Assembly (NCBI GenBank): GCA_030599585.1
Contig: JAUVNS010000002.1
Span: 320,001-384,000 of the forward strand
DNA length: 64,000 nucleotides
DNA from: Promethearchaeota archaeon
GTDB lineage: Archaea > Asgardarchaeota > Lokiarchaeia > Sigyniarchaeales > SOKP01
Direction: 5' to 3'
Part shown: one piece after another, positions 1-64,000 of the stretch
Position numbering within the stretch: the first letter of the stretch is position 1
How the letters are laid out: every line of letters begins with the position of its first letter
Notes under the pieces: model-generated
Told to the model about the DNA's origin: nothing
Databases searched by the model: none
The model's input: only the letters and a program-made list of their open reading frames with translations
Translations under genes and position numbers: made by a program

Positions 1-363
1 ATTAACCTCAAGAACTTTTGTGATATAATTGTTCACATAATTAGAAATCGTTCCCCAGTGAGGTCCATGAATATTCCCATCTTCTTTTAAGTGATCTTCT
101 ACAGCTTTATAGCTATGTAATTTTTCGTATAATTCCTTCCACGACTTTGCATCATCCCAAGAATATTTCCCCATTATTTTATATTTATTATACCAAGTAT
201 TGAAATTGGAACCAATAAATTCTTTTAATTTGCGCTTTATAGTATTAGGGGGGACATTTATCTTAAATTCTTTATAGTACTTTTTACTAGCTTCATTCAA
301 GTTACCAAATCTTTCATATAATCTTTTCCATTTAAGAACTTCTTCATTATTGTACTTACTCAT
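1..363 (-). CDS. Hypothetical protein, 3'-truncated by window edge, with two ~60-aa helical repeats
   Basis: Not in the ORF track. Manual translation from ATG at 363 is open to base 1 (121 codons): MSKYNNEEVLKWKRLYERFGNL...KYSWDDAKSWKELYEKLHSY... Confidence 0.7.
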   Translation of the reverse strand, partial: MSKYNNEEVLKWKRLYERFGNLNEASKKYYKEFKINVPPNTIKRKLKEFIGSNFNTWYNKYKIMGKYSWDDAKSWKELYEKLHSYKAVEDHLKEDGNIHGPHWGTISNYVNNYITKVLEVN

Positions 364-750
364 TACTATAATCTCAATTTAAGTCTCATTTTATATTAAA
401 TCCATTTAAGATTTAGGCTTCTTAATTGATCCCAAAATTTATTTTACGAGTAGAAGTTGATAAATATATAATTATTTTTACTGTATTAAAAAATTACACC
501 TTATAGATTTTCTGATTTAAAAATAAAAAGCAGGAATTTAAAGTCATACCTATTCCTCTTAGTGGTTTGGGTGATAGTTTCTTAGACATAATATTGCTCA
601 CTTAAATTAGCGCTTGTAATATTTAAAAAAGCGATCATTTACAATTATCTTTTTCGTTTTTATTGGATTAAGGAAAGTTACTTTAGTCTTTCCTTCTCTA
701 ATACCATTCAAGATAAAAATCTATTAAAATAATTAAGCGTTAAAATAAAT

Positions 751-1128
751 ATGTCAAATATTGAAACAATTAACCCGGGAATCCCCGTAGCAGGCCCTTA
801 TAATCCAGGTATAAAAACAGGTAATTTTCTATTTATTTCTGGTCAAGGTTCGGCTCAATCTAAAGAAGATATTAAAGAACAGACATTAACTACACTCAAT
901 AAAATAAAAACAATTGTAGAGGCTGGAGGCGGTAAAATTTCTAACATCGTTAAAGCAACCGTTTATTTAAAAGATATCAACGACTTTAGCAAAATGAACA
1001 CTGTTTACAAGAAATTTTTTAATGATAACGGCGTTTCAGAAGCTTACCCTTCAAGAGCAGCATTAGAAGTATCGAATTTACCTTTACCTAACATGTTAAT
1101 AGAAATAAGTGCAATCGCTGTGTTATAA
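751..1128 (+). CDS. ridA: RidA/YjgF/YER057c/UK114 family enamine/imine deaminase
   Basis: GPYNPG, FISGQG, VKATVYLKDINDF..MN..Y, PSR (catalytic Arg) and IEI motifs; 125 aa. Confidence 0.9.
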   Translation: MSNIETINPGIPVAGPYNPGIKTGNFLFISGQGSAQSKEDIKEQTLTTLNKIKTIVEAGGGKISNIVKATVYLKDINDFSKMNTVYKKFFNDNGVSEAYPSRAALEVSNLPLPNMLIEISAIAVL

Positions 1129-1217
1129 TTCAGTATAATGTATTTTTTTTAACAAAAACTAAAAAGCAATTTTCATCTATTATCACTTAATTACTAATTA
1201 CGTAGGTTGAATGATAT

Positions 1218-2402
1218 TTGATTTTAACATCTAGTTATGAAGAATTAAAGAATTTAGTAAAAAACAAGAAGTTTCCTTTGGCGATATGTGATCTTGATGC
1301 TTTCAATCAGAATTTAGAGAGAGTTGGTAAATTTCTTAGAACAACAAAGAAAAATTTAAGATTATGTACTAAATCTGTCAGAGTTCCTGAACTGGTAAAT
1401 AAAGTTGAAAAAGAAGATTTTGTTAACGGCATCTTTACCTATAACTCAGCAGAAGCATTATTCTACTCAGAAAATTATCGGATTAAAGATATTTTGATGG
1501 GTTATCCAACGATGTCTAAAGTCGATGTCGAAGAATTATGTCAAGCGGCAAAAGTAGATGGAGTAAGGATTTCAGTAATGGTAGATGATACTAAACAGAT
1601 CAATCTTTTAGATGAGGCTGCAACTAAGAATAGCGTTGAGTTTGATATTTTGATTGAAATTGATGTTGCTGACAAATTACTTGGAAGAAATATTGGCGTT
1701 TTAAGAAGTTCCATAAGGGATCCTGAAGTTGTAGTAAGCCTTGCACGCCTTATCAATAAAAAATCTCAGTTGCATTTTCGAGGGATTATGGGTTATGAAG
1801 CTCAGAATGCGAGTATAGGAGATGATAAAATGTTGTTTAGATATGTGAAGAAGAGATCAAGGAAAAAAGTTAATATGTGGCGTCAAAATACTGTAGATGC
1901 CCTTAATACTGCGGGATTTCAACCAGAAGTTGTAAATGGGGGAGGTTCAGGATGCTTCCAAGAAACAGCTACCGAGTCCTCTATAACTGAAATAGGTATA
2001 GGATCATTACTTTTTAAATCGCATATTTTTGACACAATTAATTCTTTAAACGAGTTCCTACCATCTATGTTCTTTGTTCTACAAATTGTCAGAAAACCAC
2101 GAATAAATATTGCCACTGCTTTTTCAGGAGGGTATGTGAGTTCTGGAAGTGTGAGAGCATTGCCTATATCGGTTATTCCGAAGAATTTGAAATTAACTAA
2201 AGACGAAGGTTTTGGAGAAGTTCAAACACCCTTTATTTTTGATCCAAACCAAATTGAATTAAACCTTGGAGATCCAATATTTTGTAGGTTTGGTAAAGCA
2301 GGGGAACCATTAGAACACTTTAATGACGTATTGATTTATAGCAAGGGTGAACTAATAGATAGTTATAAAACTTACCGTGGACACGGCAAAAGATTTTCTT
2401 GA
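1218..2402 (+). CDS. Fold-type III PLP enzyme (alanine racemase N-domain; DSD1-like amino acid deaminase/aldolase)
   Basis: RLCTKSVR (PLP Lys), GIMGYEAQ, NGGGSG, GEVQTP, KAGE and TYRG motifs; TTG start. Confidence 0.8.
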   Translation: MILTSSYEELKNLVKNKKFPLAICDLDAFNQNLERVGKFLRTTKKNLRLCTKSVRVPELVNKVEKEDFVNGIFTYNSAEALFYSENYRIKDILMGYPTMSKVDVEELCQAAKVDGVRISVMVDDTKQINLLDEAATKNSVEFDILIEIDVADKLLGRNIGVLRSSIRDPEVVVSLARLINKKSQLHFRGIMGYEAQNASIGDDKMLFRYVKKRSRKKVNMWRQNTVDALNTAGFQPEVVNGGGSGCFQETATESSITEIGIGSLLFKSHIFDTINSLNEFLPSMFFVLQIVRKPRINIATAFSGGYVSSGSVRALPISVIPKNLKLTKDEGFGEVQTPFIFDPNQIELNLGDPIFCRFGKAGEPLEHFNDVLIYSKGELIDSYKTYRGHGKRFS

Positions 2403-2437
2403 AATATCTTTTTAAAAAAGAAAAAAAGAAAAAATAA

Positions 2438-4276
2438 TTAGTAAAGGTCTTTAATTACAAAATCCAAATTTAATTCTGAAAGAGTTTCTTTAAGAGGTTT
2501 TCCATTTTCAGGGTCCCATCCGAAGCTTTCACAGTAAACTCTGTAGTCTGCTACATAATCTACCCCTACAGCCCTTTCTGGTAACTTGTTTTTAGTCATG
2601 TTGATGCCTTCTCTAATATTGAACGATTGTCTTAGTGTTTGAATACGCTTTCCTATTTTTACGATATCATCCATAGTAATATCCCAACCAGCAATGCTTT
2701 TTATAAATTCTATGAGAGGATATTTCTGGAAGAAGTAAGCAAATTCACACAAACCAGTACAACTTGTAGCTTGCCATAGAGCTGAAACCGATTTAAGTGC
2801 TTCATTACGATCCTCGCTTGGTCTTTTAAACTTTTTAGGTAAACTAAATCCTGAAAATAAACCATCAGGTTTCATCAACGGTCCTCCAACCATTATGTCT
2901 AAACATCCTGAGGTGTGTCTACCCGGAGTTGGATCGAAAGCATATGACATTCCTAGCGATTTATAATATTTAGGTGAATGCATAGCAAGTTCTTGACCCA
3001 TCGAATGTATTGCGTATTCAGCGCCCTTTCCAAGTTTTTCTGAAGCAATTTTCGAACCATCAGCTAAAATATCTCCTATTCCATTGCGGTTTATAATCTT
3101 TTTCACTAACTCGACGATTGCTTTTGAATTTCCCCAGTTCAATTCAAGGCCATCTACATCATCGTTATTTAGTAAACCATTTTCATAGCATTCAATAGTG
3201 TATGCTACAGTTCCACCAACTGAAATTGTATCAATCCCTCCTCGATTGCATAATTCATTAATTTCAATTATCGAAAGCAAATCGTCGTTTAACAAAAGAT
3301 GTCCAAAAGATGCACAAGTTTCATATTCAGGTCTGTGTGTTTCTTTAATATTAATTTGGGGTACTTTCAGTATAGCTCCGCATTGAACAGGGCAACCAAA
3401 ACAACCGTATTTTTTTTCTTTAAATTTATCTAATTCTAAACCGGTAATTTTATTTAGATTTTCCACCGTAAAATCTTCGGCAGAAGTTCCACCCCAATTC
3501 TTTATCGGAGCATCACCTGTTTTTGCTACAATGTCATTCATCCATGGTGTACCCAAATCACTCCATAACTTTATTGAACCTACTGAAGCAGTGCTTATTC
3601 CATTATTATATTCTTTCACTAATTGAGTAAGAGCATCTTTATCTTCCAACTCAATTTTTTGATTTCCTTTTAGTACTATTGCTTTAAGTTTTTTAGAACC
3701 CATTACAGCACCTAAACCAGATCTAGCTGCTATCCTTCCCTTGTCATTTACGATTCCTGAGATTAAAGAAAGTTTTTCACCAGCAACCCCGATACTAGCA
3801 ATTCTGGAACCTGAATACCTATCTAATAATCTCTCTTCCGTTTCTATGGTATCTAAACCCCATATATCTGCTGCATCAATAATTTGCTTCTCATTATTGA
3901 TTATCGTTATAATTTTTGGACTACTTGCTATACCTTTAATTAATATTCCATCATATCCAGATTTCTTTATTTCAGGTCCGAAAAAACCTCCACAGTGAGA
4001 ATCACCCCATGTTCCCGTAAGAGGCGACTTACCTGCCACCATATATCTCCCCGTGAGAGGTGCCAATGTTCCAGTTAAGAAACCTGGAAAAAAGCCTAAT
4101 ATAGCATCTGGACCTAAAGGGTCTACATTTTTAGGCGTATTTTCATAAATATACTTCGCTGCTAATCCAAAACCGCCTAAATATTGTTGATATAACTCTT
4201 CTGGTACATCCACCTCTTTAAAAGTCCCATCAGTAAGATCCACCCATAAAATTTTTCCCATATAACCATTTGGCAA
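2438..4276 (-). CDS. aor: Tungsten-dependent aldehyde:ferredoxin oxidoreductase family protein
   Basis: GYMGKILWVDL, KSPLTG, GRIAARSGLGAVMGSKKLKAI, CFGCPVQC, PEYET and GIDTIS motifs. Confidence 0.92.
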   Translation of the reverse strand: MPNGYMGKILWVDLTDGTFKEVDVPEELYQQYLGGFGLAAKYIYENTPKNVDPLGPDAILGFFPGFLTGTLAPLTGRYMVAGKSPLTGTWGDSHCGGFFGPEIKKSGYDGILIKGIASSPKIITIINNEKQIIDAADIWGLDTIETEERLLDRYSGSRIASIGVAGEKLSLISGIVNDKGRIAARSGLGAVMGSKKLKAIVLKGNQKIELEDKDALTQLVKEYNNGISTASVGSIKLWSDLGTPWMNDIVAKTGDAPIKNWGGTSAEDFTVENLNKITGLELDKFKEKKYGCFGCPVQCGAILKVPQINIKETHRPEYETCASFGHLLLNDDLLSIIEINELCNRGGIDTISVGGTVAYTIECYENGLLNNDDVDGLELNWGNSKAIVELVKKIINRNGIGDILADGSKIASEKLGKGAEYAIHSMGQELAMHSPKYYKSLGMSYAFDPTPGRHTSGCLDIMVGGPLMKPDGLFSGFSLPKKFKRPSEDRNEALKSVSALWQATSCTGLCEFAYFFQKYPLIEFIKSIAGWDITMDDIVKIGKRIQTLRQSFNIREGINMTKNKLPERAVGVDYVADYRVYCESFGWDPENGKPLKETLSELNLDFVIKDLY

Positions 4277-4399
4277 CTATTTTTAACTCCTATGATTTAA
4301 TTTTTATAAATATGTTTCAAGTGTATTTATTAAATAATTAAATGTTTAGAATGTTTAAAAAGATTATAAACGAGAAAATTATAAAATAGCTAACAAATC

Positions 4400-4690
4400 A
4401 TGCCTAAACATCAAAATAATTTTATTATTATGAATCCAGATGATAATTGTGTTACTGCTCTCGAAGATATATCAGAAGGCTCACAAATTCAAATAAGAGA
4501 AAGTTCCATTGTCATTAACCAAAATATATCTTTAGGGCATAAAATCGCTTTAGAAGACATTAAAAAAGGCGATTTGGTTAAAAAATATGGTCACTCTATA
4601 GGAATTGCTACAGCTGATATAAAGAAGGGAGATTGGATACATACTCATAATCTTACAAGTCAGTATCTCAAGGAGGTAGCGAAAATATGA
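4400..4690 (+). CDS. UxaA/SuyA-type SAF-domain small subunit
   Basis: DNCVTAL, GHKIAL.DI..G..V.KYG..IG.A..DI..G.WIHTHN; overlaps the next gene by 4 nt. Confidence 0.88.
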   Translation: MPKHQNNFIIMNPDDNCVTALEDISEGSQIQIRESSIVINQNISLGHKIALEDIKKGDLVKKYGHSIGIATADIKKGDWIHTHNLTSQYLKEVAKI

Positions 4691-5874
4691 TTGAAGAATT
4701 TATGGGATATCAACGACCGAATGGAGAAGTTGGAATTAGAAATAAGATCGCAATAATTTCTTCTGTTGTATGCGTAAATCACGTAGTCCAGCAAATCGCT
4801 AATAAAATTAAGGGTGCGGTGCCTATTACTCATCCTTTAGGATGTGGTCAATTTGGACCCGATTATAAAAACACTTTGAATACTTTAATTGGTTTAGGAA
4901 AGAATCCTAACGTTTTTGGAGCTGTAGTTGTTGGTTTAGGATGTGAAAATATTAGTAGTAGATTAATAGCTAAAAATATCATGAAATCAAAAAAGCCAGT
5001 TGAATTTTTTGACTTACAAGAAGTTAAAGGAGGATCACCAGCTGCAATAGAAAAAGGTATTATCCTTGGGAACAGAATTTCTGAAGAAGCAAGAGAATTG
5101 AAAAGAGAACCATTTGATTTCTCCCATATCGTTTTAGGGTTAGAATGTGGAGGATCAGATTCAATTTCTGGAATATCTGCGAATCCAGCTTTAGGAATTG
5201 TATCTGATAGAATTGTTAATTTTGGAGGAACTTCCATTTTAGCAGAATTTACGGAATGGATTGGGACTGAACATTTATTAATTGAACGAGCAATAAATAA
5301 AAATGTCGCGGAACAAATACATGAGTTACTCTCCGGTTTTTTAGAAAATCTAAATGATCTAGGCATTAATTTTCTTGGAGTACAACCCACGCCTGGGAAT
5401 ATTCAAGGCGGTTTAACAACCATAGAAGAAAAAAGTTTAGGTTCCATAGCAAAAGCGGGAAAATCTCCTATCCAAGGGTTAATTCAATATACAGAAAAAC
5501 CTAAAGGGAAGGGGCTGTGGTTAATGATCGAACCAAGTTTGGATGTTGAATCTATGACAGGATTGGCCGCAGTAGGAGCAAATGTTATTGCCATGACGAC
5601 AGGAAGAGGTAGCCCTTGTGGAAACCCTGTGGCTCCTGTGATAAAATTATGCGGTAATCCAAAAACTTGTGAATGGATGGCAGAAAACATCGATGTTGAT
5701 GTTAGTTCAATAATTAAAGGAGAAAACTCCGTGGAGGAACTTGCTGAAGTTCTGTGGTTAAGAATGAAGAATGTATTGAACGGTGAAAAAACTCAAGCAG
5801 AAAAATTAGGTTTTAACGATATTGCGATTTGGAGAAATACAGCAGCACCGTTTCAATACATGCATTGTAAATAA
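4687..5874 (+). CDS. UxaA/GarD/SuyB family dehydratase or sulfo-lyase, large subunit
   Basis: GYQRPNGEVGIRN, HPLGCGQ, GLGCE, ECGGSD..SG..ANPALG, PTPGN..GGLTTIEEKSLG, TTGRG. Confidence 0.9.
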   Translation: MIEEFMGYQRPNGEVGIRNKIAIISSVVCVNHVVQQIANKIKGAVPITHPLGCGQFGPDYKNTLNTLIGLGKNPNVFGAVVVGLGCENISSRLIAKNIMKSKKPVEFFDLQEVKGGSPAAIEKGIILGNRISEEARELKREPFDFSHIVLGLECGGSDSISGISANPALGIVSDRIVNFGGTSILAEFTEWIGTEHLLIERAINKNVAEQIHELLSGFLENLNDLGINFLGVQPTPGNIQGGLTTIEEKSLGSIAKAGKSPIQGLIQYTEKPKGKGLWLMIEPSLDVESMTGLAAVGANVIAMTTGRGSPCGNPVAPVIKLCGNPKTCEWMAENIDVDVSSIIKGENSVEELAEVLWLRMKNVLNGEKTQAEKLGFNDIAIWRNTAAPFQYMHCK

Positions 5875-5886
5875 AAATAGGATAAC

Positions 5887-7188
5887 CTATAAAAATGGAT
5901 TTTTATCTCTAAATATCTTCTCTTTGTATTGTTCCAGATGTGGGGGCGCTAAACCTTTTTCCGTTGCTTCTTTTTTCATATCTTTTAGAATTTCCCCACA
6001 ATTTATTGAAACGGGGCACCAATGATAGCAATTTTCACATCCCGTACAGAGAAAAAGACCATCATTTACAGCAGCTTCGATTCCATTGTGAATGTAGTCT
6101 CGAATAATTGCTGTAGCACCCAACCCATACTTAGAGGCATAGATATTTCCAAAAGCTCGTGAAGCAGTACATGGATAAATACAGGATTTACAGCCAATGC
6201 ATTTCAAGAAATCAGCGTAGATGAGACTTTCGTTAACAGCTTTAGTTCTCCAATCATCGACAAGGATAACGACTACTTCCTTTGCTCCATACATGCCTTG
6301 AACACTTGTGCCTTGTATATCAGATGTATTTGACGGTCCTGAAATGAGGCTTATGTAATTATACGAAACATTGTTAATCCGAGACTGTGATTTAGTAACA
6401 AGTATTGCATCGAATATAGTAGGAACAATTTTAGTTATACCACAAACTACTATGTGTTTATCAGTTGCTCTTGTTATAAGACTAATGTTACCTTCATTTT
6501 CTCCTAAAACAATAGTACCATCTTCAGCAGATATTGCATTTGCAGAAGTTAAAGATATTTTCACATCGTTGAGTAATTCTTTTCTATAAGTACTTCTAAA
6601 ATAGTTAACAATTGCTTGAGCTTTAGGTTCGAGTTCCACACCATATACTTCTTTTATTTTCTTAGCTATTTCTTCTTCCGTAAAGTGAGCCCCTGGACCT
6701 ACTTGAAAACTAGGTAATTTATAATCAAATAATTGAACGAGTACATCGCCCAAGTCAGTTTCTTTAATTATTATCTCATTCTTCTTCAAAACATCAATAA
6801 TCCCAATGTCTTTAGCTTCATTCGATTTTGACTTATAGATGATTCTAGCATCTCCTAATTCTTCCATGAAAATCTTTTGAGCTTGTTCGTTTGTTTTTGC
6901 GTAATGAACAGTGAAATTCTTCTTGCGCATGATATTAATGCATTTTTCTACGTAAGCATCCATGTTATTGACAAACTCTTCTCGCATTTCAATAAGGTTA
7001 TCACGATTTTTATCCACAAATTCTCGACTCGTATCGTCGTATAAGTACCTTAAATCATGCTGTCTGGTTTTTATCACGCAAGCAAATTTCCAGAAATCTC
7101 CAAATTGCTTTTCTAAAGTCCCTTCTTCCTGAGAATCTTCAATTTTCTTCTTAACTTTCTCATATAGCCCCTTTCCGCTTTCACTCAC
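5887..7188 (-). CDS. LutB-like LUD-domain Fe-S protein
   Basis: KSKS, ETDLG, ENEGN, ISGPS.TSDI.....GMYG, plus two CxxCxxCxxxC 4Fe-4S motifs; GTG start. Confidence 0.85.
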   Translation of the reverse strand: MSESGKGLYEKVKKKIEDSQEEGTLEKQFGDFWKFACVIKTRQHDLRYLYDDTSREFVDKNRDNLIEMREEFVNNMDAYVEKCINIMRKKNFTVHYAKTNEQAQKIFMEELGDARIIYKSKSNEAKDIGIIDVLKKNEIIIKETDLGDVLVQLFDYKLPSFQVGPGAHFTEEEIAKKIKEVYGVELEPKAQAIVNYFRSTYRKELLNDVKISLTSANAISAEDGTIVLGENEGNISLITRATDKHIVVCGITKIVPTIFDAILVTKSQSRINNVSYNYISLISGPSNTSDIQGTSVQGMYGAKEVVVILVDDWRTKAVNESLIYADFLKCIGCKSCIYPCTASRAFGNIYASKYGLGATAIIRDYIHNGIEAAVNDGLFLCTGCENCYHWCPVSINCGEILKDMKKEATEKGLAPPHLEQYKEKIFRDKNPFL

Positions 7189-7921
7189 TTAGTGGATCAA
7201 CTCCTTCCATAATGTTTACTATAAAATCTTCAAACTTAATCACAGGTTTTTTTATTTGATTCTCATCTCTAATTCGTGCTAATGCTGTAAAACAAAATGG
7301 ACATGCCGTTAGTAGTAATTTACCACGATTAAGTTGATCAAAAATTAATTTTGAATTGTAATCGCTATTTTCTTTAAATATTGAATAAACACCTCCCCCA
7401 GCGCCACAACAGATACTATTAGTTTTACTACTTTCCATCTCCTTGAGTTCAACATTTTCAATTGAATTCAGAATCCGTCTTGGTTCATCAATAATAGGAA
7501 TCACAGCATTTCTTAAATGGCAAGCATCGTGATAACTTACTTTTAATTTCTTACCAGTATGCTTTAAGTCTAGTTTTGATAAATTGTCTGGTTCAGTGAG
7601 AAATTGAAGGAAGTGAGTAACTTTAACTTTGAAGTCTTGTCCTAAAAATTGAGCGTAATATTTCGTCAAATAGTTATAGCATCCAGCGCAAGTAGTCACG
7701 AGTTCAGAAATATCATTTAACTCGAACCAGCTATTAACATTTTTTACATGATCTTTTAGCTCGATATCACTGCCGATGTGATAAGATAAAGCTCCACAGC
7801 ATGGAACATCGTCTAGAACGGTGTAACTTGGATCTAAAAAATTGATAATTTTAATAGCATTTTTACACGTCTCTTGATAACGAGTGTTCGATAAACATCC
7901 TAAATAAATCAATTTAGTCAA
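7181..7921 (-). CDS. CCG-domain (Fe-S)-binding protein, LutA/GlpC/HdrD-like
   Basis: GC, CCG, TTCAGC, YHDACHL, CCGAGGG, TACPFC; overlaps the LutB-like gene. Confidence 0.87.
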   Translation of the reverse strand: MTKLIYLGCLSNTRYQETCKNAIKIINFLDPSYTVLDDVPCCGALSYHIGSDIELKDHVKNVNSWFELNDISELVTTCAGCYNYLTKYYAQFLGQDFKVKVTHFLQFLTEPDNLSKLDLKHTGKKLKVSYHDACHLRNAVIPIIDEPRRILNSIENVELKEMESSKTNSICCGAGGGVYSIFKENSDYNSKLIFDQLNRGKLLLTACPFCFTALARIRDENQIKKPVIKFEDFIVNIMEGVDPLSE

Positions 7922-8122
7922 TTTTTAATCGTATCTCACTAATTTCTTAATAATTTATGATAGAATTTTGCTATTAAAAATATTTACTGATTCCTATAAT
8001 TTAGAATATATACTACGGTTCAAAGAAATTATATACTATAACATTTTATTCAAAAATGCTTAATAACGAATAGATTGAAATTTATAATTATTAGAATATT
8101 AAAACTAAATATTAGATAATAA

Positions 8123-8416
8123 CTGAGTTGGTTCAATATTCCAAAAATATTAGAAAACAAGGAGAAGAATTTTTCGCTATTCCTAAATAAAAATAGGTGT
8201 GGGGGCTGTCAAGCTTGCGTATATGTGTGTCCAACGGGAATTCTAGAGATGGGAGATGAATTAAATATGAGAATCGCTTATACACCCCAAGTTAAAGAAG
8301 GAAAAGCAAAGTATTGCACTGCATGTAAACGATGTGAATATGGATGCCCAGATTGGTGTATTTATATTTTGGATGAATCAGATAATGAAACTACAGCAAA
8401 AAAAGCTAAGGTTTAA
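8123..8416 (+). CDS. 2x[4Fe-4S] ferredoxin-like delta subunit of 2-oxoacid:ferredoxin oxidoreductase (start uncertain)
   Basis: The frame is open upstream of the listed GTG (8225) to a stop at 8120-8122 and supplies the first cluster motif CGGCQACVYVCP; second motif is CTACKRCEYGCP. Confidence 0.8.
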   Translation: MSWFNIPKILENKEKNFSLFLNKNRCGGCQACVYVCPTGILEMGDELNMRIAYTPQVKEGKAKYCTACKRCEYGCPDWCIYILDESDNETTAKKAKV

Positions 8417-8429
8417 CGAGGTTAGAAAA

Positions 8430-9599
8430 ATGGATATAGGATATAACAAAAGATTCTTACCAGAAGGAAAACATTTAATGATGGGAAACATAGCAATGTC
8501 AGAAGGTGCTCTCGCTGCGGGATTGAAATTCTTTGGAGGGTACCCTATCACTCCAAGCACGGAAGTTATTGAGCATCTTGCTGTGAGATTACCACAAATT
8601 GGTGGAGTATGTATGCAGATGGAAGACGAATTAGCATCAATCAATGCTGTGATTGGAGCTTCTTTGGTCGGAAGCAAAGCTATGACAGCAACCTCTGGAC
8701 CGGGTATTTCTTTAATGACTGAAACTATCTCAATGGCTGCAAACCTAGAAGTACCATTTGTATTCTGTGATGTACAGCGTAATGGTCCTGGAACAGGGTT
8801 TGTAACTGAGCCACATCATAACGATATAGGGTTAATGCGATTTGCTGGAAACGGCGAGTTTCAAGTGATAACTTTAGCCCCAATGAGTTGTCAAGAATTA
8901 TATGATTTAACTATTACTGCTTTTAATTTTGCAGAGACTTACCGTTGCCCGGTATTTATTATGTCAGATGCTTATCTAGGACACATTCACGAAGTGGTAA
9001 CCATACCTTCAAAGGAAGAAATATTAAAGAAAGTAATTGACCGGGAAATACCCGATGAAATTACTAAAAAATTCTCCTATAAAGATGATATTACAGGAAA
9101 ATATGTTATCCCTAAACCACCAATTATAGGTACGGATTACTGTCCAGGCATGTTTCTTTCTCAACCTCATAGCTCTGAAGGATTACCAACACCTAAACCT
9201 CAATTATTCACTGAAATGATGATTAAAAAAATCACTAGCAACATAGATAAAATTTCTCTAACCGAATCGTATAAACTAGAAGACGCAGAGTTAATTATAA
9301 TAGCTTATGGCTTACCAGTCAGAGCGAGTTATCGCGCGGTTGATTTAGCTCGAAAAGAAGGGATAAGAGTTGGAATTTTTAGGTTGATAACAATATGGCC
9401 TTTTCCAGACGAAAAGGTTAAAGAAACTGTTAAAGATGCAAAAGCGGTTATCGTTCCAGAATTAAATTACACCGGAGTTATAGCAGAACAAGTTGAAAGG
9501 GTTACTAAACTCAGTACACCTGTAATTCGAATTCCAAATGTATGTGAAATTCATCATCCACACGATATTTTAAAAGTTATAAAGGAGGTGGCTAAATAA
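8430..9599 (+). CDS. korA: 2-oxoacid:ferredoxin oxidoreductase alpha subunit
   Basis: GYPITPSTE, QMEDE, TATSGPG, DVQR.GP, WPFP, VPELN; start moved to ATG 8430 (GAGGT upstream, no overlap with the delta gene). Substrate not established. Confidence 0.88.
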   Translation: MDIGYNKRFLPEGKHLMMGNIAMSEGALAAGLKFFGGYPITPSTEVIEHLAVRLPQIGGVCMQMEDELASINAVIGASLVGSKAMTATSGPGISLMTETISMAANLEVPFVFCDVQRNGPGTGFVTEPHHNDIGLMRFAGNGEFQVITLAPMSCQELYDLTITAFNFAETYRCPVFIMSDAYLGHIHEVVTIPSKEEILKKVIDREIPDEITKKFSYKDDITGKYVIPKPPIIGTDYCPGMFLSQPHSSEGLPTPKPQLFTEMMIKKITSNIDKISLTESYKLEDAELIIIAYGLPVRASYRAVDLARKEGIRVGIFRLITIWPFPDEKVKETVKDAKAVIVPELNYTGVIAEQVERVTKLSTPVIRIPNVCEIHHPHDILKVIKEVAK

Positions 9600-10516
9600 T
9601 GTCGGGAATAGGACCTTTGTATCCAAATGAGAAACCAGAGAATCCATATGTTTTAGTATCATACGCGGGACATTTATTAGGAAACTATTCGTCTAGATTG
9701 TGCGCAGGATGTGGATATGGAATCATCGGGCATATTTTTACAAGACTATTTGAAGACGAAAAACTTGATCCGAAACTATATCCATTAGTTCTTGGTATAG
9801 GATGTTATTCTCAAATGTTATTAACAGTACACTACGCAACCCAAAAAGTTTTATCTCTGCACGGCCGTGCACCAGCTTTAGCGACAGGTATGAAAATGGC
9901 AAATCCTCTGATGAAACCAATAATTTTCACTGGTGATGGTGATTGTTTAGGGATCGGAGGTAATCATTTTATACACACATGTCGTCGAAATTTAGATTGT
10001 ATTATATTAATTTTCAACAATAGCATTTACGCAATGACGGGTGGACAAGGTGCACCTACAACATTATATGGTGCCAACAGTACAACGACACCATATAAAA
10101 TGTTTGAAAATCGGAGTGATGGAATTAAACTTGCTTTGGCTGCGGGAGCTACTTATGTAGCACGAACAACAGTTGCTCACCCACGCACTTTTATGAAATA
10201 TTTTAGAAAGGCACTAAAGCATAAGGGAACCTCTGTAATAGAATTAATTACTCCTTGTGTTACTTACTTCGGGAGAAAAAATTTAAATAACCTTGGAGCA
10301 GAACACTTAGGAATGAAAGGAGAAAAGATGGATACAGCGGGTAAAATGATAGATTGGATTAAAAGAAATAGTGTGAGAGTAAACCAAGCCAAGTTCATGA
10401 ACGAAGAAGAACTATTTAACAAATATGTTATTGGAGAATTTAGATACGCCCCAGATCAACCGGAGTATTCCGAAGAATACGCTAAAATACAAAAAATAGC
10501 AAGAGGAGGTAGCTGA
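9599..10516 (+). CDS. korB: 2-oxoacid:ferredoxin oxidoreductase beta subunit (TPP-binding)
   Basis: CAGCG, GIGC, LHGRA, GDGD...IGGNH...NN..YAMTGGQ, PCVT. Confidence 0.9.
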   Translation: MSGIGPLYPNEKPENPYVLVSYAGHLLGNYSSRLCAGCGYGIIGHIFTRLFEDEKLDPKLYPLVLGIGCYSQMLLTVHYATQKVLSLHGRAPALATGMKMANPLMKPIIFTGDGDCLGIGGNHFIHTCRRNLDCIILIFNNSIYAMTGGQGAPTTLYGANSTTTPYKMFENRSDGIKLALAAGATYVARTTVAHPRTFMKYFRKALKHKGTSVIELITPCVTYFGRKNLNNLGAEHLGMKGEKMDTAGKMIDWIKRNSVRVNQAKFMNEEELFNKYVIGEFRYAPDQPEYSEEYAKIQKIARGGS

Positions 10517-10520
10517 AATC

Positions 10521-11120
10521 GTGTCTCGGTATGAGTTTCGCGTAAGTGGGTTTGGTGGGCAGGGAGTTATAACTCTTAGTAAAATGATAATAATGGCAAG
10601 CTCAATCTATGAAGGCCTTGCTGCTACGCAAACTGAAGCCTATTCCGCCGCTGCAAGAGGGGGAAAATGCTGGGCAGAAGTAGTTGTTGACTTAGATAAA
10701 AAAATAGAGTTTATAGACTACCCTAAAGCTTTAACGCCCTACGATTTTTTAATCGTCTTATCAGAAGAATCTGCTAATGGTGTTAAGGTTGATTTTGTAA
10801 AAGATGAGGAAAACACAGGATTTTTAATATGGGACACCTCTACAATTAGAAAATTTAGGGTAGCAAAAAAAATTACTAAGGTTTTGGGTATACCAATTCA
10901 AAAATTAGCGGTTGAAAAGTTCGGGAATATTGTTTTTGGAAACTCAATTTTATTTGGTATCTTTACGATACTTTCGGGAATCTTTTCCGAAGAATCTGCT
11001 TCAGAAACTCTTAAGAAGTTTGTTCCGAATTCTACTTTAGATAAAAATTTAGAAGCCTTTGAATTAGGGAAACAAGAAGCAATGAATTTTTTAGAACAAA
11101 TAAAGGGTGTGAACAATTAG
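10521..11120 (+). CDS. korC: 2-oxoacid:ferredoxin oxidoreductase gamma subunit
   Basis: SGFGGQG, Y...ARGG, N...FG, N..AFELG. Confidence 0.9.
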   Translation: MSRYEFRVSGFGGQGVITLSKMIIMASSIYEGLAATQTEAYSAAARGGKCWAEVVVDLDKKIEFIDYPKALTPYDFLIVLSEESANGVKVDFVKDEENTGFLIWDTSTIRKFRVAKKITKVLGIPIQKLAVEKFGNIVFGNSILFGIFTILSGIFSEESASETLKKFVPNSTLDKNLEAFELGKQEAMNFLEQIKGVNN

Positions 11121-11121
11121 A

Positions 11122-12939
11122 ATGTTTATCGGGAAAGTTCAAAAAGGTTGGAAAGAGTTATATGAAGAAGTAATTCAAACGGGGAAATGTGTATACTGTG
11201 GAGCTTGTGGGGCATTCTGTGCCAACATTCTATTTGATAAAGAAAAGGAGATCCCAATAGAAGATGGGTCCTGTAAAGATATAAACACATGTAGAGATGG
11301 TTACGGACTTTGCTATAATCTCTGTCCAAAAACGGAAACTGAGACGATTCCTTTGTCATTATTGGACAATTGGGTTTTTGGAAAGAAACGCGATAAGATT
11401 CTTGGACATTATCTCAAAATTGTTTCAATTAAGCTAACAGATAAAGCAAGAAAAAGCATACCAGCTAAAGCGGGACCTTTAACAGGACTATTATGGTTGG
11501 CTATGGAAAACGGTTTAGTCGACTCCTCTATTATTACTGATAAAGACGATAACTTTAGACCTCTCCCTATGATCGCCCAGAATTCACAAGATATATTCAA
11601 AGGAGTAGGGTATAAACCAAGTCAAGGTCCTTTACTCTCACTTTTAGGAGATGCTATTAATAAAGAAAGCGTAGATATTGCTGTAGTAGGGACTCCTTGC
11701 CAAATTCAAGCTCTAAGAAAGCTACAGAACCACCCCGCATTTGATTACGAAGCATACGATTTAGTATCGCTTGCTATTGGGACTTTTTGCTTCGGAACTT
11801 ATTACAACCAATTATTAGAAATGGTTTTTGAGGAATTTGGGGTTAAATCAAGTGAAATAAATAAAATAGACACCGATAAAGACAACTTTAAGGTGAAAAT
11901 TATTAGTAATTCTACTGTTAAAGAAATACCACTAAATTATTTATACGAAAAAGCAATAAGAAAAGCTTGTTTTTCCTGTTCAGATTACACAGCTTCCTTT
12001 GCGGATTTATCAATTGGAAAATTTGGCAGTAAAGACGGTTGGAATACGCTAATTGTAAGAACAGAAAGAGGAAAACAAGTTTATGATTTAGCCATTGAAC
12101 AAGGGTTCATCAAAACAATACCATTAGAACACGATAAGAAAGAACTTATTTTGGATTTAACCAGAAATAAAACTGATATAGTCAAGATAGAATCAATAAC
12201 TGAACTTTCCCCCGAAATCAAAAGTTTTATGGTTAGAAACGCGAGGATTGCAGGCGCTTACAAACCGGGGATGTTTGTTATTTTATGGCTTCCCGATGTT
12301 GACTTCTTACCAATGTCCATCTCGAGCATAAACGAAGACCTTATCGAAATAACCGTTAAAAAAATAGGAGAGGGAACCTCCAAATTATTTGATCTAACTA
12401 AAGGAGACGCAATTGGAATTAGAGGTCCTTTTGGGAATTCGTTTAGTTACGAGGAATCGAAAAATATTCTTGTCGTAGGAGGAGGGATGGGAATCGCAGC
12501 CTTAACAACATTAATAGAAACTCTTAAACAAAACAAAGCAAACGTACAAGTAGCAATTGGAGCTAAAGATGAAGATTCGTTAATATTCGCTGAGAGACTG
12601 TTGAAATTGATTCCAAATACGATGTGTACTACTGATGACGGATCTTTTGGTAAGAAATGCGTCGTAACTGATCCCGTAGAAGATCTAATTAATAAAAAAC
12701 ACTTCGATTTGATTGTTACATGTGGTCCTGAAATTATGATGAAAAAAGTTCTTGAACTAGCAGAATCAAAGAATATTGAACTTCAAGCCAGCTTGGAACG
12801 AAAAATGAAATGTGGTGTAGGTTTATGTGGCTCTTGCTGCGTAGGAGTAGAGAATAATATAACCATTTGTAAAGATGGACCCGTGTTTAATTCAGATCAA
12901 TTAAAAAATTATCCGAAATTTGGAACTTATTCTAAATAA
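11122..12939 (+). CDS. Fusion of FrhB-family (F420 hydrogenase/dehydrogenase beta) and PyrK/NfnA-like FAD/NAD/[2Fe-2S] electron-transfer subunit
   Basis: N-part: CVYCGACGAFC, LCYNLCP, VGTPCQ, IGTFC, ACFSCSDY, ADLSIG. C-part: RGPFG, VGGGMG, TDDGS, CGPEIMM, SLERKMKCGVGLCGSC...CKDGPVF. Confidence 0.88.
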   Translation: MFIGKVQKGWKELYEEVIQTGKCVYCGACGAFCANILFDKEKEIPIEDGSCKDINTCRDGYGLCYNLCPKTETETIPLSLLDNWVFGKKRDKILGHYLKIVSIKLTDKARKSIPAKAGPLTGLLWLAMENGLVDSSIITDKDDNFRPLPMIAQNSQDIFKGVGYKPSQGPLLSLLGDAINKESVDIAVVGTPCQIQALRKLQNHPAFDYEAYDLVSLAIGTFCFGTYYNQLLEMVFEEFGVKSSEINKIDTDKDNFKVKIISNSTVKEIPLNYLYEKAIRKACFSCSDYTASFADLSIGKFGSKDGWNTLIVRTERGKQVYDLAIEQGFIKTIPLEHDKKELILDLTRNKTDIVKIESITELSPEIKSFMVRNARIAGAYKPGMFVILWLPDVDFLPMSISSINEDLIEITVKKIGEGTSKLFDLTKGDAIGIRGPFGNSFSYEESKNILVVGGGMGIAALTTLIETLKQNKANVQVAIGAKDEDSLIFAERLLKLIPNTMCTTDDGSFGKKCVVTDPVEDLINKKHFDLIVTCGPEIMMKKVLELAESKNIELQASLERKMKCGVGLCGSCCVGVENNITICKDGPVFNSDQLKNYPKFGTYSK

Positions 12940-13784
12940 TTAGTTTTCTCGGGAATCCCATTCGAGCAGGAAACTCCCACTTGACATAATCCACATCCAT
13001 AAATGTTAATTCCATAATTTTTTTTTATATATGGAATGGTTCCCGTAACGTGGTTGGAGCATATAATTTTATCGTGGCGGTTTTCGGAAGTTATTGCGTT
13101 AACTGGGCATCGGTCGATACAATCTCCACAATTATTACAATATTTGTAGGGATCTGAAGGTCTCTTGGCAGCGTCAGAGGGTAAACTATAATCAACAATT
13201 ATACTTCCACACCTCATTGCTTTACCCCTTGAGTTAATAAAACCATCGGATAAACCAAACGACCCTAAACCAGACGCAAAGCAGCAATGTCTGTGAGACC
13301 AGTTAGAAACCCAGATCTTACGGTTGATTTTAAATAAGGGCTTTTCCTGAGTAGGTGCCATTGCTTTTATTCCTAACTTTTTTAACTCGTCAATTAAATG
13401 TGTTTGAGCTTTCACATTTGCTTGTTCTCCGAATAATCGCGTATTCGCCCATCTTTCTGAAGGATAAACTTTAGAATATTCAAAATTCTCTTCCTTGGTT
13501 CTCTTGTTTATCGGGAGGATGTAGGTCACTACGCTTAGATTTTCGGTTGAGAGAGGTATGCCATTTTTTTCGCAATACCACGAGTAAGCTTCTATTGGTG
13601 TGAGATAAAATTCTCCTATAATATTCTTATATTCGCTAAAAATGGGATCGTCTCCAGAAACAAACCCAACAATTACATCAGGTTCAAAAATGAGAGAACT
13701 GTCCACCATTTTCATCTTATTACTTTCGTCACTTTCTAGGAAACTATTTATCTTTTCAACGAACCAATCTTTATTTATCCCCAT
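12927..13784 (-). CDS. Epoxyqueuosine reductase (QueG)-like 4Fe-4S protein
   Basis: WSHRH...SGLG.FG, CNNCGDCIDRCPVNAI, CGLCQVGVSC; convergent 13-nt overlap with the previous gene. Confidence 0.75.
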   Translation of the reverse strand: MGINKDWFVEKINSFLESDESNKMKMVDSSLIFEPDVIVGFVSGDDPIFSEYKNIIGEFYLTPIEAYSWYCEKNGIPLSTENLSVVTYILPINKRTKEENFEYSKVYPSERWANTRLFGEQANVKAQTHLIDELKKLGIKAMAPTQEKPLFKINRKIWVSNWSHRHCCFASGLGSFGLSDGFINSRGKAMRCGSIIVDYSLPSDAAKRPSDPYKYCNNCGDCIDRCPVNAITSENRHDKIICSNHVTGTIPYIKKNYGINIYGCGLCQVGVSCSNGIPEKTNYLE

Positions 13785-13909
13785 AAGAAAGTAAAACCTT
13801 CCTTAAATCAAATTTATCTATTTACTTATATATTTAATTACCCTTTAACTTTATTCATCATTCCTTAAATTCGGAAATTATTAGTTAATAAGGTTTTGTT
13901 CTATAGATT

Positions 13910-14875
13910 ATGGAAAATTACGATCTTAGAAAGGGTTTAATTAACGGAATTATTACCGTACTGTTAATAGGATTACAACCAGTCATTTCACTTTCGAGGC
14001 CGCCGATAATTGACGCTTTTACCTTTTCTACCATCACGGCACTATTTATGGCTATAATATTTTTTCCTTTATTCTTAATCGAAAGATTTAAAATGAAAAA
14101 CTTAGTTAAAACAGAATCGAATGACAGGATACATTCTCTTTTGAGTGGTTGGAAGCAACCAAGGAATATTAGATTACTTGTTGGAATTGGAATTGTTTTT
14201 TCTATTGTTCCTGTATTATTAATAGTGGGTTACGATCTCGCTGGAGCAGTTAATAGCTCACTCGCATTAAAAAGTGAAGTTATCATTGCTCTACTATCAG
14301 GTTATATCTTTTTAAATGAAAAACGAATATCTAAAACCCAGATTTTTTTCAGTATAATTTTAATTTTAGGATTATTTATCGCAATTACGCAAGGATTTTC
14401 AGAATTGTTTGAAATTAACCTCGGGGTTCTTATAATTGTAGTGGCGGTTATTATCTTTACTATTACGCATGCATTTACTAAATCAGGATTCGATAGAAAC
14501 GAAATTAGCCCTATTCAAGTAGTTTTTATTCGGAACGTATTAAGTGGAACAATATTGTTGTTAACTTATTTCATTTTTTTCCCCTTAGAAGGATTAATAA
14601 CCGTGCTTAAACCGGAATATCTTATATATCCTTTTATTATGGCATTAGATTGGGGATTTTCTTTATTATTCTGGTATAGAACATTGTCTTACATCTCTAT
14701 TGGAAAAGCGGGTGTTATTATGTCCTTAACACCAATCACATCAGCTTTTTTTTCCTGGATCATTCTCGGGGATGAGATCACATATTTCCACCTCATAGGA
14801 ATAACGATAGTAATTGTTTCGATTTACATGATCATTCGAGAAAGAAAAAATGAAAAGGAAATTAAAAGCAGTTAG
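13910..14875 (+). CDS. EamA/DMT family transporter
   Basis: About 10 hydrophobic segments in two EamA repeats; LTPI...ILGD. Confidence 0.85.
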   Translation: MENYDLRKGLINGIITVLLIGLQPVISLSRPPIIDAFTFSTITALFMAIIFFPLFLIERFKMKNLVKTESNDRIHSLLSGWKQPRNIRLLVGIGIVFSIVPVLLIVGYDLAGAVNSSLALKSEVIIALLSGYIFLNEKRISKTQIFFSIILILGLFIAITQGFSELFEINLGVLIIVVAVIIFTITHAFTKSGFDRNEISPIQVVFIRNVLSGTILLLTYFIFFPLEGLITVLKPEYLIYPFIMALDWGFSLLFWYRTLSYISIGKAGVIMSLTPITSAFFSWIILGDEITYFHLIGITIVIVSIYMIIRERKNEKEIKSS

Positions 14876-14897
14876 CAAAAATTAAATAATTAATGTA

Positions 14898-16052
14898 TTA
14901 TAAAGGGTATACACCAAATTTGTTAGCGGCTTCTATCATCCATCTCAAATGCTCAACTGACATCTTGGGATGAAAATTAGCCGGAGATATCATACCACCT
15001 CCTCCAGGACCCAGTGCGTTTATTGCATTTTTAACGGCTTGTTCCACTTCCTCTTTTGTAGCATCTACGAGAATATGTCTTGTATCGATATTTCCAGATA
15101 AACAGAGTTTGTCACCTATTTTCTTTTTGACTAAATACGGATCTACCAAAGGTGGTTCAAGACATTGCAGACCATCAAATCCTGACTCGACGATGAAGTC
15201 TAAGAGATCAGTAACATCACCATCAGTATGCAATATATATTTCCCACCCCACTCGTGAATCTGTTCTGAAACTTCTTGATAACGGGGAAGTAAATATTCA
15301 TTAAAGTTTTTGTGGCTCATAAATTGACCTCCCGAATGTGCAATATCTCCCCCTTCAAGAAAAATTTTAGCTCCGCAATCATGATAGGCTTTAAAAGTAG
15401 TTAATGTATAGTCAGTAGTGAAGCGAAACCGTTCTTTAACAAGTTTCGGATCATTTTTAAGAGCCCGAGCGAAATAAGCCATCCCCATCCCCTGCCAAAC
15501 TGGGGGAAACACTGAAGTTAATGCATTTTGAGCAAAAAGGCAAATGTCATCCTTTATATCACGGCATTTTCTCAAAACGCCCTTATAAAATTTTTTAGCC
15601 TTGTTGTATTCCTCCTTCATATCAGGCTTAGGATACGCTTCCCAATCTTCTCGATTTTTAATATATCCTCCATAGTAATCTGGATAAGGGTTTCCATCAA
15701 TATTACGGACTCTATGCCTCTTTCCAAATATATCTGTCATTTCTGTTTGGCTTTCAAGGATAAAGGGGATGTACTGTACTCCCACTCCATCAAATCCCAG
15801 ATCTAGCCCTGCTCTTACTGCTTTTGAAAATGTCGAAATTTCAATGTCAAGAAGGATATCGTTAATTTTATCTACCCAATCATCTGGATACTGTTTTTCC
15901 AGATCATCAAATATATCAAAAGCATTTCGCTTCGGACGACCTAAGATTTGATCAGCGACATTTCCATCAATATTAATGGTGTGGATTGGAATTCTATCCG
16001 GCTCCTCGAGATTTAACGCCGTCCATATCCGTTCGAAACTTTTCATAATCAA
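14898..16052 (-). CDS. Uroporphyrinogen decarboxylase / MtaA-CmuA methyltransferase family protein
   Basis: ER...ALN.EEPDRIP, LHTDG, GDKLCLSGNID, GGG.ISPAN. Confidence 0.82.
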   Translation of the reverse strand: MIMKSFERIWTALNLEEPDRIPIHTINIDGNVADQILGRPKRNAFDIFDDLEKQYPDDWVDKINDILLDIEISTFSKAVRAGLDLGFDGVGVQYIPFILESQTEMTDIFGKRHRVRNIDGNPYPDYYGGYIKNREDWEAYPKPDMKEEYNKAKKFYKGVLRKCRDIKDDICLFAQNALTSVFPPVWQGMGMAYFARALKNDPKLVKERFRFTTDYTLTTFKAYHDCGAKIFLEGGDIAHSGGQFMSHKNFNEYLLPRYQEVSEQIHEWGGKYILHTDGDVTDLLDFIVESGFDGLQCLEPPLVDPYLVKKKIGDKLCLSGNIDTRHILVDATKEEVEQAVKNAINALGPGGGGMISPANFHPKMSVEHLRWMIEAANKFGVYPL

Positions 16053-16157
16053 TGTTTTAAGGGTTGAATAAATTAATAATATTTTTCTTTATAGTGAGTT
16101 CTTCTTTTCTTCTTCATTATAAAAGTTTTTAATTTTTTCTAGTTTTTCTTAGATATC

Positions 16158-17099
16158 TTGAGTAATAATCTGAAAAAAGGCTTAATTTTTGGAGTTATCG
16201 GAACTATCCTTGTTGGATTTCAACCGATTATAGCAAATTCGGCTAAATCAATCGATTCTCATGTATTTGCAGCTATGACATGTTTGATTGAAGCAACAAT
16301 ATTTCTCCCTCTCATGATTTTAGAGATGCGAATCAACAAAAGGAAAGAAAGGAGAAATCCTGATGTAATGTCAAATAACTCAATTTTGACAAGTTTGAAG
16401 AAAAATTTTTGGGTAATAGCTTTTATCGGGATAATCTTTAGTATTAATCAACTTCTATTTTTTGTGGGATATCGATTAGCAGGGGCTATAAATGGATCTT
16501 TAACTCAAAAAACTTCCGTATTCTTTGGATTATTGTTTGGTTTTTTGTTATTAAAAGAAAAAATTTCAAAAATTCAAATCGTATTTTCCATCGTGTTATT
16601 TTTCGGTTTAGTAATAGCAATAACTCAAGGTTCGTTGAATTTTCTGAGCTTTAACACCGAAATTTTGATTGGTGTATTGATTGTATTATTAATTACAGCT
16701 CTATGGATGTTTGGCCACTCAATGACGAAACCATTGTTTAGTCGAAACGACTTTACCCCAACTCAAATGGTTTTCATCCGAAATATGTTAAGTGGAGTCA
16801 TATTAATAATTACTTACTTTACTTTTTCTCCTGTTGATTTAAGTGTATTTTTTAATCCATATAATCAATTCTTCTTTATATTAATGGGAACTGTATATGG
16901 CGGCGGTTTATTCTGTTGGTACAAGACACTTTCATATTTAGATGTCTCGAATGCTACCATTGTCTTATCTCCCACTCCAATTATTACCGCAATCTTTGCT
17001 ACATTTATATTAGGAGCGATTTTTACACTCTTTCATTTAATTGGTTTGATATTGGTTATCTTCTCTATTATTATAATTATGAAACAAAAAAAAGATTGA
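16158..17099 (+). CDS. EamA/DMT family transporter (paralog of 13910-14875)
   Basis: About 10 TM segments; shares KG...G....GxQP, LAGAxN.SL, Q.VFIRN.LSG and WY.TLSY with the first copy. Confidence 0.85.
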   Translation: MSNNLKKGLIFGVIGTILVGFQPIIANSAKSIDSHVFAAMTCLIEATIFLPLMILEMRINKRKERRNPDVMSNNSILTSLKKNFWVIAFIGIIFSINQLLFFVGYRLAGAINGSLTQKTSVFFGLLFGFLLLKEKISKIQIVFSIVLFFGLVIAITQGSLNFLSFNTEILIGVLIVLLITALWMFGHSMTKPLFSRNDFTPTQMVFIRNMLSGVILIITYFTFSPVDLSVFFNPYNQFFFILMGTVYGGGLFCWYKTLSYLDVSNATIVLSPTPIITAIFATFILGAIFTLFHLIGLILVIFSIIIIMKQKKD

Positions 17100-17354
17100 A
17101 AATTTATCCCTTCATTCCAATTTTCATAGTTTTATGGTTTATAGATATATTTTAGGTAAATGATATTCAAAAATATATTCTTATATGTTTTTCACTTCCC
17201 CACTAAGAATTGTTCACATGTCAATTTATAAAGGAATTAGATAATTCAGAACATTTATATATCGAAGGAATATAGTTATAAATATAAAAAAATATATTTC
17301 AAGAATCGAAATTCTTGCTTAAACTGTAGTTTAGACTATAAAGGAAGTAATAAA

Positions 17355-18161
17355 ATGATAGATGATAGTATAATCTCTGTGAGAGATTTAAAAAAGTATT
17401 TTGGCGAAGTTAAAGCGGTTAACGGCGTTTCTTTTGATGTCCATAAAGGAGAGATTTTTGGACTTCTGGGACCAAACGGGGCTGGAAAAACAACTACGAT
17501 TAAACTTTTATTAGGATTGCTTGAACCTCTAGAAGGGGAAATCAGTATTTTCGGGTTAAATCCCGAACGTGAAGAGGTTCTAATGAAAAAGAAAGTAGGT
17601 TATGTTTCTGAAGAAGCGTTAATATTTAAATCACTTACGCCTAAGGACCTGTTTAACTTTATTGCTTCAATTCGTAGATTAGATTCAAAAGAAGCAACCA
17701 AGCGGGTATCTGAATACCTTGAAAGTTTAGGGGCGACGGAACATTACGAACAAATGATCGCAACTTTATCGCATGGGAACAAACAAAAAATGCAAATCAT
17801 TGCATCCTTACTACATGAACCAGAGCTCTTGATATTAGATGAACCATTAGCAGGGCTTGACGCAAAATCTGTAAGAGTAGTAAAAGAATTATTGGATATG
17901 CATGTTGAAAAAGGTGGAGCAGTGCTTTTCTCTACCCATATTATGGAAGTAGCAGAAGATCTATGTGATCGCATAGCGATAATAAATAAAGGTAAGTTAG
18001 TAGGTCTTGGAACGATTGAAGAGCTTAGGAGTCAAGCAGATAAAGTTGGTGCAAGCCTCGAAGAAGTTTTTCTTAGATTAACTGAGCAAGACTCTTCAGT
18101 AGAAGAGATTGTAAAAAAGTTAAGGAAATCTTATAAGAAAAGAATAGAGGAGTCTGCTTAA
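17355..18161 (+). CDS. ABC transporter ATP-binding protein (ABC-2/exporter type), copy 1
   Basis: Walker A GPNGAGKTT, signature LSHGNKQK, Walker B LILDEP, STH. Confidence 0.95.
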   Translation: MIDDSIISVRDLKKYFGEVKAVNGVSFDVHKGEIFGLLGPNGAGKTTTIKLLLGLLEPLEGEISIFGLNPEREEVLMKKKVGYVSEEALIFKSLTPKDLFNFIASIRRLDSKEATKRVSEYLESLGATEHYEQMIATLSHGNKQKMQIIASLLHEPELLILDEPLAGLDAKSVRVVKELLDMHVEKGGAVLFSTHIMEVAEDLCDRIAIINKGKLVGLGTIEELRSQADKVGASLEEVFLRLTEQDSSVEEIVKKLRKSYKKRIEESA

Positions 18162-18162
18162 A

Positions 18163-20805
18163 TTGGAAGAGAAAAAAGGACTAAAGCTTTTTTCTTTGTC
18201 AAAATTTACTAATTTTGAAATGATAATGGACTCTCAGCTTGCTTCTTCCGGAGCCCATCAAGCAAAAATACTTGAGAAGTACGCGAAAAATAACAAATAC
18301 ATAAGAAACCAAGCAATATCGTTAAAATTTATTTCAGCTCTATTGATGGTTCTTATGCCCTTCCTTTCGATTATAATGTATTTTGAAATTTTGGAAAATA
18401 TGCACCCGTTCTATCCTATACAGGGGAGGATATTTGTATTTAGTTTTTTTATCTTGATATCTTTGGTAATTTCGATATTATATTTATTCCTTTTTGGGTT
18501 GTTTACAACAAGTTCATTAATGTCTGGTTCTGCGTTTAAATGGTTGCACACGCTACCATTATCTCGAAAAGATTTAAAAAAGTTAGGATTTATGACTCTG
18601 TTCAGAAACCTAAATGTACAAATAATAGTCATGACACTTGCTTTTCCAATAATATTACTTATTTTAACACAAAATATTTTTGCATTTTTTATGTGTCTTA
18701 TTTCCTCATTTCTTATAACTATTATTGGAGTGAGTATTTTAATTATTGTTGCAGAAAAGTTCAGCCGTGTGTTCTCAGAATCGAATAGACAATCAAGTAA
18801 AGCTAATCTTTTAAGAATGGTCTCACTGATGGGTTTTTTCATCATAGCGTTTGGTTCGAGTTTTATTATGCAATTTGGTCTAAATGCTATATACGATCTT
18901 ATAGCTAATTTTAGTTTAAATCCTCCTACAATAGGTTTAAACATGATGCTAAGTATGATCCCATTACCATTTGCACCGGGATATTTAGTGAGCTTAAGTT
19001 TGGCCCCTGACCAAATTCCGTTAAGCCTATGGGGTTCAACTTTAGTGGGGATGGGGCTTTTAGCGGGACTAACTTTTCTCACTTATAAAATAGCAATCAA
19101 ATCTTTATCGAGCGTTGCTACTTTTGAAGTGGATTACTCAAAAACTAAAAAAGATGCAAAAAAAAAGATTAAACCAATCTTAATAGAAGTAAAATCAACA
19201 TCCCCTCTTAAATCATATATTCGTAAGGATTTAATCTCTTCGACGCGAGATTATCAATCATTAATCTTTGTTCTCATGCCTCTTGTTTACCCTATAATCT
19301 TGATTTTCTCGATGCAAGGTGTTATAACTGGAGAAGTATCTTCTACTTTTGGCAATATGATTTTATGGGCAATTATTATAATAGTAAGCCAATTTATACC
19401 CCTGATGTTAGTAGGAGGTTTACTGAATATGGAAGAATCTGGTTCCTCCACGCTTGCATCGCTGCCTCTTTTACCCCGGGATCAAGCGAAAGCAAAATTA
19501 GTACTTATGTTAATCATCCATGGAATTTCTATGAGTCTCATGGCCATTGTTTTAACATTGATAACCCAATCTGTAAATATGTTGATTTTGATACTAGGTA
19601 GTTTACCGATTACATGGGCTTTACTTTTATTTGTATTTCAAATGAAGGTGCGATTATTTGGGACAATGAAATACAAATATGTTCTTGAAGAAGTTAATGT
19701 TAATAATAAATTATTGAAATGGGTATCTATAGTTGCTGCTGACGTAGGTGTCTGTATTTTTGTTCTAATCCTTGGATTTACATTCTTCATTACTCTAGGA
19801 TTTATACCTACCACAATCATATTGTTTTTCTTAGGATTAGTTGGAACATCTGTGCTTATTTACACTTTCATAAAAATGTTCCCTAAACTTGGTAGGACGC
19901 CACAATTTGAAACAAGAGGATTACTCAGAAACAATCCAATTCTTGGTGGAATAGTAATAATGCTTTTATTCGCATTTTTTCCATGGATTGCAACTTTTAT
20001 TGAGGTTATTTTTCTTCCTCTCATATTGAATTTAGAATTTATAGGAATCTTATTCTTCGAATTTTTTTATACAGAAGGTTTTTTTATACTATTATTACTC
20101 CTTATCGTTCCAAAAGGGATGAAATTACCTCGTAAAGATGAAACCATTTTAGGTTATACTAAAACAATCGGATTGACAAGGATCAAACCTTTAGGTCGAA
20201 ACCTTATTGTTGGATTTGGCTCTGCTTTTATTCTTTGTTGTTCCTTGATTATTGGTGCTAACCTTTTAGGAGTATTTATTTTTGCTCCTGATTTTTTGTT
20301 TTGGGATCCAAATCCTATTTATGGGGGAATTGCCAGTTTTGGCTGGTTTATTTGGATTTTTATGATTAGACCGGGATTATGGGAGGAAGTTGCATTTCGA
20401 GGCATTGTTATACCTTTACTTTCAAGAAAGTATAAAAAATTATGCACGATTCTAATAAGCGGAGTCATATTTGGATTAGCACACGCATTTAATATCATAG
20501 GGGTTTTATTATCGGGTGGAAATCATCTTTTTACGCTATTTCAGGTGATATACGCGACACTTATCGGTTTCTCAATGGGATATATGTATCTAAAAACTAA
20601 AAGTTTACTTCCAAGCATAATATATCATTATTTAATTGATACAGTGGGACTGATATTTCTAAATGTTTATATCGAAAATATATTTCTCGTGGGAGTATTT
20701 TTGATTGTATTTCTAGGCGTTATTCCTGCAATTCTGAATATAGGTTTAACAAAATTGATTTTTTGGAAGGATCAAAATGAAGATTTTATAATTAATAAAC
20801 GATAA
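18163..20805 (+). CDS. ABC permease fused to a C-terminal CPBP (Abi/CAAX) intramembrane protease, copy 1
   Basis: Multi-TM N-region with TLPL, IRKDL...RD and SLPL permease motifs; C-region WEEVAFRG, FGLAH, HYLID. Confidence 0.82.
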   Translation: MEEKKGLKLFSLSKFTNFEMIMDSQLASSGAHQAKILEKYAKNNKYIRNQAISLKFISALLMVLMPFLSIIMYFEILENMHPFYPIQGRIFVFSFFILISLVISILYLFLFGLFTTSSLMSGSAFKWLHTLPLSRKDLKKLGFMTLFRNLNVQIIVMTLAFPIILLILTQNIFAFFMCLISSFLITIIGVSILIIVAEKFSRVFSESNRQSSKANLLRMVSLMGFFIIAFGSSFIMQFGLNAIYDLIANFSLNPPTIGLNMMLSMIPLPFAPGYLVSLSLAPDQIPLSLWGSTLVGMGLLAGLTFLTYKIAIKSLSSVATFEVDYSKTKKDAKKKIKPILIEVKSTSPLKSYIRKDLISSTRDYQSLIFVLMPLVYPIILIFSMQGVITGEVSSTFGNMILWAIIIIVSQFIPLMLVGGLLNMEESGSSTLASLPLLPRDQAKAKLVLMLIIHGISMSLMAIVLTLITQSVNMLILILGSLPITWALLLFVFQMKVRLFGTMKYKYVLEEVNVNNKLLKWVSIVAADVGVCIFVLILGFTFFITLGFIPTTIILFFLGLVGTSVLIYTFIKMFPKLGRTPQFETRGLLRNNPILGGIVIMLLFAFFPWIATFIEVIFLPLILNLEFIGILFFEFFYTEGFFILLLLLIVPKGMKLPRKDETILGYTKTIGLTRIKPLGRNLIVGFGSAFILCCSLIIGANLLGVFIFAPDFLFWDPNPIYGGIASFGWFIWIFMIRPGLWEEVAFRGIVIPLLSRKYKKLCTILISGVIFGLAHAFNIIGVLLSGGNHLFTLFQVIYATLIGFSMGYMYLKTKSLLPSIIYHYLIDTVGLIFLNVYIENIFLVGVFLIVFLGVIPAILNIGLTKLIFWKDQNEDFIINKR

Positions 20806-20838
20806 AACTTTTAAAAAATAATAATAAGATGATGTAGA

Positions 20839-21633
20839 ATGAACGATAGTATCATGATATCCGTAAGTAGGTTAAAGAAATTTTTTGGGGATGTAAAGGC
20901 AGTCAATGGGATTTCGTTTGATGTAAAAAAGGGAGAAGTTTTTGGTCTTTTAGGACCAAATGGAGCCGGAAAAACAACCACTATTAAATTATTATTAGGG
21001 TTACTCGAGCCAAACGAAGGCACCATTGAAATTATGGGTTTAAATCCCGAAATAGATGAAGTTCAAATAAAAAGTCGTGTGGGTTATGTATCTGAAGAAC
21101 CTCTGATTTTCAAATCTTTGACACCTAAGGACTTATTTAACTTTATTGCGTCAATACGCAAATTAAACGCTGAAGAAACTTCAGTAAGAGCCCAAGAATA
21201 TATGGAGAGTTTAGGTGCTTTAGAATACTACGATCAGTTAGTTGCTACTCTTTCCCATGGCAATAAACAAAAAATTCAATTAATATCTTCTATCCTCCAC
21301 GACCCTGATTTACTCATTTTGGACGAACCACTTTCGGGGCTTGACGCAAAATCTGTAAAAGTTGTTAAAGAAATTATAGATATCCATATCGAAAATGGTG
21401 GTGCTGTATTATTTTCAACACATATTATGGAAATTGCAGAGGATTTGTGTGATCGCATTGCGATATTAAATCGAGGAAAAATTGTTGGTATTGGATCGAT
21501 GGATGAATTAAGACAGCAAGCAGATCATTTAGGAGCTAATTTAGAAGATGTATTCTTAAGATTAACAGAACAAGATGTAAGTGTAAACGAGATAGTAAAG
21601 AAGTTGAGAAAATCTTTTAGCGACAGAAGTTAA
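20839..21633 (+). CDS. ABC transporter ATP-binding protein, copy 2
   Basis: Same motifs as copy 1 and a close paralog of it. Confidence 0.95.
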   Translation: MNDSIMISVSRLKKFFGDVKAVNGISFDVKKGEVFGLLGPNGAGKTTTIKLLLGLLEPNEGTIEIMGLNPEIDEVQIKSRVGYVSEEPLIFKSLTPKDLFNFIASIRKLNAEETSVRAQEYMESLGALEYYDQLVATLSHGNKQKIQLISSILHDPDLLILDEPLSGLDAKSVKVVKEIIDIHIENGGAVLFSTHIMEIAEDLCDRIAILNRGKIVGIGSMDELRQQADHLGANLEDVFLRLTEQDVSVNEIVKKLRKSFSDRS

Positions 21634-21646
21634 GGGTAGTTCAATC

Positions 21647-24262
21647 ATGACAGAAAAGGAAATGGGACTTTATAAGCTTGCCAAGTTTACGAATTTAGAG
21701 ATTGTAATGGAGGCGCAAGTTCAATCTAGTGGTGCAAACCAAGCTCGTCTTATGGAGAAATACAAGAAAAATAAGGGCTCAATTAAACAGCAAGCGTTTG
21801 CAATGAAAGTAGTATTTGCAGTGATGCTTTTATTCGTGGCTATGTTACCAATTAGTACCTACTTTCAAGTAAGAGATATGCTTAGCAATCCACTGGTAAT
21901 TCCAGATTCTGTATTGCTTCCCGGAAGCATTCTATTTGGAACTTTTAATTTAATGCAAATGCTTTACCTTATCATGCTCGGTATGTTCGCTATCGGTGCC
22001 ATGATGTCTGGAGATGCATTTAGGTGGTATGAGACCCTTCCGTTATCCAAAAAAAGGTTACGAAAGTTAGGTTTTATGACCGTTTTCCGAAATTTAGATG
22101 TAGGACTAATTACGATGATGCTTGCTTTTCCGATAATAATATTCGCATTCTCTCTTAACATTCTGTTAGCATTAGTCGCTCTAATGATTTCTGTTATTAA
22201 CGTTATGTTTTCTTTTAGCGTACTTGTATTAATAGCAGGAAAGATTAGTAAGGTACTGAAAATTAGCGAAGCAGGTTCTAGGAAAGCCACGCTCATTCGA
22301 ATTTTCACAATGTTAAGTTATATGGTAGTCATTTTTTCTGCTTCAATTTTCGTGCAATGGATAGCCACTTCAGCAGGAGATTTTTTTGATTTGATGGTAT
22401 CTTCAAATATTCCACTGATAGTCAACATAATCATGAGTTTGATTCCGTTTCCGTTTTCTTCTGGATATTTAATGACTATGTCCATGGAGCCTTCAAGTTT
22501 TACTCCAATTTTGTGGGTTTCAGCTTTATTTGGAGTTGGTATTTCTATATTGTTAACATTTTTTACTTATAAGAAAGCTTTGAAAGCTATGAGATCGGTA
22601 ACTTCATCAGCGTCTCTTGAAGCTAAACAATCATCTTCTTCAAAAATTATCTCTGAAAAACCTATTATTGTTCTTATCGAGCCCCGAACGCCAGTTAAAG
22701 CCTTTATCCGTAAGGATTTATCTACTGCTACAAGAGATATTCAAACTTTTATGTTCATTATAATGCCCTTTGTTCTTCCATTTATGGTGTTAATTCCACT
22801 ACTAATGACTCCAACAGGGCTTATGGATTCATTTAATGAAGGTTATGTTACGGTTTGGGCCTTGGCAACTATGTATCAACCTATGATTTCAATGATGCTT
22901 ACTTCGGGATTTTTAAATATGGAGGATACTGGCGCATCAATTCTCTCGTCCTTACCAATCCGTATTCGCGACCAAGCGAAAGGGAAATTATTATTAATGG
23001 GTTCAATCCAGACAATTTCTTTTTTCTTGCCTATTATTTTGTTCATTGGAAATCCAGATTTCCTTAGTTATTTGTTTTCATTTATTTCTTTTTTTCCCGT
23101 TGTACTAATCCTACTACTTTCAATGTTTCAGATGAAGATAAGATTTTTTGGCAGAATGAGATATAAATTTGTTGTAGAAGAATTTAATCCAGAGAAAAAG
23201 GTAACAAAATGGTTAATAATGGGAGTAAGCCAATATCTAATTTATTTTGCTTTCAACTTCATGGGTAGTATTTTGTTATTATTTTTTGGTCCGATTATGA
23301 TGTTTTTAGCAACTTTTATTGGTGGAATCATCGCTTTAGGTGTTTTATTACTTTCTTTCAATAATATGTTTCCAAAAGGTTTGGAAAAAAAAGAAACAAT
23401 AAGCATAAGAGAAATTTTTAGAAAACACACCTTTTTTGGAACATTTAATCTCTTGGTTTTATATGCAGGGTTCTTATTACTACCAGGGCTTATTCAATTA
23501 CCCTTACTATTCTTTGTTGATTTACTCCCTGTAATAGTTATATTGTTTATCGATTTCTTTGTTAATTTTGGATTAATGATATTGCTATGGCTGTTCATAG
23601 TTCCAAGATCCTTAGGTCTCCCAAACGGAAAGATGCATCTAAAAGAATATATAAAGACAATTGGGATAAAAAATGATGGTAAGCTTGTTCGTAACATATT
23701 ACTCGGAATAAGTTGCTCTGCAATAGCTTTCTTATGCAGATTTATTACTGCAAATATATTTGGAAACTATGTTTTCGATCCAGATGTAATTTTTGGGACT
23801 CCGGGTTCGAGCATTTCGTTTTATGGATGGTTTTTGTTTATATTTATGTTAATACCGGGTATATGGGAGGAAGTCTCTTTCAGAGGTGTAATGATAACAC
23901 TGAATATGAGAAAGTACTCTCGTACAACTGCGTTTATAGTCGTGTCACTTCTATTCGGATTGTTCCACTATTTTAATTTACTATCAGGCGCTAGTTTATT
24001 TGCTACTAATTTACAGGTGATACACGCAGCACTGTTAGGTTTTCTATCTGGATATATGTTTATAAAAACAAGGAGTCTGATACCATCAATTATATTACAT
24101 TATTTCGTAAATACTCTCGGACAATTATTTATACCCGCTTCATTTGATAACGCGATTCAATTAAGTTTATTTGCAATATTTGGTCTTGGGTTACTTCCAA
24201 CAGTTTTCGGGATGATATTAGTTAAATTAGTAGTTAAAAAAGAACCAAGGGAGATAATGTAA
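21647..24262 (+). CDS. ABC permease fused to a C-terminal CPBP (Abi/CAAX) intramembrane protease, copy 2
   Basis: TLPL, IRKDL...RD, SLPI; C-region WEEVSFRG, FGLFH, HYFVN. Confidence 0.82.
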   Translation: MTEKEMGLYKLAKFTNLEIVMEAQVQSSGANQARLMEKYKKNKGSIKQQAFAMKVVFAVMLLFVAMLPISTYFQVRDMLSNPLVIPDSVLLPGSILFGTFNLMQMLYLIMLGMFAIGAMMSGDAFRWYETLPLSKKRLRKLGFMTVFRNLDVGLITMMLAFPIIIFAFSLNILLALVALMISVINVMFSFSVLVLIAGKISKVLKISEAGSRKATLIRIFTMLSYMVVIFSASIFVQWIATSAGDFFDLMVSSNIPLIVNIIMSLIPFPFSSGYLMTMSMEPSSFTPILWVSALFGVGISILLTFFTYKKALKAMRSVTSSASLEAKQSSSSKIISEKPIIVLIEPRTPVKAFIRKDLSTATRDIQTFMFIIMPFVLPFMVLIPLLMTPTGLMDSFNEGYVTVWALATMYQPMISMMLTSGFLNMEDTGASILSSLPIRIRDQAKGKLLLMGSIQTISFFLPIILFIGNPDFLSYLFSFISFFPVVLILLLSMFQMKIRFFGRMRYKFVVEEFNPEKKVTKWLIMGVSQYLIYFAFNFMGSILLLFFGPIMMFLATFIGGIIALGVLLLSFNNMFPKGLEKKETISIREIFRKHTFFGTFNLLVLYAGFLLLPGLIQLPLLFFVDLLPVIVILFIDFFVNFGLMILLWLFIVPRSLGLPNGKMHLKEYIKTIGIKNDGKLVRNILLGISCSAIAFLCRFITANIFGNYVFDPDVIFGTPGSSISFYGWFLFIFMLIPGIWEEVSFRGVMITLNMRKYSRTTAFIVVSLLFGLFHYFNLLSGASLFATNLQVIHAALLGFLSGYMFIKTRSLIPSIILHYFVNTLGQLFIPASFDNAIQLSLFAIFGLGLLPTVFGMILVKLVVKKEPREIM

Positions 24263-24270
24263 AATTAGAT

Positions 24271-25575
24271 TTACTTTTGTTTGTTATCTATTAAAGTGAT
24301 GTAAGCAATACATAGTTTTAAGACTTCTTCAAGACTCCCGTGTTCAATTTTATCTATTGTATCAGTAGGTTGGTGATAAAACTGGAGCATTTCTTTTAGA
24401 TTCATTGCTGAAATATTAAGTGCTTTTATTCCTGCCTTTGAAAAGGCTGTAGCGTCAGTACCTCCAGTAATTTGACCAATAATCTTCTCAATTTTCCCCG
24501 ATCCTCCGAGCGCAGACTCATTCACTTTGATTTTCACACTTTTTGCAGCTTTTGTTAATTTTCTAACCATAACATCGGAATGCTTAGTTCTCGTTGAAGG
24601 CTCAAAATCGATGATAGAAACTTTCTCTTTGCTCTGGATAGCGTCCATATTTACACACTCCGCGTCGTACTTTATTAATTCGTCAAAATGAGCGGAAACA
24701 TATCTAAAAGCTCCTCTTAGACCAGCTTCTTCACATCCGAAAGAAATTAATCTGATTTCAGTGTTTTTAGGAACAATATCTTTATGCGAACTCAAATATT
24801 TTCCTATTGCTAATACGATTGCCACAGCACTTAAATTGTCAACAGCGCCCGGTACTGTGTTTGCTTTATCTCCGAAGGATACGAAGTAAAACAAGCCTAA
24901 AAACGCAGGGATACCGATAATGAAAAGAATGAGGATAAATACGATAAATAATTCGTAAAAAAATAAGTTAATTAGTATTAACAGAACTATTATTAGTGAC
25001 GTAGCAAGCCATATAAGCATTATACCAATGCCAAGTAAAATCAGTATGGGATAACCTAACTTTAAACGGGTTAATAAATTAAATTCAAGTGCACTATCGT
25101 GGTGCCCTGAAAAAATTATTATCTTTTTAACCTCTTCTTTTGGATATATTCTTCCTACCACATTTTGAGAGCTTTTAGATTTAAATAAAGGATCAATAAA
25201 CTCACGATAATTGAAAAATTCGTTCCATAAAATTAAAAACGAAATTAGATTTAGAGAGAAGGAAATAAATGTCATTAGGTACCCCCAATAATTCGTTAGA
25301 TTAAGTGGTATTAGAAAAAACGCTAAAAAAGATGTAAGAACTAATATTATATCAATTTTTATATATCCTAAAAACGCTCGAGGGTTGCATGAGAAAGATT
25401 CTATTGTTGCAGCATCACAAGTTTTTTCTAATTCCATTTTGATGATTTCCGCACTTTGAGCTTCTTGCGAACTACATGGCATTCTAGGTCCACATTCATC
25501 AATTATTCTTTTAATGATTTCGTACATATACTCTGAATCTTCTTTACTGATATTGAGTTCCAAGTTAATTATCAT
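24271..25575 (-). CDS. M28 family metallopeptidase with inserted transmembrane hairpins
   Basis: GHHDS, GAVDNLSA, GCEEAGLRG, NMD, GTDA, YHQPTD; two hydrophobic insertions. Confidence 0.85.
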   Translation of the reverse strand: MIINLELNISKEDSEYMYEIIKRIIDECGPRMPCSSQEAQSAEIIKMELEKTCDAATIESFSCNPRAFLGYIKIDIILVLTSFLAFFLIPLNLTNYWGYLMTFISFSLNLISFLILWNEFFNYREFIDPLFKSKSSQNVVGRIYPKEEVKKIIIFSGHHDSALEFNLLTRLKLGYPILILLGIGIMLIWLATSLIIVLLILINLFFYELFIVFILILFIIGIPAFLGLFYFVSFGDKANTVPGAVDNLSAVAIVLAIGKYLSSHKDIVPKNTEIRLISFGCEEAGLRGAFRYVSAHFDELIKYDAECVNMDAIQSKEKVSIIDFEPSTRTKHSDVMVRKLTKAAKSVKIKVNESALGGSGKIEKIIGQITGGTDATAFSKAGIKALNISAMNLKEMLQFYHQPTDTIDKIEHGSLEEVLKLCIAYITLIDNKQK

Positions 25576-25741
25576 CTCGCGTTCTGAATTGTGAATTTAG
25601 ATATATATGAGTATTAAGTTATAAATTATATATCAATATTGATTGATATATCTTATAAAATAATTGATTTAGTGAGTGAAAAATCATAATTTTTTTTATT
25701 TTTTGAACTATTCGTCTTTTTATGTTTTAGAGGTGTAGTTA

Positions 25742-26467
25742 ATGAATTTATTTGAAAAAGAACAATACGTATGCAAAGTTTGTGGTTTTAATATTATAGG
25801 ATATTTTCCTGAACGGTGTCCTTTCTGCGGTGCTTTAAACGTAAATTTCATAACAGCCGAGAATTGTTCCGAAAATTATAAGGTTTTAGAAACGAAAATA
25901 ACGGATAAAGTTATACGGCTGAATACTACACCCCCGTTAGGCTTAGAACACGCAGCCTATGGTATAAAAACAGAAAATCAAACCATCTGGATAGATTGTC
26001 CTTCTACTTTTGATAGTTCGTTAGAAAAAATGGACAAAATCATATTCACGCATCACCACTTTCTTGGAGCATCAAATCTATATCGAAGTTACAACACCGC
26101 ATTTGTTTGGATTCACATTGAGGATTCAAAGCACGATATGTCTCAAAAACACACATTTGATAAGAGGTTTGATACTGATTTTCAGTTATCGGGAATTAAG
26201 GCTTTTCATATCAACGGCCATACGCCTGGATTTACATTTTATACTTACGAGAACATAGTTTTTATATGCGATTATGTTTCTCTATCGGAAGGGAGAATGA
26301 AATTTAATCCCTATGGTCCTCTCAGAAAAACGATTGAAGGAGGAAAATTAATTAAAAAATTACTTGAAAATGGAAATTACCAGAAAGTTTGTGGTTTCGA
26401 TTATGATGTAGCTTTTTCAGAATGGAGTAGCCTGCTTAACGATCTTCTGAACTCTTCAACTAACTAA
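25742..26467 (+). CDS. Rubredoxin-like Zn/Fe ribbon fused to a metallo-beta-lactamase-fold domain
   Basis: CKVCG...CPFCG; then IDCP, FTHHHF, GHTPG, FICD. Confidence 0.72.
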   Translation: MNLFEKEQYVCKVCGFNIIGYFPERCPFCGALNVNFITAENCSENYKVLETKITDKVIRLNTTPPLGLEHAAYGIKTENQTIWIDCPSTFDSSLEKMDKIIFTHHHFLGASNLYRSYNTAFVWIHIEDSKHDMSQKHTFDKRFDTDFQLSGIKAFHINGHTPGFTFYTYENIVFICDYVSLSEGRMKFNPYGPLRKTIEGGKLIKKLLENGNYQKVCGFDYDVAFSEWSSLLNDLLNSSTN

Positions 26468-26489
26468 GTATAATAACATTTAAGACCGT

Positions 26490-26714
26490 TTATTCAAGAT
26501 TTACATGGTGCTTGGGTTTGAACTCAAGTGCATTGGTAGGACAAACATCGATGCATATTCCACAACGCGTACATTTATCTTCTGGATCAATGAAATCCAA
26601 TTTGCGCTTTTCGCCTATAGGAGTAGGAGGAGAAAAAAATAGGTTTTCAGGACATTCTTCTACACAATCTCTACATTTAATACATAAAATATTATCTACG
26701 ATAATTACCTTCAA
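26490..26714 (-). CDS. 2x[4Fe-4S] ferredoxin
   Basis: CIKCRDCVEECP and CTRCGICIDVCP. Confidence 0.9.
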   Translation of the reverse strand: MKVIIVDNILCIKCRDCVEECPENLFFSPPTPIGEKRKLDFIDPEDKCTRCGICIDVCPTNALEFKPKHHVNLE

Positions 26715-26955
26715 AGAAATTCACTATAATTCGTTTATTGCCTATTTATTCACTACTTTACACTTAAAATTAAGTAAAACTAAGTTCAATTTTATTCCTA
26801 CTACATGTAAATTTTTTCTAAATGTTTAAGTTTTTTAATAAGAATTTTTTTACTATTTTTAACAAAAAAAAATATGAATATATCACATGTAATTAAATTA
26901 GAATTTAGGCTAATAAGTAATCAATATAATATTACAAAATGGTTTTATAGAGATA

Positions 26956-27807
26956 ATGGAAAGCGCTAGACTGAAACAATTTGATGTTACTTGCCCGAAA
27001 TGTGGAAGCGGGAAAATCATATCTGTTCCGGATTCACTGTTTGTCCAAAAAAAGTTTGGAACGGTCAAGATTAAAGTCCCTCAAGGAGCAGTATGTAAAG
27101 ATCACAATTTTATAGTTTTTATCTCCACTAAAGGTCAAATAATTGGATATGATATAATAGACGCTTCTGTGTCACTAGACCATAAAGAAAAGCTTCCTGA
27201 GAATTTATCTGATCTAACTTTGGACGAAGTTATTGATGCATTCGGATTTAATTGTGTCGCTGGTTTTTTACATGCTAAATTATTCGATTACCCTTCTTTT
27301 GTTGTTAGAAACGAAGAATTTGCCCTTGATATTAAACAATTAAATGAATTGTTTGATAAGTTAATGCCTCCGAATTATCGAAATTCAAATGCCATAATGG
27401 ACGAGGAATTTGATTCTTATGTGTTTCCTAATCCTAATTATTATTACACATCTATTAAAAGAGAACATGCAGACGCTTTTTTAATCAATAATCGAAAATT
27501 AGTTATTCAAGTACCATGGCGGACACATAGTGATTTTGAGAAGTCAATTTTAACCAATGCCATAGGTAAAAAAGATAAAAGTGAGCAGTTACAATATTTA
27601 GCTCAATATATCTACCAATTTATTAGTGATGTAGAATTTACACAAACCCTTCTAGAAAATGTTAAGTCCATTAGTGAAAAGGAATTAATTAAGAAGCTCA
27701 AAGAGAATTTGATTGTATCTACGATTAATAAAAATCGAATCCTATCAATAAAAGAATTCATAACCAGAAGGATCTCAAAGGAATTAGGTAGTAAGATTAA
27801 AAAGTAA
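26956..27807 (+). CDS. Hypothetical protein with N-terminal CxxC...CxxH Zn-ribbon
   Basis: CPKCG...VCKDHNF; full-length ORF with host-like codon usage. Confidence 0.7.
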   Translation: MESARLKQFDVTCPKCGSGKIISVPDSLFVQKKFGTVKIKVPQGAVCKDHNFIVFISTKGQIIGYDIIDASVSLDHKEKLPENLSDLTLDEVIDAFGFNCVAGFLHAKLFDYPSFVVRNEEFALDIKQLNELFDKLMPPNYRNSNAIMDEEFDSYVFPNPNYYYTSIKREHADAFLINNRKLVIQVPWRTHSDFEKSILTNAIGKKDKSEQLQYLAQYIYQFISDVEFTQTLLENVKSISEKELIKKLKENLIVSTINKNRILSIKEFITRRISKELGSKIKK

Positions 27808-27968
27808 TAAAATTCATCGCTAATAGGAAATTTAGCATCAAAAGCCCTCAAAACCTATTTTTAAGATTTTATCCTAATTAGGTAAAATACAAAAAAGATA
27901 ATGAATTAATTATTTCAATAATTTAACTTTACTACATAATTAGAAGAAGAAGAAGAAGTGATGAACAT

Positions 27969-28751
27969 ATGGACTGGGGAATGAAAAACCGATTAGCAAG
28001 AATAATCAAACCTAAATCTGGACGATGTGTGATGCTTGCTGTCGATCATGGATATTTTGGTAATATTCCGGGGGCACTTAAGTGTTTTGGAGATTTGAAC
28101 CCTTTATTTCAACACGCTGACGCGTTAATGTTAACCAGAGGGATGCTGAGAAGCTGTGTTTCTGCTGATTTCGACATTCCAATTGTTTTAAGGGCATCAG
28201 CAGGAGCTAGTATGTTAAAGGAGCTTTCAAACGAAGAAATCAATATTACGATTGAAGAAGCTATAAGGTTAAATGTTTCAGCCATGACTTGCTCAATTTT
28301 CGTAGGAGGCGAGTACGAAAAACATAGTTTAATGAATTTGTCTAAATTAGTAAACTGGGGGCAGGAATATGGCATCCCAACATTAGCAGTCACTGCTGTT
28401 GGTAGGGAAATGGTAAGAGATCACAGATACTTAGGTATGGCAAGTAGAATGGCTGCCGAGTTAGGAGCTACTTTTGTAAAGACATATTACTGTGATGATT
28501 TTGAAAATGTTACGAGTATTTGTCCCGTACCAGTTGTTATTGCCGGTGGTAAAAAATTACCCGAAAAGGATGCCTTGCAAATGGCTAAAAACGCCATCAA
28601 TGCAGGAGCCGTAGGGGTAGACATGGGAAGGAATATTTTCCAATCAGAAAAACCTATCGGAATGATTAAAGCAGTGAGAGCTATAGTCCACGAGAACGCC
28701 TCTGTGGATGAAGCTTATGGCATTTATCAAGATGGTCCAATAGGGCTATAA
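27969..28751 (+). CDS. lsrF: LsrF-type DhnA class I aldolase/thiolase
   Basis: MDWGMKNRL, MLAVDHGY, VTAVG, VKTYY (Schiff-base Lys), VIAGGKK, GVDMGRNIFQ. Confidence 0.9.
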   Translation: MDWGMKNRLARIIKPKSGRCVMLAVDHGYFGNIPGALKCFGDLNPLFQHADALMLTRGMLRSCVSADFDIPIVLRASAGASMLKELSNEEINITIEEAIRLNVSAMTCSIFVGGEYEKHSLMNLSKLVNWGQEYGIPTLAVTAVGREMVRDHRYLGMASRMAAELGATFVKTYYCDDFENVTSICPVPVVIAGGKKLPEKDALQMAKNAINAGAVGVDMGRNIFQSEKPIGMIKAVRAIVHENASVDEAYGIYQDGPIGL

Positions 28752-28800
28752 TTTTTTAGATTTTTAGTTTAAATTAAACTATATACTTTTTTTTTATTCA

Positions 28801-29760
28801 ATGACTACATCAAAAATAGATAATCTAGAGATTAGGAAGTTAACAGAAGATATATTACTTGTTCACCAGAAAAAACCTCCCTTTTATTTTTCTTGTAGTG
28901 ACGGTATTATTATTTTGCCAAAAAAAAGGAGAAATGATAGTTCAATTGTATTAGATTTAAATGTAGAACCTCAACTTGTAGATGAATTGGACGATGTTTA
29001 CGGTCCTTTTACAAATTACATATGCTCACATGGACATATGGATCATATAGCCCATGTCCATCAATGGGAGTCGCTTGGAGCTAAAATTCACGCCCCTTTT
29101 CCAGAACACGCAAATTTATTAAATCTTCGCAATTTTTATGAAGGGTTTGGCTTTTTTGAAGAAATAGATTTTTCAGTGATAAATAAGTTTGCAAAAAAAA
29201 ATGGTTATAAAGAATGTCAAGATGTTATGTCCTTCAAACCCGGTCATATTTTTAAATTTGAAGACTTAATAATTGAAACTATTCCATTAATAGGTCATTC
29301 TAAAGCTCATGTAGGCTTTTTGATCCCTGAAGAAAGATTATTTCACATAAGCTGCTTAGGTTTTGATAAAGCTAGACCTGAAAAAGATGGATTTGGTCCA
29401 TGGTACGGATTTAAAGAATGTTCTATTGAACAATATCTAATAGATATTACGCAGGCGGAGTTAATTTTCCTAGAACGGGCTAATTTCTTAACTTCTAGCC
29501 ATTCTTATATTGTAAAAAGCCCCGATAGAACTCCATTTATTTACATGAGAGAAAAAATCGCGAAAAATCAAGATCTTGTTGATAATGCAATCAAATCTCA
29601 TAACTTGACAAGTAAATCTATTGATACGATAAACTATTTACTTAGTCTAGACATTTTCTTTCCAAAAAGGAAAATGGGGGGCTATTTATTGGAAATTTAC
29701 AATTTTTGGGAATCTGGAATTATTCGTAAGCATGTCGAACGGAGTGAATTTCTTAGTTAA
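28801..29760 (+). CDS. Metallo-beta-lactamase fold hydrolase
   Basis: SHGHMDH, GHSKAH, SSH. Confidence 0.8.
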   Translation: MTTSKIDNLEIRKLTEDILLVHQKKPPFYFSCSDGIIILPKKRRNDSSIVLDLNVEPQLVDELDDVYGPFTNYICSHGHMDHIAHVHQWESLGAKIHAPFPEHANLLNLRNFYEGFGFFEEIDFSVINKFAKKNGYKECQDVMSFKPGHIFKFEDLIIETIPLIGHSKAHVGFLIPEERLFHISCLGFDKARPEKDGFGPWYGFKECSIEQYLIDITQAELIFLERANFLTSSHSYIVKSPDRTPFIYMREKIAKNQDLVDNAIKSHNLTSKSIDTINYLLSLDIFFPKRKMGGYLLEIYNFWESGIIRKHVERSEFLS

Positions 29761-29775
29761 TATTTGATTTAGGAG

Positions 29776-29823
29776 TTATTTATCTGGTTCGATAATAACC
29801 TTAGAAAACTCAGTAGGATGGTC
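29776..29823 (-). pseudogene. Short degenerate remnant of the Zn-dehydrogenase 3' end
   Basis: Translates as DHPTEFSKVIIEPDK*, compared with ASESLKVILEPNTVE* (intact gene) and ATESLKVVIEPDMVE* (larger remnant). Confidence 0.5.
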
Positions 29824-30052
29824 CAATAGGGGTTCATTTTCCTATTTTTTTAATGTTTTATTATAATTTTTTTAAGAGAAAAGAACCAAAATTTTCTTAG
29901 TTGAAATTTAGAACTGGTATATTTAAACGAAGTTTAAACTTAAAACACTTATTAGGATTATCATAAATGAGATTCCAATATTTATAAGCTAGTTAAAATT
30001 ATTATTCAAGATTATTTAATAAAAAATAATCCATAAAAAAGTGATTTAAAAA

Positions 30053-30457
30053 ATGGCTGAAGAAATATTAAAATTTACGAAGTTAACTTTTATAATCCAT
30101 TTTATAACAGGGCTTATTTTTACCATTTTGTTTTGGCTTCCAGAGATTACGGCTCCTCTTTTTGGTTTTACTTACACACCAGGATTGGGAGCTGTTACCA
30201 TGACGCTCGGTGCAACTTTCGTAGGGCTTACTGTTGGTTCACTCCTAGGAATTTTAGCTAAAGAATGGAAAGAAATAAAAATTGTAGTACTAATCGAATC
30301 ATTTTGGCTAGTTGCTAGTTTTATTTCTACTACTATTAATCTCTCTGCATATAGCGCAATGGTATACGTCTCGATGGCACTAAGCATAATTTTACTTGTG
30401 CTATTTTGCCTAACATTTTTACAGCAGGAAGATAAAATGAAACCACTATTCAAGTAG
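30053..30457 (+). CDS. Small 4-TM membrane protein, copy 1
   Basis: MAEEILKFTKLTFIIHFI...AKEWKEIKIVV...FLQQEDKMKP. Confidence 0.8.
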   Translation: MAEEILKFTKLTFIIHFITGLIFTILFWLPEITAPLFGFTYTPGLGAVTMTLGATFVGLTVGSLLGILAKEWKEIKIVVLIESFWLVASFISTTINLSAYSAMVYVSMALSIILLVLFCLTFLQQEDKMKPLFK

Positions 30458-30478
30458 ATAAGTGTCCATTTAAATTTA

Positions 30479-30488
30479 TTTTTTTTTT
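30479..30488 (+). terminator. Oligo-T tract, putative archaeal intrinsic terminator
   Basis: T10 run about 20 nt after the stop codon; same arrangement after copy 2. Confidence 0.45.
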
Positions 30489-30551
30489 ATTTTTATCGTA
30501 TAATCCTTAAAAATTTGAGATAAATGTATATGTAATAAATAAATTTCTGGA

Positions 30552-30712
30552 TTATTCAACCATGTCAGGTTCAATAACAACCTTTAGAGACTCAGTAGCC
30601 TAACTAACAATTTTAAATGCATTTCCTACTTGATTTAGAGGAAATCGATGAGAATTTAAGTCGGTTATGTTAATTATTTTAGAAAATATCCACACATATG
30701 ACTCTTGGAGAT
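30552..30712 (-). pseudogene. Duplicated 3' fragment (~52 codons) of the Zn-dehydrogenase gene with an internal stop
   Basis: Translates as LQESYVWIFSKIINITDLNSHRFPLNQVGNAFKIVS*ATESLKVVIEPDMVE*; colinear with 31355-31515 at an 803-nt offset. Confidence 0.92.
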
Positions 30713-30857
30713 TTTTAGAAGTTATAAATTTAATTTCTTTTTCTATTTATCCTTTCATTTCATATTAAACCGAGTATCATTAAAAGTTCAACCTTTATAT
30801 AAAAGGAAACATAAATAATCAAGATTTTACAATTTTGTAAAAAATAGTGAAGAAAAG

Positions 30858-31265
30858 ATGGTTGAAGAAATTCAAAAATTTACGAAGTTAACTTTTATAA
30901 TCCATTTTATAATTGGAATTATATTTTCAGCTCTATTTTGGTTACCTGACATTACACTTCCGCTTTTAGGAATAGTGCTCACATTAGATACTCGCACTTT
31001 GAGTTTAAGCGTAGGAGCGTTATTTACAGGATTAACTATTGGTTGTCTTCTCGGAATTTTCGCTAAAACATGGAAAGAGGTTCGAATTGTAGTAATTACA
31101 GGAATTATCTATTTATTTCTTTTACCAGTTACCAGTATTATATGCTTCAGCGCTTACGATCCAATGATGGCAATAATGATGATTGTTCAGACAGTTATTA
31201 TCTTAGCTCTTTATGTACTATCCTTTTTACAACAAGAAGATAAGTTAAAACCCATATTAAAGTAA
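30858..31265 (+). CDS. Small 4-TM membrane protein, copy 2
   Basis: MVEEIQKFTKLTFIIHFI...AKTWKEVRIVV...FLQQEDKLKP; paralog of 30053-30457. Confidence 0.8.
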   Translation: MVEEIQKFTKLTFIIHFIIGIIFSALFWLPDITLPLLGIVLTLDTRTLSLSVGALFTGLTIGCLLGIFAKTWKEVRIVVITGIIYLFLLPVTSIICFSAYDPMMAIMMIVQTVIILALYVLSFLQQEDKLKPILK

Positions 31266-31288
31266 TAGAGTTTACAATAAAATTCTTC

Positions 31289-31298
31289 TTTTTTTTTT
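31289..31298 (+). terminator. Oligo-T tract, putative terminator
   Basis: T10 run between convergent genes. Confidence 0.45.
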
Positions 31299-31354
31299 AA
31301 TGAAAAACCCTAAATACTTTTAGAATTCTGTAGATTCATTAATAGAATTTTAAA

Positions 31355-32407
31355 TTATTCAACAGTATTCGGTTCTAAAATAACTTTTAATGATTCTGAT
31401 GCTTCGTTAACAATTTTAAATGCATCACCTATTTGATTTAGAGGAAATCGATGAGTTATTAAGTCTGTTACATTAATTTTTTTTGACAATATCCACACAT
31501 ATGACTCTTGGAGATCTTCAGGTGCAGCGCCGTATGAAGTTGTAATTGTTATTTCGTTCCTCCAATAATCGTTTATTGGAACCTCCAAATTGACACCAGG
31601 TCCGGGAACTGCGAAGAATATCACGGTACCTCCCGGTGCTACACAATTTAAAGCTTGCTTCGCCGCCGATAAAGCGCCTGTGCATACAATAATAATGTCA
31701 GCTAATTTATTATCATTGGTTCTCAGAAGTTTCGAAGGAATATCCTCGCTTGCATGAATTATTTCATCCGCTCCAAAATCTTGAATTTTCCTCAACCTAT
31801 AATCGTTTATATCGGTTGCAAAGACTTTTTTTGCCCCTCTAAGTTTTGCTAATTGAGCATGTAAGATTCCGGATACTCCACTTCCTAATATTAAGACTGT
31901 TAATCCTTTTTTTACATTTGCTAATCTTTGTGCTCTACAAACACAGCCAAACGGTTCAATAAATACTCCATCTTCATAGGTAACTGACTTATCTAACACA
32001 AAAACGCCCTTTTTTTCAATATTTATTTTAGGTATTCTAATATATTCGGCAAAACCTCCAGGATCAAAATTAGTGTTATGGAGAAGATCACATGCTGTAT
32101 GATGTCCGTGGTTGCAGTAATAGCAATCAAAACACGGTACGTGATGTGAAACGAAGACTCTATCCCCAATTTTATAACCTTTAAGACCGTCTCCCACTTC
32201 AACAATATCACCGGCGATTTCATGTCCAAGAATTAAACTGTCTACACCAAGTTTCTTCATTTTAGCAAATCTATAATACTCTAAAACATCTGATCCACAT
32301 ATTCCAGATTTTTTAACCTTAACCAACAACTCTCCCGGACCAATCGTTGGTTTAGGTATTTCATCAATTCTTACATCGGTGTTGCTATAATATCGTGCAA
32401 TCTTCAT
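31355..32407 (-). CDS. Zn-dependent medium-chain dehydrogenase (sorbitol/threonine dehydrogenase-like)
   Basis: GICGSD, GHEIAG, C..C..C.......C structural Zn site, ILGSGVSG, ITHRFPL. Confidence 0.92.
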   Translation of the reverse strand: MKIARYYSNTDVRIDEIPKPTIGPGELLVKVKKSGICGSDVLEYYRFAKMKKLGVDSLILGHEIAGDIVEVGDGLKGYKIGDRVFVSHHVPCFDCYYCNHGHHTACDLLHNTNFDPGGFAEYIRIPKINIEKKGVFVLDKSVTYEDGVFIEPFGCVCRAQRLANVKKGLTVLILGSGVSGILHAQLAKLRGAKKVFATDINDYRLRKIQDFGADEIIHASEDIPSKLLRTNDNKLADIIIVCTGALSAAKQALNCVAPGGTVIFFAVPGPGVNLEVPINDYWRNEITITTSYGAAPEDLQESYVWILSKKINVTDLITHRFPLNQIGDAFKIVNEASESLKVILEPNTVE

Positions 32408-32544
32408 GATTGATTTTAATTTTACCTAAGTTTTATTTTAATGTTAATATGATATGTCTTAATATAATTCTTTATCAAAAATTAATATAATATATATTTT
32501 AATAACGATATTTTAAATTAGTTATCGATTGATTATTATGTGAA

Positions 32545-32946
32545 TTGAGTGTAAATTACATGGAAATGAAAGATATCAAAGCTTTTTGCCAAAACTGGTT
32601 AACATCATGGACGGGAAATAATCCAGAAAAACTCATTTCTTTCTATTCAAAAACTGCATATTATCAAGATCCTGCAAATCCTAAAGGATTAAAAGGACAT
32701 GATGAAATATTTCCCTATTTTAAAAAATTGTTAGCTGCTAATCCAAAATGGATATGGCGAATGACTGAGGCTTATCCTACTGAGAAAGGTTTTGTATTAA
32801 AGTGGAGAGCCACTATACCAGTTAAATCTGAAGAGATAATGGAATACGGAATGGATATTCTAGAACTTGAAGGCGATAAAATTATCCGAAATGAAGTCTA
32901 CTTCGATCGAACAGAGCTAATATCGTTATTAAAGTCAAAAAAATAG
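32545..32946 (+). CDS. SnoaL/NTF2-like protein
   Basis: W...W......FY...A.YQDP.....G..EI..YF; G.D..E....KI.RNEVYFD. Confidence 0.8.
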   Translation: MSVNYMEMKDIKAFCQNWLTSWTGNNPEKLISFYSKTAYYQDPANPKGLKGHDEIFPYFKKLLAANPKWIWRMTEAYPTEKGFVLKWRATIPVKSEEIMEYGMDILELEGDKIIRNEVYFDRTELISLLKSKK

Positions 32947-32976
32947 TTTTTATATAATATTTAATTACGGTAGATT

Positions 32977-33441
32977 ATGGTTGAAGTAAAAAAGGAATTG
33001 CTATCTCCTTGCGGCTTATGGTGTGGGGTGTGTTCAATTTATATTGCGCATAAAAATAACAACATAAAGTTTAAGGAGAAGTTATTGCCAATATATAAGG
33101 CTTTTGCGAAAAATGTAGACGATATAGCCTGCACAGGTTGTCTATCAGAGGGTACCGTTTTTCCCGTTTGTAGAGCGTGTCCGGTCAAGAAGTGTTGCAA
33201 AGAAAAGAATATTGACGGTTGTTATCAATGCGAAGAATTCCCATGTAAATTTATTGATAACTTTCCTATCCCTGTTGGGAAAAAAGTCATTCTTCGAGCA
33301 ATTCCATTTTGGCGCGAACATGGAACCGAGAAATATGTTGAAGCAGAAATGAATAGATATCACTGCCCAGAATGCGGAAATCAACTATTTCGTGGTGCAA
33401 AAAGGTGCAACAAATGCAAAATGCCTGTTAATGTAGATTAA
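32977..33441 (+). CDS. DUF3795-type Cys-rich protein with C-terminal Zn-ribbon
   Basis: PCGLWCGVC, CTGC, CPVKKCC, CYQCEEFPC, CPECG...CNKC. Confidence 0.78.
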   Translation: MVEVKKELLSPCGLWCGVCSIYIAHKNNNIKFKEKLLPIYKAFAKNVDDIACTGCLSEGTVFPVCRACPVKKCCKEKNIDGCYQCEEFPCKFIDNFPIPVGKKVILRAIPFWREHGTEKYVEAEMNRYHCPECGNQLFRGAKRCNKCKMPVNVD

Positions 33442-33466
33442 TATAGATTTTAAAATAAAAAAAAAA

Positions 33467-33679
33467 TTAAGACCTGTTTTTTTGATTGCTTCTAACAAGC
33501 ATTTTAAAAGTTTCATCCTCTAAATTTTGGAACATTTTAAGTTCATCACTCAAAAATTGGCTTAATGCGCATCTTATAGCCTCGCTTCGACTCGGGTATA
33601 CTCCTAAATCATTTAGAGTTTGAATTGCTTCTAGATATTTTTCAGGTAGGTTAATTGTTATAATTTTCATCTTTCTCAA
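33467..33679 (-). CDS. Ribbon-helix-helix (CopG/MetJ/Arc) transcriptional regulator
   Basis: MKIITINLPEKYL...G.YPSRSEAIR.AL. Confidence 0.88.
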   Translation of the reverse strand: MRKMKIITINLPEKYLEAIQTLNDLGVYPSRSEAIRCALSQFLSDELKMFQNLEDETFKMLVRSNQKNRS

Positions 33680-33836
33680 CCCTTTGTTTAAAAATCATAG
33701 CTTTTAACGTTTAGTTATTATTCTTATTTCGTCGGATCACTTATAAATAAAGAGTATTAATGCTTTGATGATATTAACGGCTTAATTGCTGACGAATAAA
33801 TAATATTATTACATTAATATTTAAAAAAAAATTAGA

Positions 33837-34589
33837 TTAGAATGGTTTATTAACGGATTTTATGTGCAATATCAATGAAAACGAGGCTTTATATAGCTCA
33901 GCATTGCTCATCTCTTTGATCTCTTTTAAATAAGTTAGACTGAAATCTGCTTCCCGTTTTAAATAGTTCACATCTTTTGTTGAATGATCGTAATCCAGAT
34001 ATGCATCAACCTGTAATATATTTTCATCTAATTTTTTAGGAAACTGAGGGGTCATATTAAAAGTGAACAGTAGATCTGGTTTCGAGGATTCGGCAGCATC
34101 AAAAACAAATAAGATGTTTGGTTGCGCGTAAGAAATAAACGATTCTAAGTTGTGAAATAGATCGTCAATTTTGATGTTTAGTTTAGATGCTTCTAAGATG
34201 CTACAATCGCTAATTTTAGGAAATATAAATTTCTCCTTTCCTCGAAAGGCACTATCTATTTCGTTGGAACTTAAAAATTTCTTAAAGACTTCGTCCTTTT
34301 TCTCTAAAACAAATTCACTCGTTATTGGATCAGACTTGGTATATAACACTATAGAACTTGAGGATAGTAAATTTAATTTTTGGTAATATATATTGAAATC
34401 GGGGTTATATGGCAGATTTATAATACTTTTATCGCCACTCAGGCCAAGTTGAGCCATGATATTCATTGGGCCTTGGCTCGTTAATGTTAATAAAAGAAAA
34501 GATCTGAAATTTTCAAGTTCAATAAAATTAGTAAAACCACTAAAAAATTCGTTAACAATTTTAATTTTAGTATCTAACGCTTTGGACAT
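33837..34589 (-). CDS. Hypothetical protein
   Basis: 250-aa ORF filling the gap between genes; no recognised motif. Confidence 0.65.
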   Translation of the reverse strand: MSKALDTKIKIVNEFFSGFTNFIELENFRSFLLLTLTSQGPMNIMAQLGLSGDKSIINLPYNPDFNIYYQKLNLLSSSSIVLYTKSDPITSEFVLEKKDEVFKKFLSSNEIDSAFRGKEKFIFPKISDCSILEASKLNIKIDDLFHNLESFISYAQPNILFVFDAAESSKPDLLFTFNMTPQFPKKLDENILQVDAYLDYDHSTKDVNYLKREADFSLTYLKEIKEMSNAELYKASFSLILHIKSVNKPF

Positions 34590-34644
34590 AGTCGCATCAT
34601 CTAATAATTATAATATTTCTGTAAAGAATTAATTGTAATTAAAT

Positions 34645-35061
34645 CTAACCATGATATTTCAAAATAAAACTACGGAAAGATTCTTTAACTTCTTGAGTTA
34701 TATGATGCTCAATATCGCATGATATCTTTTCTACGAGTTCGTCATCGGTTATTTTTAGGATTTCTTTAAAGAAAGTCCGAAGTAGCCCGTGAGTTTCTTC
34801 TAACTGAATAGCATATTTTTTACCCTTATCTGTAAGTCTAATTGATTTTCTAGGTTCCCAATTTATCAATTTCTTGTTTTTTAACTTATCTAGCATTCCA
34901 GAGACTGAAGCTGGTTCGACCTGTAGATTCTCTGCTATTTCTTTATTAGTTACCCAACCGCCTTTTTTTTTCTTTGAAATATTATAAATGATGTCTAAAT
35001 ATCTTTGATAACTTTCTGGTATCTCGGATATTTCAGATGTAATTTTATCTTTAGCACTCAT
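34645..35061 (-). CDS. DtxR/MntR family metal-dependent repressor
   Basis: YL..IY, EIAENLQVEPASVSGML.KL, LTDKG, CDIEHHI. Confidence 0.9.
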   Translation of the reverse strand: MSAKDKITSEISEIPESYQRYLDIIYNISKKKKGGWVTNKEIAENLQVEPASVSGMLDKLKNKKLINWEPRKSIRLTDKGKKYAIQLEETHGLLRTFFKEILKITDDELVEKISCDIEHHITQEVKESFRSFILKYHG

Positions 35062-35266
35062 CGTTTTCTAAATGGAAATAATCATTATTATTTTTACCGT
35101 GCCAAGTTTCATAACAATTATCATTCTTAAAAATTTATTTATTTTTCTGTATTAAGTACATGAAATATTTATCAATTACTTATCACGCGATGTTTTAACC
35201 AATTTTTGATAAAAATTATAATAATTAAATCTTTAATAAGAAGTAAAATTTTGAAGATGGGAGCTA

Positions 35267-35842
35267 ATGATAAAAAATTTTCCTGGTAAATTAGTATTGG
35301 TTGTAGGTAATTCAGGCTCGGGCAAAGATTCGATAATGAAGGGAGTAAAAGAAAGATATCCTTCTGATTTAATAAGCCTTTATCTTACTCAAAGATATAT
35401 AACAAGACCATATTCAGACACTGAAGATAATATTGCTGTTACACCAGAAGACTTCAAAATCATGTCATTGCAAGGAGAATTTGTGTTAGAATGGCATATA
35501 TATGGTCTAGACTATGGTGTTCCCATAGAAATTGATGAATGGTTGAAAAAAGGTCACCCTGTCCTCGTCAATGTAAGCAGGTCAATTATAAAAAAAGCTC
35601 GTAAAATTTACCAAAACATAGTAGTTGCGTTTATAGATGTTCCTTTTGAAATTACGCTCAAAAGAGTAAAAGAACGCGCAAGAGAAAGCGGAATAAGATT
35701 AGAAGAGAGAATTCTAAGAGCTAGACGAAATCAAGATATTCCTGATGCTGATTTTATAGTTGACAATTCTGGAGATTTAGAAGATGCAATTAATGAATTT
35801 TTAAGCAATCTTATCTATGTTGTTTACGCAAAAGGAAAATAA
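35267..35842 (+). CDS. phnN: Ribose 1,5-bisphosphate phosphokinase PhnN-like (guanylate kinase fold)
   Basis: VVGNSGSGKDS, RYITRP, EW..YGL.YG, VNVSR, R.RES...RI.R, DNSG. Confidence 0.8.
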   Translation: MIKNFPGKLVLVVGNSGSGKDSIMKGVKERYPSDLISLYLTQRYITRPYSDTEDNIAVTPEDFKIMSLQGEFVLEWHIYGLDYGVPIEIDEWLKKGHPVLVNVSRSIIKKARKIYQNIVVAFIDVPFEITLKRVKERARESGIRLEERILRARRNQDIPDADFIVDNSGDLEDAINEFLSNLIYVVYAKGK

Positions 35843-35904
35843 TTTAGGGAAATAATAGCAAAAAAAGGAAAAATAAGCGTGTCTTTTTCTTTATTAAAGT
35901 AAAA

Positions 35905-36051
35905 TTATAAATTGGCGCAAAAGCCAGAGAACGGACAAACATCGCACTTAGAATCGATTTTTTTGTTAATGTAAATTCCTATGATCTTTAATCTTGAATC
36001 TGGGGGGTTACGAACAAAAAAATCAGTGTCACAACCAAATGTGAGAATCAT
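35905..36051 (-). CDS. Possible 48-aa small protein or gene remnant with C-terminal CxxCPxxxxC
   Basis: Manual translation: MILTFGCDTDFFVRNPPDSRLKIIGIYINKKIDSKCDVCPFSGFCANL*. Confidence 0.3.
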   Translation of the reverse strand: MILTFGCDTDFFVRNPPDSRLKIIGIYINKKIDSKCDVCPFSGFCANL

Positions 36052-36133
36052 TGTTCAGTCGATATTGAGGAACAGCATACGAATGTTCCCGAAACTGTTT
36101 AAGGAAATAAATTAGTAATAAGAGAAAGGATAG

Positions 36134-36234
36134 GGCTCGGTACGGGAATCGAACCCGTCTCTAGGGATTCACAGTCCCCAATACTATCCATTTTACGGAG
36201 CTAGCTTTCTAAACCCCTCTATACAAACCGAGCC
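36134..36234 (-). tRNA. trnH: tRNA-His (GUG) with encoded G-1 and a 28-nt D-loop intron; CCA not encoded
   Basis: G-1, acceptor GCTCGGT/ACCGAGC, discriminator C; anticodon arm GGGGA-CTGTGAA-TCCCT (GTG at 36170-36172); T-arm ACGGG-TTCGATT-CCCGT; the D-arm becomes GTAT-AGTGGATA-GTAT after removing 36191-36218. Confidence 0.93.
36191..36218 (-). other. tRNA intron at non-canonical position 15/16 with a relaxed bulge-helix-bulge motif
   Basis: GTAT-AG^A-GGGGT...GCTCC-GTAA-AA^T; the intron folds as a hairpin. Confidence 0.82.
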
Positions 36235-36337
36235 TTAGTTACAGTTTATAATATTACCCACTAAAAAAATCTTTTGAGTCAAGAACAAAAAAATGTGTAG
36301 TTAAAAAAAAATTAAAAAGCGCAAGAAAAATTTAACC

Positions 36338-37198
36338 TCATATAATAGTAATAGAATCTTTTATTAAAGCGTCTGGAATTGATATTAAAGGGTTTCCTTT
36401 TAATTGTAATTGATTTAATAATTTTAACTCGACGATAGAGCTTGGTAATTCTTTTAACTTATTCCCCCCCAATTTCAGAGTACCCAACGATTTCATCTTT
36501 CCAATTGTGGTGGGTAATTGTTCCAAACAATTATTTGATAAGCAAAAGTAGCTCAAGTTTTTGAGATTTCCAACCGACTCAGGTATTGATTTCAACCGAT
36601 TGTTTCTTAGTGTTGTTTCAGTTAAACCCTCGAGCCTGCCGAAACCTTCAGGCAGTTTTTCCAACTTATTGTTCTTCAAGTAAAAGGTTTTTAGAGATTT
36701 TAGTTCCCCTATTGCCTCAGGTAGCGCTTTAAGACGATTACTGGACAAAGCTAAATGGTGAAGATTTATTAAACATCCAACTGAACTCGGTATTGAAACG
36801 ATGTTGTTTTCGGCCAAATTTAGGCTATGCAGTGAGGTGACTTTTGTTAGAGGTTCAGGAAAAACTCTTAACCTGTTACCGGCTATACTGAGAACTTCTA
36901 AGAATTTCAGTTTTTCGATTGCAATGGGGATAATTCCGATTGCATTTCTATCTAAATCTAATTCTCTTAACTTTGAAAACTTCCAAACAACAAGAGGAAT
37001 TGAGGATAACCGACATGATACCAAACTAAGCTCCTTGATATTCCCGCCTTCAATCTCGAGGAAGATGCGACTCGAATTACCGTCTCGCTTTTTTTCGAAA
37101 TTATTGCTTATCAAATTGTCTAATTCCAAAAGGTCATAGTATTCTTGCGAACTTAACCGCTCTTTACCCTCAAAATCTAAATCTCTTATGTTTTTCAT
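36338..37198 (-). CDS. Leucine-rich repeat protein (about 9-10 x 23-aa LRR)
   Basis: Repeats of LxxLxLxxNxLxxLPxxIGxL. Confidence 0.93.
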   Translation of the reverse strand: MKNIRDLDFEGKERLSSQEYYDLLELDNLISNNFEKKRDGNSSRIFLEIEGGNIKELSLVSCRLSSIPLVVWKFSKLRELDLDRNAIGIIPIAIEKLKFLEVLSIAGNRLRVFPEPLTKVTSLHSLNLAENNIVSIPSSVGCLINLHHLALSSNRLKALPEAIGELKSLKTFYLKNNKLEKLPEGFGRLEGLTETTLRNNRLKSIPESVGNLKNLSYFCLSNNCLEQLPTTIGKMKSLGTLKLGGNKLKELPSSIVELKLLNQLQLKGNPLISIPDALIKDSITII

Positions 37199-37276
37199 AG
37201 GTAAATAAAAAAAAGTAATTTATGATAATTTAATTATAGCTGTGCCAAAATTTAATAATTTGCGATTTTGGTGTTT

Positions 37277-40200
37277 TCACATCAAACCTCGACTTTCTAA
37301 TTTTTGTCTTATGTCTTTTATGATGGAAGTGACCCAGTCTTCTGTAATCCATTTCTTATCGATCATCTGTTGAATAGTGTAAGTCTCCCCTCCATGGTTC
37401 ATCTTAAGAAAATCTACCTTTGAAGTATCGACTACCCACTTCCCGTTCTCAAACACATATCTATTAGGGCCTTTATAGGAATATGCTATTCTGTCGTTAT
37501 TTTCCCATTCGTTGACAAATTCTATAAGGCGTTCTATATAGAGATCTTGAGCGGATTGTTCCCAGTACGATGGCGGCCTTGCAGCTTGGAAATCATTGCG
37601 CATCATACGCATTCGAGAATAATAATCTAGATTTTTCCTCGGTTCCAAGCTTGTGAATTTGTAATGCAAATCCCCCATCATAATAAGATCCATTACGTCG
37701 TTTACCGTTTTATCGAAGTCAATGTGATGTCTAAATTTATTATTTTCGACATCATAGTTTTGGATTCCCTCTCCACGCCGCCCAGCTGGTAATAAACCTC
37801 CTTGATAAAGGAGTAATTCAACCCAATGCTTAGCTATAGTTGCTACTTTATAAAAATCGTCATGATAATCAACTTTTGTAGAATCAAGCAATTTTGGTTC
37901 ATATCTAAGGTAAATATCATGAACCCCAGGATAATTTCTTTGATTGTCGGCATAAAAATCTCTAAAAGTTTTTTGCATAAGTATAGCTTGACCTTTCCTA
38001 ATAGATTTGCTCAAGTCTGATACGAAATCTTCGAGGTTGTTAACTACACCCATATTATTTATATTCTTAACTTGTCCAGAAAGATATGAACTAGTTGTAG
38101 ACGCTACCGTTCCTAATCCAATTCTATTATTGATCTCTGATACATCTAAGTATATCGATCCATGATATATATCAGATAGATGCCAACTAGCAAGCAACAT
38201 TACTTTTTGAAGAGGTTTGACTTCTTCATTAACAAGAAAACTGTTAGAAGCGCAGTATCTATTAATGGCTAATAAGGCTTCTTGAACTGATCTAGCTACT
38301 AACTTAGATTCTATACTATCTGAAATCCTAGATTCGCCCAAATTCTCTAACATAAATTCAGCAGACGATTTCCTGTATAAACCGTAAATCATTCTGAGTA
38401 AATGTTCGGTTTTGACTACGCGCCCTAGTACTTGGGATCTTGAAAAAAGTCCGAAAAATTCGTTTAACCTGTTAATCGAAGGCCCGTGACCGTCCCTATT
38501 GGCAGGATCATGCTGGATTGCAAGCCTAAGATCCCCTAATAGTTTATCTACGTCAGGATTTTGATTCTGTAAGCCAATTTGTCTTCTATAATTCATTAAT
38601 AATTCTTTAAATGCTTTCTTTGTTTCCTCTGTAAATTGTGGATCTTGATCTACACTAAATATCCATTTGTAAAGCTGGTTATCAGTCCATAAGATGTTTA
38701 CTCCGTTCTCTAAAGACAAGCGGGTAGTTCTAAATGCATCTCGACGTTGATTCAATGCTATAGCAAGCGGTCGCTCCTCAGTAATGCTTAAAATGTTTTT
38801 AATATCATTGAGTAAGATGTTCGTAGGATGATCTTCCCAATTTTCGTAACTATGGAAGTAATCAATAGTAACAGCCACTTCCGCTACGTAAATTTTACTG
38901 TCGATGTTATGATGGTTTTCTTCTAGCCAATCTGCAAGATTAGTAACGCGGTCTACAGGAATGGAAATGAGTTGAAAATCATCGGAAATTATATACATCT
39001 TATAATTGCCGCTCACACCGAAATAAGTCAAAATCTCGTTTAATTTGTCTAAAGTGCTCATATCTGCTCTAAAAGCGTTCTGAACTAAAGAACGAGAGGC
39101 TTGGCTCTTTTTATGAATTAACACAAAATTGGGATCGTAGAATTCTAATCCGAACATATCTAAGAATCGCAAATTTGTAACCCCTTCTTTAGCAAGTGCG
39201 TCTTTAATGATTTGAATTGTCTCTTTTTCTGCTTTTTGGACTCCAATCTTATTGTAATTTTTCTGGATTTGTCTAAATAGTTCTTTATATCCTCTAAATC
39301 TCTCTTCTTTTAATAGATACTTCTCGATCCATTCGTTAAAATATGGATCAAAGGCAAGTGTGTTAAACTTGTTAGCGAGATTTTCTTTTTGAGTTCTACT
39401 ATCGGGATTAATCTGACGAAGAGCAGTAACCGATGGAATGTTTTCTTTATTGGAGCCTTCTTGCGGTGCCTTAAATAGCTCGTGAAGGGCTTGAGGATCA
39501 ACTTCCGAGGGTTGCTTTGTTTCTTGTCCAAAGTTTATGGTGTCAATATCTCCGACAATACTTATTAGGTTCTTTTTTCTTCTGTTGTGTCGCCACGACT
39601 TGAGATTAGCCATGGAAAGAGGCGACGCTTTTATTGAGCTGCCGACCATTTTCTTCAGACCGGAGAGCGCAGCGAAACTGAAGGTGCCGAAAAAGACGGC
39701 TGGAAGCGTCATAAACAACCCTTTAAGGAAGTTGCTTTCTAACAGCTTGCCCAACGAGCCCTTATTTTCTGCTGCTTCTTGCATTGCTTTCTGTTTTTGT
39801 TCGAAATCGGAGTTTATTTGCTGTTGAATCTCTGTCATTGACTGACCCGAAACGAGACCTTGTATAAGAGTAATTACGCTTTTTGAACTTATTGGAGCGC
39901 CTAGAACTAACTGGCCCATGGCTCCTTTTACTTCTCTGGCGGAGGTTGATAACGAAGACAACCAGAATCCTAAGTCGTCAGAGCCGCCTAATATACTTAC
40001 GACGTTTTCGATTAGTGCTTCTCTAAATCCGTCTTGAATTATTTCTTCGAATACTTCTTGTATTGCACCTTTAACCGCACCTGTAAGACCTCCAAGAAGC
40101 GATTTTGATTGCTTTGCAATAAGCATCGCAACGCCTTTAGCTCCTGCCTCCGACGCTAATTTGCCTACGGCTGCTTGAGCCGCCCAAGAACCAAAATACG

Positions 40201-43200
40201 CTAAGGGAGCGCTTATTAACGTAGACCAGAACGTTAGAGTCTCCGTATAGGAAATCTCTGAAATCATATTAGCACTAATTTCTGCGAATGTATACTGACT
40301 GAAATAGTCCATAATGGTGTAAGAAGTAGCTTGAGCTAAAGCAAGTCGACTGGTTTCGTCGGTGGTGTCGGGAATAAATCTTTCGAATTCGATTCGAATT
40401 TTGTAGAATATAGTCTCATCGACCAATTTGCTAGCCCACGATTGAGCCAAGAAGTCTTCGAATCCTGAATATTTTTCCGAAACGAGCGCTTCTATAGACT
40501 TAGTAAAGTATAGATTACCTCCATCGACCGTGTAGTCAGAATCGTTAACTAGTATGTCTTGAGCAAAATAATCGTTTAGGTGAACTTCTTCTTGAACAAC
40601 GTCGATAAACACGGACGTAATGTTGTATTCGAAACCGTTATCGTTAAGAGGAACTTTCGCTCCATACAGAGCCGATTCTACGTCGTCCATGGCATAAGCG
40701 TTAATCCCAGAAGTCTTATCGTAATCCTTACATCGAACGGTCACAGTAAGTTTTCCTAGCGCAGGTTGGATTTGGTCGAATCGAGCTTGGCTTAGAACCA
40801 CGGGTCGATACAAAATCGATAGCGGTAAGATAGTTTCTTGGATGGTGCTATTGATAAATTCGTAGCTCGGTGCTCCGTCTATGCAATTAGGCTTTATAGC
40901 ATCGAACGATCCTCCTGATTTTTCCATGACGATGGTCTCAAGCGCGCCTAAGGTGTTGAACGAGTGTAAGTTGTAATCGTTAAACAAGAATTCGGTGTTG
41001 TGGTAAGTGTAAAATGGTTTGGTGTTGTAATAAGGGAGCTCGCTTGTCATAAGTAAATAATCTAAATTGATGTCATCGTAATCGAGGGCGGTGTAAGAAT
41101 CAGGATTGGAACCTCCCATGTCCCAAATGTTTTCCCATAATAAATCTAAAAATCCTCCAAAAGAGTTCCATATTCGAAGTGGATTTGGAGGACTTACTAA
41201 CAACTGCCCGGTATAAGTAGTCCCAGAATCCTTGCCACTCACGGTAGCGTAATATCCTCCTGGATGAGCTAATAGCGCTGCTGCCATCGTGTCTTGAAGA
41301 ACTCTATCAAAAAGATTTTTTTCGTTGAGCGAAACCGGTTCTTGTGGTCCGCTTGAACTTGGGTAAAATGTGTCGGCCCGTTCTATGGATTGTGCCATGT
41401 GAAGTTTTCGATCGATGTTAAATTTTGTCATTAAAGTATATATAACAAGGTAAGTTAGCGTTCCCGCAGCTCGACCCGCAGCCTCTCCCGCTGCAATAGC
41501 TGCAAGAGTTCCTACGCCTAATGTCGCCGCTATACCAGCAGCAGTGACCATCGACGCAACTATAGCTGCTACTACCGCGCTCGCAATAGCCGCAGTTGTT
41601 GTCATAAAGACTTGTTCTATAATATCACCTACTAATTGTTCTCTGTAAGTCTCCCACGCTCTTGCGTAAGATTTGTGTCTAATTTCGTAAAATAACTCGG
41701 TAAATTTAGGGTTTTTTTGGCTCGTTTCAGAAGTTTTGTAAATTTCGAAGATTTGATCTTTTGGTTTGTATTCTTTCCAGAATTTATCGTCTTCGTTTAA
41801 AATATCGAATAACAAATCGTTATTTTTTAAATTGTCGAAGTTATAAATCCAATCAGAACCAAACATTTCAGTCTTTCTTCCGAGGTTGCTAAAATCGGTA
41901 ATTGTGTTTTCTACTTGATCTAACTTTTCGTAGGGAGCAAAATCGTGTATGCCGTCGTAGTTCATTCCTATCGATATTACGTCGTATTTAGGAATTACTA
42001 ATCTGCTTACCGTGTATAAGTTGCCAACTATGTACACTGTCTCGTAATAACCGTTAAGATCTGAATCTATGAAAAAGTAGCTACCTGAAGTTTTAGCAGA
42101 TCCGTCCAAAAACGCGTCTTTATCAGAAGTGTAATAAACTTGACCGTCTGCCGGAGTGACCATAGCTCCAGTCACCTCAAATTCAACCCAACCGTCGTTC
42201 TCTACGCTAGATTTAGATATTTTACCGAAATCGTTGTATAACGAATACCTATTTGGGATGCGAAGAATAATAGTCTTTTCGAAATAATTTGTGGAATAAG
42301 AAATTTCTCCATCTTCGTCAAATACTTGAAGAGAGTCGTATTTTATTGGAACGTTGTCTGAACTCCAAGTTGGACCCGTCCAAGTGATGTTTGCGGGACT
42401 CGCGTAAGGAAGTTCAGGATCGAAAATTATTTGTGATTGGGCGTTAGTGTCGATGTTAGTGACCGAGTGTTGATTGGAAACATCTTCAAAGAACCCTTCG
42501 ACGCTTTCAACTTCGTTGTTTTTAAAGTCGTCCTTGTAAACCCTTTGTTCTTCAACCTCTCCTTCGTTATAATCAATAAAGGTTAAAGTCGAATATTCAA
42601 CGGTGTCTACGTACGAAGTAGTGACATTTTCAGTAAATTTTCTATAAGTTGTGCTCAAAGTAGGAGCGTTCATGATGGCCCCAAGGTTTGCCGTGCTAAA
42701 ATCGTTAGAATCGAGGTGTTCTTTCGTAAGAAATTCGTTAAATACAAAATCGTCTTTTGATCCAAACAAGGAAGCGGCGCTTTTCATTATATATTCGCCT
42801 AAAAAGATTAATACGTTCTGAAGTTTTGCAGCGAGTATTGTTTCTTTAAATTCCGTTACCTCGTAATATATGCTAACTTCGGTAGTCTCAAAGTTGGTAG
42901 ATTCGTCTACCGTTCCGTCTCGGTCTTCGTCTACTTGCACGCTGTAGAAATTACTTTTAACGTGTTCTTCCTTGTTTATTTGCCTCTGCGTCGATTTCTG
43001 AGCCCAATAGTCAACATCTGGAAGCATCATCTTAGAAAGCGTGTAAAGCATTAACGGTATTATCAAGACTGATAATAATAGTTTGGCCATGTTAGGATCG
43101 TAATTGGCGAAAGTTTGATCGTCTACATCGAACCAATCTGTTCTTAGTTTTTCTTCTAAGTTTTTAGAGGCTTTTATCTCTCGATTCTCGAAATCTTGAA

Positions 43201-46200
43201 TGACCGTATACCAATAAATCTCGCCTGAACCTTCTGGATCGTCTATACCGTATTTAATTATATCTGGAACGCCATCTCCATCAATGTCGATCGTTTGCTT
43301 GTAATCGGATTCTCCGTCCATGTCAATGTCTGCTACATATATTATGGAGGTATCGTCGTAATATACTTCGAAATTATCGAATTTTTCAGATGTGTAACCA
43401 ATAAATTGACTTTCAGAACTAATGTCGGGGTTTCGAGAGAAACTAATTGATTCAAAAGAAGTGCTTTCGCTGGTAATAGTATCAGATCCTTCAGCAAACA
43501 ACGGAACGCCCGATTCAGATCTGAAATTGTAATCAATATCTACCGAACTGTAAAAAGTCTCGGTCTGATCTGATAAGTAGGTTTGGTTAAAATTATCGAG
43601 TAAAAATATTTCGGTATAGGTAGAAATTGGGGCGTACGAATAATTTACTATTGCTGTAATTTGATCAAAAACGTCCAGAAGACCGTCATCCGAGTTCAGA
43701 TCAATAATTGTTAAGTTGTTAGTTGTTTCGTCAAAATTTAGGCTAAAATTGACGTTATTTGTCAACATTTCCGTGTCAAAGGTAGGCGTTAATCCGATCA
43801 CTTGATACAAACTAAGGTTAACAAAGTCGTTTTCGAAAGTAAGGTTGCCAAGGTCAAAAGTATGGGTGTATTCAGAAATTTCGGTGTATACTGAAAAAGT
43901 CTCGTAATAATATTGGACTACTCGATATTCCGATTCTTCTTTAAAAGAGTAAGCGATATTTTCGTAGGAGTGCGATGTGCTAAACTCTGAAAGCCAATCG
44001 TAATGCTCAGGTTTTAATAAGTAGTTGCAATCGTATACCGCCCTAATCGAGTCGAGATCGATGTTTTGCTCGTCAATTCGAATAGATTCGGTCCAAGACG
44101 TGTTTGTAGCGTATTCAAAGAATAGGGTTGAATTAGCCTCGATTATTAAAGGTTCTTCAAATTCCATACCAAAATATTCTGGGTATTGGTTAAACGATGG
44201 GTTCCAGGTAAATGTATTGTTTGAAGGTTCAAAGTGTAATTGGTGATCGTTTCCGGTAATTCCTGCCGAATAATAATTGCCTTCCTTGTCGTATATGGTC
44301 AAATAATCTAACCAAGTACTATCAAGGTAAAACATTGGCAATTTATCGAGAACGAGTTGATAGGAATCGTCTTCAGGATCGGAATCGGATGTAAACATTT
44401 CGTGCTCTGAATATTGCCACACCCGACTATCTACGCTACCAAACGCGTCTGATGCCTCGTACGATTGTTCTAAAAGCACAATTTCGCTTATAGTCAACTC
44501 GTATGTAGGGTTAGGCACAGAAATAACTATATTACTGAAGTCTAACTCGTCAACTCCTTCTGAACTAAATAAGGAAGTTAAGTTAAGCTCTATCTTAACC
44601 GCCTTCACTCTTCCGTTAAATTCGGTATCAAATGGAGTAATTTCTAATGGAACTTGGTAATAATAATCGGCGGTAAATTCGGAATAAGAACCGGTAGAAT
44701 TGGCGTTAATTAACAACAGCTCCGCTTTAGGAAGGTCTGGGTGCGAATCGTAGTTATATCCCTTGCTTTCGAAGTAAGCTTTACCGATACCTACGGCTAT
44801 TCCTCTCTTTACTGGAGAGCTATATTTTAGGACTATCACTTGATCGTCCTTAAAGCTACCCCTTTCGCTGGTATTGTTGTTGAAATAAATCGTCGGAACG
44901 TGTAAAGTGTAAATATCGTTTTCAAATGTATAAGTTATGTTATTTGAGAAAGAAAGAAGTTCCAACATGTCGTTAAATACGTAAGCTAGATGAGTCCCGT
45001 TAACCATAAGGTCACTTTCTAACGCGATGTGCATGTATTCGATTTCATCTTCCATAAAGGATACGAGTTCGCTATCCCATTCAACAGTTTGTATTCTGAT
45101 AATACCTTTAAGGTTGTCTTGAGAGTATTTTTCGTCGCTCCTAAATTCTGGAGTAAATCTTATCGTTTCTAAGGTGTTTGTGCTAGTAGGCAAATCAACT
45201 TTTAGGGTGTAATCTACCATAATTAATTCTTCAGCGGTGATAACTTTTGTTAATTGCGTCATTAAGCCTGAATTATCGAAAAGTTCGATCGTGACGTATT
45301 CTAAACTTTCTATGTTTTTTATATTGGTGTCTAAATACAAAACAAGGTAATCTCCGTTGTGTAGTCCTGTAAGCATATCTTGATCGTAATTCTGCAATTC
45401 TTGAGAAACGTTGAATTCTAATTGATCTCCTTCTTTAAGATAGGCAGCAACTTGAGACGCTTGACAAACTATGTTCTGCAAGGTAGATTTGTTCTCGTTC
45501 ATGAAGTATGGAGCGTCTAAGTTAGGTATCACGCTAAAATTTTGTGCGTTTATAATGTTCCAACTTGTTACGTTTAATGTTGATGTAATTCCTTCCGTGG
45601 GATCGTACGAGAATTGGTAACTATTTAGTTCTTTATCGATATTATTTGATATAAACGATACGAAGAATTCTTTGTTCGCCCGAATTGAAGATACCAAACT
45701 GTTTTCATCGTTTTTGATGGTTATTTTTCTAGAGTCAACATCTACTGAATAGTGAATAGAATCTAAGAATATCATCTTGCCTCTTGCGTTGAAATAAAAC
45801 ACGCTTATCGCCTCCTCTCCTTCAGCTTCGATAATATCGACGTAATTATCTAATTCTGGGCTCATCATATCGTATACATATCCTGAAACGGAACTATCAA
45901 AAAATTCAGAGCTTATCTCGAATCTCTCTTCGTAGTAATCTCTGCTATTTAGCCGATAACTTAAGTATAAGTTGTATATGTTGTCGATCGAAAGGCTGTA
46001 TTCGAAAGGTGTAATTATGGAACCTCCGCTTAATTTTCGGTATTTTTCCCGATAAGTGTTTAACGAGTCTAAAGTCGTCTCAAATAGGTTTGTCCACGGA
46101 TAAGTAACCATTATGAAGTGTTTGCGATCGATTAACCCTGGTTGAAGTTTATATTTGTATTTTAACTCAACATTTGTGTTAGGTTCGATATAACCCGATT

Positions 46201-49200
46201 CTTGCTCGCTTTTATTTTGGAAGTACGCGTAGTTATTTTCGATTTTTAACACGTAATCGTTAAATAAAGATTCGTTCGAATAGGCTACAAATTGATCGTC
46301 AACAAACAGAGCTAGCTCGTAAGCGTCGTTATCTACTCCTAAATACTCGTAATTGAACGGTGTATGGCTCATCTGATATCGTAACGAGGAGGAGTTGTAT
46401 TTGGCAAGCACATAAATGAATGAATTTTCCACGAGCGAATAACCTGAGTAGTATGTCTGGATATAAGTATCTATTTCTGTAAAGTCTATCGTGTAATTAA
46501 ACGAGTTAGGAGCTTCTTGGGAAAGATAACTGCCTGGAAGGGTGTTGTAAATTGTTACAACGGTCATCGTCTCTTCGTCCGTACCCATCTGCATAAGGGC
46601 GTTGATCTCTTTAAATACAATGTAATCTTCTGCGTATTGGTCGTTAGGAACGATATATTGCGTTCTGATGGTGTCGGTGGTATCGTCTCCCGTGTAAAGA
46701 ACTGAAATGTTGTAATATTCGTACGGTCTGAACGTAAACGAGTCTTGCCCGTCTTCTATATAGTCTTGGTTAAAAATTTCCCATTCTAAACCGTAATATT
46801 CCATAGTAAAGGTAGTATCGATTGAGAAGTCGGGGTGAAGTCGATACGTATCTAAGTCGGTAAATCCGAAATCCCACTCGATCTGAGAGTTATAAGGATT
46901 GTCGGGGTTTTCGTGAATAACGTAATCGTAACCAAGCGTAAATTCGGTATCTACCCAATAATCTACCATGATTTTGTTTTCTGCGTCGGTAAAAGTTTCA
47001 AAATCTCCGGCAGGTTTGAAGAACAAAATATAGGCAGTGTAATTTTCGTTGTATTCCAGAGCAAAATCTTCCCCTACCTTAAGTCTTAACTGAGTTGGCG
47101 ATGGGGCGTACGCACCGCTGGAATCGGTTTTAATATCGCAATAATCGTTTTTGTAAGAGCCAATTGGGAACCCTTGAGCTGATAACGCGTATGAGTAAGG
47201 CATACCAACGGTTTTTATTTCGCTTATATCTATGTCTTCTGGGAGTTGCAATCCGAAATATATATATTCGTCATAATCCGAAAACATGGTATTCATCGTA
47301 ACTGAATTGTTCACATCGGTATCTAAATCGAATACTTGGTGGTAAAATACTTCTCCTGATACGTAAATTTCTTGGGTGGTTAAAAATTGGCTGGTAAAAT
47401 CGAAAGTGTTTTTCCACGAAGTAGGGACTTTAGGAGTTGTGCCAGAAATTTCTGAATAGTAGTTATTAACCGCACTACCAGCGTAATCCATGGCAATATC
47501 TACGTTATAATACTCTTCACCGTCGATTTGTGTTCCCGAACCGTAATACAAGTCGAGATATCCGTCTTGATACAAAGGTTCTTCGATATCATAGGCGTCT
47601 ACAAACATGCCTAGGTTTGGAATTCTATAATAATTCTCTGCCGATACGTCTAAAGTTATCGAATCTCCCAAATAGGTAAAGGAATAATCGTTTCCCGTCC
47701 CTTTGCCTAAAGACACTAAAGTTGCGTTTGGAAGGTCTTTTAGCGCGACAGTAATCTGCGAGCCTTCTATGAGACTAAACGGTTCTTCAAGCAAGTGAGT
47801 CGTAAAGGCTTGGTAATAGTGAGGAGTATTTATTAGGGCGCTCATGTCAGTCTCGCCGTATTTATCCAAAGGAGCGCGATCGTACATCTCTACAATATGT
47901 TCATCGGATAAGTAGTCAAACTGTTCCAAAATCAAATATGGTATGTAATTATCGCTACTTCCTGCTTGTTTAAAGGAAATTTCGATGTCTACGCTATCTG
48001 ATCCAACTGCGTCGTAAATAGCTTGTAAATCTTTCGAGTATGATATTGTATAAACTCCGTCGACGACATCTAAGAGAATTTCGGAATAATCCAAAGGAAT
48101 TACGATTGGATCGGAATAAAATTCGTAATATCCGTCGTTAGTAATGTAAGTAAATTCTATCGTTAAGTTGTTGAAATCGGTGTTAAACTCGTCTATTACG
48201 TCCAAAAGAATTTCGTCAAATTTCATGGTTAAGTTTATCTCAGGAGCAAATAATAAGGGAACGTTGTGCAATTTAATAGTGGTTTCTTCCTCGGAATCGT
48301 CTAACGATATATATAGTGAAGATTCGTCAAGTAAGTACGCGTCTAATTGATTATCGAGGTTGTCAAGTATTACGGGAGAACTCTCTTGGTTGTGCATTAA
48401 TCTTACTGAGTCGCTATATGTCTCTTCTACTTTTTGGAATCCGTAGGAAAGCGCGTATTGCGATTTTACACCGTACGATACGTTTATTATTTCTTGATCT
48501 AATGGTGCCGTGGTAAAAGTAATTGTTGGGTGATTGGCCGAAACTCCTTCAGAATAGGTGCCGAATTCGGCTAATAATTCTTGACTATTGTATATAACAA
48601 AATTGCCGTCCCATGCTATAACACCGTCTAACCCATAATTTAAAGTAAAAGTTTGCTGAGACCCAGTTCCTACATAGGAATCAGAAAATTTGGTAAACAA
48701 TGGAGATCGCGAATTATCGCTCTCTGGTAGAAATTCTGAAGGTAACTGAAGTTCGATCGAGCTTTCGTTGTAATTATTAGTATATCCTAACGAAATTTGT
48801 CCGTAATTATTTGACCCGTAATCTAATTTTAATGTGTAGATTACAGAAAATTCGGTTCCTTCGTCTGGCCTATTGGTTCCAACGAATTCTATTACTGAAG
48901 CGTTATATAACACCGAAGTTGGATAGTAAGGCGTGGTCCAATCAACCCCGTATTCAAATTCGAACTCTGAACCGTCTTTTATACCAAAAATTTTCTTAGC
49001 TGCGACATCGGTAAGAGCTACCAAATCAAGAAGTTCGCTATCTTCGTCAATTCCATATTCCAAAGTTTCGTTATAGAATAAGAACGCTATTTCCTGTCCG
49101 AATGACTCTCCGCCCATGATGCCACCTAAATACACTATGCCTGTATCTGTGTTGATAGTGTTTTCGATTGTTTTTACCGTAATTTTACTGGAACTAAATT

Positions 49201-52200
49201 GGTTATCAAATATCGACCATGTAGTATTTGGAGCATTCGTAGATGGATTAGCTTCTAAGCGTAGGTCTAATAAGTTAATAATTACGTCTCTCTGCTCTTC
49301 GTGGATAACATCTTTGTTAAAATCTATGTTAAAACTTAAGTTGAGGTCGCATTGTAATCCCATCAAAAAGTGTCCTTCAGGACCTAACGATTCTTTAAAC
49401 GTCATTACACCGTCGTTGTTCCCCGGTCTAAGCATTATACTATCAACGAGTGGGAATGTGCTTGTAGTCCCGTCTTCGTTATAGATCGTACAGTCTAAAG
49501 AGATATCGATGTAATCTTGAACGGAAAGTTCGGCTCCCGTCGCGTTGTAGAACGGTTCGATCCACACGCTTCCAATAAGATGCGGATAGTTGCTTTCGAA
49601 CGGCATTTCTACTTCGTTATTGTAGGCAGAACCCCACGCTGAAACAAACGGATCGACTAACGAGATAATAGTATTCTTCTGTCCAAAAGAAATCCAATTT
49701 GTGGGACGTATTTCTAAGGGTATTGAAACTATTGGAGAGGCAGCGTAATATTCTGATTCGATTATATAGATCGCGATAGTTGAAATACCTGGTCCAAGTT
49801 TTGAAAGTAATTGTACTACAGTTTCGTTATCAATCGTAATATAACCTGCTCCGTTAAATCCTTCTTCAACTTCCATGAAGAGCGAATCGGCGAGAGTTCC
49901 GTTAGGGGTGTAAAAGTTTATGTAAGCGTAATACGCGTAAGTATCGTTAAAAATGCTGATATCTGTTGGCTCTAATTCCGAACTTGTATAATCTTTCGTC
50001 ATCAAATCTCTAGATGGGGCTAAGGCGTTAGGAATTGGGTTTGCTTCGGTAGCGTATAAGTACATGGTAATAGGATCGTAGGAAGAAGTCAAATCAGTAT
50101 CTGGTAGGTTGTAGGAATAATAATCGTTCACTCCAAGAGCTATAGGTCGTTTATGTAAGTAAATTAATCCTTCGAGGTAAGTACTGTCTTGAATTGCGAG
50201 GTTAGTAAAATCGTAATCTTCTTCTATGTTTGATCCATCAAAAATTAACCCGTCTTTAGAGCACACGTAAAGCTCGGGAGTGTCTATTGCAAATTCCGTC
50301 CAATTAAAGTTAGAGGAGAAAGCTCTGACGTAAAGCACAATATCTTCTACCGAGTTTATTCCTTCAATGCTCCCAAAAATGTCCGTGAAGTCTTTTAAGT
50401 AATCGTAATCAAAGGAAACTTCAAAAGACACGTCTCCAAATTCGTCTGTAACATCGTACGCCCACACATAAGGACCGTAAGCGTTGAGCTCTGTGTTATA
50501 ACTATCTAACTCGTACGCTACCGGTTTACCAAACATTTTATTAGCTCCCGTTCCAGGACCGATGGAAGTAATTTCTTCGGTGCCTAAAGATTCGAAGTAG
50601 ACTGGTAAATCGGTGTCGTCTAATCTCACCCTATCGTTAAGGAATTGCGATTTACTCTTAGACATTAACCCAATTTGGAGCCAAACTACGCGATCTTTTA
50701 CGGGTTTGTTCTCTTCGTTGGTCAATTTGAAGCTATAAGTGTAATTTTCGTTTACAAAGGTATCGATAGAGACTCTGGTGTATTCTTCTCCTTTTTCTAG
50801 CGCTTCTACCGGATTTAAATTGTAGAAGTATTCGCGTTCTTCGTAGAATTTCTGGCTGGTAAACATATTTTGTGATGGATCTTCGTTCATCGACAGTTTA
50901 ACTTGATCAGGAATTGTAATCACAGTAATTGGTTTTGCCCATCTATTGCTTTCTTTACAGTTGTAGATTTTGCTAACGTCAACATCGTCGTAAATCACAT
51001 CTTCAAGCAGATCGGACGATTTATTGTAGATATTTAGCGGTAAGTAGGCAATTTCCATGTGGACTAACCTTCTTCCGCCACCAAGAGGTATGGAAAGAGG
51101 CGAATTTAAGTCTAATCGTTCTTCGTATTCGAAAAATCCTAAATTATCGATCGGTATAGAATCAATCGGAACGTTGTTTCCTTCAGAATCTTGTAATAAT
51201 AAAAGTAAATTATGAGCTAAGTTTACTCTTTTGGTAAGCGGGGCGGTGTATTTAATCTCAAATAAGTCGTAAATTGTAAAGTATCCGTCTTTTAGAATAG
51301 TGTTGTAAAGGTCGTAGAAATAAATTTTAAATCCGTCTAACGACAACCGATAATCGACACCCTCAACAAAAACGTATTCGTCTCCAGTAGCGTTTATTAC
51401 TCTTATACTTTCAACACTCGAAGTAGGTCTATTAAGAGGATGAGTTATTTCTACCGGATAAGTGGCAATGTAAGCTACTTTGAAAACATCACCAGAAGTA
51501 GTATAATTTAATCCTGAAACCACTAAATTGCCTTCTGAATTAATAATCCACGGATCGTATTCTGAAGGATCAACTTCAACAAACCTATCTGAATAGCTTT
51601 TGTTGACATATATACTGTTAAGCGCGATAACGTCGGTCTGAATTTCTTGATCTTCGTAATAAGTAGGACCGTAAAGAGTAGCTCCAGTACTTGTCACGTC
51701 TTCTATAAGTAATAACTTGTTAATTGGGAAATTTTGGGTAAAACTATCTTCGGTAATCCACGATTCAGTTACCATGTCGTAGCGGGCAAATGGCACCTCG
51801 ACTAAGTTTTGTTGCTTATCGTTGTCGTATGCGTCTACGGAGCTAAAACTTGTGGGCGAAAATGGTTTGCCTGTTATAACTTTATAACTCACGAGCAAAG
51901 TTGTGTCGTATCTAATAAAACTGGTGGAGTCTTCTTCCCAATAGATGTTAAGTATGAAAGCGTTATCAACGTAAGAAATAACTGGATCCTTACCATACAC
52001 TAAGATCGAATCGTTAAAGAAATAGTTTCCGTTCAAATTAGTGTATAGACATCTGACTTCGAGTTGGTCGTTTAGGTAGTAAATCGAGAAATTATCTTTA
52101 TCGATAAAATCGCTGTCACCAAATGGAGAGATTACTTTAAGTCTATGAACCGTCTCACCGTCCAGAGCTTCTTGATATTTGTAAGAGTAAACTTCGTCTT

Positions 52201-61200: not shown

Positions 61201-64000
61201 TATATTCGAGGTCATCGTATCCAGAAATGTCCCAATCTGCGGATCCTACGTACCCAGGACCCCATTCCCAACCCCCGGTTGTTGTAGTTGCTATCGAGGT
61301 AATCCTCGATGGGTTAATGTATTCGTCTATTCCCGTAGTAGCGGCGTCGTAAAAACTATTATTGTTTTCGTATAACCTTGTGAAAGGATTAGGGGCGTAG
61401 ATATTGGTACCATCTATTCCAGTTACCGCGGTAAATTCTGGTATCTTGGAAACGCCGTTTGCAATAAAACCAGTTTCGTTAAATAAATAATCGCCTAAGT
61501 TGTCGGAACTATCGATAGAATAAGTAGGGTTAAAATTGTAAGTAATTATGTTATTTTGCTGCATATCGTCGTTAAAACTGTAAATAACATCAATGTCGGC
61601 GGAAATATGGGCGAACGAATTTTCAGGAGTAATTACGCTATCTTGAAGGTCTAAATCGAGAGTTGCAACGTGAGTTTCTTTCTCCTTGTAGCTTAGAAGC
61701 AAAGATTTGTATTTTTCGAAATCTTGTTGGTCAACAATCCTTTTGTAATATTGCGATTCGAGATATTTAACGATTATTCCATCCGTCTCTGAAGCAAAAC
61801 GCGATTCAATTCTTGGTTTCGTTGTTGGTTCGGTATCGATAATGTTAAGTAGATCGGTTGGATTGTCGTTGATAAACCCACTCCATTTTTGTAGAGCACT
61901 ATCGTAATAAATCGAAACTACGTTGTCGAAACCAGTTGGCGCAAGGTCGCCGCTTGCTATAGTAAGAGACACGTCGTCGTTTACCGCCACAGTAACTTCT
62001 CCCGACCCCGGACCCACTTTCTCGAAAGTGAAAGCAGCTCGATACAGGTCGTGTTCGACGTTCCATTTCTTTAAAGTGATTAAGCACAATTTATCTATGT
62101 GAACGGTAAAAGCACTGGCAGTTTCAATGTTAATTCTAAACAAGAAAGGATTAATTCCACTTGTATAGTTGAATTCGTACAATTGACTTTCTGGAATAGT
62201 AAAAACAATATCGCCGTCTTTAATGGCGTGAGTAATAGTTTCGTATTGTTTCGTGTTCCAATTTTTTAATCTAAACACTGCTCCTTCCAACGAAGCGCCG
62301 GTAGCGAAACCCGTTAAGCGAATTTCTACATCAGTTACTTCTTCCATATCGGTTTCGTCAAGTTCGAATTCGAAATTAATAGTGTAAGCGTTATTAATAT
62401 CAGAACTAACGTTGTAAAATTGACCGTCTTTAGCGTGAGCGTAACTAGCGGATGATGGAGGAATAACCTTACTACCGTCTATTATATAGGGTTTATTTAT
62501 TCCCTCAGTAAATTCGTGTTCGGACACTTTTGTGTCGATAATGCTCGCCCCTTCCATTACAGTAATAAAATTTGCCATAAAATATTGGCCGTCAGTTAAG
62601 TTTCCTGAAAACTCTAACTGATCGAATTGTAAAGTCTCTGACGGTTCTAAAGTTAAAATTTGAGTGCTAAAATCGGTATTTCCTTGAGGAACCACGTTAA
62701 ACGAGTGTTGAGCTTGTCCGTCGCTGTATAGCGTTAAGTTAATCTCGTTTCCCGTTTTTGCTTTAAATTCGATTATTATTTGATCGTTAGGGGTAACCGT
62801 TATATTGTTGGCGTAAGAATTACTTTTCAAGCTAAGGCTTTCGGGATCGATGTTATCCGTTTGCATGTATAACATTCCACCCTCTTGGTATTTCTTAGTT
62901 GCTTGATATTTAACAAATGAATCGTAAAAATTAACATATCCGCTTGGAGACACTAAGTCAAAATATTGACCTAGAGAGTCTAGATTTCCCAACTCAAAAA
63001 GTATTTGGGTGGGACCAGAAATAGTGCCAATTGGTTTTAGAGAAACGAATTCGATAGGTGAAGGTCTATTGCTGTTCCAAGTGATCGTCTCTTCGTCAAA
63101 ACTTCCGGTTGTATAGACTTGCACGTTTGGACTAAGGTAGGCGTTTTCTGAGGTTACTTCGTAATAGCTCTTGTCGTCTGGTCCTAAACCTAGGTATTCG
63201 AAAGGTTCAATTTCAATATAAGTCTCGTATTGTTCAGGCACGTTAAAACCTTCTATCCAATCTACTTTAAGGTTGTGGCTAACAAAACTAGCAGTTAACA
63301 CTTTAATTTCGATAGTGTCCGATCTTTCTACGCGTACTGATCCCGATAGAGAATTTTCGCTACCAGAAGCTATTATAACGCCGTTATATTCTATAGCTAA
63401 ATATTCTATGTCTTCGTCGGTAGATATATCGAAATAAATATCAACAAGATTGCCGTAAGGGAAGATTGGGGTGCTCCCTAACCTCTGATAACTAACTTCA
63501 ACTTCGTCTAGCGGTCCATTAGGTATAGAATGGGTGATGTGATATTGACCGTTGTCTGTCTTCGTATCCCAGACATCGCCTCCATTTGCATAACCCTTAT
63601 TTATAACACAAGACATGGCACACGTTCCGTAAGAATCTAACCAATTATAAACCGAAAGGTCGTCCCCGTTAAAATTTGTGTTCGGATAAAGCGAGCGAAC
63701 TACTGTTTCTTGGATTGGGTTTTTAGAGATATAAATAGTATCTTGAGCAGTTCCGAACAAGTCCCAAGGAGTGGTTTGGAAGTTATCTCTAAACTTGATG
63801 GTTTTAGGTGATTCTATAAGGTTAAACCCGCTATAACCGTAAAGTTCAACTCCGTCTTGAGTAAAATCGATTTTATCGCTAATGTGCTCCCCTCCTATGG
63901 CGTTTGATTCGAAATCGTCGTAATTTAAATAATCAGTACTCGTTAATGCAAAAGTGTTGAAGTTTGAAACGCATAAAAATGGTTTTGTACCTGAGTCTTG
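37277..64000 (-). CDS. Giant (>8,900 aa) acidic surface/secreted multidomain protein with late hydrophobic segments and a C-terminal HNH-like region; 5'-truncated by the window
   Basis: 8,827-aa ORF in the track; 80 further sense codons from 63761 to 64000 have no stop, so the real start lies outside the window. D/E/Y/N/S/T-rich with many N-x-S/T sequons. Confidence 0.93.
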   Translation of the reverse strand, partial: QDSGTKPFLCVSNFNTFALTSTDYLNYDDFESNAIGGEHISDKIDFTQDGVELYGYSGFNLIESPKTIKFRDNFQTTPWDLFGTAQDTIYISKNPIQETVVRSLYPNTNFNGDDLSVYNWLDSYGTCAMSCVINKGYANGGDVWDTKTDNGQYHITHSIPNGPLDEVEVSYQRLGSTPIFPYGNLVDIYFDISTDEDIEYLAIEYNGVIIASGSENSLSGSVRVERSDTIEIKVLTASFVSHNLKVDWIEGFNVPEQYETYIEIEPFEYLGLGPDDKSYYEVTSENAYLSPNVQVYTTGSFDEETITWNSNRPSPIEFVSLKPIGTISGPTQILFELGNLDSLGQYFDLVSPSGYVNFYDSFVKYQATKKYQEGGMLYMQTDNIDPESLSLKSNSYANNITVTPNDQIIIEFKAKTGNEINLTLYSDGQAQHSFNVVPQGNTDFSTQILTLEPSETLQFDQLEFSGNLTDGQYFMANFITVMEGASIIDTKVSEHEFTEGINKPYIIDGSKVIPPSSASYAHAKDGQFYNVSSDINNAYTINFEFELDETDMEEVTDVEIRLTGFATGASLEGAVFRLKNWNTKQYETITHAIKDGDIVFTIPESQLYEFNYTSGINPFLFRINIETASAFTVHIDKLCLITLKKWNVEHDLYRAAFTFEKVGPGSGEVTVAVNDDVSLTIASGDLAPTGFDNVVSIYYDSALQKWSGFINDNPTDLLNIIDTEPTTKPRIESRFASETDGIIVKYLESQYYKRIVDQQDFEKYKSLLLSYKEKETHVATLDLDLQDSVITPENSFAHISADIDVIYSFNDDMQQNNIITYNFNPTYSIDSSDNLGDYLFNETGFIANGVSKIPEFTAVTGIDGTNIYAPNPFTRLYENNNSFYDAATTGIDEYINPSRITSIATTTTGGWEWGPGYVGSADWDISGYDDLEYRWMEAVGFETVTIYDEYEFTDLPSWASEADTKKLHINPWWWGDDAAYCKLFFWNPSIGSSGDYESQETFDFEYEGTYYPMVFDIANQHISNGEVKFMIVVYGEYYGMIPTPVSSLGIDYCFLELQEQDLLQSEVSFNFGSLLDGTNDFYLDFSGKTGVSTWTSHLLVDDPVENILDFAFDNSEDTLTGKFISNVQDITVYITNQDEEFAPGRRVDLDWLRLKRVDQGIDISVDNKDSASITSSHSRTHTTSSPVDSGMYDDPYFGKNSLKFTIKNSLTTPKFGRSDGSAYLDSSLSDMNLEFTVYPDNSYGNFPLAYGNVEGNDESLYHANLLSNYANYSTNRFKNSAMDDIQIPLMTPIELDFGSVDLEDLQDMDLEIALGLTYNRNNAASDFVWSLRFRLMYYNYSSGVWEDFKGLLRAKNNIGLERSVWDPSYNFVDYLQNPNSMNFIPVMDENNLIIKNPILIDSVTNNTISEGVMKLALVSYVIPSNFSIEEELAQTFFNYERADPQIPIEISQQVEVLECLFIGETVEIMYPDSAVKTTLGLDQNFRADLSLINNLGDITALKGKYIDRDNVIYEYSVFSYWITSDDKLAFNSPMKYLFTSVEIEYIPEIQLVLNNGKYYLPNSSLAGGYNFSKPFLVTNLKDNNKTWGTYIHPDVDVGFYLDIDQYGMFVVNSSNFDGIPRGSVRFAKRNDTYFYQFSLADELIYKYNILDDASDLVGGTLQIELNAGFSDVVYSELSQVTCSDYNLVVELHQLDTATDISKKIGTAIISLDQDLLYYHYYQTDIDLENFDYETNGRNTLAETIARGSNYDLYVTINSTISNCFVDGNLFKGLYAHELLSADLKIDARDAELKFNNEEVDTPFVEIPQNSVILRKIDDINYAFDQNSLKYGFEFTINELRTETAIIYENSYDFSFESLALVLEGSYSDYSGLLFADITYKAFEWDKDYISTLEPITLTFTNDYTENITKFLELIVQFDSIPGYDMEKISETSGRLVLSEEEKDASLLNVYMFNFIEDKWDQVDFVTYDDYSGTNTFSYVVDRNFITFENYFNDTISGQFEAKIIFTIEEEVGDCFVSKLGFDITEINASIYYSTPNTEHKINPEVTFDVDLSEYFADPSVYLEEITLDLNFEGEIEFDDAFIFSQYALLEENYNFYARNEYLEWELIELEDNSVTLSRAEIDRLLYFDLENDKYFVRAKVEFDWNCIIEMNLGSNSKLEILAVLNLINYDLSASYTSYEVKRISASEPEVPFELTAIYAPNYVNSSSGLTVLDDDEILDIGIFRGFLRNADTRQRLMLRQNLYYNFTDSQAGNFDILLDQEYTDAILRFVSPLGWMTYPYDFSDGSYYGQNTTAPDQPQDFAFDQEDLKEFDGNYSTVQSSISNYNYYNEDTAPQSGDFNPSVNYGDLLNLGSGYTSISSSITSTTYPAYFNTPDINSFSFTKGGWGTYNEYGLRYDHTVDSEHTTISAGYQATYDGNNYDAPSSGEFDVIQGQLSYGDLLSPDDTNSTISAKNNTVAQGGYKEAPAQWGDFAFSPYGTGITPGDLLVDGGTTVVVSADSYTSYGTETYLGYIKPDGELYGNWNEGDDSADHNLYLDEYPDNNGDGGNIRESATNARDRWSFGDITLPANSIASRLIVYIYCMRETSNEPRTVIKMTSNVGVSGYYGGGNGVYTWESDSTTGLTLSQTSLNNLYIDVIPYYLMPTGDEVWLDIETVYVAVYYKTQTVNYLHDWKVTWDISDVDLDSIDSLIFDYQTSSAILNTLRINSDSGWTTVATNTTTAWVSGSWTLSDTYINANGEVELWFQTSTFTSDFNINIDKLYLSYSNLVPNYDVEVEVTWQVEDLDLYTIDKLYFVHSSPPGDSFYIWKWLDPVWDWEEITTASPFTITPDYIDGDEVKVRYVASSSTDFTLDIDQLCLRYTKTIHNYWVDSIVEWETADAFSMETLYFDHSAPVAVTFEVWDWYESVPRFESKTGSSLDLISSPEYVSVTDGVKVRYITGIQDTPFDLQIDQLRVDYEEQHDWYSVSLEAIWDITSALEITDYDYLTYAHKTTEDILCTLEIWDFNLNDWDPTPVNVSTNSVGFFLQQFDLSNPDYRETGTNNVKVRYTTAELEQTPFDLEIDVLKAEYSTREPLYSVDTEIVWDITDETFYTIQNLLYSHMTTLAVDVDLDIYNFTQPGWHEIESVTNNVGFNAESYPLSDDFINETNHVRIRFQTPEITSEFQLLIDQLTLDYQCEIFEFYVGMNQDFVFVGDNEVTNVSMYYYLEGGSNQYIAEMVQDMFDPTMFEYTWENIKATTGACNGEVIYIVFKPTDILDNTGEVTYELLADFVYPQLNLSVGDGIQNYEIVTADPYTLITLTSDEMFPVVNEYRVIDLTRGIEGPWTQFNSTLITELADFGELPSNFSVEFKVVDPAGNENITSYYNGGYRFILYSKERSVALSDDNIDLNSATLSERTLSFNANFGGASLVDVYINGFLYGTQAVHLGSNNYEFDFGTTNSKDTLLAYSDSLMTDYIYSNLNPLNHISWEVREDDMFGVVKHVLVDSDIVIINPLTLNRTRQLDITLLYERGFGLVDFARMKSAHFVNSTSEEIISLSYGYDFIVDREGIMFFPESSILHDLYADPSEVKNNLIHFEYDASLVGDSLSLIDADGFFINFTMPAVYYDHTTIEKLTINFNDFMGNSFSKVFFDLDLRKYFLDSVKAQYETDVFGLGKMMNIPLYIDINELAFSNLNEKFGLSLLESITFEIKDSPRWPGSFVQEFEEFSVLNLPYQRVGITDLKLYNAISDSILSDDEGFVNSTVRFVAPDYYDCFADTEFMIKRLNIEFTDVKMFANNVYFENESNIEVEFSDDIALHYRWNNSLSQIPLNDIYKLPVSLTNHSSGNLLNFANAYWITKYDRDAESGYLTKFYSSKFSLPNILGEFDFSFGSLGTPLFNITFVEAPMLTINITQETLSNTNPIYLENEQFELEYGDQLVLRGAILDNDEYLVEDEVYSYKYQEALDGETVHRLKVISPFGDSDFIDKDNFSIYYLNDQLEVRCLYTNLNGNYFFNDSILVYGKDPVISYVDNAFILNIYWEEDSTSFIRYDTTLLVSYKVITGKPFSPTSFSSVDAYDNDKQQNLVEVPFARYDMVTESWITEDSFTQNFPINKLLLIEDVTSTGATLYGPTYYEDQEIQTDVIALNSIYVNKSYSDRFVEVDPSEYDPWIINSEGNLVVSGLNYTTSGDVFKVAYIATYPVEITHPLNRPTSSVESIRVINATGDEYVFVEGVDYRLSLDGFKIYFYDLYNTILKDGYFTIYDLFEIKYTAPLTKRVNLAHNLLLLLQDSEGNNVPIDSIPIDNLGFFEYEERLDLNSPLSIPLGGGRRLVHMEIAYLPLNIYNKSSDLLEDVIYDDVDVSKIYNCKESNRWAKPITVITIPDQVKLSMNEDPSQNMFTSQKFYEEREYFYNLNPVEALEKGEEYTRVSIDTFVNENYTYSFKLTNEENKPVKDRVVWLQIGLMSKSKSQFLNDRVRLDDTDLPVYFESLGTEEITSIGPGTGANKMFGKPVAYELDSYNTELNAYGPYVWAYDVTDEFGDVSFEVSFDYDYLKDFTDIFGSIEGINSVEDIVLYVRAFSSNFNWTEFAIDTPELYVCSKDGLIFDGSNIEEDYDFTNLAIQDSTYLEGLIYLHKRPIALGVNDYYSYNLPDTDLTSSYDPITMYLYATEANPIPNALAPSRDLMTKDYTSSELEPTDISIFNDTYAYYAYINFYTPNGTLADSLFMEVEEGFNGAGYITIDNETVVQLLSKLGPGISTIAIYIIESEYYAASPIVSIPLEIRPTNWISFGQKNTIISLVDPFVSAWGSAYNNEVEMPFESNYPHLIGSVWIEPFYNATGAELSVQDYIDISLDCTIYNEDGTTSTFPLVDSIMLRPGNNDGVMTFKESLGPEGHFLMGLQCDLNLSFNIDFNKDVIHEEQRDVIINLLDLRLEANPSTNAPNTTWSIFDNQFSSSKITVKTIENTINTDTGIVYLGGIMGGESFGQEIAFLFYNETLEYGIDEDSELLDLVALTDVAAKKIFGIKDGSEFEFEYGVDWTTPYYPTSVLYNASVIEFVGTNRPDEGTEFSVIYTLKLDYGSNNYGQISLGYTNNYNESSIELQLPSEFLPESDNSRSPLFTKFSDSYVGTGSQQTFTLNYGLDGVIAWDGNFVIYNSQELLAEFGTYSEGVSANHPTITFTTAPLDQEIINVSYGVKSQYALSYGFQKVEETYSDSVRLMHNQESSPVILDNLDNQLDAYLLDESSLYISLDDSEEETTIKLHNVPLLFAPEINLTMKFDEILLDVIDEFNTDFNNLTIEFTYITNDGYYEFYSDPIVIPLDYSEILLDVVDGVYTISYSKDLQAIYDAVGSDSVDIEISFKQAGSSDNYIPYLILEQFDYLSDEHIVEMYDRAPLDKYGETDMSALINTPHYYQAFTTHLLEEPFSLIEGSQITVALKDLPNATLVSLGKGTGNDYSFTYLGDSITLDVSAENYYRIPNLGMFVDAYDIEEPLYQDGYLDLYYGSGTQIDGEEYYNVDIAMDYAGSAVNNYYSEISGTTPKVPTSWKNTFDFTSQFLTTQEIYVSGEVFYHQVFDLDTDVNNSVTMNTMFSDYDEYIYFGLQLPEDIDISEIKTVGMPYSYALSAQGFPIGSYKNDYCDIKTDSSGAYAPSPTQLRLKVGEDFALEYNENYTAYILFFKPAGDFETFTDAENKIMVDYWVDTEFTLGYDYVIHENPDNPYNSQIEWDFGFTDLDTYRLHPDFSIDTTFTMEYYGLEWEIFNQDYIEDGQDSFTFRPYEYYNISVLYTGDDTTDTIRTQYIVPNDQYAEDYIVFKEINALMQMGTDEETMTVVTIYNTLPGSYLSQEAPNSFNYTIDFTEIDTYIQTYYSGYSLVENSFIYVLAKYNSSSLRYQMSHTPFNYEYLGVDNDAYELALFVDDQFVAYSNESLFNDYVLKIENNYAYFQNKSEQESGYIEPNTNVELKYKYKLQPGLIDRKHFIMVTYPWTNLFETTLDSLNTYREKYRKLSGGSIITPFEYSLSIDNIYNLYLSYRLNSRDYYEERFEISSEFFDSSVSGYVYDMMSPELDNYVDIIEAEGEEAISVFYFNARGKMIFLDSIHYSVDVDSRKITIKNDENSLVSSIRANKEFFVSFISNNIDKELNSYQFSYDPTEGITSTLNVTSWNIINAQNFSVIPNLDAPYFMNENKSTLQNIVCQASQVAAYLKEGDQLEFNVSQELQNYDQDMLTGLHNGDYLVLYLDTNIKNIESLEYVTIELFDNSGLMTQLTKVITAEELIMVDYTLKVDLPTSTNTLETIRFTPEFRSDEKYSQDNLKGIIRIQTVEWDSELVSFMEDEIEYMHIALESDLMVNGTHLAYVFNDMLELLSFSNNITYTFENDIYTLHVPTIYFNNNTSERGSFKDDQVIVLKYSSPVKRGIAVGIGKAYFESKGYNYDSHPDLPKAELLLINANSTGSYSEFTADYYYQVPLEITPFDTEFNGRVKAVKIELNLTSLFSSEGVDELDFSNIVISVPNPTYELTISEIVLLEQSYEASDAFGSVDSRVWQYSEHEMFTSDSDPEDDSYQLVLDKLPMFYLDSTWLDYLTIYDKEGNYYSAGITGNDHQLHFEPSNNTFTWNPSFNQYPEYFGMEFEEPLIIEANSTLFFEYATNTSWTESIRIDEQNIDLDSIRAVYDCNYLLKPEHYDWLSEFSTSHSYENIAYSFKEESEYRVVQYYYETFSVYTEISEYTHTFDLGNLTFENDFVNLSLYQVIGLTPTFDTEMLTNNVNFSLNFDETTNNLTIIDLNSDDGLLDVFDQITAIVNYSYAPISTYTEIFLLDNFNQTYLSDQTETFYSSVDIDYNFRSESGVPLFAEGSDTITSESTSFESISFSRNPDISSESQFIGYTSEKFDNFEVYYDDTSIIYVADIDMDGESDYKQTIDIDGDGVPDIIKYGIDDPEGSGEIYWYTVIQDFENREIKASKNLEEKLRTDWFDVDDQTFANYDPNMAKLLLSVLIIPLMLYTLSKMMLPDVDYWAQKSTQRQINKEEHVKSNFYSVQVDEDRDGTVDESTNFETTEVSIYYEVTEFKETILAAKLQNVLIFLGEYIMKSAASLFGSKDDFVFNEFLTKEHLDSNDFSTANLGAIMNAPTLSTTYRKFTENVTTSYVDTVEYSTLTFIDYNEGEVEEQRVYKDDFKNNEVESVEGFFEDVSNQHSVTNIDTNAQSQIIFDPELPYASPANITWTGPTWSSDNVPIKYDSLQVFDEDGEISYSTNYFEKTIILRIPNRYSLYNDFGKISKSSVENDGWVEFEVTGAMVTPADGQVYYTSDKDAFLDGSAKTSGSYFFIDSDLNGYYETVYIVGNLYTVSRLVIPKYDVISIGMNYDGIHDFAPYEKLDQVENTITDFSNLGRKTEMFGSDWIYNFDNLKNNDLLFDILNEDDKFWKEYKPKDQIFEIYKTSETSQKNPKFTELFYEIRHKSYARAWETYREQLVGDIIEQVFMTTTAAIASAVVAAIVASMVTAAGIAATLGVGTLAAIAAGEAAGRAAGTLTYLVIYTLMTKFNIDRKLHMAQSIERADTFYPSSSGPQEPVSLNEKNLFDRVLQDTMAAALLAHPGGYYATVSGKDSGTTYTGQLLVSPPNPLRIWNSFGGFLDLLWENIWDMGGSNPDSYTALDYDDINLDYLLMTSELPYYNTKPFYTYHNTEFLFNDYNLHSFNTLGALETIVMEKSGGSFDAIKPNCIDGAPSYEFINSTIQETILPLSILYRPVVLSQARFDQIQPALGKLTVTVRCKDYDKTSGINAYAMDDVESALYGAKVPLNDNGFEYNITSVFIDVVQEEVHLNDYFAQDILVNDSDYTVDGGNLYFTKSIEALVSEKYSGFEDFLAQSWASKLVDETIFYKIRIEFERFIPDTTDETSRLALAQATSYTIMDYFSQYTFAEISANMISEISYTETLTFWSTLISAPLAYFGSWAAQAAVGKLASEAGAKGVAMLIAKQSKSLLGGLTGAVKGAIQEVFEEIIQDGFREALIENVVSILGGSDDLGFWLSSLSTSAREVKGAMGQLVLGAPISSKSVITLIQGLVSGQSMTEIQQQINSDFEQKQKAMQEAAENKGSLGKLLESNFLKGLFMTLPAVFFGTFSFAALSGLKKMVGSSIKASPLSMANLKSWRHNRRKKNLISIVGDIDTINFGQETKQPSEVDPQALHELFKAPQEGSNKENIPSVTALRQINPDSRTQKENLANKFNTLAFDPYFNEWIEKYLLKEERFRGYKELFRQIQKNYNKIGVQKAEKETIQIIKDALAKEGVTNLRFLDMFGLEFYDPNFVLIHKKSQASRSLVQNAFRADMSTLDKLNEILTYFGVSGNYKMYIISDDFQLISIPVDRVTNLADWLEENHHNIDSKIYVAEVAVTIDYFHSYENWEDHPTNILLNDIKNILSITEERPLAIALNQRRDAFRTTRLSLENGVNILWTDNQLYKWIFSVDQDPQFTEETKKAFKELLMNYRRQIGLQNQNPDVDKLLGDLRLAIQHDPANRDGHGPSINRLNEFFGLFSRSQVLGRVVKTEHLLRMIYGLYRKSSAEFMLENLGESRISDSIESKLVARSVQEALLAINRYCASNSFLVNEEVKPLQKVMLLASWHLSDIYHGSIYLDVSEINNRIGLGTVASTTSSYLSGQVKNINNMGVVNNLEDFVSDLSKSIRKGQAILMQKTFRDFYADNQRNYPGVHDIYLRYEPKLLDSTKVDYHDDFYKVATIAKHWVELLLYQGGLLPAGRRGEGIQNYDVENNKFRHHIDFDKTVNDVMDLIMMGDLHYKFTSLEPRKNLDYYSRMRMMRNDFQAARPPSYWEQSAQDLYIERLIEFVNEWENNDRIAYSYKGPNRYVFENGKWVVDTSKVDFLKMNHGGETYTIQQMIDKKWITEDWVTSIIKDIRQKLESRGLM
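54470..57130 (-). repeat. Protein-level repeat block: five short N-segments, one intact domain, then five ~95-105-aa C-segments
   Basis: N-segments xAP..(G)DF...GDL...D...T.IS; C-segments Y.V.....W.I.....L...H.......IW.W....W...V.VRY......F.L.ID.L...Y. Confidence 0.8.

Follow-up and report, generated by a model that had tools for sequence, protein, structure and literature searches.

Giant proteins with exchangeable, sequon-free tips and tip-coupled LRR partner genes: a candidate polymorphic toxin system in Loki-type Asgard archaea

The window analysed here, a stretch of 64,000 nucleotides, is part of contig C24 in a genome of 4.85 Mb. It holds the end of a giant gene followed by a gene for a soluble LRR protein, and we consider that the two probably form a contact-dependent polymorphic toxin of Loki-type Asgard archaea, acting between cells, with its cognate antidote. 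The first-pass annotation had proposed a polymorphic toxin-immunity system, a proposal that is supported at the level of genomic signatures, namely swapped tips, an HNH-like fold, and an LRR gene coupled to the tip. Judged from sequence, the locus displays every genomically testable trait of such a system, and the giant falls outside the Rhs, CdiA, and RTX families.

Architecture of the giant protein and its tip

The minus-strand ORF at 37277-64000 is open up to the window edge. Its frame goes on outside the window to contig position 398,853, which gives 13,858 codons from stop to stop, and a likely GTG or TTG start at codon 12 or 15 would yield a product of 13,844-13,847 aa (about 13,850). 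The part beyond the window (~14.8 kb) encodes a basic region of ~650 aa and then ~7 transmembrane helices at residues 661-906; the signal peptide that was to be looked for at this N-terminus was not found there. From the N- to the C-terminus, these elements are followed by an acidic body (D+E 13-20%, K+R 2-8%), a cluster of DxDxDG-type motifs, hydrophobic segments, and a near-neutral tip (Table 1). Sequons (N-x-S/T) number 172 in the protein and end at residue 12,770 (window 40,543); the early description of an ORF of more than 26.7 kb with an acidic, sequon-rich body is borne out. All four of the hydrophobic segments in that description were located (43,102-43,007; the long Ala/Gly-rich one at 41,635-41,456; 39,922-39,845; 39,736-39,638). 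So were the DxDxDG motifs, for which Ca binding is putative; one further motif of this type lies at 56,380, and the cluster was also found in paralogues B and C.

Carrier repeats of known toxins were absent, as had been claimed for this scaffold. Self-BLAST detected no internal repeats in the giant, neither motif nor Pfam searches detected an Rhs/YD core or RTX repeats, and Pfam matched no FHA repeats or TPS domain across the whole protein, giving nothing beyond weak Ig-like hints. As for a CdiB-like partner, the 608-aa gene upstream of the giant had no Pfam match. One raw contig spans 34,913-43,642 with zero differences, although the run it comes from may itself be the source of the assembly. 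A second allele in run X1 covers window 43,500-48,000, with a body ~87% identical and nothing matching over the tip and LRR gene.

Table 1. Coordinates of the features of the giant gene and its surroundings in the window
Feature	Position	Strand	Basis or remark
3' two-thirds of the giant gene	37277..64000	-	residues 4,952-13,858 of the stop-to-stop frame
Acidic, sequon-rich body, taken as extracellular	43103..64000	-	composition; no self-BLAST repeats; weak Ig-like Pfam hints
DxDxDG-type motif cluster, putative Ca binding	42914..43330	-	motifs at 43,330, 43,288, 42,931
Ala/Gly/Val-rich hydrophobic segment, 60 aa	41456..41635	-	sequence
Most conserved module of the family, putative membrane insertion	39551..40693	-	small beta domain, helical hairpin, last hydrophobic helix
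Junction motif N-P-x-P ... K-F	39365..39412	-	close relatives switch to unrelated tips nearby
Linker domain, 92 aa, possibly a diverged ubiquitin-like fold	38858..39133	-	common to 10 tails
Middle of the tip, probably DNA-binding	37943..38842	-	similarity to stand-alone twin-HNH protein
HNH-like (beta-beta-alpha-metal) nuclease domain, predicted	37529..37855	-	conserved H, H, K, H, E; model
Soluble LRR protein, 286 aa, candidate cognate immunity protein	36338..37198	-	Pfam LRR_8 E 1.6e-31
tRNA-His(GTG), apparent insert near 5' end, probable element border	36134..36234	-	downstream of LRR gene

The most conserved module of the family contains a helical hairpin of 69 + 49 aa with an Ala/Gly-rich turn and invariant Glu, Asp, and Thr residues. 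The model (pLDDT 76, pTM 0.37) shows a beta domain and an exceptionally long helical hairpin. Comparison with structure databases returned generic hairpins and no specific relative, and Foldseek gave nothing usable; this may be a membrane-insertion module. A decayed 55-aa remnant of it lies within a chemotaxis gene cluster elsewhere in the genome (C8:148,621-148,797).

The 92-aa linker domain of this tip matched the ubiquitin fold weakly (hhalign E 6.5e-4, probability 27.5%, reversed control 0.22), had no Pfam or PDB match, and has no di-glycine. A merged ubiquitin-like profile seeded with this domain was circular and was left out of the evidence. In the linkers of other tails, Pfam identified ubiquitin (3.9e-8) and ThiS (5.8e-4) domains, and the genome's own ubiquitin-like ORF matched several tails, down to 2e-22 (six after iteration); some of these linkers retain the di-glycine end. 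Five more tails are ThiS-like, and at least 11 carry ubiquitin- or ThiS-like linker domains. Proteins with a JAMM motif are present in the genome.

The last 250 aa of the tip were modelled at pLDDT 86. Over model residues 59-167, structural matches were mostly to HNH nucleases, the best being Cap5 (7rwk), with a modest Z of 5.2 (rmsd 2.9, 87 aligned); other matches were IscB, McrA, retron HNH, and Cas9 HNH. Across 31 tip sequences, the conserved positions are a pair of neighbouring His, a Lys, a distal His, and a Glu; the H-H pair and the distal H are kept in at least 90%, and the RHH motif lies 150 aa upstream of the giant's stop (window 37,732). The position of the structural Asn of HNH domains is D or N in this family, and the usual last (i+4) His is absent, its place being variable and the conserved Glu coming after it. 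For this tip, Foldseek and Pfam gave nothing significant. Searches of PDB sequences and of the ESM Atlas yielded nothing usable, with Atlas feature scores below 0.8 and a structure TM below 0.25. Z values of at most 5.2, the null Foldseek and Pfam results, and the atypical residues weigh against the HNH assignment. The structural check of the tail that had been called for nevertheless points to an HNH-like fold.

A stand-alone twin-HNH protein, encoded in another genome ahead of the same tRNA-His, is 48% identical to the middle of the tip. One tip block shares 57-75% identity with stand-alone HNH genes at this tRNA-His, against 15-50% within its own tip family. Since the block is common to stand-alone twin-HNH proteins, the tip is itself a mosaic, and the sharing suggests either local recombination or a selfish endonuclease at tRNA-His. 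Twin-HNH genes that share the block stand directly before tRNA-His at L002:857-5153 and L191:98-1517, and the tRNA of locus L002 has a second insert. At L197:2218-5019, a distant homologue of the HNH tip adjoins a tyrosine integrase and a NikA-like gene, and before it lies a 96-aa ORF whose Gly-rich hydrophobic end resembles the last helix of the giants.

Exchange of tips and coupling of the partner gene

Besides this giant, the genome encodes two other complete ones, of 13,906 and 14,552 codons. Their anchor and body are the same, and their likeness to this giant ends at about residue 13,120. It also encodes a 1,364-codon orphan module (D) that is 68% identical to one giant until the junction and unrelated after it. 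These three paralogues and the orphan share the body, and each displays a different tip. Further relatives belong to MAGs of Promethearchaeota (Loki-type Asgard). The pre-tail region was found in 54 of the 161 genomes of the class, in frames of up to 20,619 aa; by profile search, it occurs in 54 of the 134 genomes of the archaeon's own family (~40%) and in 3 of the 265 phylum-sample genomes outside that family.

From 80 fetched loci and the four of this genome, we obtained 78 complete tails representing ~40 genomes, and the last 350 aa of these tails fell into 37 clusters. The single-linkage clusters T0 and D0 are heterogeneous. Pfam assigned tips of relatives to LAGLIDADG (8.8e-11), GIY-YIG (1.6e-5), and PBECR1 (6.5e-4), and the tip types across the family comprise HNH-like, GIY-YIG, LAGLIDADG, and BECR, along with several HH-motif families. 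Almost all of the loci come from one archaeal family, hence they are not independent. The tips measure 600-1,800 aa, contain DNA-binding modules, and are larger than typical toxin domains; their size and the several homing-endonuclease families among them count against a toxin reading. Two giants were found collapsed, one by a rearrangement that inverted its N-terminal part relative to the C-terminal part (L130), the other by a large deletion joining the two parts (L133).

Variable C-termini on a conserved body, which the first-pass annotation had set as a check, were found: four pairs of pre-tail regions that are 94.5, 91.6, 90.4, and 90.0% identical over ~500 aa share no tip homology. The nearest body to this giant (78.6% identity) bears a different tip and a different partner. 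Quick pre-tail trees with SH-aLRT rejected the three carriers of this tip as one clade (p-AU 5e-6). Within this clade, identity drops off near the junction motif. No fixed DNA attachment site was seen at the junction, and neighbouring blocks and crossover points are nested, a pattern that fits homologous recombination. An Asp-Pro cleavage motif occurs only in part of the clade and was discarded as a universal feature. Many short copies begin abruptly amid housekeeping genes, at varied points. Tips with partners also exist as stand-alone cassettes, both as orphan D and in an array at L052. There (L052:6,862-16,396), a 12,291-aa giant is followed by its partner and by several small tip/partner-like cassettes, and the array includes another orphan module, which has an LRR and a C-terminus of BECR type.

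At 72 of the 78 tails, the next gene lies no more than 130 nt away, and these partners are soluble. The LRR gene of the window is 78 nt downstream of the giant on the same strand. It had been described as an all-LRR, signal-less gene at this distance; the spacing, the LRR_8 match, and the solubility stand, whereas the first ~50 aa proved to be a non-LRR cap. Partners are of the LRR type in 40 of 78 cases, against 24 of 3,253 ORFs of this genome. Among 39 tails having a homologous tail, the partner of that tail was the best of 77 partner matches in 26, while nearest-body pairs bearing other tips have unrelated partners; the genes past the partner vary between loci. The N-terminus of the LRR protein had five strong matches in 161 genomes (E<=7e-31; the next 2.6e-10), and these are the same five loci that top the tip search. 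They occupy at least four chromosomal settings, and in two of them the tip is broken and the LRR gene intact. Three metagenome contigs repeat the pairing of tip and LRR; one lacks it (homologue L196, without the LRR).

By sequence comparison, the partner gene tracks the tip and not the body, with L033/L037 and L046/L054 as exceptions in which homologous tips have differing partners, and the present LRR subfamily pairs one-to-one with the tip family found here. A downstream gene that varies with the tip had been sought from the start and is what we observe. Some points temper the immunity reading. Convergent partners (16 of 78) are unusual for immunity genes and count against it, and because the partner adjoins the tip, linkage alone could produce co-inheritance and part of the coupling pattern. 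The predicted complex of HNH domain and LRR protein scored 0.01, which speaks neither for nor against binding. At L042, the small partner gene after the giant is tandemly duplicated, as two 113-aa copies.

Upstream of the giant are a conserved ~600-aa (608-aa) secreted gene, HTH genes, ParB, and a primase-like gene; no ParA/MinD Walker motif was found upstream, where the contig ends after 10 kb. Giants A and B both sit behind ParB, primase-like, and other element genes, one related element has a tyrosine integrase, and giants end at many different chromosomal sites. General integration at tRNAs was rejected, with one credible case among 78 loci (this one), a count to be read knowing that ARAGORN misses many of these tRNAs. 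An element with primase-like, ParB, and integrase genes and no giant seen lies at L180 (C32:204,286-211,455). Contigs C30 and C39 end in fragments of the 608-aa gene, which suggests that the assembly broke up a fourth element. Elsewhere in the window, a 134-135 aa membrane protein gene is tandemly duplicated at 30,053-31,265 (68% DNA identity), and two long co-oriented ORFs of 880 and 871 aa, each with a 264-268 aa gene before it, lie at 18,163-24,262, with strongly negative AT skew.

Loss of sequons, proposed mechanism, and competing readings

Glycosylation at N-x-S/T has been shown in the Loki-type Promethearchaeum (PMC11284389), and this genome encodes STT3/AglB. Across all tails (80,106 residues), we counted 4 sequons against 572 expected from composition, a ratio of 0.007. 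Reversed and substituted motifs in the same tails gave 0.88-1.02 and the non-glycosylatable N-P-S/T 2.46, and the sequon ratio was 0.92 in cytoplasmic proteins and 0.91 in partner genes. The stand-alone twin-HNH protein has 7 sequons against 9.5 expected. The ~700-aa non-acidic, sequon-free tail reported for this giant was recovered, its last 698 aa being near-neutral with 0 sequons against 5.0 expected; over the last 1,078 aa there are 0 against 8.2 (P 3e-4). The giants' own N-terminal regions carry some sequons. We infer that the tails probably pass the oligosaccharyltransferase under selection to remain free of glycans. The transmembrane anchor and the loss of sequons are indirect signs that the tip may be exported.

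We propose that the C-terminal part would be exported past the oligosaccharyltransferase, leaving a stalk of ~11,000 aa glycosylated and the tip bare. Upon contact, the helical module would insert in the neighbour's membrane and the bare tip would be threaded through, after which the HNH domain would cut the target's DNA. The cytoplasmic LRR protein would bind the tip and shield the producer and its kin. Tips and partners would be swapped jointly by recombination at short shared blocks past the last hydrophobic helix. More speculatively, the target's own machinery might use the ubiquitin-like linkers to pull the tip in or to release it; in that case, other Asgard cells would be the likely targets. 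The full version of this model, in which archaeal toxins of 9,000-20,600 aa combine export by the N-glycosylating route, glycan-free cargo, entry or release via the linkers with help from the target's ubiquitin/AAA machinery, and diversified LRR antidotes, is conceivable but doubtful as a whole.

The loss of sequons bears first on the alternative raised at the outset, a membrane receptor with an effector tail in the producer's cytoplasm. Such a topology would suit a near-neutral tail preceded by several hydrophobic segments; however, a domain that never meets AglB has no evident reason to lose sequons, and the contrast between the tails and the cytoplasmic proteins and partners contradicts this reading, arguing instead for threading across a membrane. 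We hold it to be highly improbable. Nor does a giant adhesin with an extracellular nuclease tip explain why sequons are lost over 80,000 residues of unrelated tips, why the hydrophobic hairpin is conserved, why cytoplasmic-type modules (HTH, ubiquitin-like) are present, or why the LRR gene is kept after the tip decays. These genomes abound in LRR genes (17-24 in this one) and linkage can carry a neighbour along as a passenger, yet this reading is very unlikely. Bareness of the tip does not tell whose membrane is crossed, so a self-directed sensor deserves slightly more weight, though we find it quite unlikely: an outside tip pulled into the producer's own cytoplasm on a trigger such as a virus or predator would cause abortive death, with the LRR protein buffering leakage. 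Against this stand the ~11,000 aa of stalk that precede the tip, the constitutive cognate inhibitor that would blunt suicide, and the continual swapping of tips with matched partners, which is the pattern of inter-cell conflict (PMC3482391).

An effector of a mobile element is the strongest of these competitors, and still an unlikely one. A tip delivered to a neighbour would aid the spread of the element, either through a site-specific cut that favours integration or by killing non-acquirers, the partner would regulate it, and competition would be secondary. The ParB and primase-like genes before giants A and B, the integrase of a related element, the many chromosomal sites at which giants end, the homing-endonuclease families among the tips, and the block closer to stand-alone HNH genes at tRNA-His than to its own family all agree with this. 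Local recombination, however, simply explains the shared block, the BECR RNase and other tips are unfit for DNA homing, and orphan cassettes of tip and partner as well as intact LRR genes behind broken tips fit immunity.

Relation to known systems and implications

Polymorphic toxin systems (CdiA-CT/CdiI, Rhs, MafB, LXG) include HNH-fold, URI (GIY-YIG), and BECR toxins and an Imm-LRR family; they are rare in archaea, where most immunity families are absent, and LRR immunity has found no wide use among toxin types (PMC3482391). Like the bacterial systems (Zhang et al. 2012, PMC3482391), the Asgard family joins a conserved carrier to a variable C-terminal nuclease, with a gene specific to the tip next to it; cassettes that stand alone and exchange through recombination are further common traits. 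The Asgard family differs in its carrier, with a ~7-TM N-terminal anchor and a non-repetitive body of 9,000-20,600 aa, in its sequon-free tips and ubiquitin-like linkers, and in having LRR as the majority partner. It also has LAGLIDADG tips, a term that does not occur in the searched text of PMC3482391. No description of a toxin scaffold of this kind was found in the open-access literature searched.

With the aloposons, Asgard mobile elements described from Heimdallarchaeum (Wu et al. 2022, PMC8813620), the locus shares a giant gene, an upstream partition-type gene, and a downstream tRNA; no toxin role was proposed for them (PMC8813620). Aloposons, however, have tandem genes of 3,000-6,000 aa (PMC8813620) and an upstream four-gene set with a MinD/ParA ATPase; here, a single gene of 13.8k aa follows ParB, no ParA Walker motif was found in the 10 kb before the contig ends, and a tRNA was seen behind only this locus of 78. 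The VARTIG module of Thermococcales (Makarova et al. 2021, PMC8416519) likewise joins a large surface protein with a recombining C-terminus to variable downstream genes, and has been compared with polymorphic toxins (PMC8416519); its variable end is an Ig domain, whereas in the Asgard giants a hydrophobic hairpin precedes a tip of nuclease type. West-Roberts et al. (10.1101/2023.11.21.568195), on giants of Omnitrophota and others, note that among archaea it is in Asgard that genes longer than 10,000 aa occur most often; the passages found give no function or swappable tip for the Asgard ones. A haloarchaeal contractile injection system (PMC11566945) is a case of archaeal contact-dependent antagonism, with the unrelated architecture of a phage-tail-like multi-protein machine.

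The presence of this module in ~40% of one Asgard family (54/134) offers a testable function for unexplained Asgard giant proteins, and tip and partner are small enough for ordinary hosts. Sequon-free cargo provides a sequence signature for translocated domains in any glycosylating archaeon. If the toxin and antidote reading is true, it would mean that kin discrimination by LRR proteins takes place in prokaryotic relatives of eukaryotes.

Follow-up and report, generated by a model that had tools for sequence, protein, structure and literature searches.

A giant surface protein of a Loki-type Asgard archaeon ends in a putatively exchangeable C-terminal cassette with a predicted HNH-like domain

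The stretch of DNA analysed here (64,000 nucleotides, referred to as the window) contains the 3′ part of a gene of a Loki-type (Promethearchaeota, Asgard) archaeon that encodes a surface protein of 13,858 residues; on the same strand, a small leucine-rich-repeat (LRR) gene follows (Table 1). Asgard giant genes have been mentioned in the literature without an assigned function (PMC8813620; bioRxiv 10.1101/2023.11.21.568195), and a Pfam search with the whole 8,907-aa window part identified no domain, returning only a sub-threshold match to Big_3_2. Toward its C terminus the protein contains a membrane region that was found in 52 of 135 family genomes, many times within ORFs of 11 to 20 thousand codons. 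The tail is defined here as the last 792 residues of the giant; the whole cassette comprises tail residues 100 to 792, and module C, the HNH module, tail residues 586 to 792. Window positions 37280 to 39352, the last ~690 residues of the giant, are best explained as an exchangeable C-terminal cassette.

Table 1. Positions of the genes, domains and sequence features in the window
Feature	Window position	Strand	Remarks
LRR gene, 286 aa	36338..37198	-	78 nt downstream of giant ORF
Giant ORF, 13,858 codons (G000:C24:357277-398853)	37277..64000	-	window part: 3′ 8,907 codons plus stop; runs past window end
End-piece, small beta-sheet plus helix	37280..37495	-	conserved together with HNH core
Sequon-free zone	37280..40543	-	last 1,088 residues, no N-x-S/T
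HNH-like (beta-beta-alpha-metal) core domain, new sequence family	37526..37855	-	predicted; tail aa 601-710
Beta-beta-alpha unit	37652..37732	-	predicted; strand R-H-H (HH 37724-37729), strand D-L-I, helix with His664 (37664-37666)
All-helical domain, ~300 aa	37934..38848	-	tail aa 270-574
Ubiquitin-like beta-grasp domain (predicted)	38864..39169	-	tail aa 163-264
Three-helix unit	39194..39349	-	opens cassette; tail aa 103-154
Cassette junction INPDSR-x5-LANKFNTLA	39353..39412	-	family consensus NPNPK...L-A-N-K-F-N; tail types diverge directly after
Linker, ~99 aa	39359..39655	-	common to giant homologues compared; contains synonymous-codon change-point (codon 13108, ~nt 39530)
Last hydrophobic helix	39656..39721	-	motif G-L-F-M-x-x-P-A-V-F-F-G-T/S-F-S-F kept across giants; K+R and CpG change-points either side
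Ala/Gly-rich hydrophobic stretch, ~50 aa	41477..41623	-	probably helical hairpin
First hydrophobic helix of C-terminal membrane region	43013..43081	-	giant aa 11918-11947

An earlier sequence-only reading had suggested that the ~500 residues preceding an HNH-like motif might contain further helical domains. This was partly right: the all-helical domain lies there, with the three-helix unit and the beta-grasp domain ahead of it. The beta-grasp domain most closely resembles a FERM F1 domain (8gvl_A; Z 10.2, rmsd 2.0 over 78 aa), with 36 chains at Z of at least 8, and is also similar to Ras-association domains (Z up to 10.2 across FERM F1 and Ras-association matches). A Foldseek search of the PDB with the A+B model returned nothing at E ≤ 0.001, and the helical domain (tail residues 270 to 574) therefore remains without a fold assignment.

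The HNH-like motif, RHHIDFDK...DLIMMGDLHY, lies inside the giant ORF at 37661-37732 on the minus strand. Conservation in an alignment of 21 relatives is complete or at least 90% at G35, H58, H59, K64, H79, E86, Y93, F104, W113 and Y121. Given this conservation, the motif is not a chance match. H58 and H59 correspond to tail residues 643 and 644, and H79 to tail residue 664. The motif had previously been described as degenerate, with Asp at the second Asn position and no clear final His. The Asp had been read correctly; since the position is occupied by D, E, N or Q across the family, the criterion of a central structural Asn is not met, and variants at this position are known within the HNH superfamily (Zhang et al. 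2012, PMC3482391). The statement about the final His was wrong: H79 is present and conserved, the spacing D-L-I-L-L-G-x-L-H mirrors N-L-x-x-L-C-x-x-C-H, and H58, H59 and H79 together satisfy the criterion of a conserved catalytic His plus a metal-ligand His or Asn in the helix.

An AlphaFold2 model of the domain (pLDDT 91.7, pTM 0.88), a predicted and not a solved structure, has strands at residues 57-59 (R-H-H) and 72-74 and a helix at residues 78-83 carrying His79; this predicted arrangement satisfies the superfamily criterion of a beta-hairpin and subsequent helix in which a His closes strand 1. In a wide VIA-align structural search (48,161 chains, independent of Foldseek), HNH nucleases accounted for 11 of the 13 top matches, among them Cap5 (7rwk_B; Z 5.9, rmsd 2.7 Å, 86 aa, 16% identity), IscB, McrA, a retron HNH, GVE2 and the Cas9 HNH domain. 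The top HNH chains all align to model residues ~10-125, and every Z-score was below 8, the best being only 5.9. With the same model, Foldseek against the PDB and BFVD detected nothing at E ≤ 0.001, and a second structural search of the PDB returned only the Cas9 HNH domain (Z 3.3); the ESM Atlas gave no usable match. At the sequence level, Pfam hmmscan of the tail at E ≤ 10 found no HNH family and only a chance TDH match, Pfam found no HNH family in the 21 relatives, and no significant profile match connected the domain to the Pfam HNH families (PF01844, Tox-HNH variants). PDB searches with the single sequence and with a profile yielded chance matches only, and hhalign against 20 canonical PF01844 sequences from related genomes was not significant (probability 0.5%, E 0.12), with the register canonical. 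The suspected HNH-type motif is thus substantiated by conservation and by the predicted beta-beta-alpha fold, with no sequence-profile method supporting the HNH link. Together, the structure prediction, the ranking of structural matches and the conserved HH...D...H pattern support assignment of the domain to a previously unclassified HNH-fold (beta-beta-alpha-metal) family, for which nuclease activity is inferred.

A break in composition near 39.4 kb had also been proposed, and change-point analysis indicates that it is real and has several layers. K+R content rises from 5% to 13% at giant residue 13019 (~window 39797; LLR 23.7 versus a null maximum of 7.6), CpG spanning adjacent codons falls by half at residue 13070 (~39644; LLR 13.2 versus 10.0), and the share of C- versus T-ending synonymous NNY codons falls from 0.52 to 0.33 at codon 13108 (~39530; LLR 11.5 versus a null maximum of 7.0); all three changes lie within the stretch 39.80-39.53 kb. 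Taken alone, GC3 gives a change-point that is marginal or not significant (LLR 7.0 versus 7.9), windows of the overall synonymous G-statistic reach only z = 1-3, and much of the shift in base composition follows amino-acid usage. The NNY change-point, which is independent of amino acids, is significant in all three giants; a purely amino-acid or topology effect was rejected by this test. The gene body is the genomic outlier (GC3 0.375 and CpG o/e 1.46, versus 0.273 ± 0.048 and 0.94 ± 0.21 for the genome), whereas the tail (GC3 0.33, CpG o/e 1.01) resembles ordinary genes and has genome-like NNY usage, which the body does not. The sequence-only reading was to be refuted if no beta-beta-alpha fold were predicted and no statistical change-point detected; with the AlphaFold2 fold and the codon-usage change-point at codon 13108, it escapes refutation on both counts.

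Homologous giants share sequence up to the junction and then continue into unrelated tails, splitting most often right after LANKFN (39353-39379), a motif about 50 nt from the 39.4 kb noted earlier. Similarity to the window tail stops at tail residues ~100-106 in seven loci and at 137-329 in others, and extends over the full length in two. The closest relative of the body (G130, 80% identity) bears another tail type. The HNH module was detected in only 12 of 161 genomes of the class, and in no other family among 400 genomes of the phylum. In the sister genome G120, a 2,033-codon 3′ fragment with the window tail type (G120:C66) matches a resident full-length giant (G120:C74) at 88% identity along 1,348 aa; DNA identity between the two starts at 80-98% and, no more than ~30 nt from LANKF, drops to ~40%, and the sequences are unrelated thereafter. 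Two other sister genomes carry module C alone with an LRR gene (G125:C94) and a 5′-truncated module C in which the RHH strand is missing and which sits next to an intact LRR gene (G114:C246). The proposal of a recombined-in cassette is upheld by these discrete points of divergence and by the comparison within G120, effector activity remaining inferred. A search for orphan cassettes that share the junction sequence, suggested in the same reading, succeeded in G120 but not in the genome of the window itself (G000), where tblastn identified no orphan copy of the window tail; G000 was dropped as a holder of such copies. By sequence comparison, the locus satisfies two criteria of polymorphic toxin systems: a carrier that is conserved up to a shared junction and then continues into non-homologous C-terminal tips, and orphan modules of tip and putative immunity gene that are available for recombination (in G120, G125 and G114). 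Pfam searches with 14 alternative tails found no toxin or recognised enzyme domain, with one weak match to ThiS.

The LRR protein shows no signal peptide or transmembrane helix on reading its sequence, and its sequons are at chance level. Among 42 genomes of the genus, its orthologues (63-66% identity) are confined to the four loci with module C. In all giant, short and orphan forms examined, the HNH module has a cognate LRR gene beside it, as do four of the five stand-alone copies; in G156, stand-alone forms of 600-670 aa are linked to their LRR gene in convergent orientation. Stand-alone forms have neither signal peptide nor transmembrane helix. Gene order and linkage satisfy the criterion of a small cognate gene that is directly downstream and travels with the tip, and a protective function is inferred. 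LRR genes also follow other, unrelated tail types, so that the LRR may be a general partner fold.

The tail is devoid of N-x-S/T sequons (0 observed versus 6.4 expected in 792 aa), and in 20 tails (17,870 aa) a single sequon was observed against 124.3 ± 9.9 expected. Control motifs in these tails occur at 0.70-1.07 of expectation, and the non-glycosylatable NP[ST] at 1.86 times expectation. Ordinary non-membrane ORFs contain 0.58 sequons per 100 aa, the giant's own N-terminal cytoplasmic region contains three in 549 aa, and an STT3/AglB gene is present. The purge argues for exposure to an external glycosylation enzyme and suggests export without glycosylation; sequon loss from the tails is a new finding, whereas export itself is inferred. 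Near-total loss in every tail type is a simple signature, and it predicts that the tails cross a membrane. In the window copy, the first 30 residues of the tail, flanking the last helix, include nine K/R and no D/E, which would put the tail in the cytoplasm. This asymmetry is not kept in 15 homologues, and positive-inside charges were rejected as fixing the tail there: across the window copy and these homologues, the charges flanking the last helix do not discriminate between an inside and an outside tail.

Our preferred interpretation, to which we assign a probability of roughly 0.55, is that the cassette is the tip of an archaeal polymorphic-toxin-like effector. It builds on the predicted domain anatomy, the conserved HH, K and H, the junction, tail polymorphism, orphan modules, LRR linkage, sequon purge and codon change-point; nuclease activity, export or delivery, toxicity and immunity are inferred. 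The layout is analogous to that of a bacterial contact-dependent toxin with its antidote, with no activity shown. Under such a mechanism, the conserved giant body and hydrophobic helices would present and translocate the tip, which would exit the cell unglycosylated and cut nucleic acid inside an adjacent cell. In kin cells, the same tip would be bound and blocked by the cytoplasmic LRR protein, and recombination with 3′ orphan modules, which share kilobases of upstream homology, would install new tips. Archaea are not known to possess machinery that would deliver a tip of this kind, and no delivery machinery was identified at this locus. A more far-reaching proposal, which we put forward only tentatively and regard as possible, is that Loki-type Asgard archaea have a contact-dependent effector-delivery system of their own: a sequon-free C-terminal unit of the ~14,000-residue surface protein (the conserved hydrophobic helices plus an exchangeable tip of ~600-1,600 residues) would be exported unglycosylated and inserted into a neighbour. 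Tips, the putative new HNH nuclease among them, would be exchanged by way of 3′ orphan modules and blocked in kin by cognate LRR proteins. If true, the prokaryotes most closely related to eukaryotes would have a new way of passing proteins from cell to cell, and confirmed delivery between cells would bear on how these syntrophic archaea interact with kin and partners. The giant proteins also gain a testable anatomy: the carrier is conserved, the junction is defined, the tips can be exchanged and have cognate partners, and the new HNH-fold family is restricted to one family of the phylum.

Several observations sit uneasily with a toxin. No sequence method ties the HNH-like domain to any HNH family and its structural Z-scores stay below 8; the 14 alternative tails lack a Pfam toxin domain, and the stand-alone forms an export signal; in the window copy, a hydrophobic helix precedes the tail, whose start is rich in K/R; no orphan copy of the window tail was found in G000; and LRR genes follow other tail types too. 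The tail could instead stay on the cytoplasmic membrane face of the producing cell, where the ectodomain, on sensing something outside the cell (an attaching virus, envelope damage or contact with a partner), would license a tethered HNH nuclease. The LRR protein would inhibit or regulate this nuclease, much as HNH effectors of CBASS operate in abortive infection or signalling. We consider this unlikely, although among solved folds that of the CBASS effector Cap5 comes closest, the tail follows a transmembrane helix with a K/R-rich start in the window copy, the stand-alone relatives are soluble without an export signal, the LRR partner is cytoplasmic, and the amino-acid and codon composition of the tail resembles that of ordinary cytoplasmic genes. 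A permanently cytoplasmic domain would have no reason to lose all its sequons, a loss not seen in ordinary cytoplasmic ORFs or in the giant's own N-terminal region. Neither a sensor domain, SAVED or otherwise, nor any PADLOC match was detected, the positive-inside asymmetry is not conserved, and orphan modules with kilobases of upstream homology are better suited to tip replacement.

That catalysis is absent altogether seems improbable to us. The beta-grasp, helical and HNH-like domains would then form a variable cytoplasmic docking platform linking the giant to the LRR protein and to further partners, such as ones connected with GTPases or the cytoskeleton, and the His-Me finger would serve metal-dependent structure or nucleic-acid binding rather than cleavage. 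The resemblance of the beta-grasp domain to FERM F1 and Ras-association domains (Z up to 10.2), LRR partners behind several unrelated tail types, alternative tails without recognised enzyme domains and the replaced central Asn would all fit a docking platform. Yet the catalysis-relevant HH, helix His and Lys are the most conserved positions of the family, a truncated orphan that keeps its LRR gene and the tight one-to-one linkage of LRR and module follow a toxin/immunity logic, and the sequon purge would be left unexplained. Scarcely credible is that nothing special lies here, the motif being due to chance and the break arising only where one anciently contiguous gene passes from its acidic extracellular body into an end of different composition. 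Much of the base-composition shift does track amino-acid usage (synonymous G-statistic z = 1-3), the GC3 change-point alone is not significant, and sequence searches found no HNH family. This explanation is already contradicted by motif conservation in 21 relatives, the high-confidence beta-beta-alpha fold, tails that are demonstrably non-homologous past a shared junction, the G120 comparison and the amino-acid-independent NNY change-point in three of three giants.

Among known systems, the polymorphic-toxin-like interpretation invites comparison with bacterial polymorphic toxins (CdiA-CT/CdiI, Rhs and MafB; PMC3482391, including HNH/EndoVII-fold tips and Imm-LRR immunity proteins). Like these, the giant is a big conserved surface protein with a hypervariable C-terminal tip of putative nuclease fold after a short junction motif, a cognate small gene directly downstream and orphan 3′ modules with upstream homology. 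LRR is listed as an immunity fold in polymorphic toxin systems, and classical systems of this type are reported to be rare in archaea (Zhang et al. 2012, PMC3482391). Unlike them, the locus has an archaeal host and a ~14,000-aa carrier without a known trafficking domain (no Pfam match); its tip is ~690 aa long, multi-domain and preceded by three to five hydrophobic helices, its HNH domain matches no Pfam Tox-HNH family, and export, toxicity and immunity are inferred.

The HNH-SAVED effector Cap5 of CBASS (PDB 7rwk) provides the best, if modest, structural match to the HNH-like core. The likeness ends there: the giant has no SAVED domain, no cyclase neighbour and no sequence-level relationship to Cap5, and Pfam and PADLOC detected no SAVED or CBASS match in the tail or its neighbours. 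The colicin E7 and E9 DNases are absent among the listed structural matches of the core, and their carrier, host and delivery route differ from those of the giant. They carry an HH...H His-metal finger as the C-terminal tip of a multi-domain protein and are blocked by an immunity protein, Im7 or Im9, encoded just downstream; the fold of Im7 and Im9 is a four-helix bundle, not an LRR. Within the archaea, the VARTIG modules of Thermococcales likewise combine a large protein of surface type, whose hypervariable C-terminal region recombines, with downstream genes that vary (Makarova et al. 2021, PMC8416519). In VARTIG, however, it is an Ig domain that varies, a nuclease tip and an LRR partner are both absent, and the proteins are far smaller than the giant; we make no claim of homology from the likeness. 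The authors of the VARTIG study also compare it to polymorphic toxin systems (PMC8416519).

The HNH-like motif and the tail that carries it (the last 792 residues) sit at the 3′ end of a giant open frame that spans 13,858 codons in the contig of the window (C24 of genome G000). No Pfam family scored above threshold in the 8,907 residues of the giant that lie within the window, and its public relatives, from Promethearchaeota and Candidatus Lokiarchaeota MAGs and Loki's Castle sediment, are all annotated as "hypothetical protein." Membrane-associated regions were found at both ends of the giant and so flank its ~11,000-residue body. G000 encodes three such giants of 13,858 to 14,552 codons (the window gene; C23:9282-51002, plus strand; C47:27050-70708, minus strand), each with a C-terminal zone free of N-x-S/T glycosylation sites (sequons) and a synonymous-codon switch 750 to 1,185 codons before its stop. 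A motif in the last helix (G-L/I-F-M-x-x-P-A/S-V/L-F/L-F/Y-G-S/T-F-S/T-F) is kept across giants with different tails, a conservation that exceeds the need of a generic membrane anchor.

Features of the giant gene and its downstream spacer (window numbering unless giant residues, aa, are given)
Feature	Position	Strand	Basis
Giant ORF	37277-64000, continuing past window end	minus	one open frame
K/R-rich N-terminal region (K/R 23%, ~550 residues)	giant aa 110-658, outside window		composition
6-7 hydrophobic helices	giant aa 659-906, outside window		hydropathy
Body, acidic, Tyr/Thr-rich	~11,000 residues		hydropathy/composition
C-terminal membrane-region helices	giant aa 11918-11947, 12410-12460		hydropathy
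Weak hydrophobic helix	giant aa near 12870-12910		hydropathy
Sequon-free zone, last 1,088 residues	37280-40543	minus	N-x-S/T scan
Last hydrophobic helix	giant aa 13042-13067, 39656-39721	minus	hydropathy
Soluble tail, 792 residues	37280-39655	minus	hydropathy
Junction motif INPDSR...LANKFNTLA	39353-39412	minus	
Ubiquitin-like beta-grasp domain (predicted)	38864-39169		predicted model
HNH-like motif	37661-37732		
Spacer before LRR gene, 78 nt	37199-37276		

A sequence-only reading had proposed a compositional break near 39.4 kb and inferred a recombined-in effector cassette. In sliding windows, K+R rose from ~5% to ~12 to 14% near positions 40,000 to 39,400, net charge moved from −0.1 to near 0, CpG o/e fell from ~1.5 to ~1.0, and GC3 dropped from ~0.39 to ~0.30. 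Likelihood scans for a single change-point, judged against permutation nulls, supported the break for K+R (giant residue 13019, nt ~39797; LLR 23.7 versus a null maximum of 7.6) and codon-boundary CpG (residue 13070, nt ~39644; LLR 13.2 versus 10.0), whereas GC3 alone did not reach significance (residue 13134, nt ~39452; LLR 7.0 versus 7.9). As a test independent of amino acid usage, we examined the choice of C or T at two-fold NNY codons, which changed at codon 13108 (nt ~39530; LLR 11.5 versus a null maximum of 7.0). From a C-ending fraction of 0.47 in the body and 0.57 in the membrane region, usage dropped to 0.33 past the junction (Fisher p = 2.7e-4 versus body), compared with 0.277 ± 0.08 in ORFs of the genome; the two other giants make the same switch 954 to 1,185 codons before their stops. 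The three giants, and their bodies in particular, are genome outliers (GC3 ~0.37 to 0.38 and CpG o/e ~1.43, versus 0.273 and 0.94 in ordinary ORFs), unlike the tail, whose composition is ordinary. Thus, two codon regimes share one mRNA, which fits a tail of different history, although local selection is not excluded.

The cassette reading found comparative support at the junction motif, which coincides with the proposed 39.4 kb. The 596 residues preceding the tail are present in 52 of 135 family genomes, often in ORFs of 11,000 to 20,000 codons, and the conserved linker ends K-K-P-x-x-L-D ... N-P-N-P-K ... L-A-N-K-F-N, after which unrelated tail types follow. In a set of 18 homologous proteins, resemblance to this tail breaks off at defined positions (residues ~100 to 106 at seven loci; elsewhere 137 to 144, 175 to 180, 251 to 274, and 329) and continues to the protein end in just two, G120:C66 and G125:C143. 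Genome G120 offers the sharpest case, in which a 2,033-codon ORF on C66 carries this tail type with no giant body upstream. It matches the 3′ part of a full-length giant on C74 at 88% identity over 1,348 residues and then collapses; DNA identity is 80 to 98% as far as ~100 nt upstream of LANKF and ~40% beyond the point ~30 nt downstream. Similar short forms occur at G125:C143 (1,583 codons) and G130:C229 (1,833 codons). The HNH module (module C, tail residues 586 to 792) stands alone in a 248-codon ORF at G125:C94, persists as a 5′-truncated remnant without the R-H-H strand at G114:C246, and in G156 occurs in stand-alone proteins of 603 to 671 residues that lack a hydrophobic helix. Orphan cassettes, which the same reading had suggested seeking, therefore exist in G120, G125, and G114; in G000 itself no tail module occurs twice, and this is the only searched genome with the module on a full-length giant. 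The module was found in only 12 of 161 class genomes and, among 400 phylum genomes, in no other family.

To characterize the HNH-like motif, we searched the tail against 1.84 billion representative proteins with phmmer and recovered just 49 relatives, of which many are contig fragments. In the 21 that were aligned, G35, H58, H59, K64, H79, E86, Y93, F104, W113, and Y121 are near-invariant, and the family signature reads (R/Q)-H-H-x-x-(F/Y)-x-K ... (D/E/N/Q)-L-I-L-L-G-x-L-H. The motif was thus rightly singled out, but not the remark that it has no clear final His: the conserved residue is tail His664 (37664-37666). An AlphaFold2 model from this alignment (pLDDT 91.7, pTM 0.88) places a strand at R-H-H, a second at D-L-I, and the last His on a helix, the order of a beta-beta-alpha arrangement as predicted. 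Foldseek found no significant match to the model in PDB or BFVD. When 48,161 representative chains were searched exhaustively with VIA-align, HNH nucleases ranked first, led by Cap5 (7rwk_B, Z 5.9, rmsd 2.7 Å, 86 aa) and followed by IscB, two further Cap5 entries, EcoKMcrA, a retron HNH, phage GVE2 HNH, ScoMcrA, and Cas9 HNH, with PtuB, T4 endonuclease VII, Ref, and ZRANB3 at lower ranks; the HNH matches all cover model residues ~10 to 125. Every Z-score is modest, and the argument rests on HNH enrichment atop the list, topology, and conserved residues rather than on single scores. Profile searches, the proposed check, identified no family: Pfam gave no HNH family for the tail (E ≤ 10) or for the 21 members, a PDB profile search with the domain gave no match, and hhalign against 20 canonical PF01844 sequences from related genomes gave a probability of 0.5% (register: HH on D-H, D-L-I-L-L-G on N-L-x-x-L-C, L-H on C-H/N). 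We conclude that this region is probably an HNH-fold domain, of no family described at the sequence level.

Upstream of the motif, helical, DNA-binding-like domains had also been suggested; the helical part of this holds in the prediction below, whereas DNA binding is only putative. A second model (tail residues 100 to 600, pLDDT 84.6) predicts three helices, an alpha/beta domain, and ~300 all-helical residues, the last without a match in the fold search. The alpha/beta domain is predicted to be a beta-grasp, best matched by FERM F1 lobes (8gvl_A, Z 10.2, rmsd 2.0, 78 aa), Ras-association domains, and UBLs (36 chains at Z ≥ 8). A similar module appears common to several otherwise unrelated tail types, with similarity reaching residue ~250 to 274. 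In an alternative tail (L063:670-3255, G039:C91), Pfam weakly matched ThiS, itself a beta-grasp (E 0.0016), which fits the idea that such domains recur among tails.

The gene 78 nt downstream of the giant encodes a 286-residue LRR protein (LRR_8, E 1.6e-31). Across 42 genus genomes, its full-length orthologues (63 to 66% identity) occur only at G125:C143, G125:C94, G120:C66, and G114:C246, exactly the module C loci. In G156, more distant LRR genes are convergent to the stand-alone forms, and other tail types are also followed by LRR genes, of other types. The spacer contains a TATA-like box (ctataattaaatt) and a nine-T run just before the LRR ATG; judged from these, the gene may have its own promoter. 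A second LRR paralogue (G000:C9:321372-322319, outside the window), 56% identical to the partner gene, immediately follows a 558-aa ORF bearing a K-L-D-G ligase-like motif. No HNH module was found near this paralogue, which could be either an orphan partner gene or unrelated.

The tail contains no sequon (6.4 expected from shuffles, P = 0.001), nor do the tails of the two other giants (12.8 and 3.15 expected); across all tail types, 20 tails totaling 17,870 residues hold 1 versus 124.3 ± 9.9 expected. Control motifs in these tails were near expectation (observed/expected: reversed motif, 0.83; D-x-S/T, 0.77; Q-x-S/T, 0.98; N-S/T, 0.85; N-x-x-S/T, 1.07), and nonglycosylatable N-P-S/T was enriched 1.86-fold. 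Sequon density is 0.58 per 100 residues in ordinary nonmembrane ORFs of the genome, where just 5 of 240 long ORFs lack sequons altogether, and 1.48 per 100 in the body of the giant. Three sequons fall within the 549 residues of the giant's N-terminal cytoplasmic region, and the LRR partners show no depletion. The zone without sequons begins ~300 residues before the last helix and covers the last 1,927 and 1,764 residues of the paralogous giants. G000 encodes an STT3/AglB oligosaccharyltransferase. The only explanation we offer is that the C-terminal unit would meet this external glycosylation enzyme and must stay glycan-free, which points to export, itself inferred. The first 30 tail residues (9 K/R, no D/E) argue only weakly against export, because in 15 homologues the last helix has a net positive charge on either side (+36 before, +26 after).

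Taken together, we favor, at a probability of roughly 0.55, a delivered toxin-like effector with LRR immunity; the nuclease activity, export, and toxicity of the tip, and protection by the partner, are inferences. An effector acting in cis while tethered to the membrane is unlikely but still has to be considered. A noncatalytic adaptor tail also stays in play, with still less support, and chance is highly improbable. Literature searches found no description of the giant, tail, and LRR system. We know of no bacterial counterpart to a carrier of ~14,000 residues with hydrophobic helices at both ends, to a multidomain tip of ~690 residues, or to systematic sequon avoidance.

The anatomy matches, item by item, the layout that defines polymorphic toxin systems: a carrier, a junction, a polymorphic tip with a nuclease fold, a cognate downstream gene, and orphan modules. 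Such systems are reported to be rare in archaea, LRR is among their listed immunity folds, and many HNH/EndoVII-fold toxin variants are listed (Zhang et al. 2012, PMC3482391). The nearest archaeal analogue is the VARTIG module of Thermococcales (PMC8416519).
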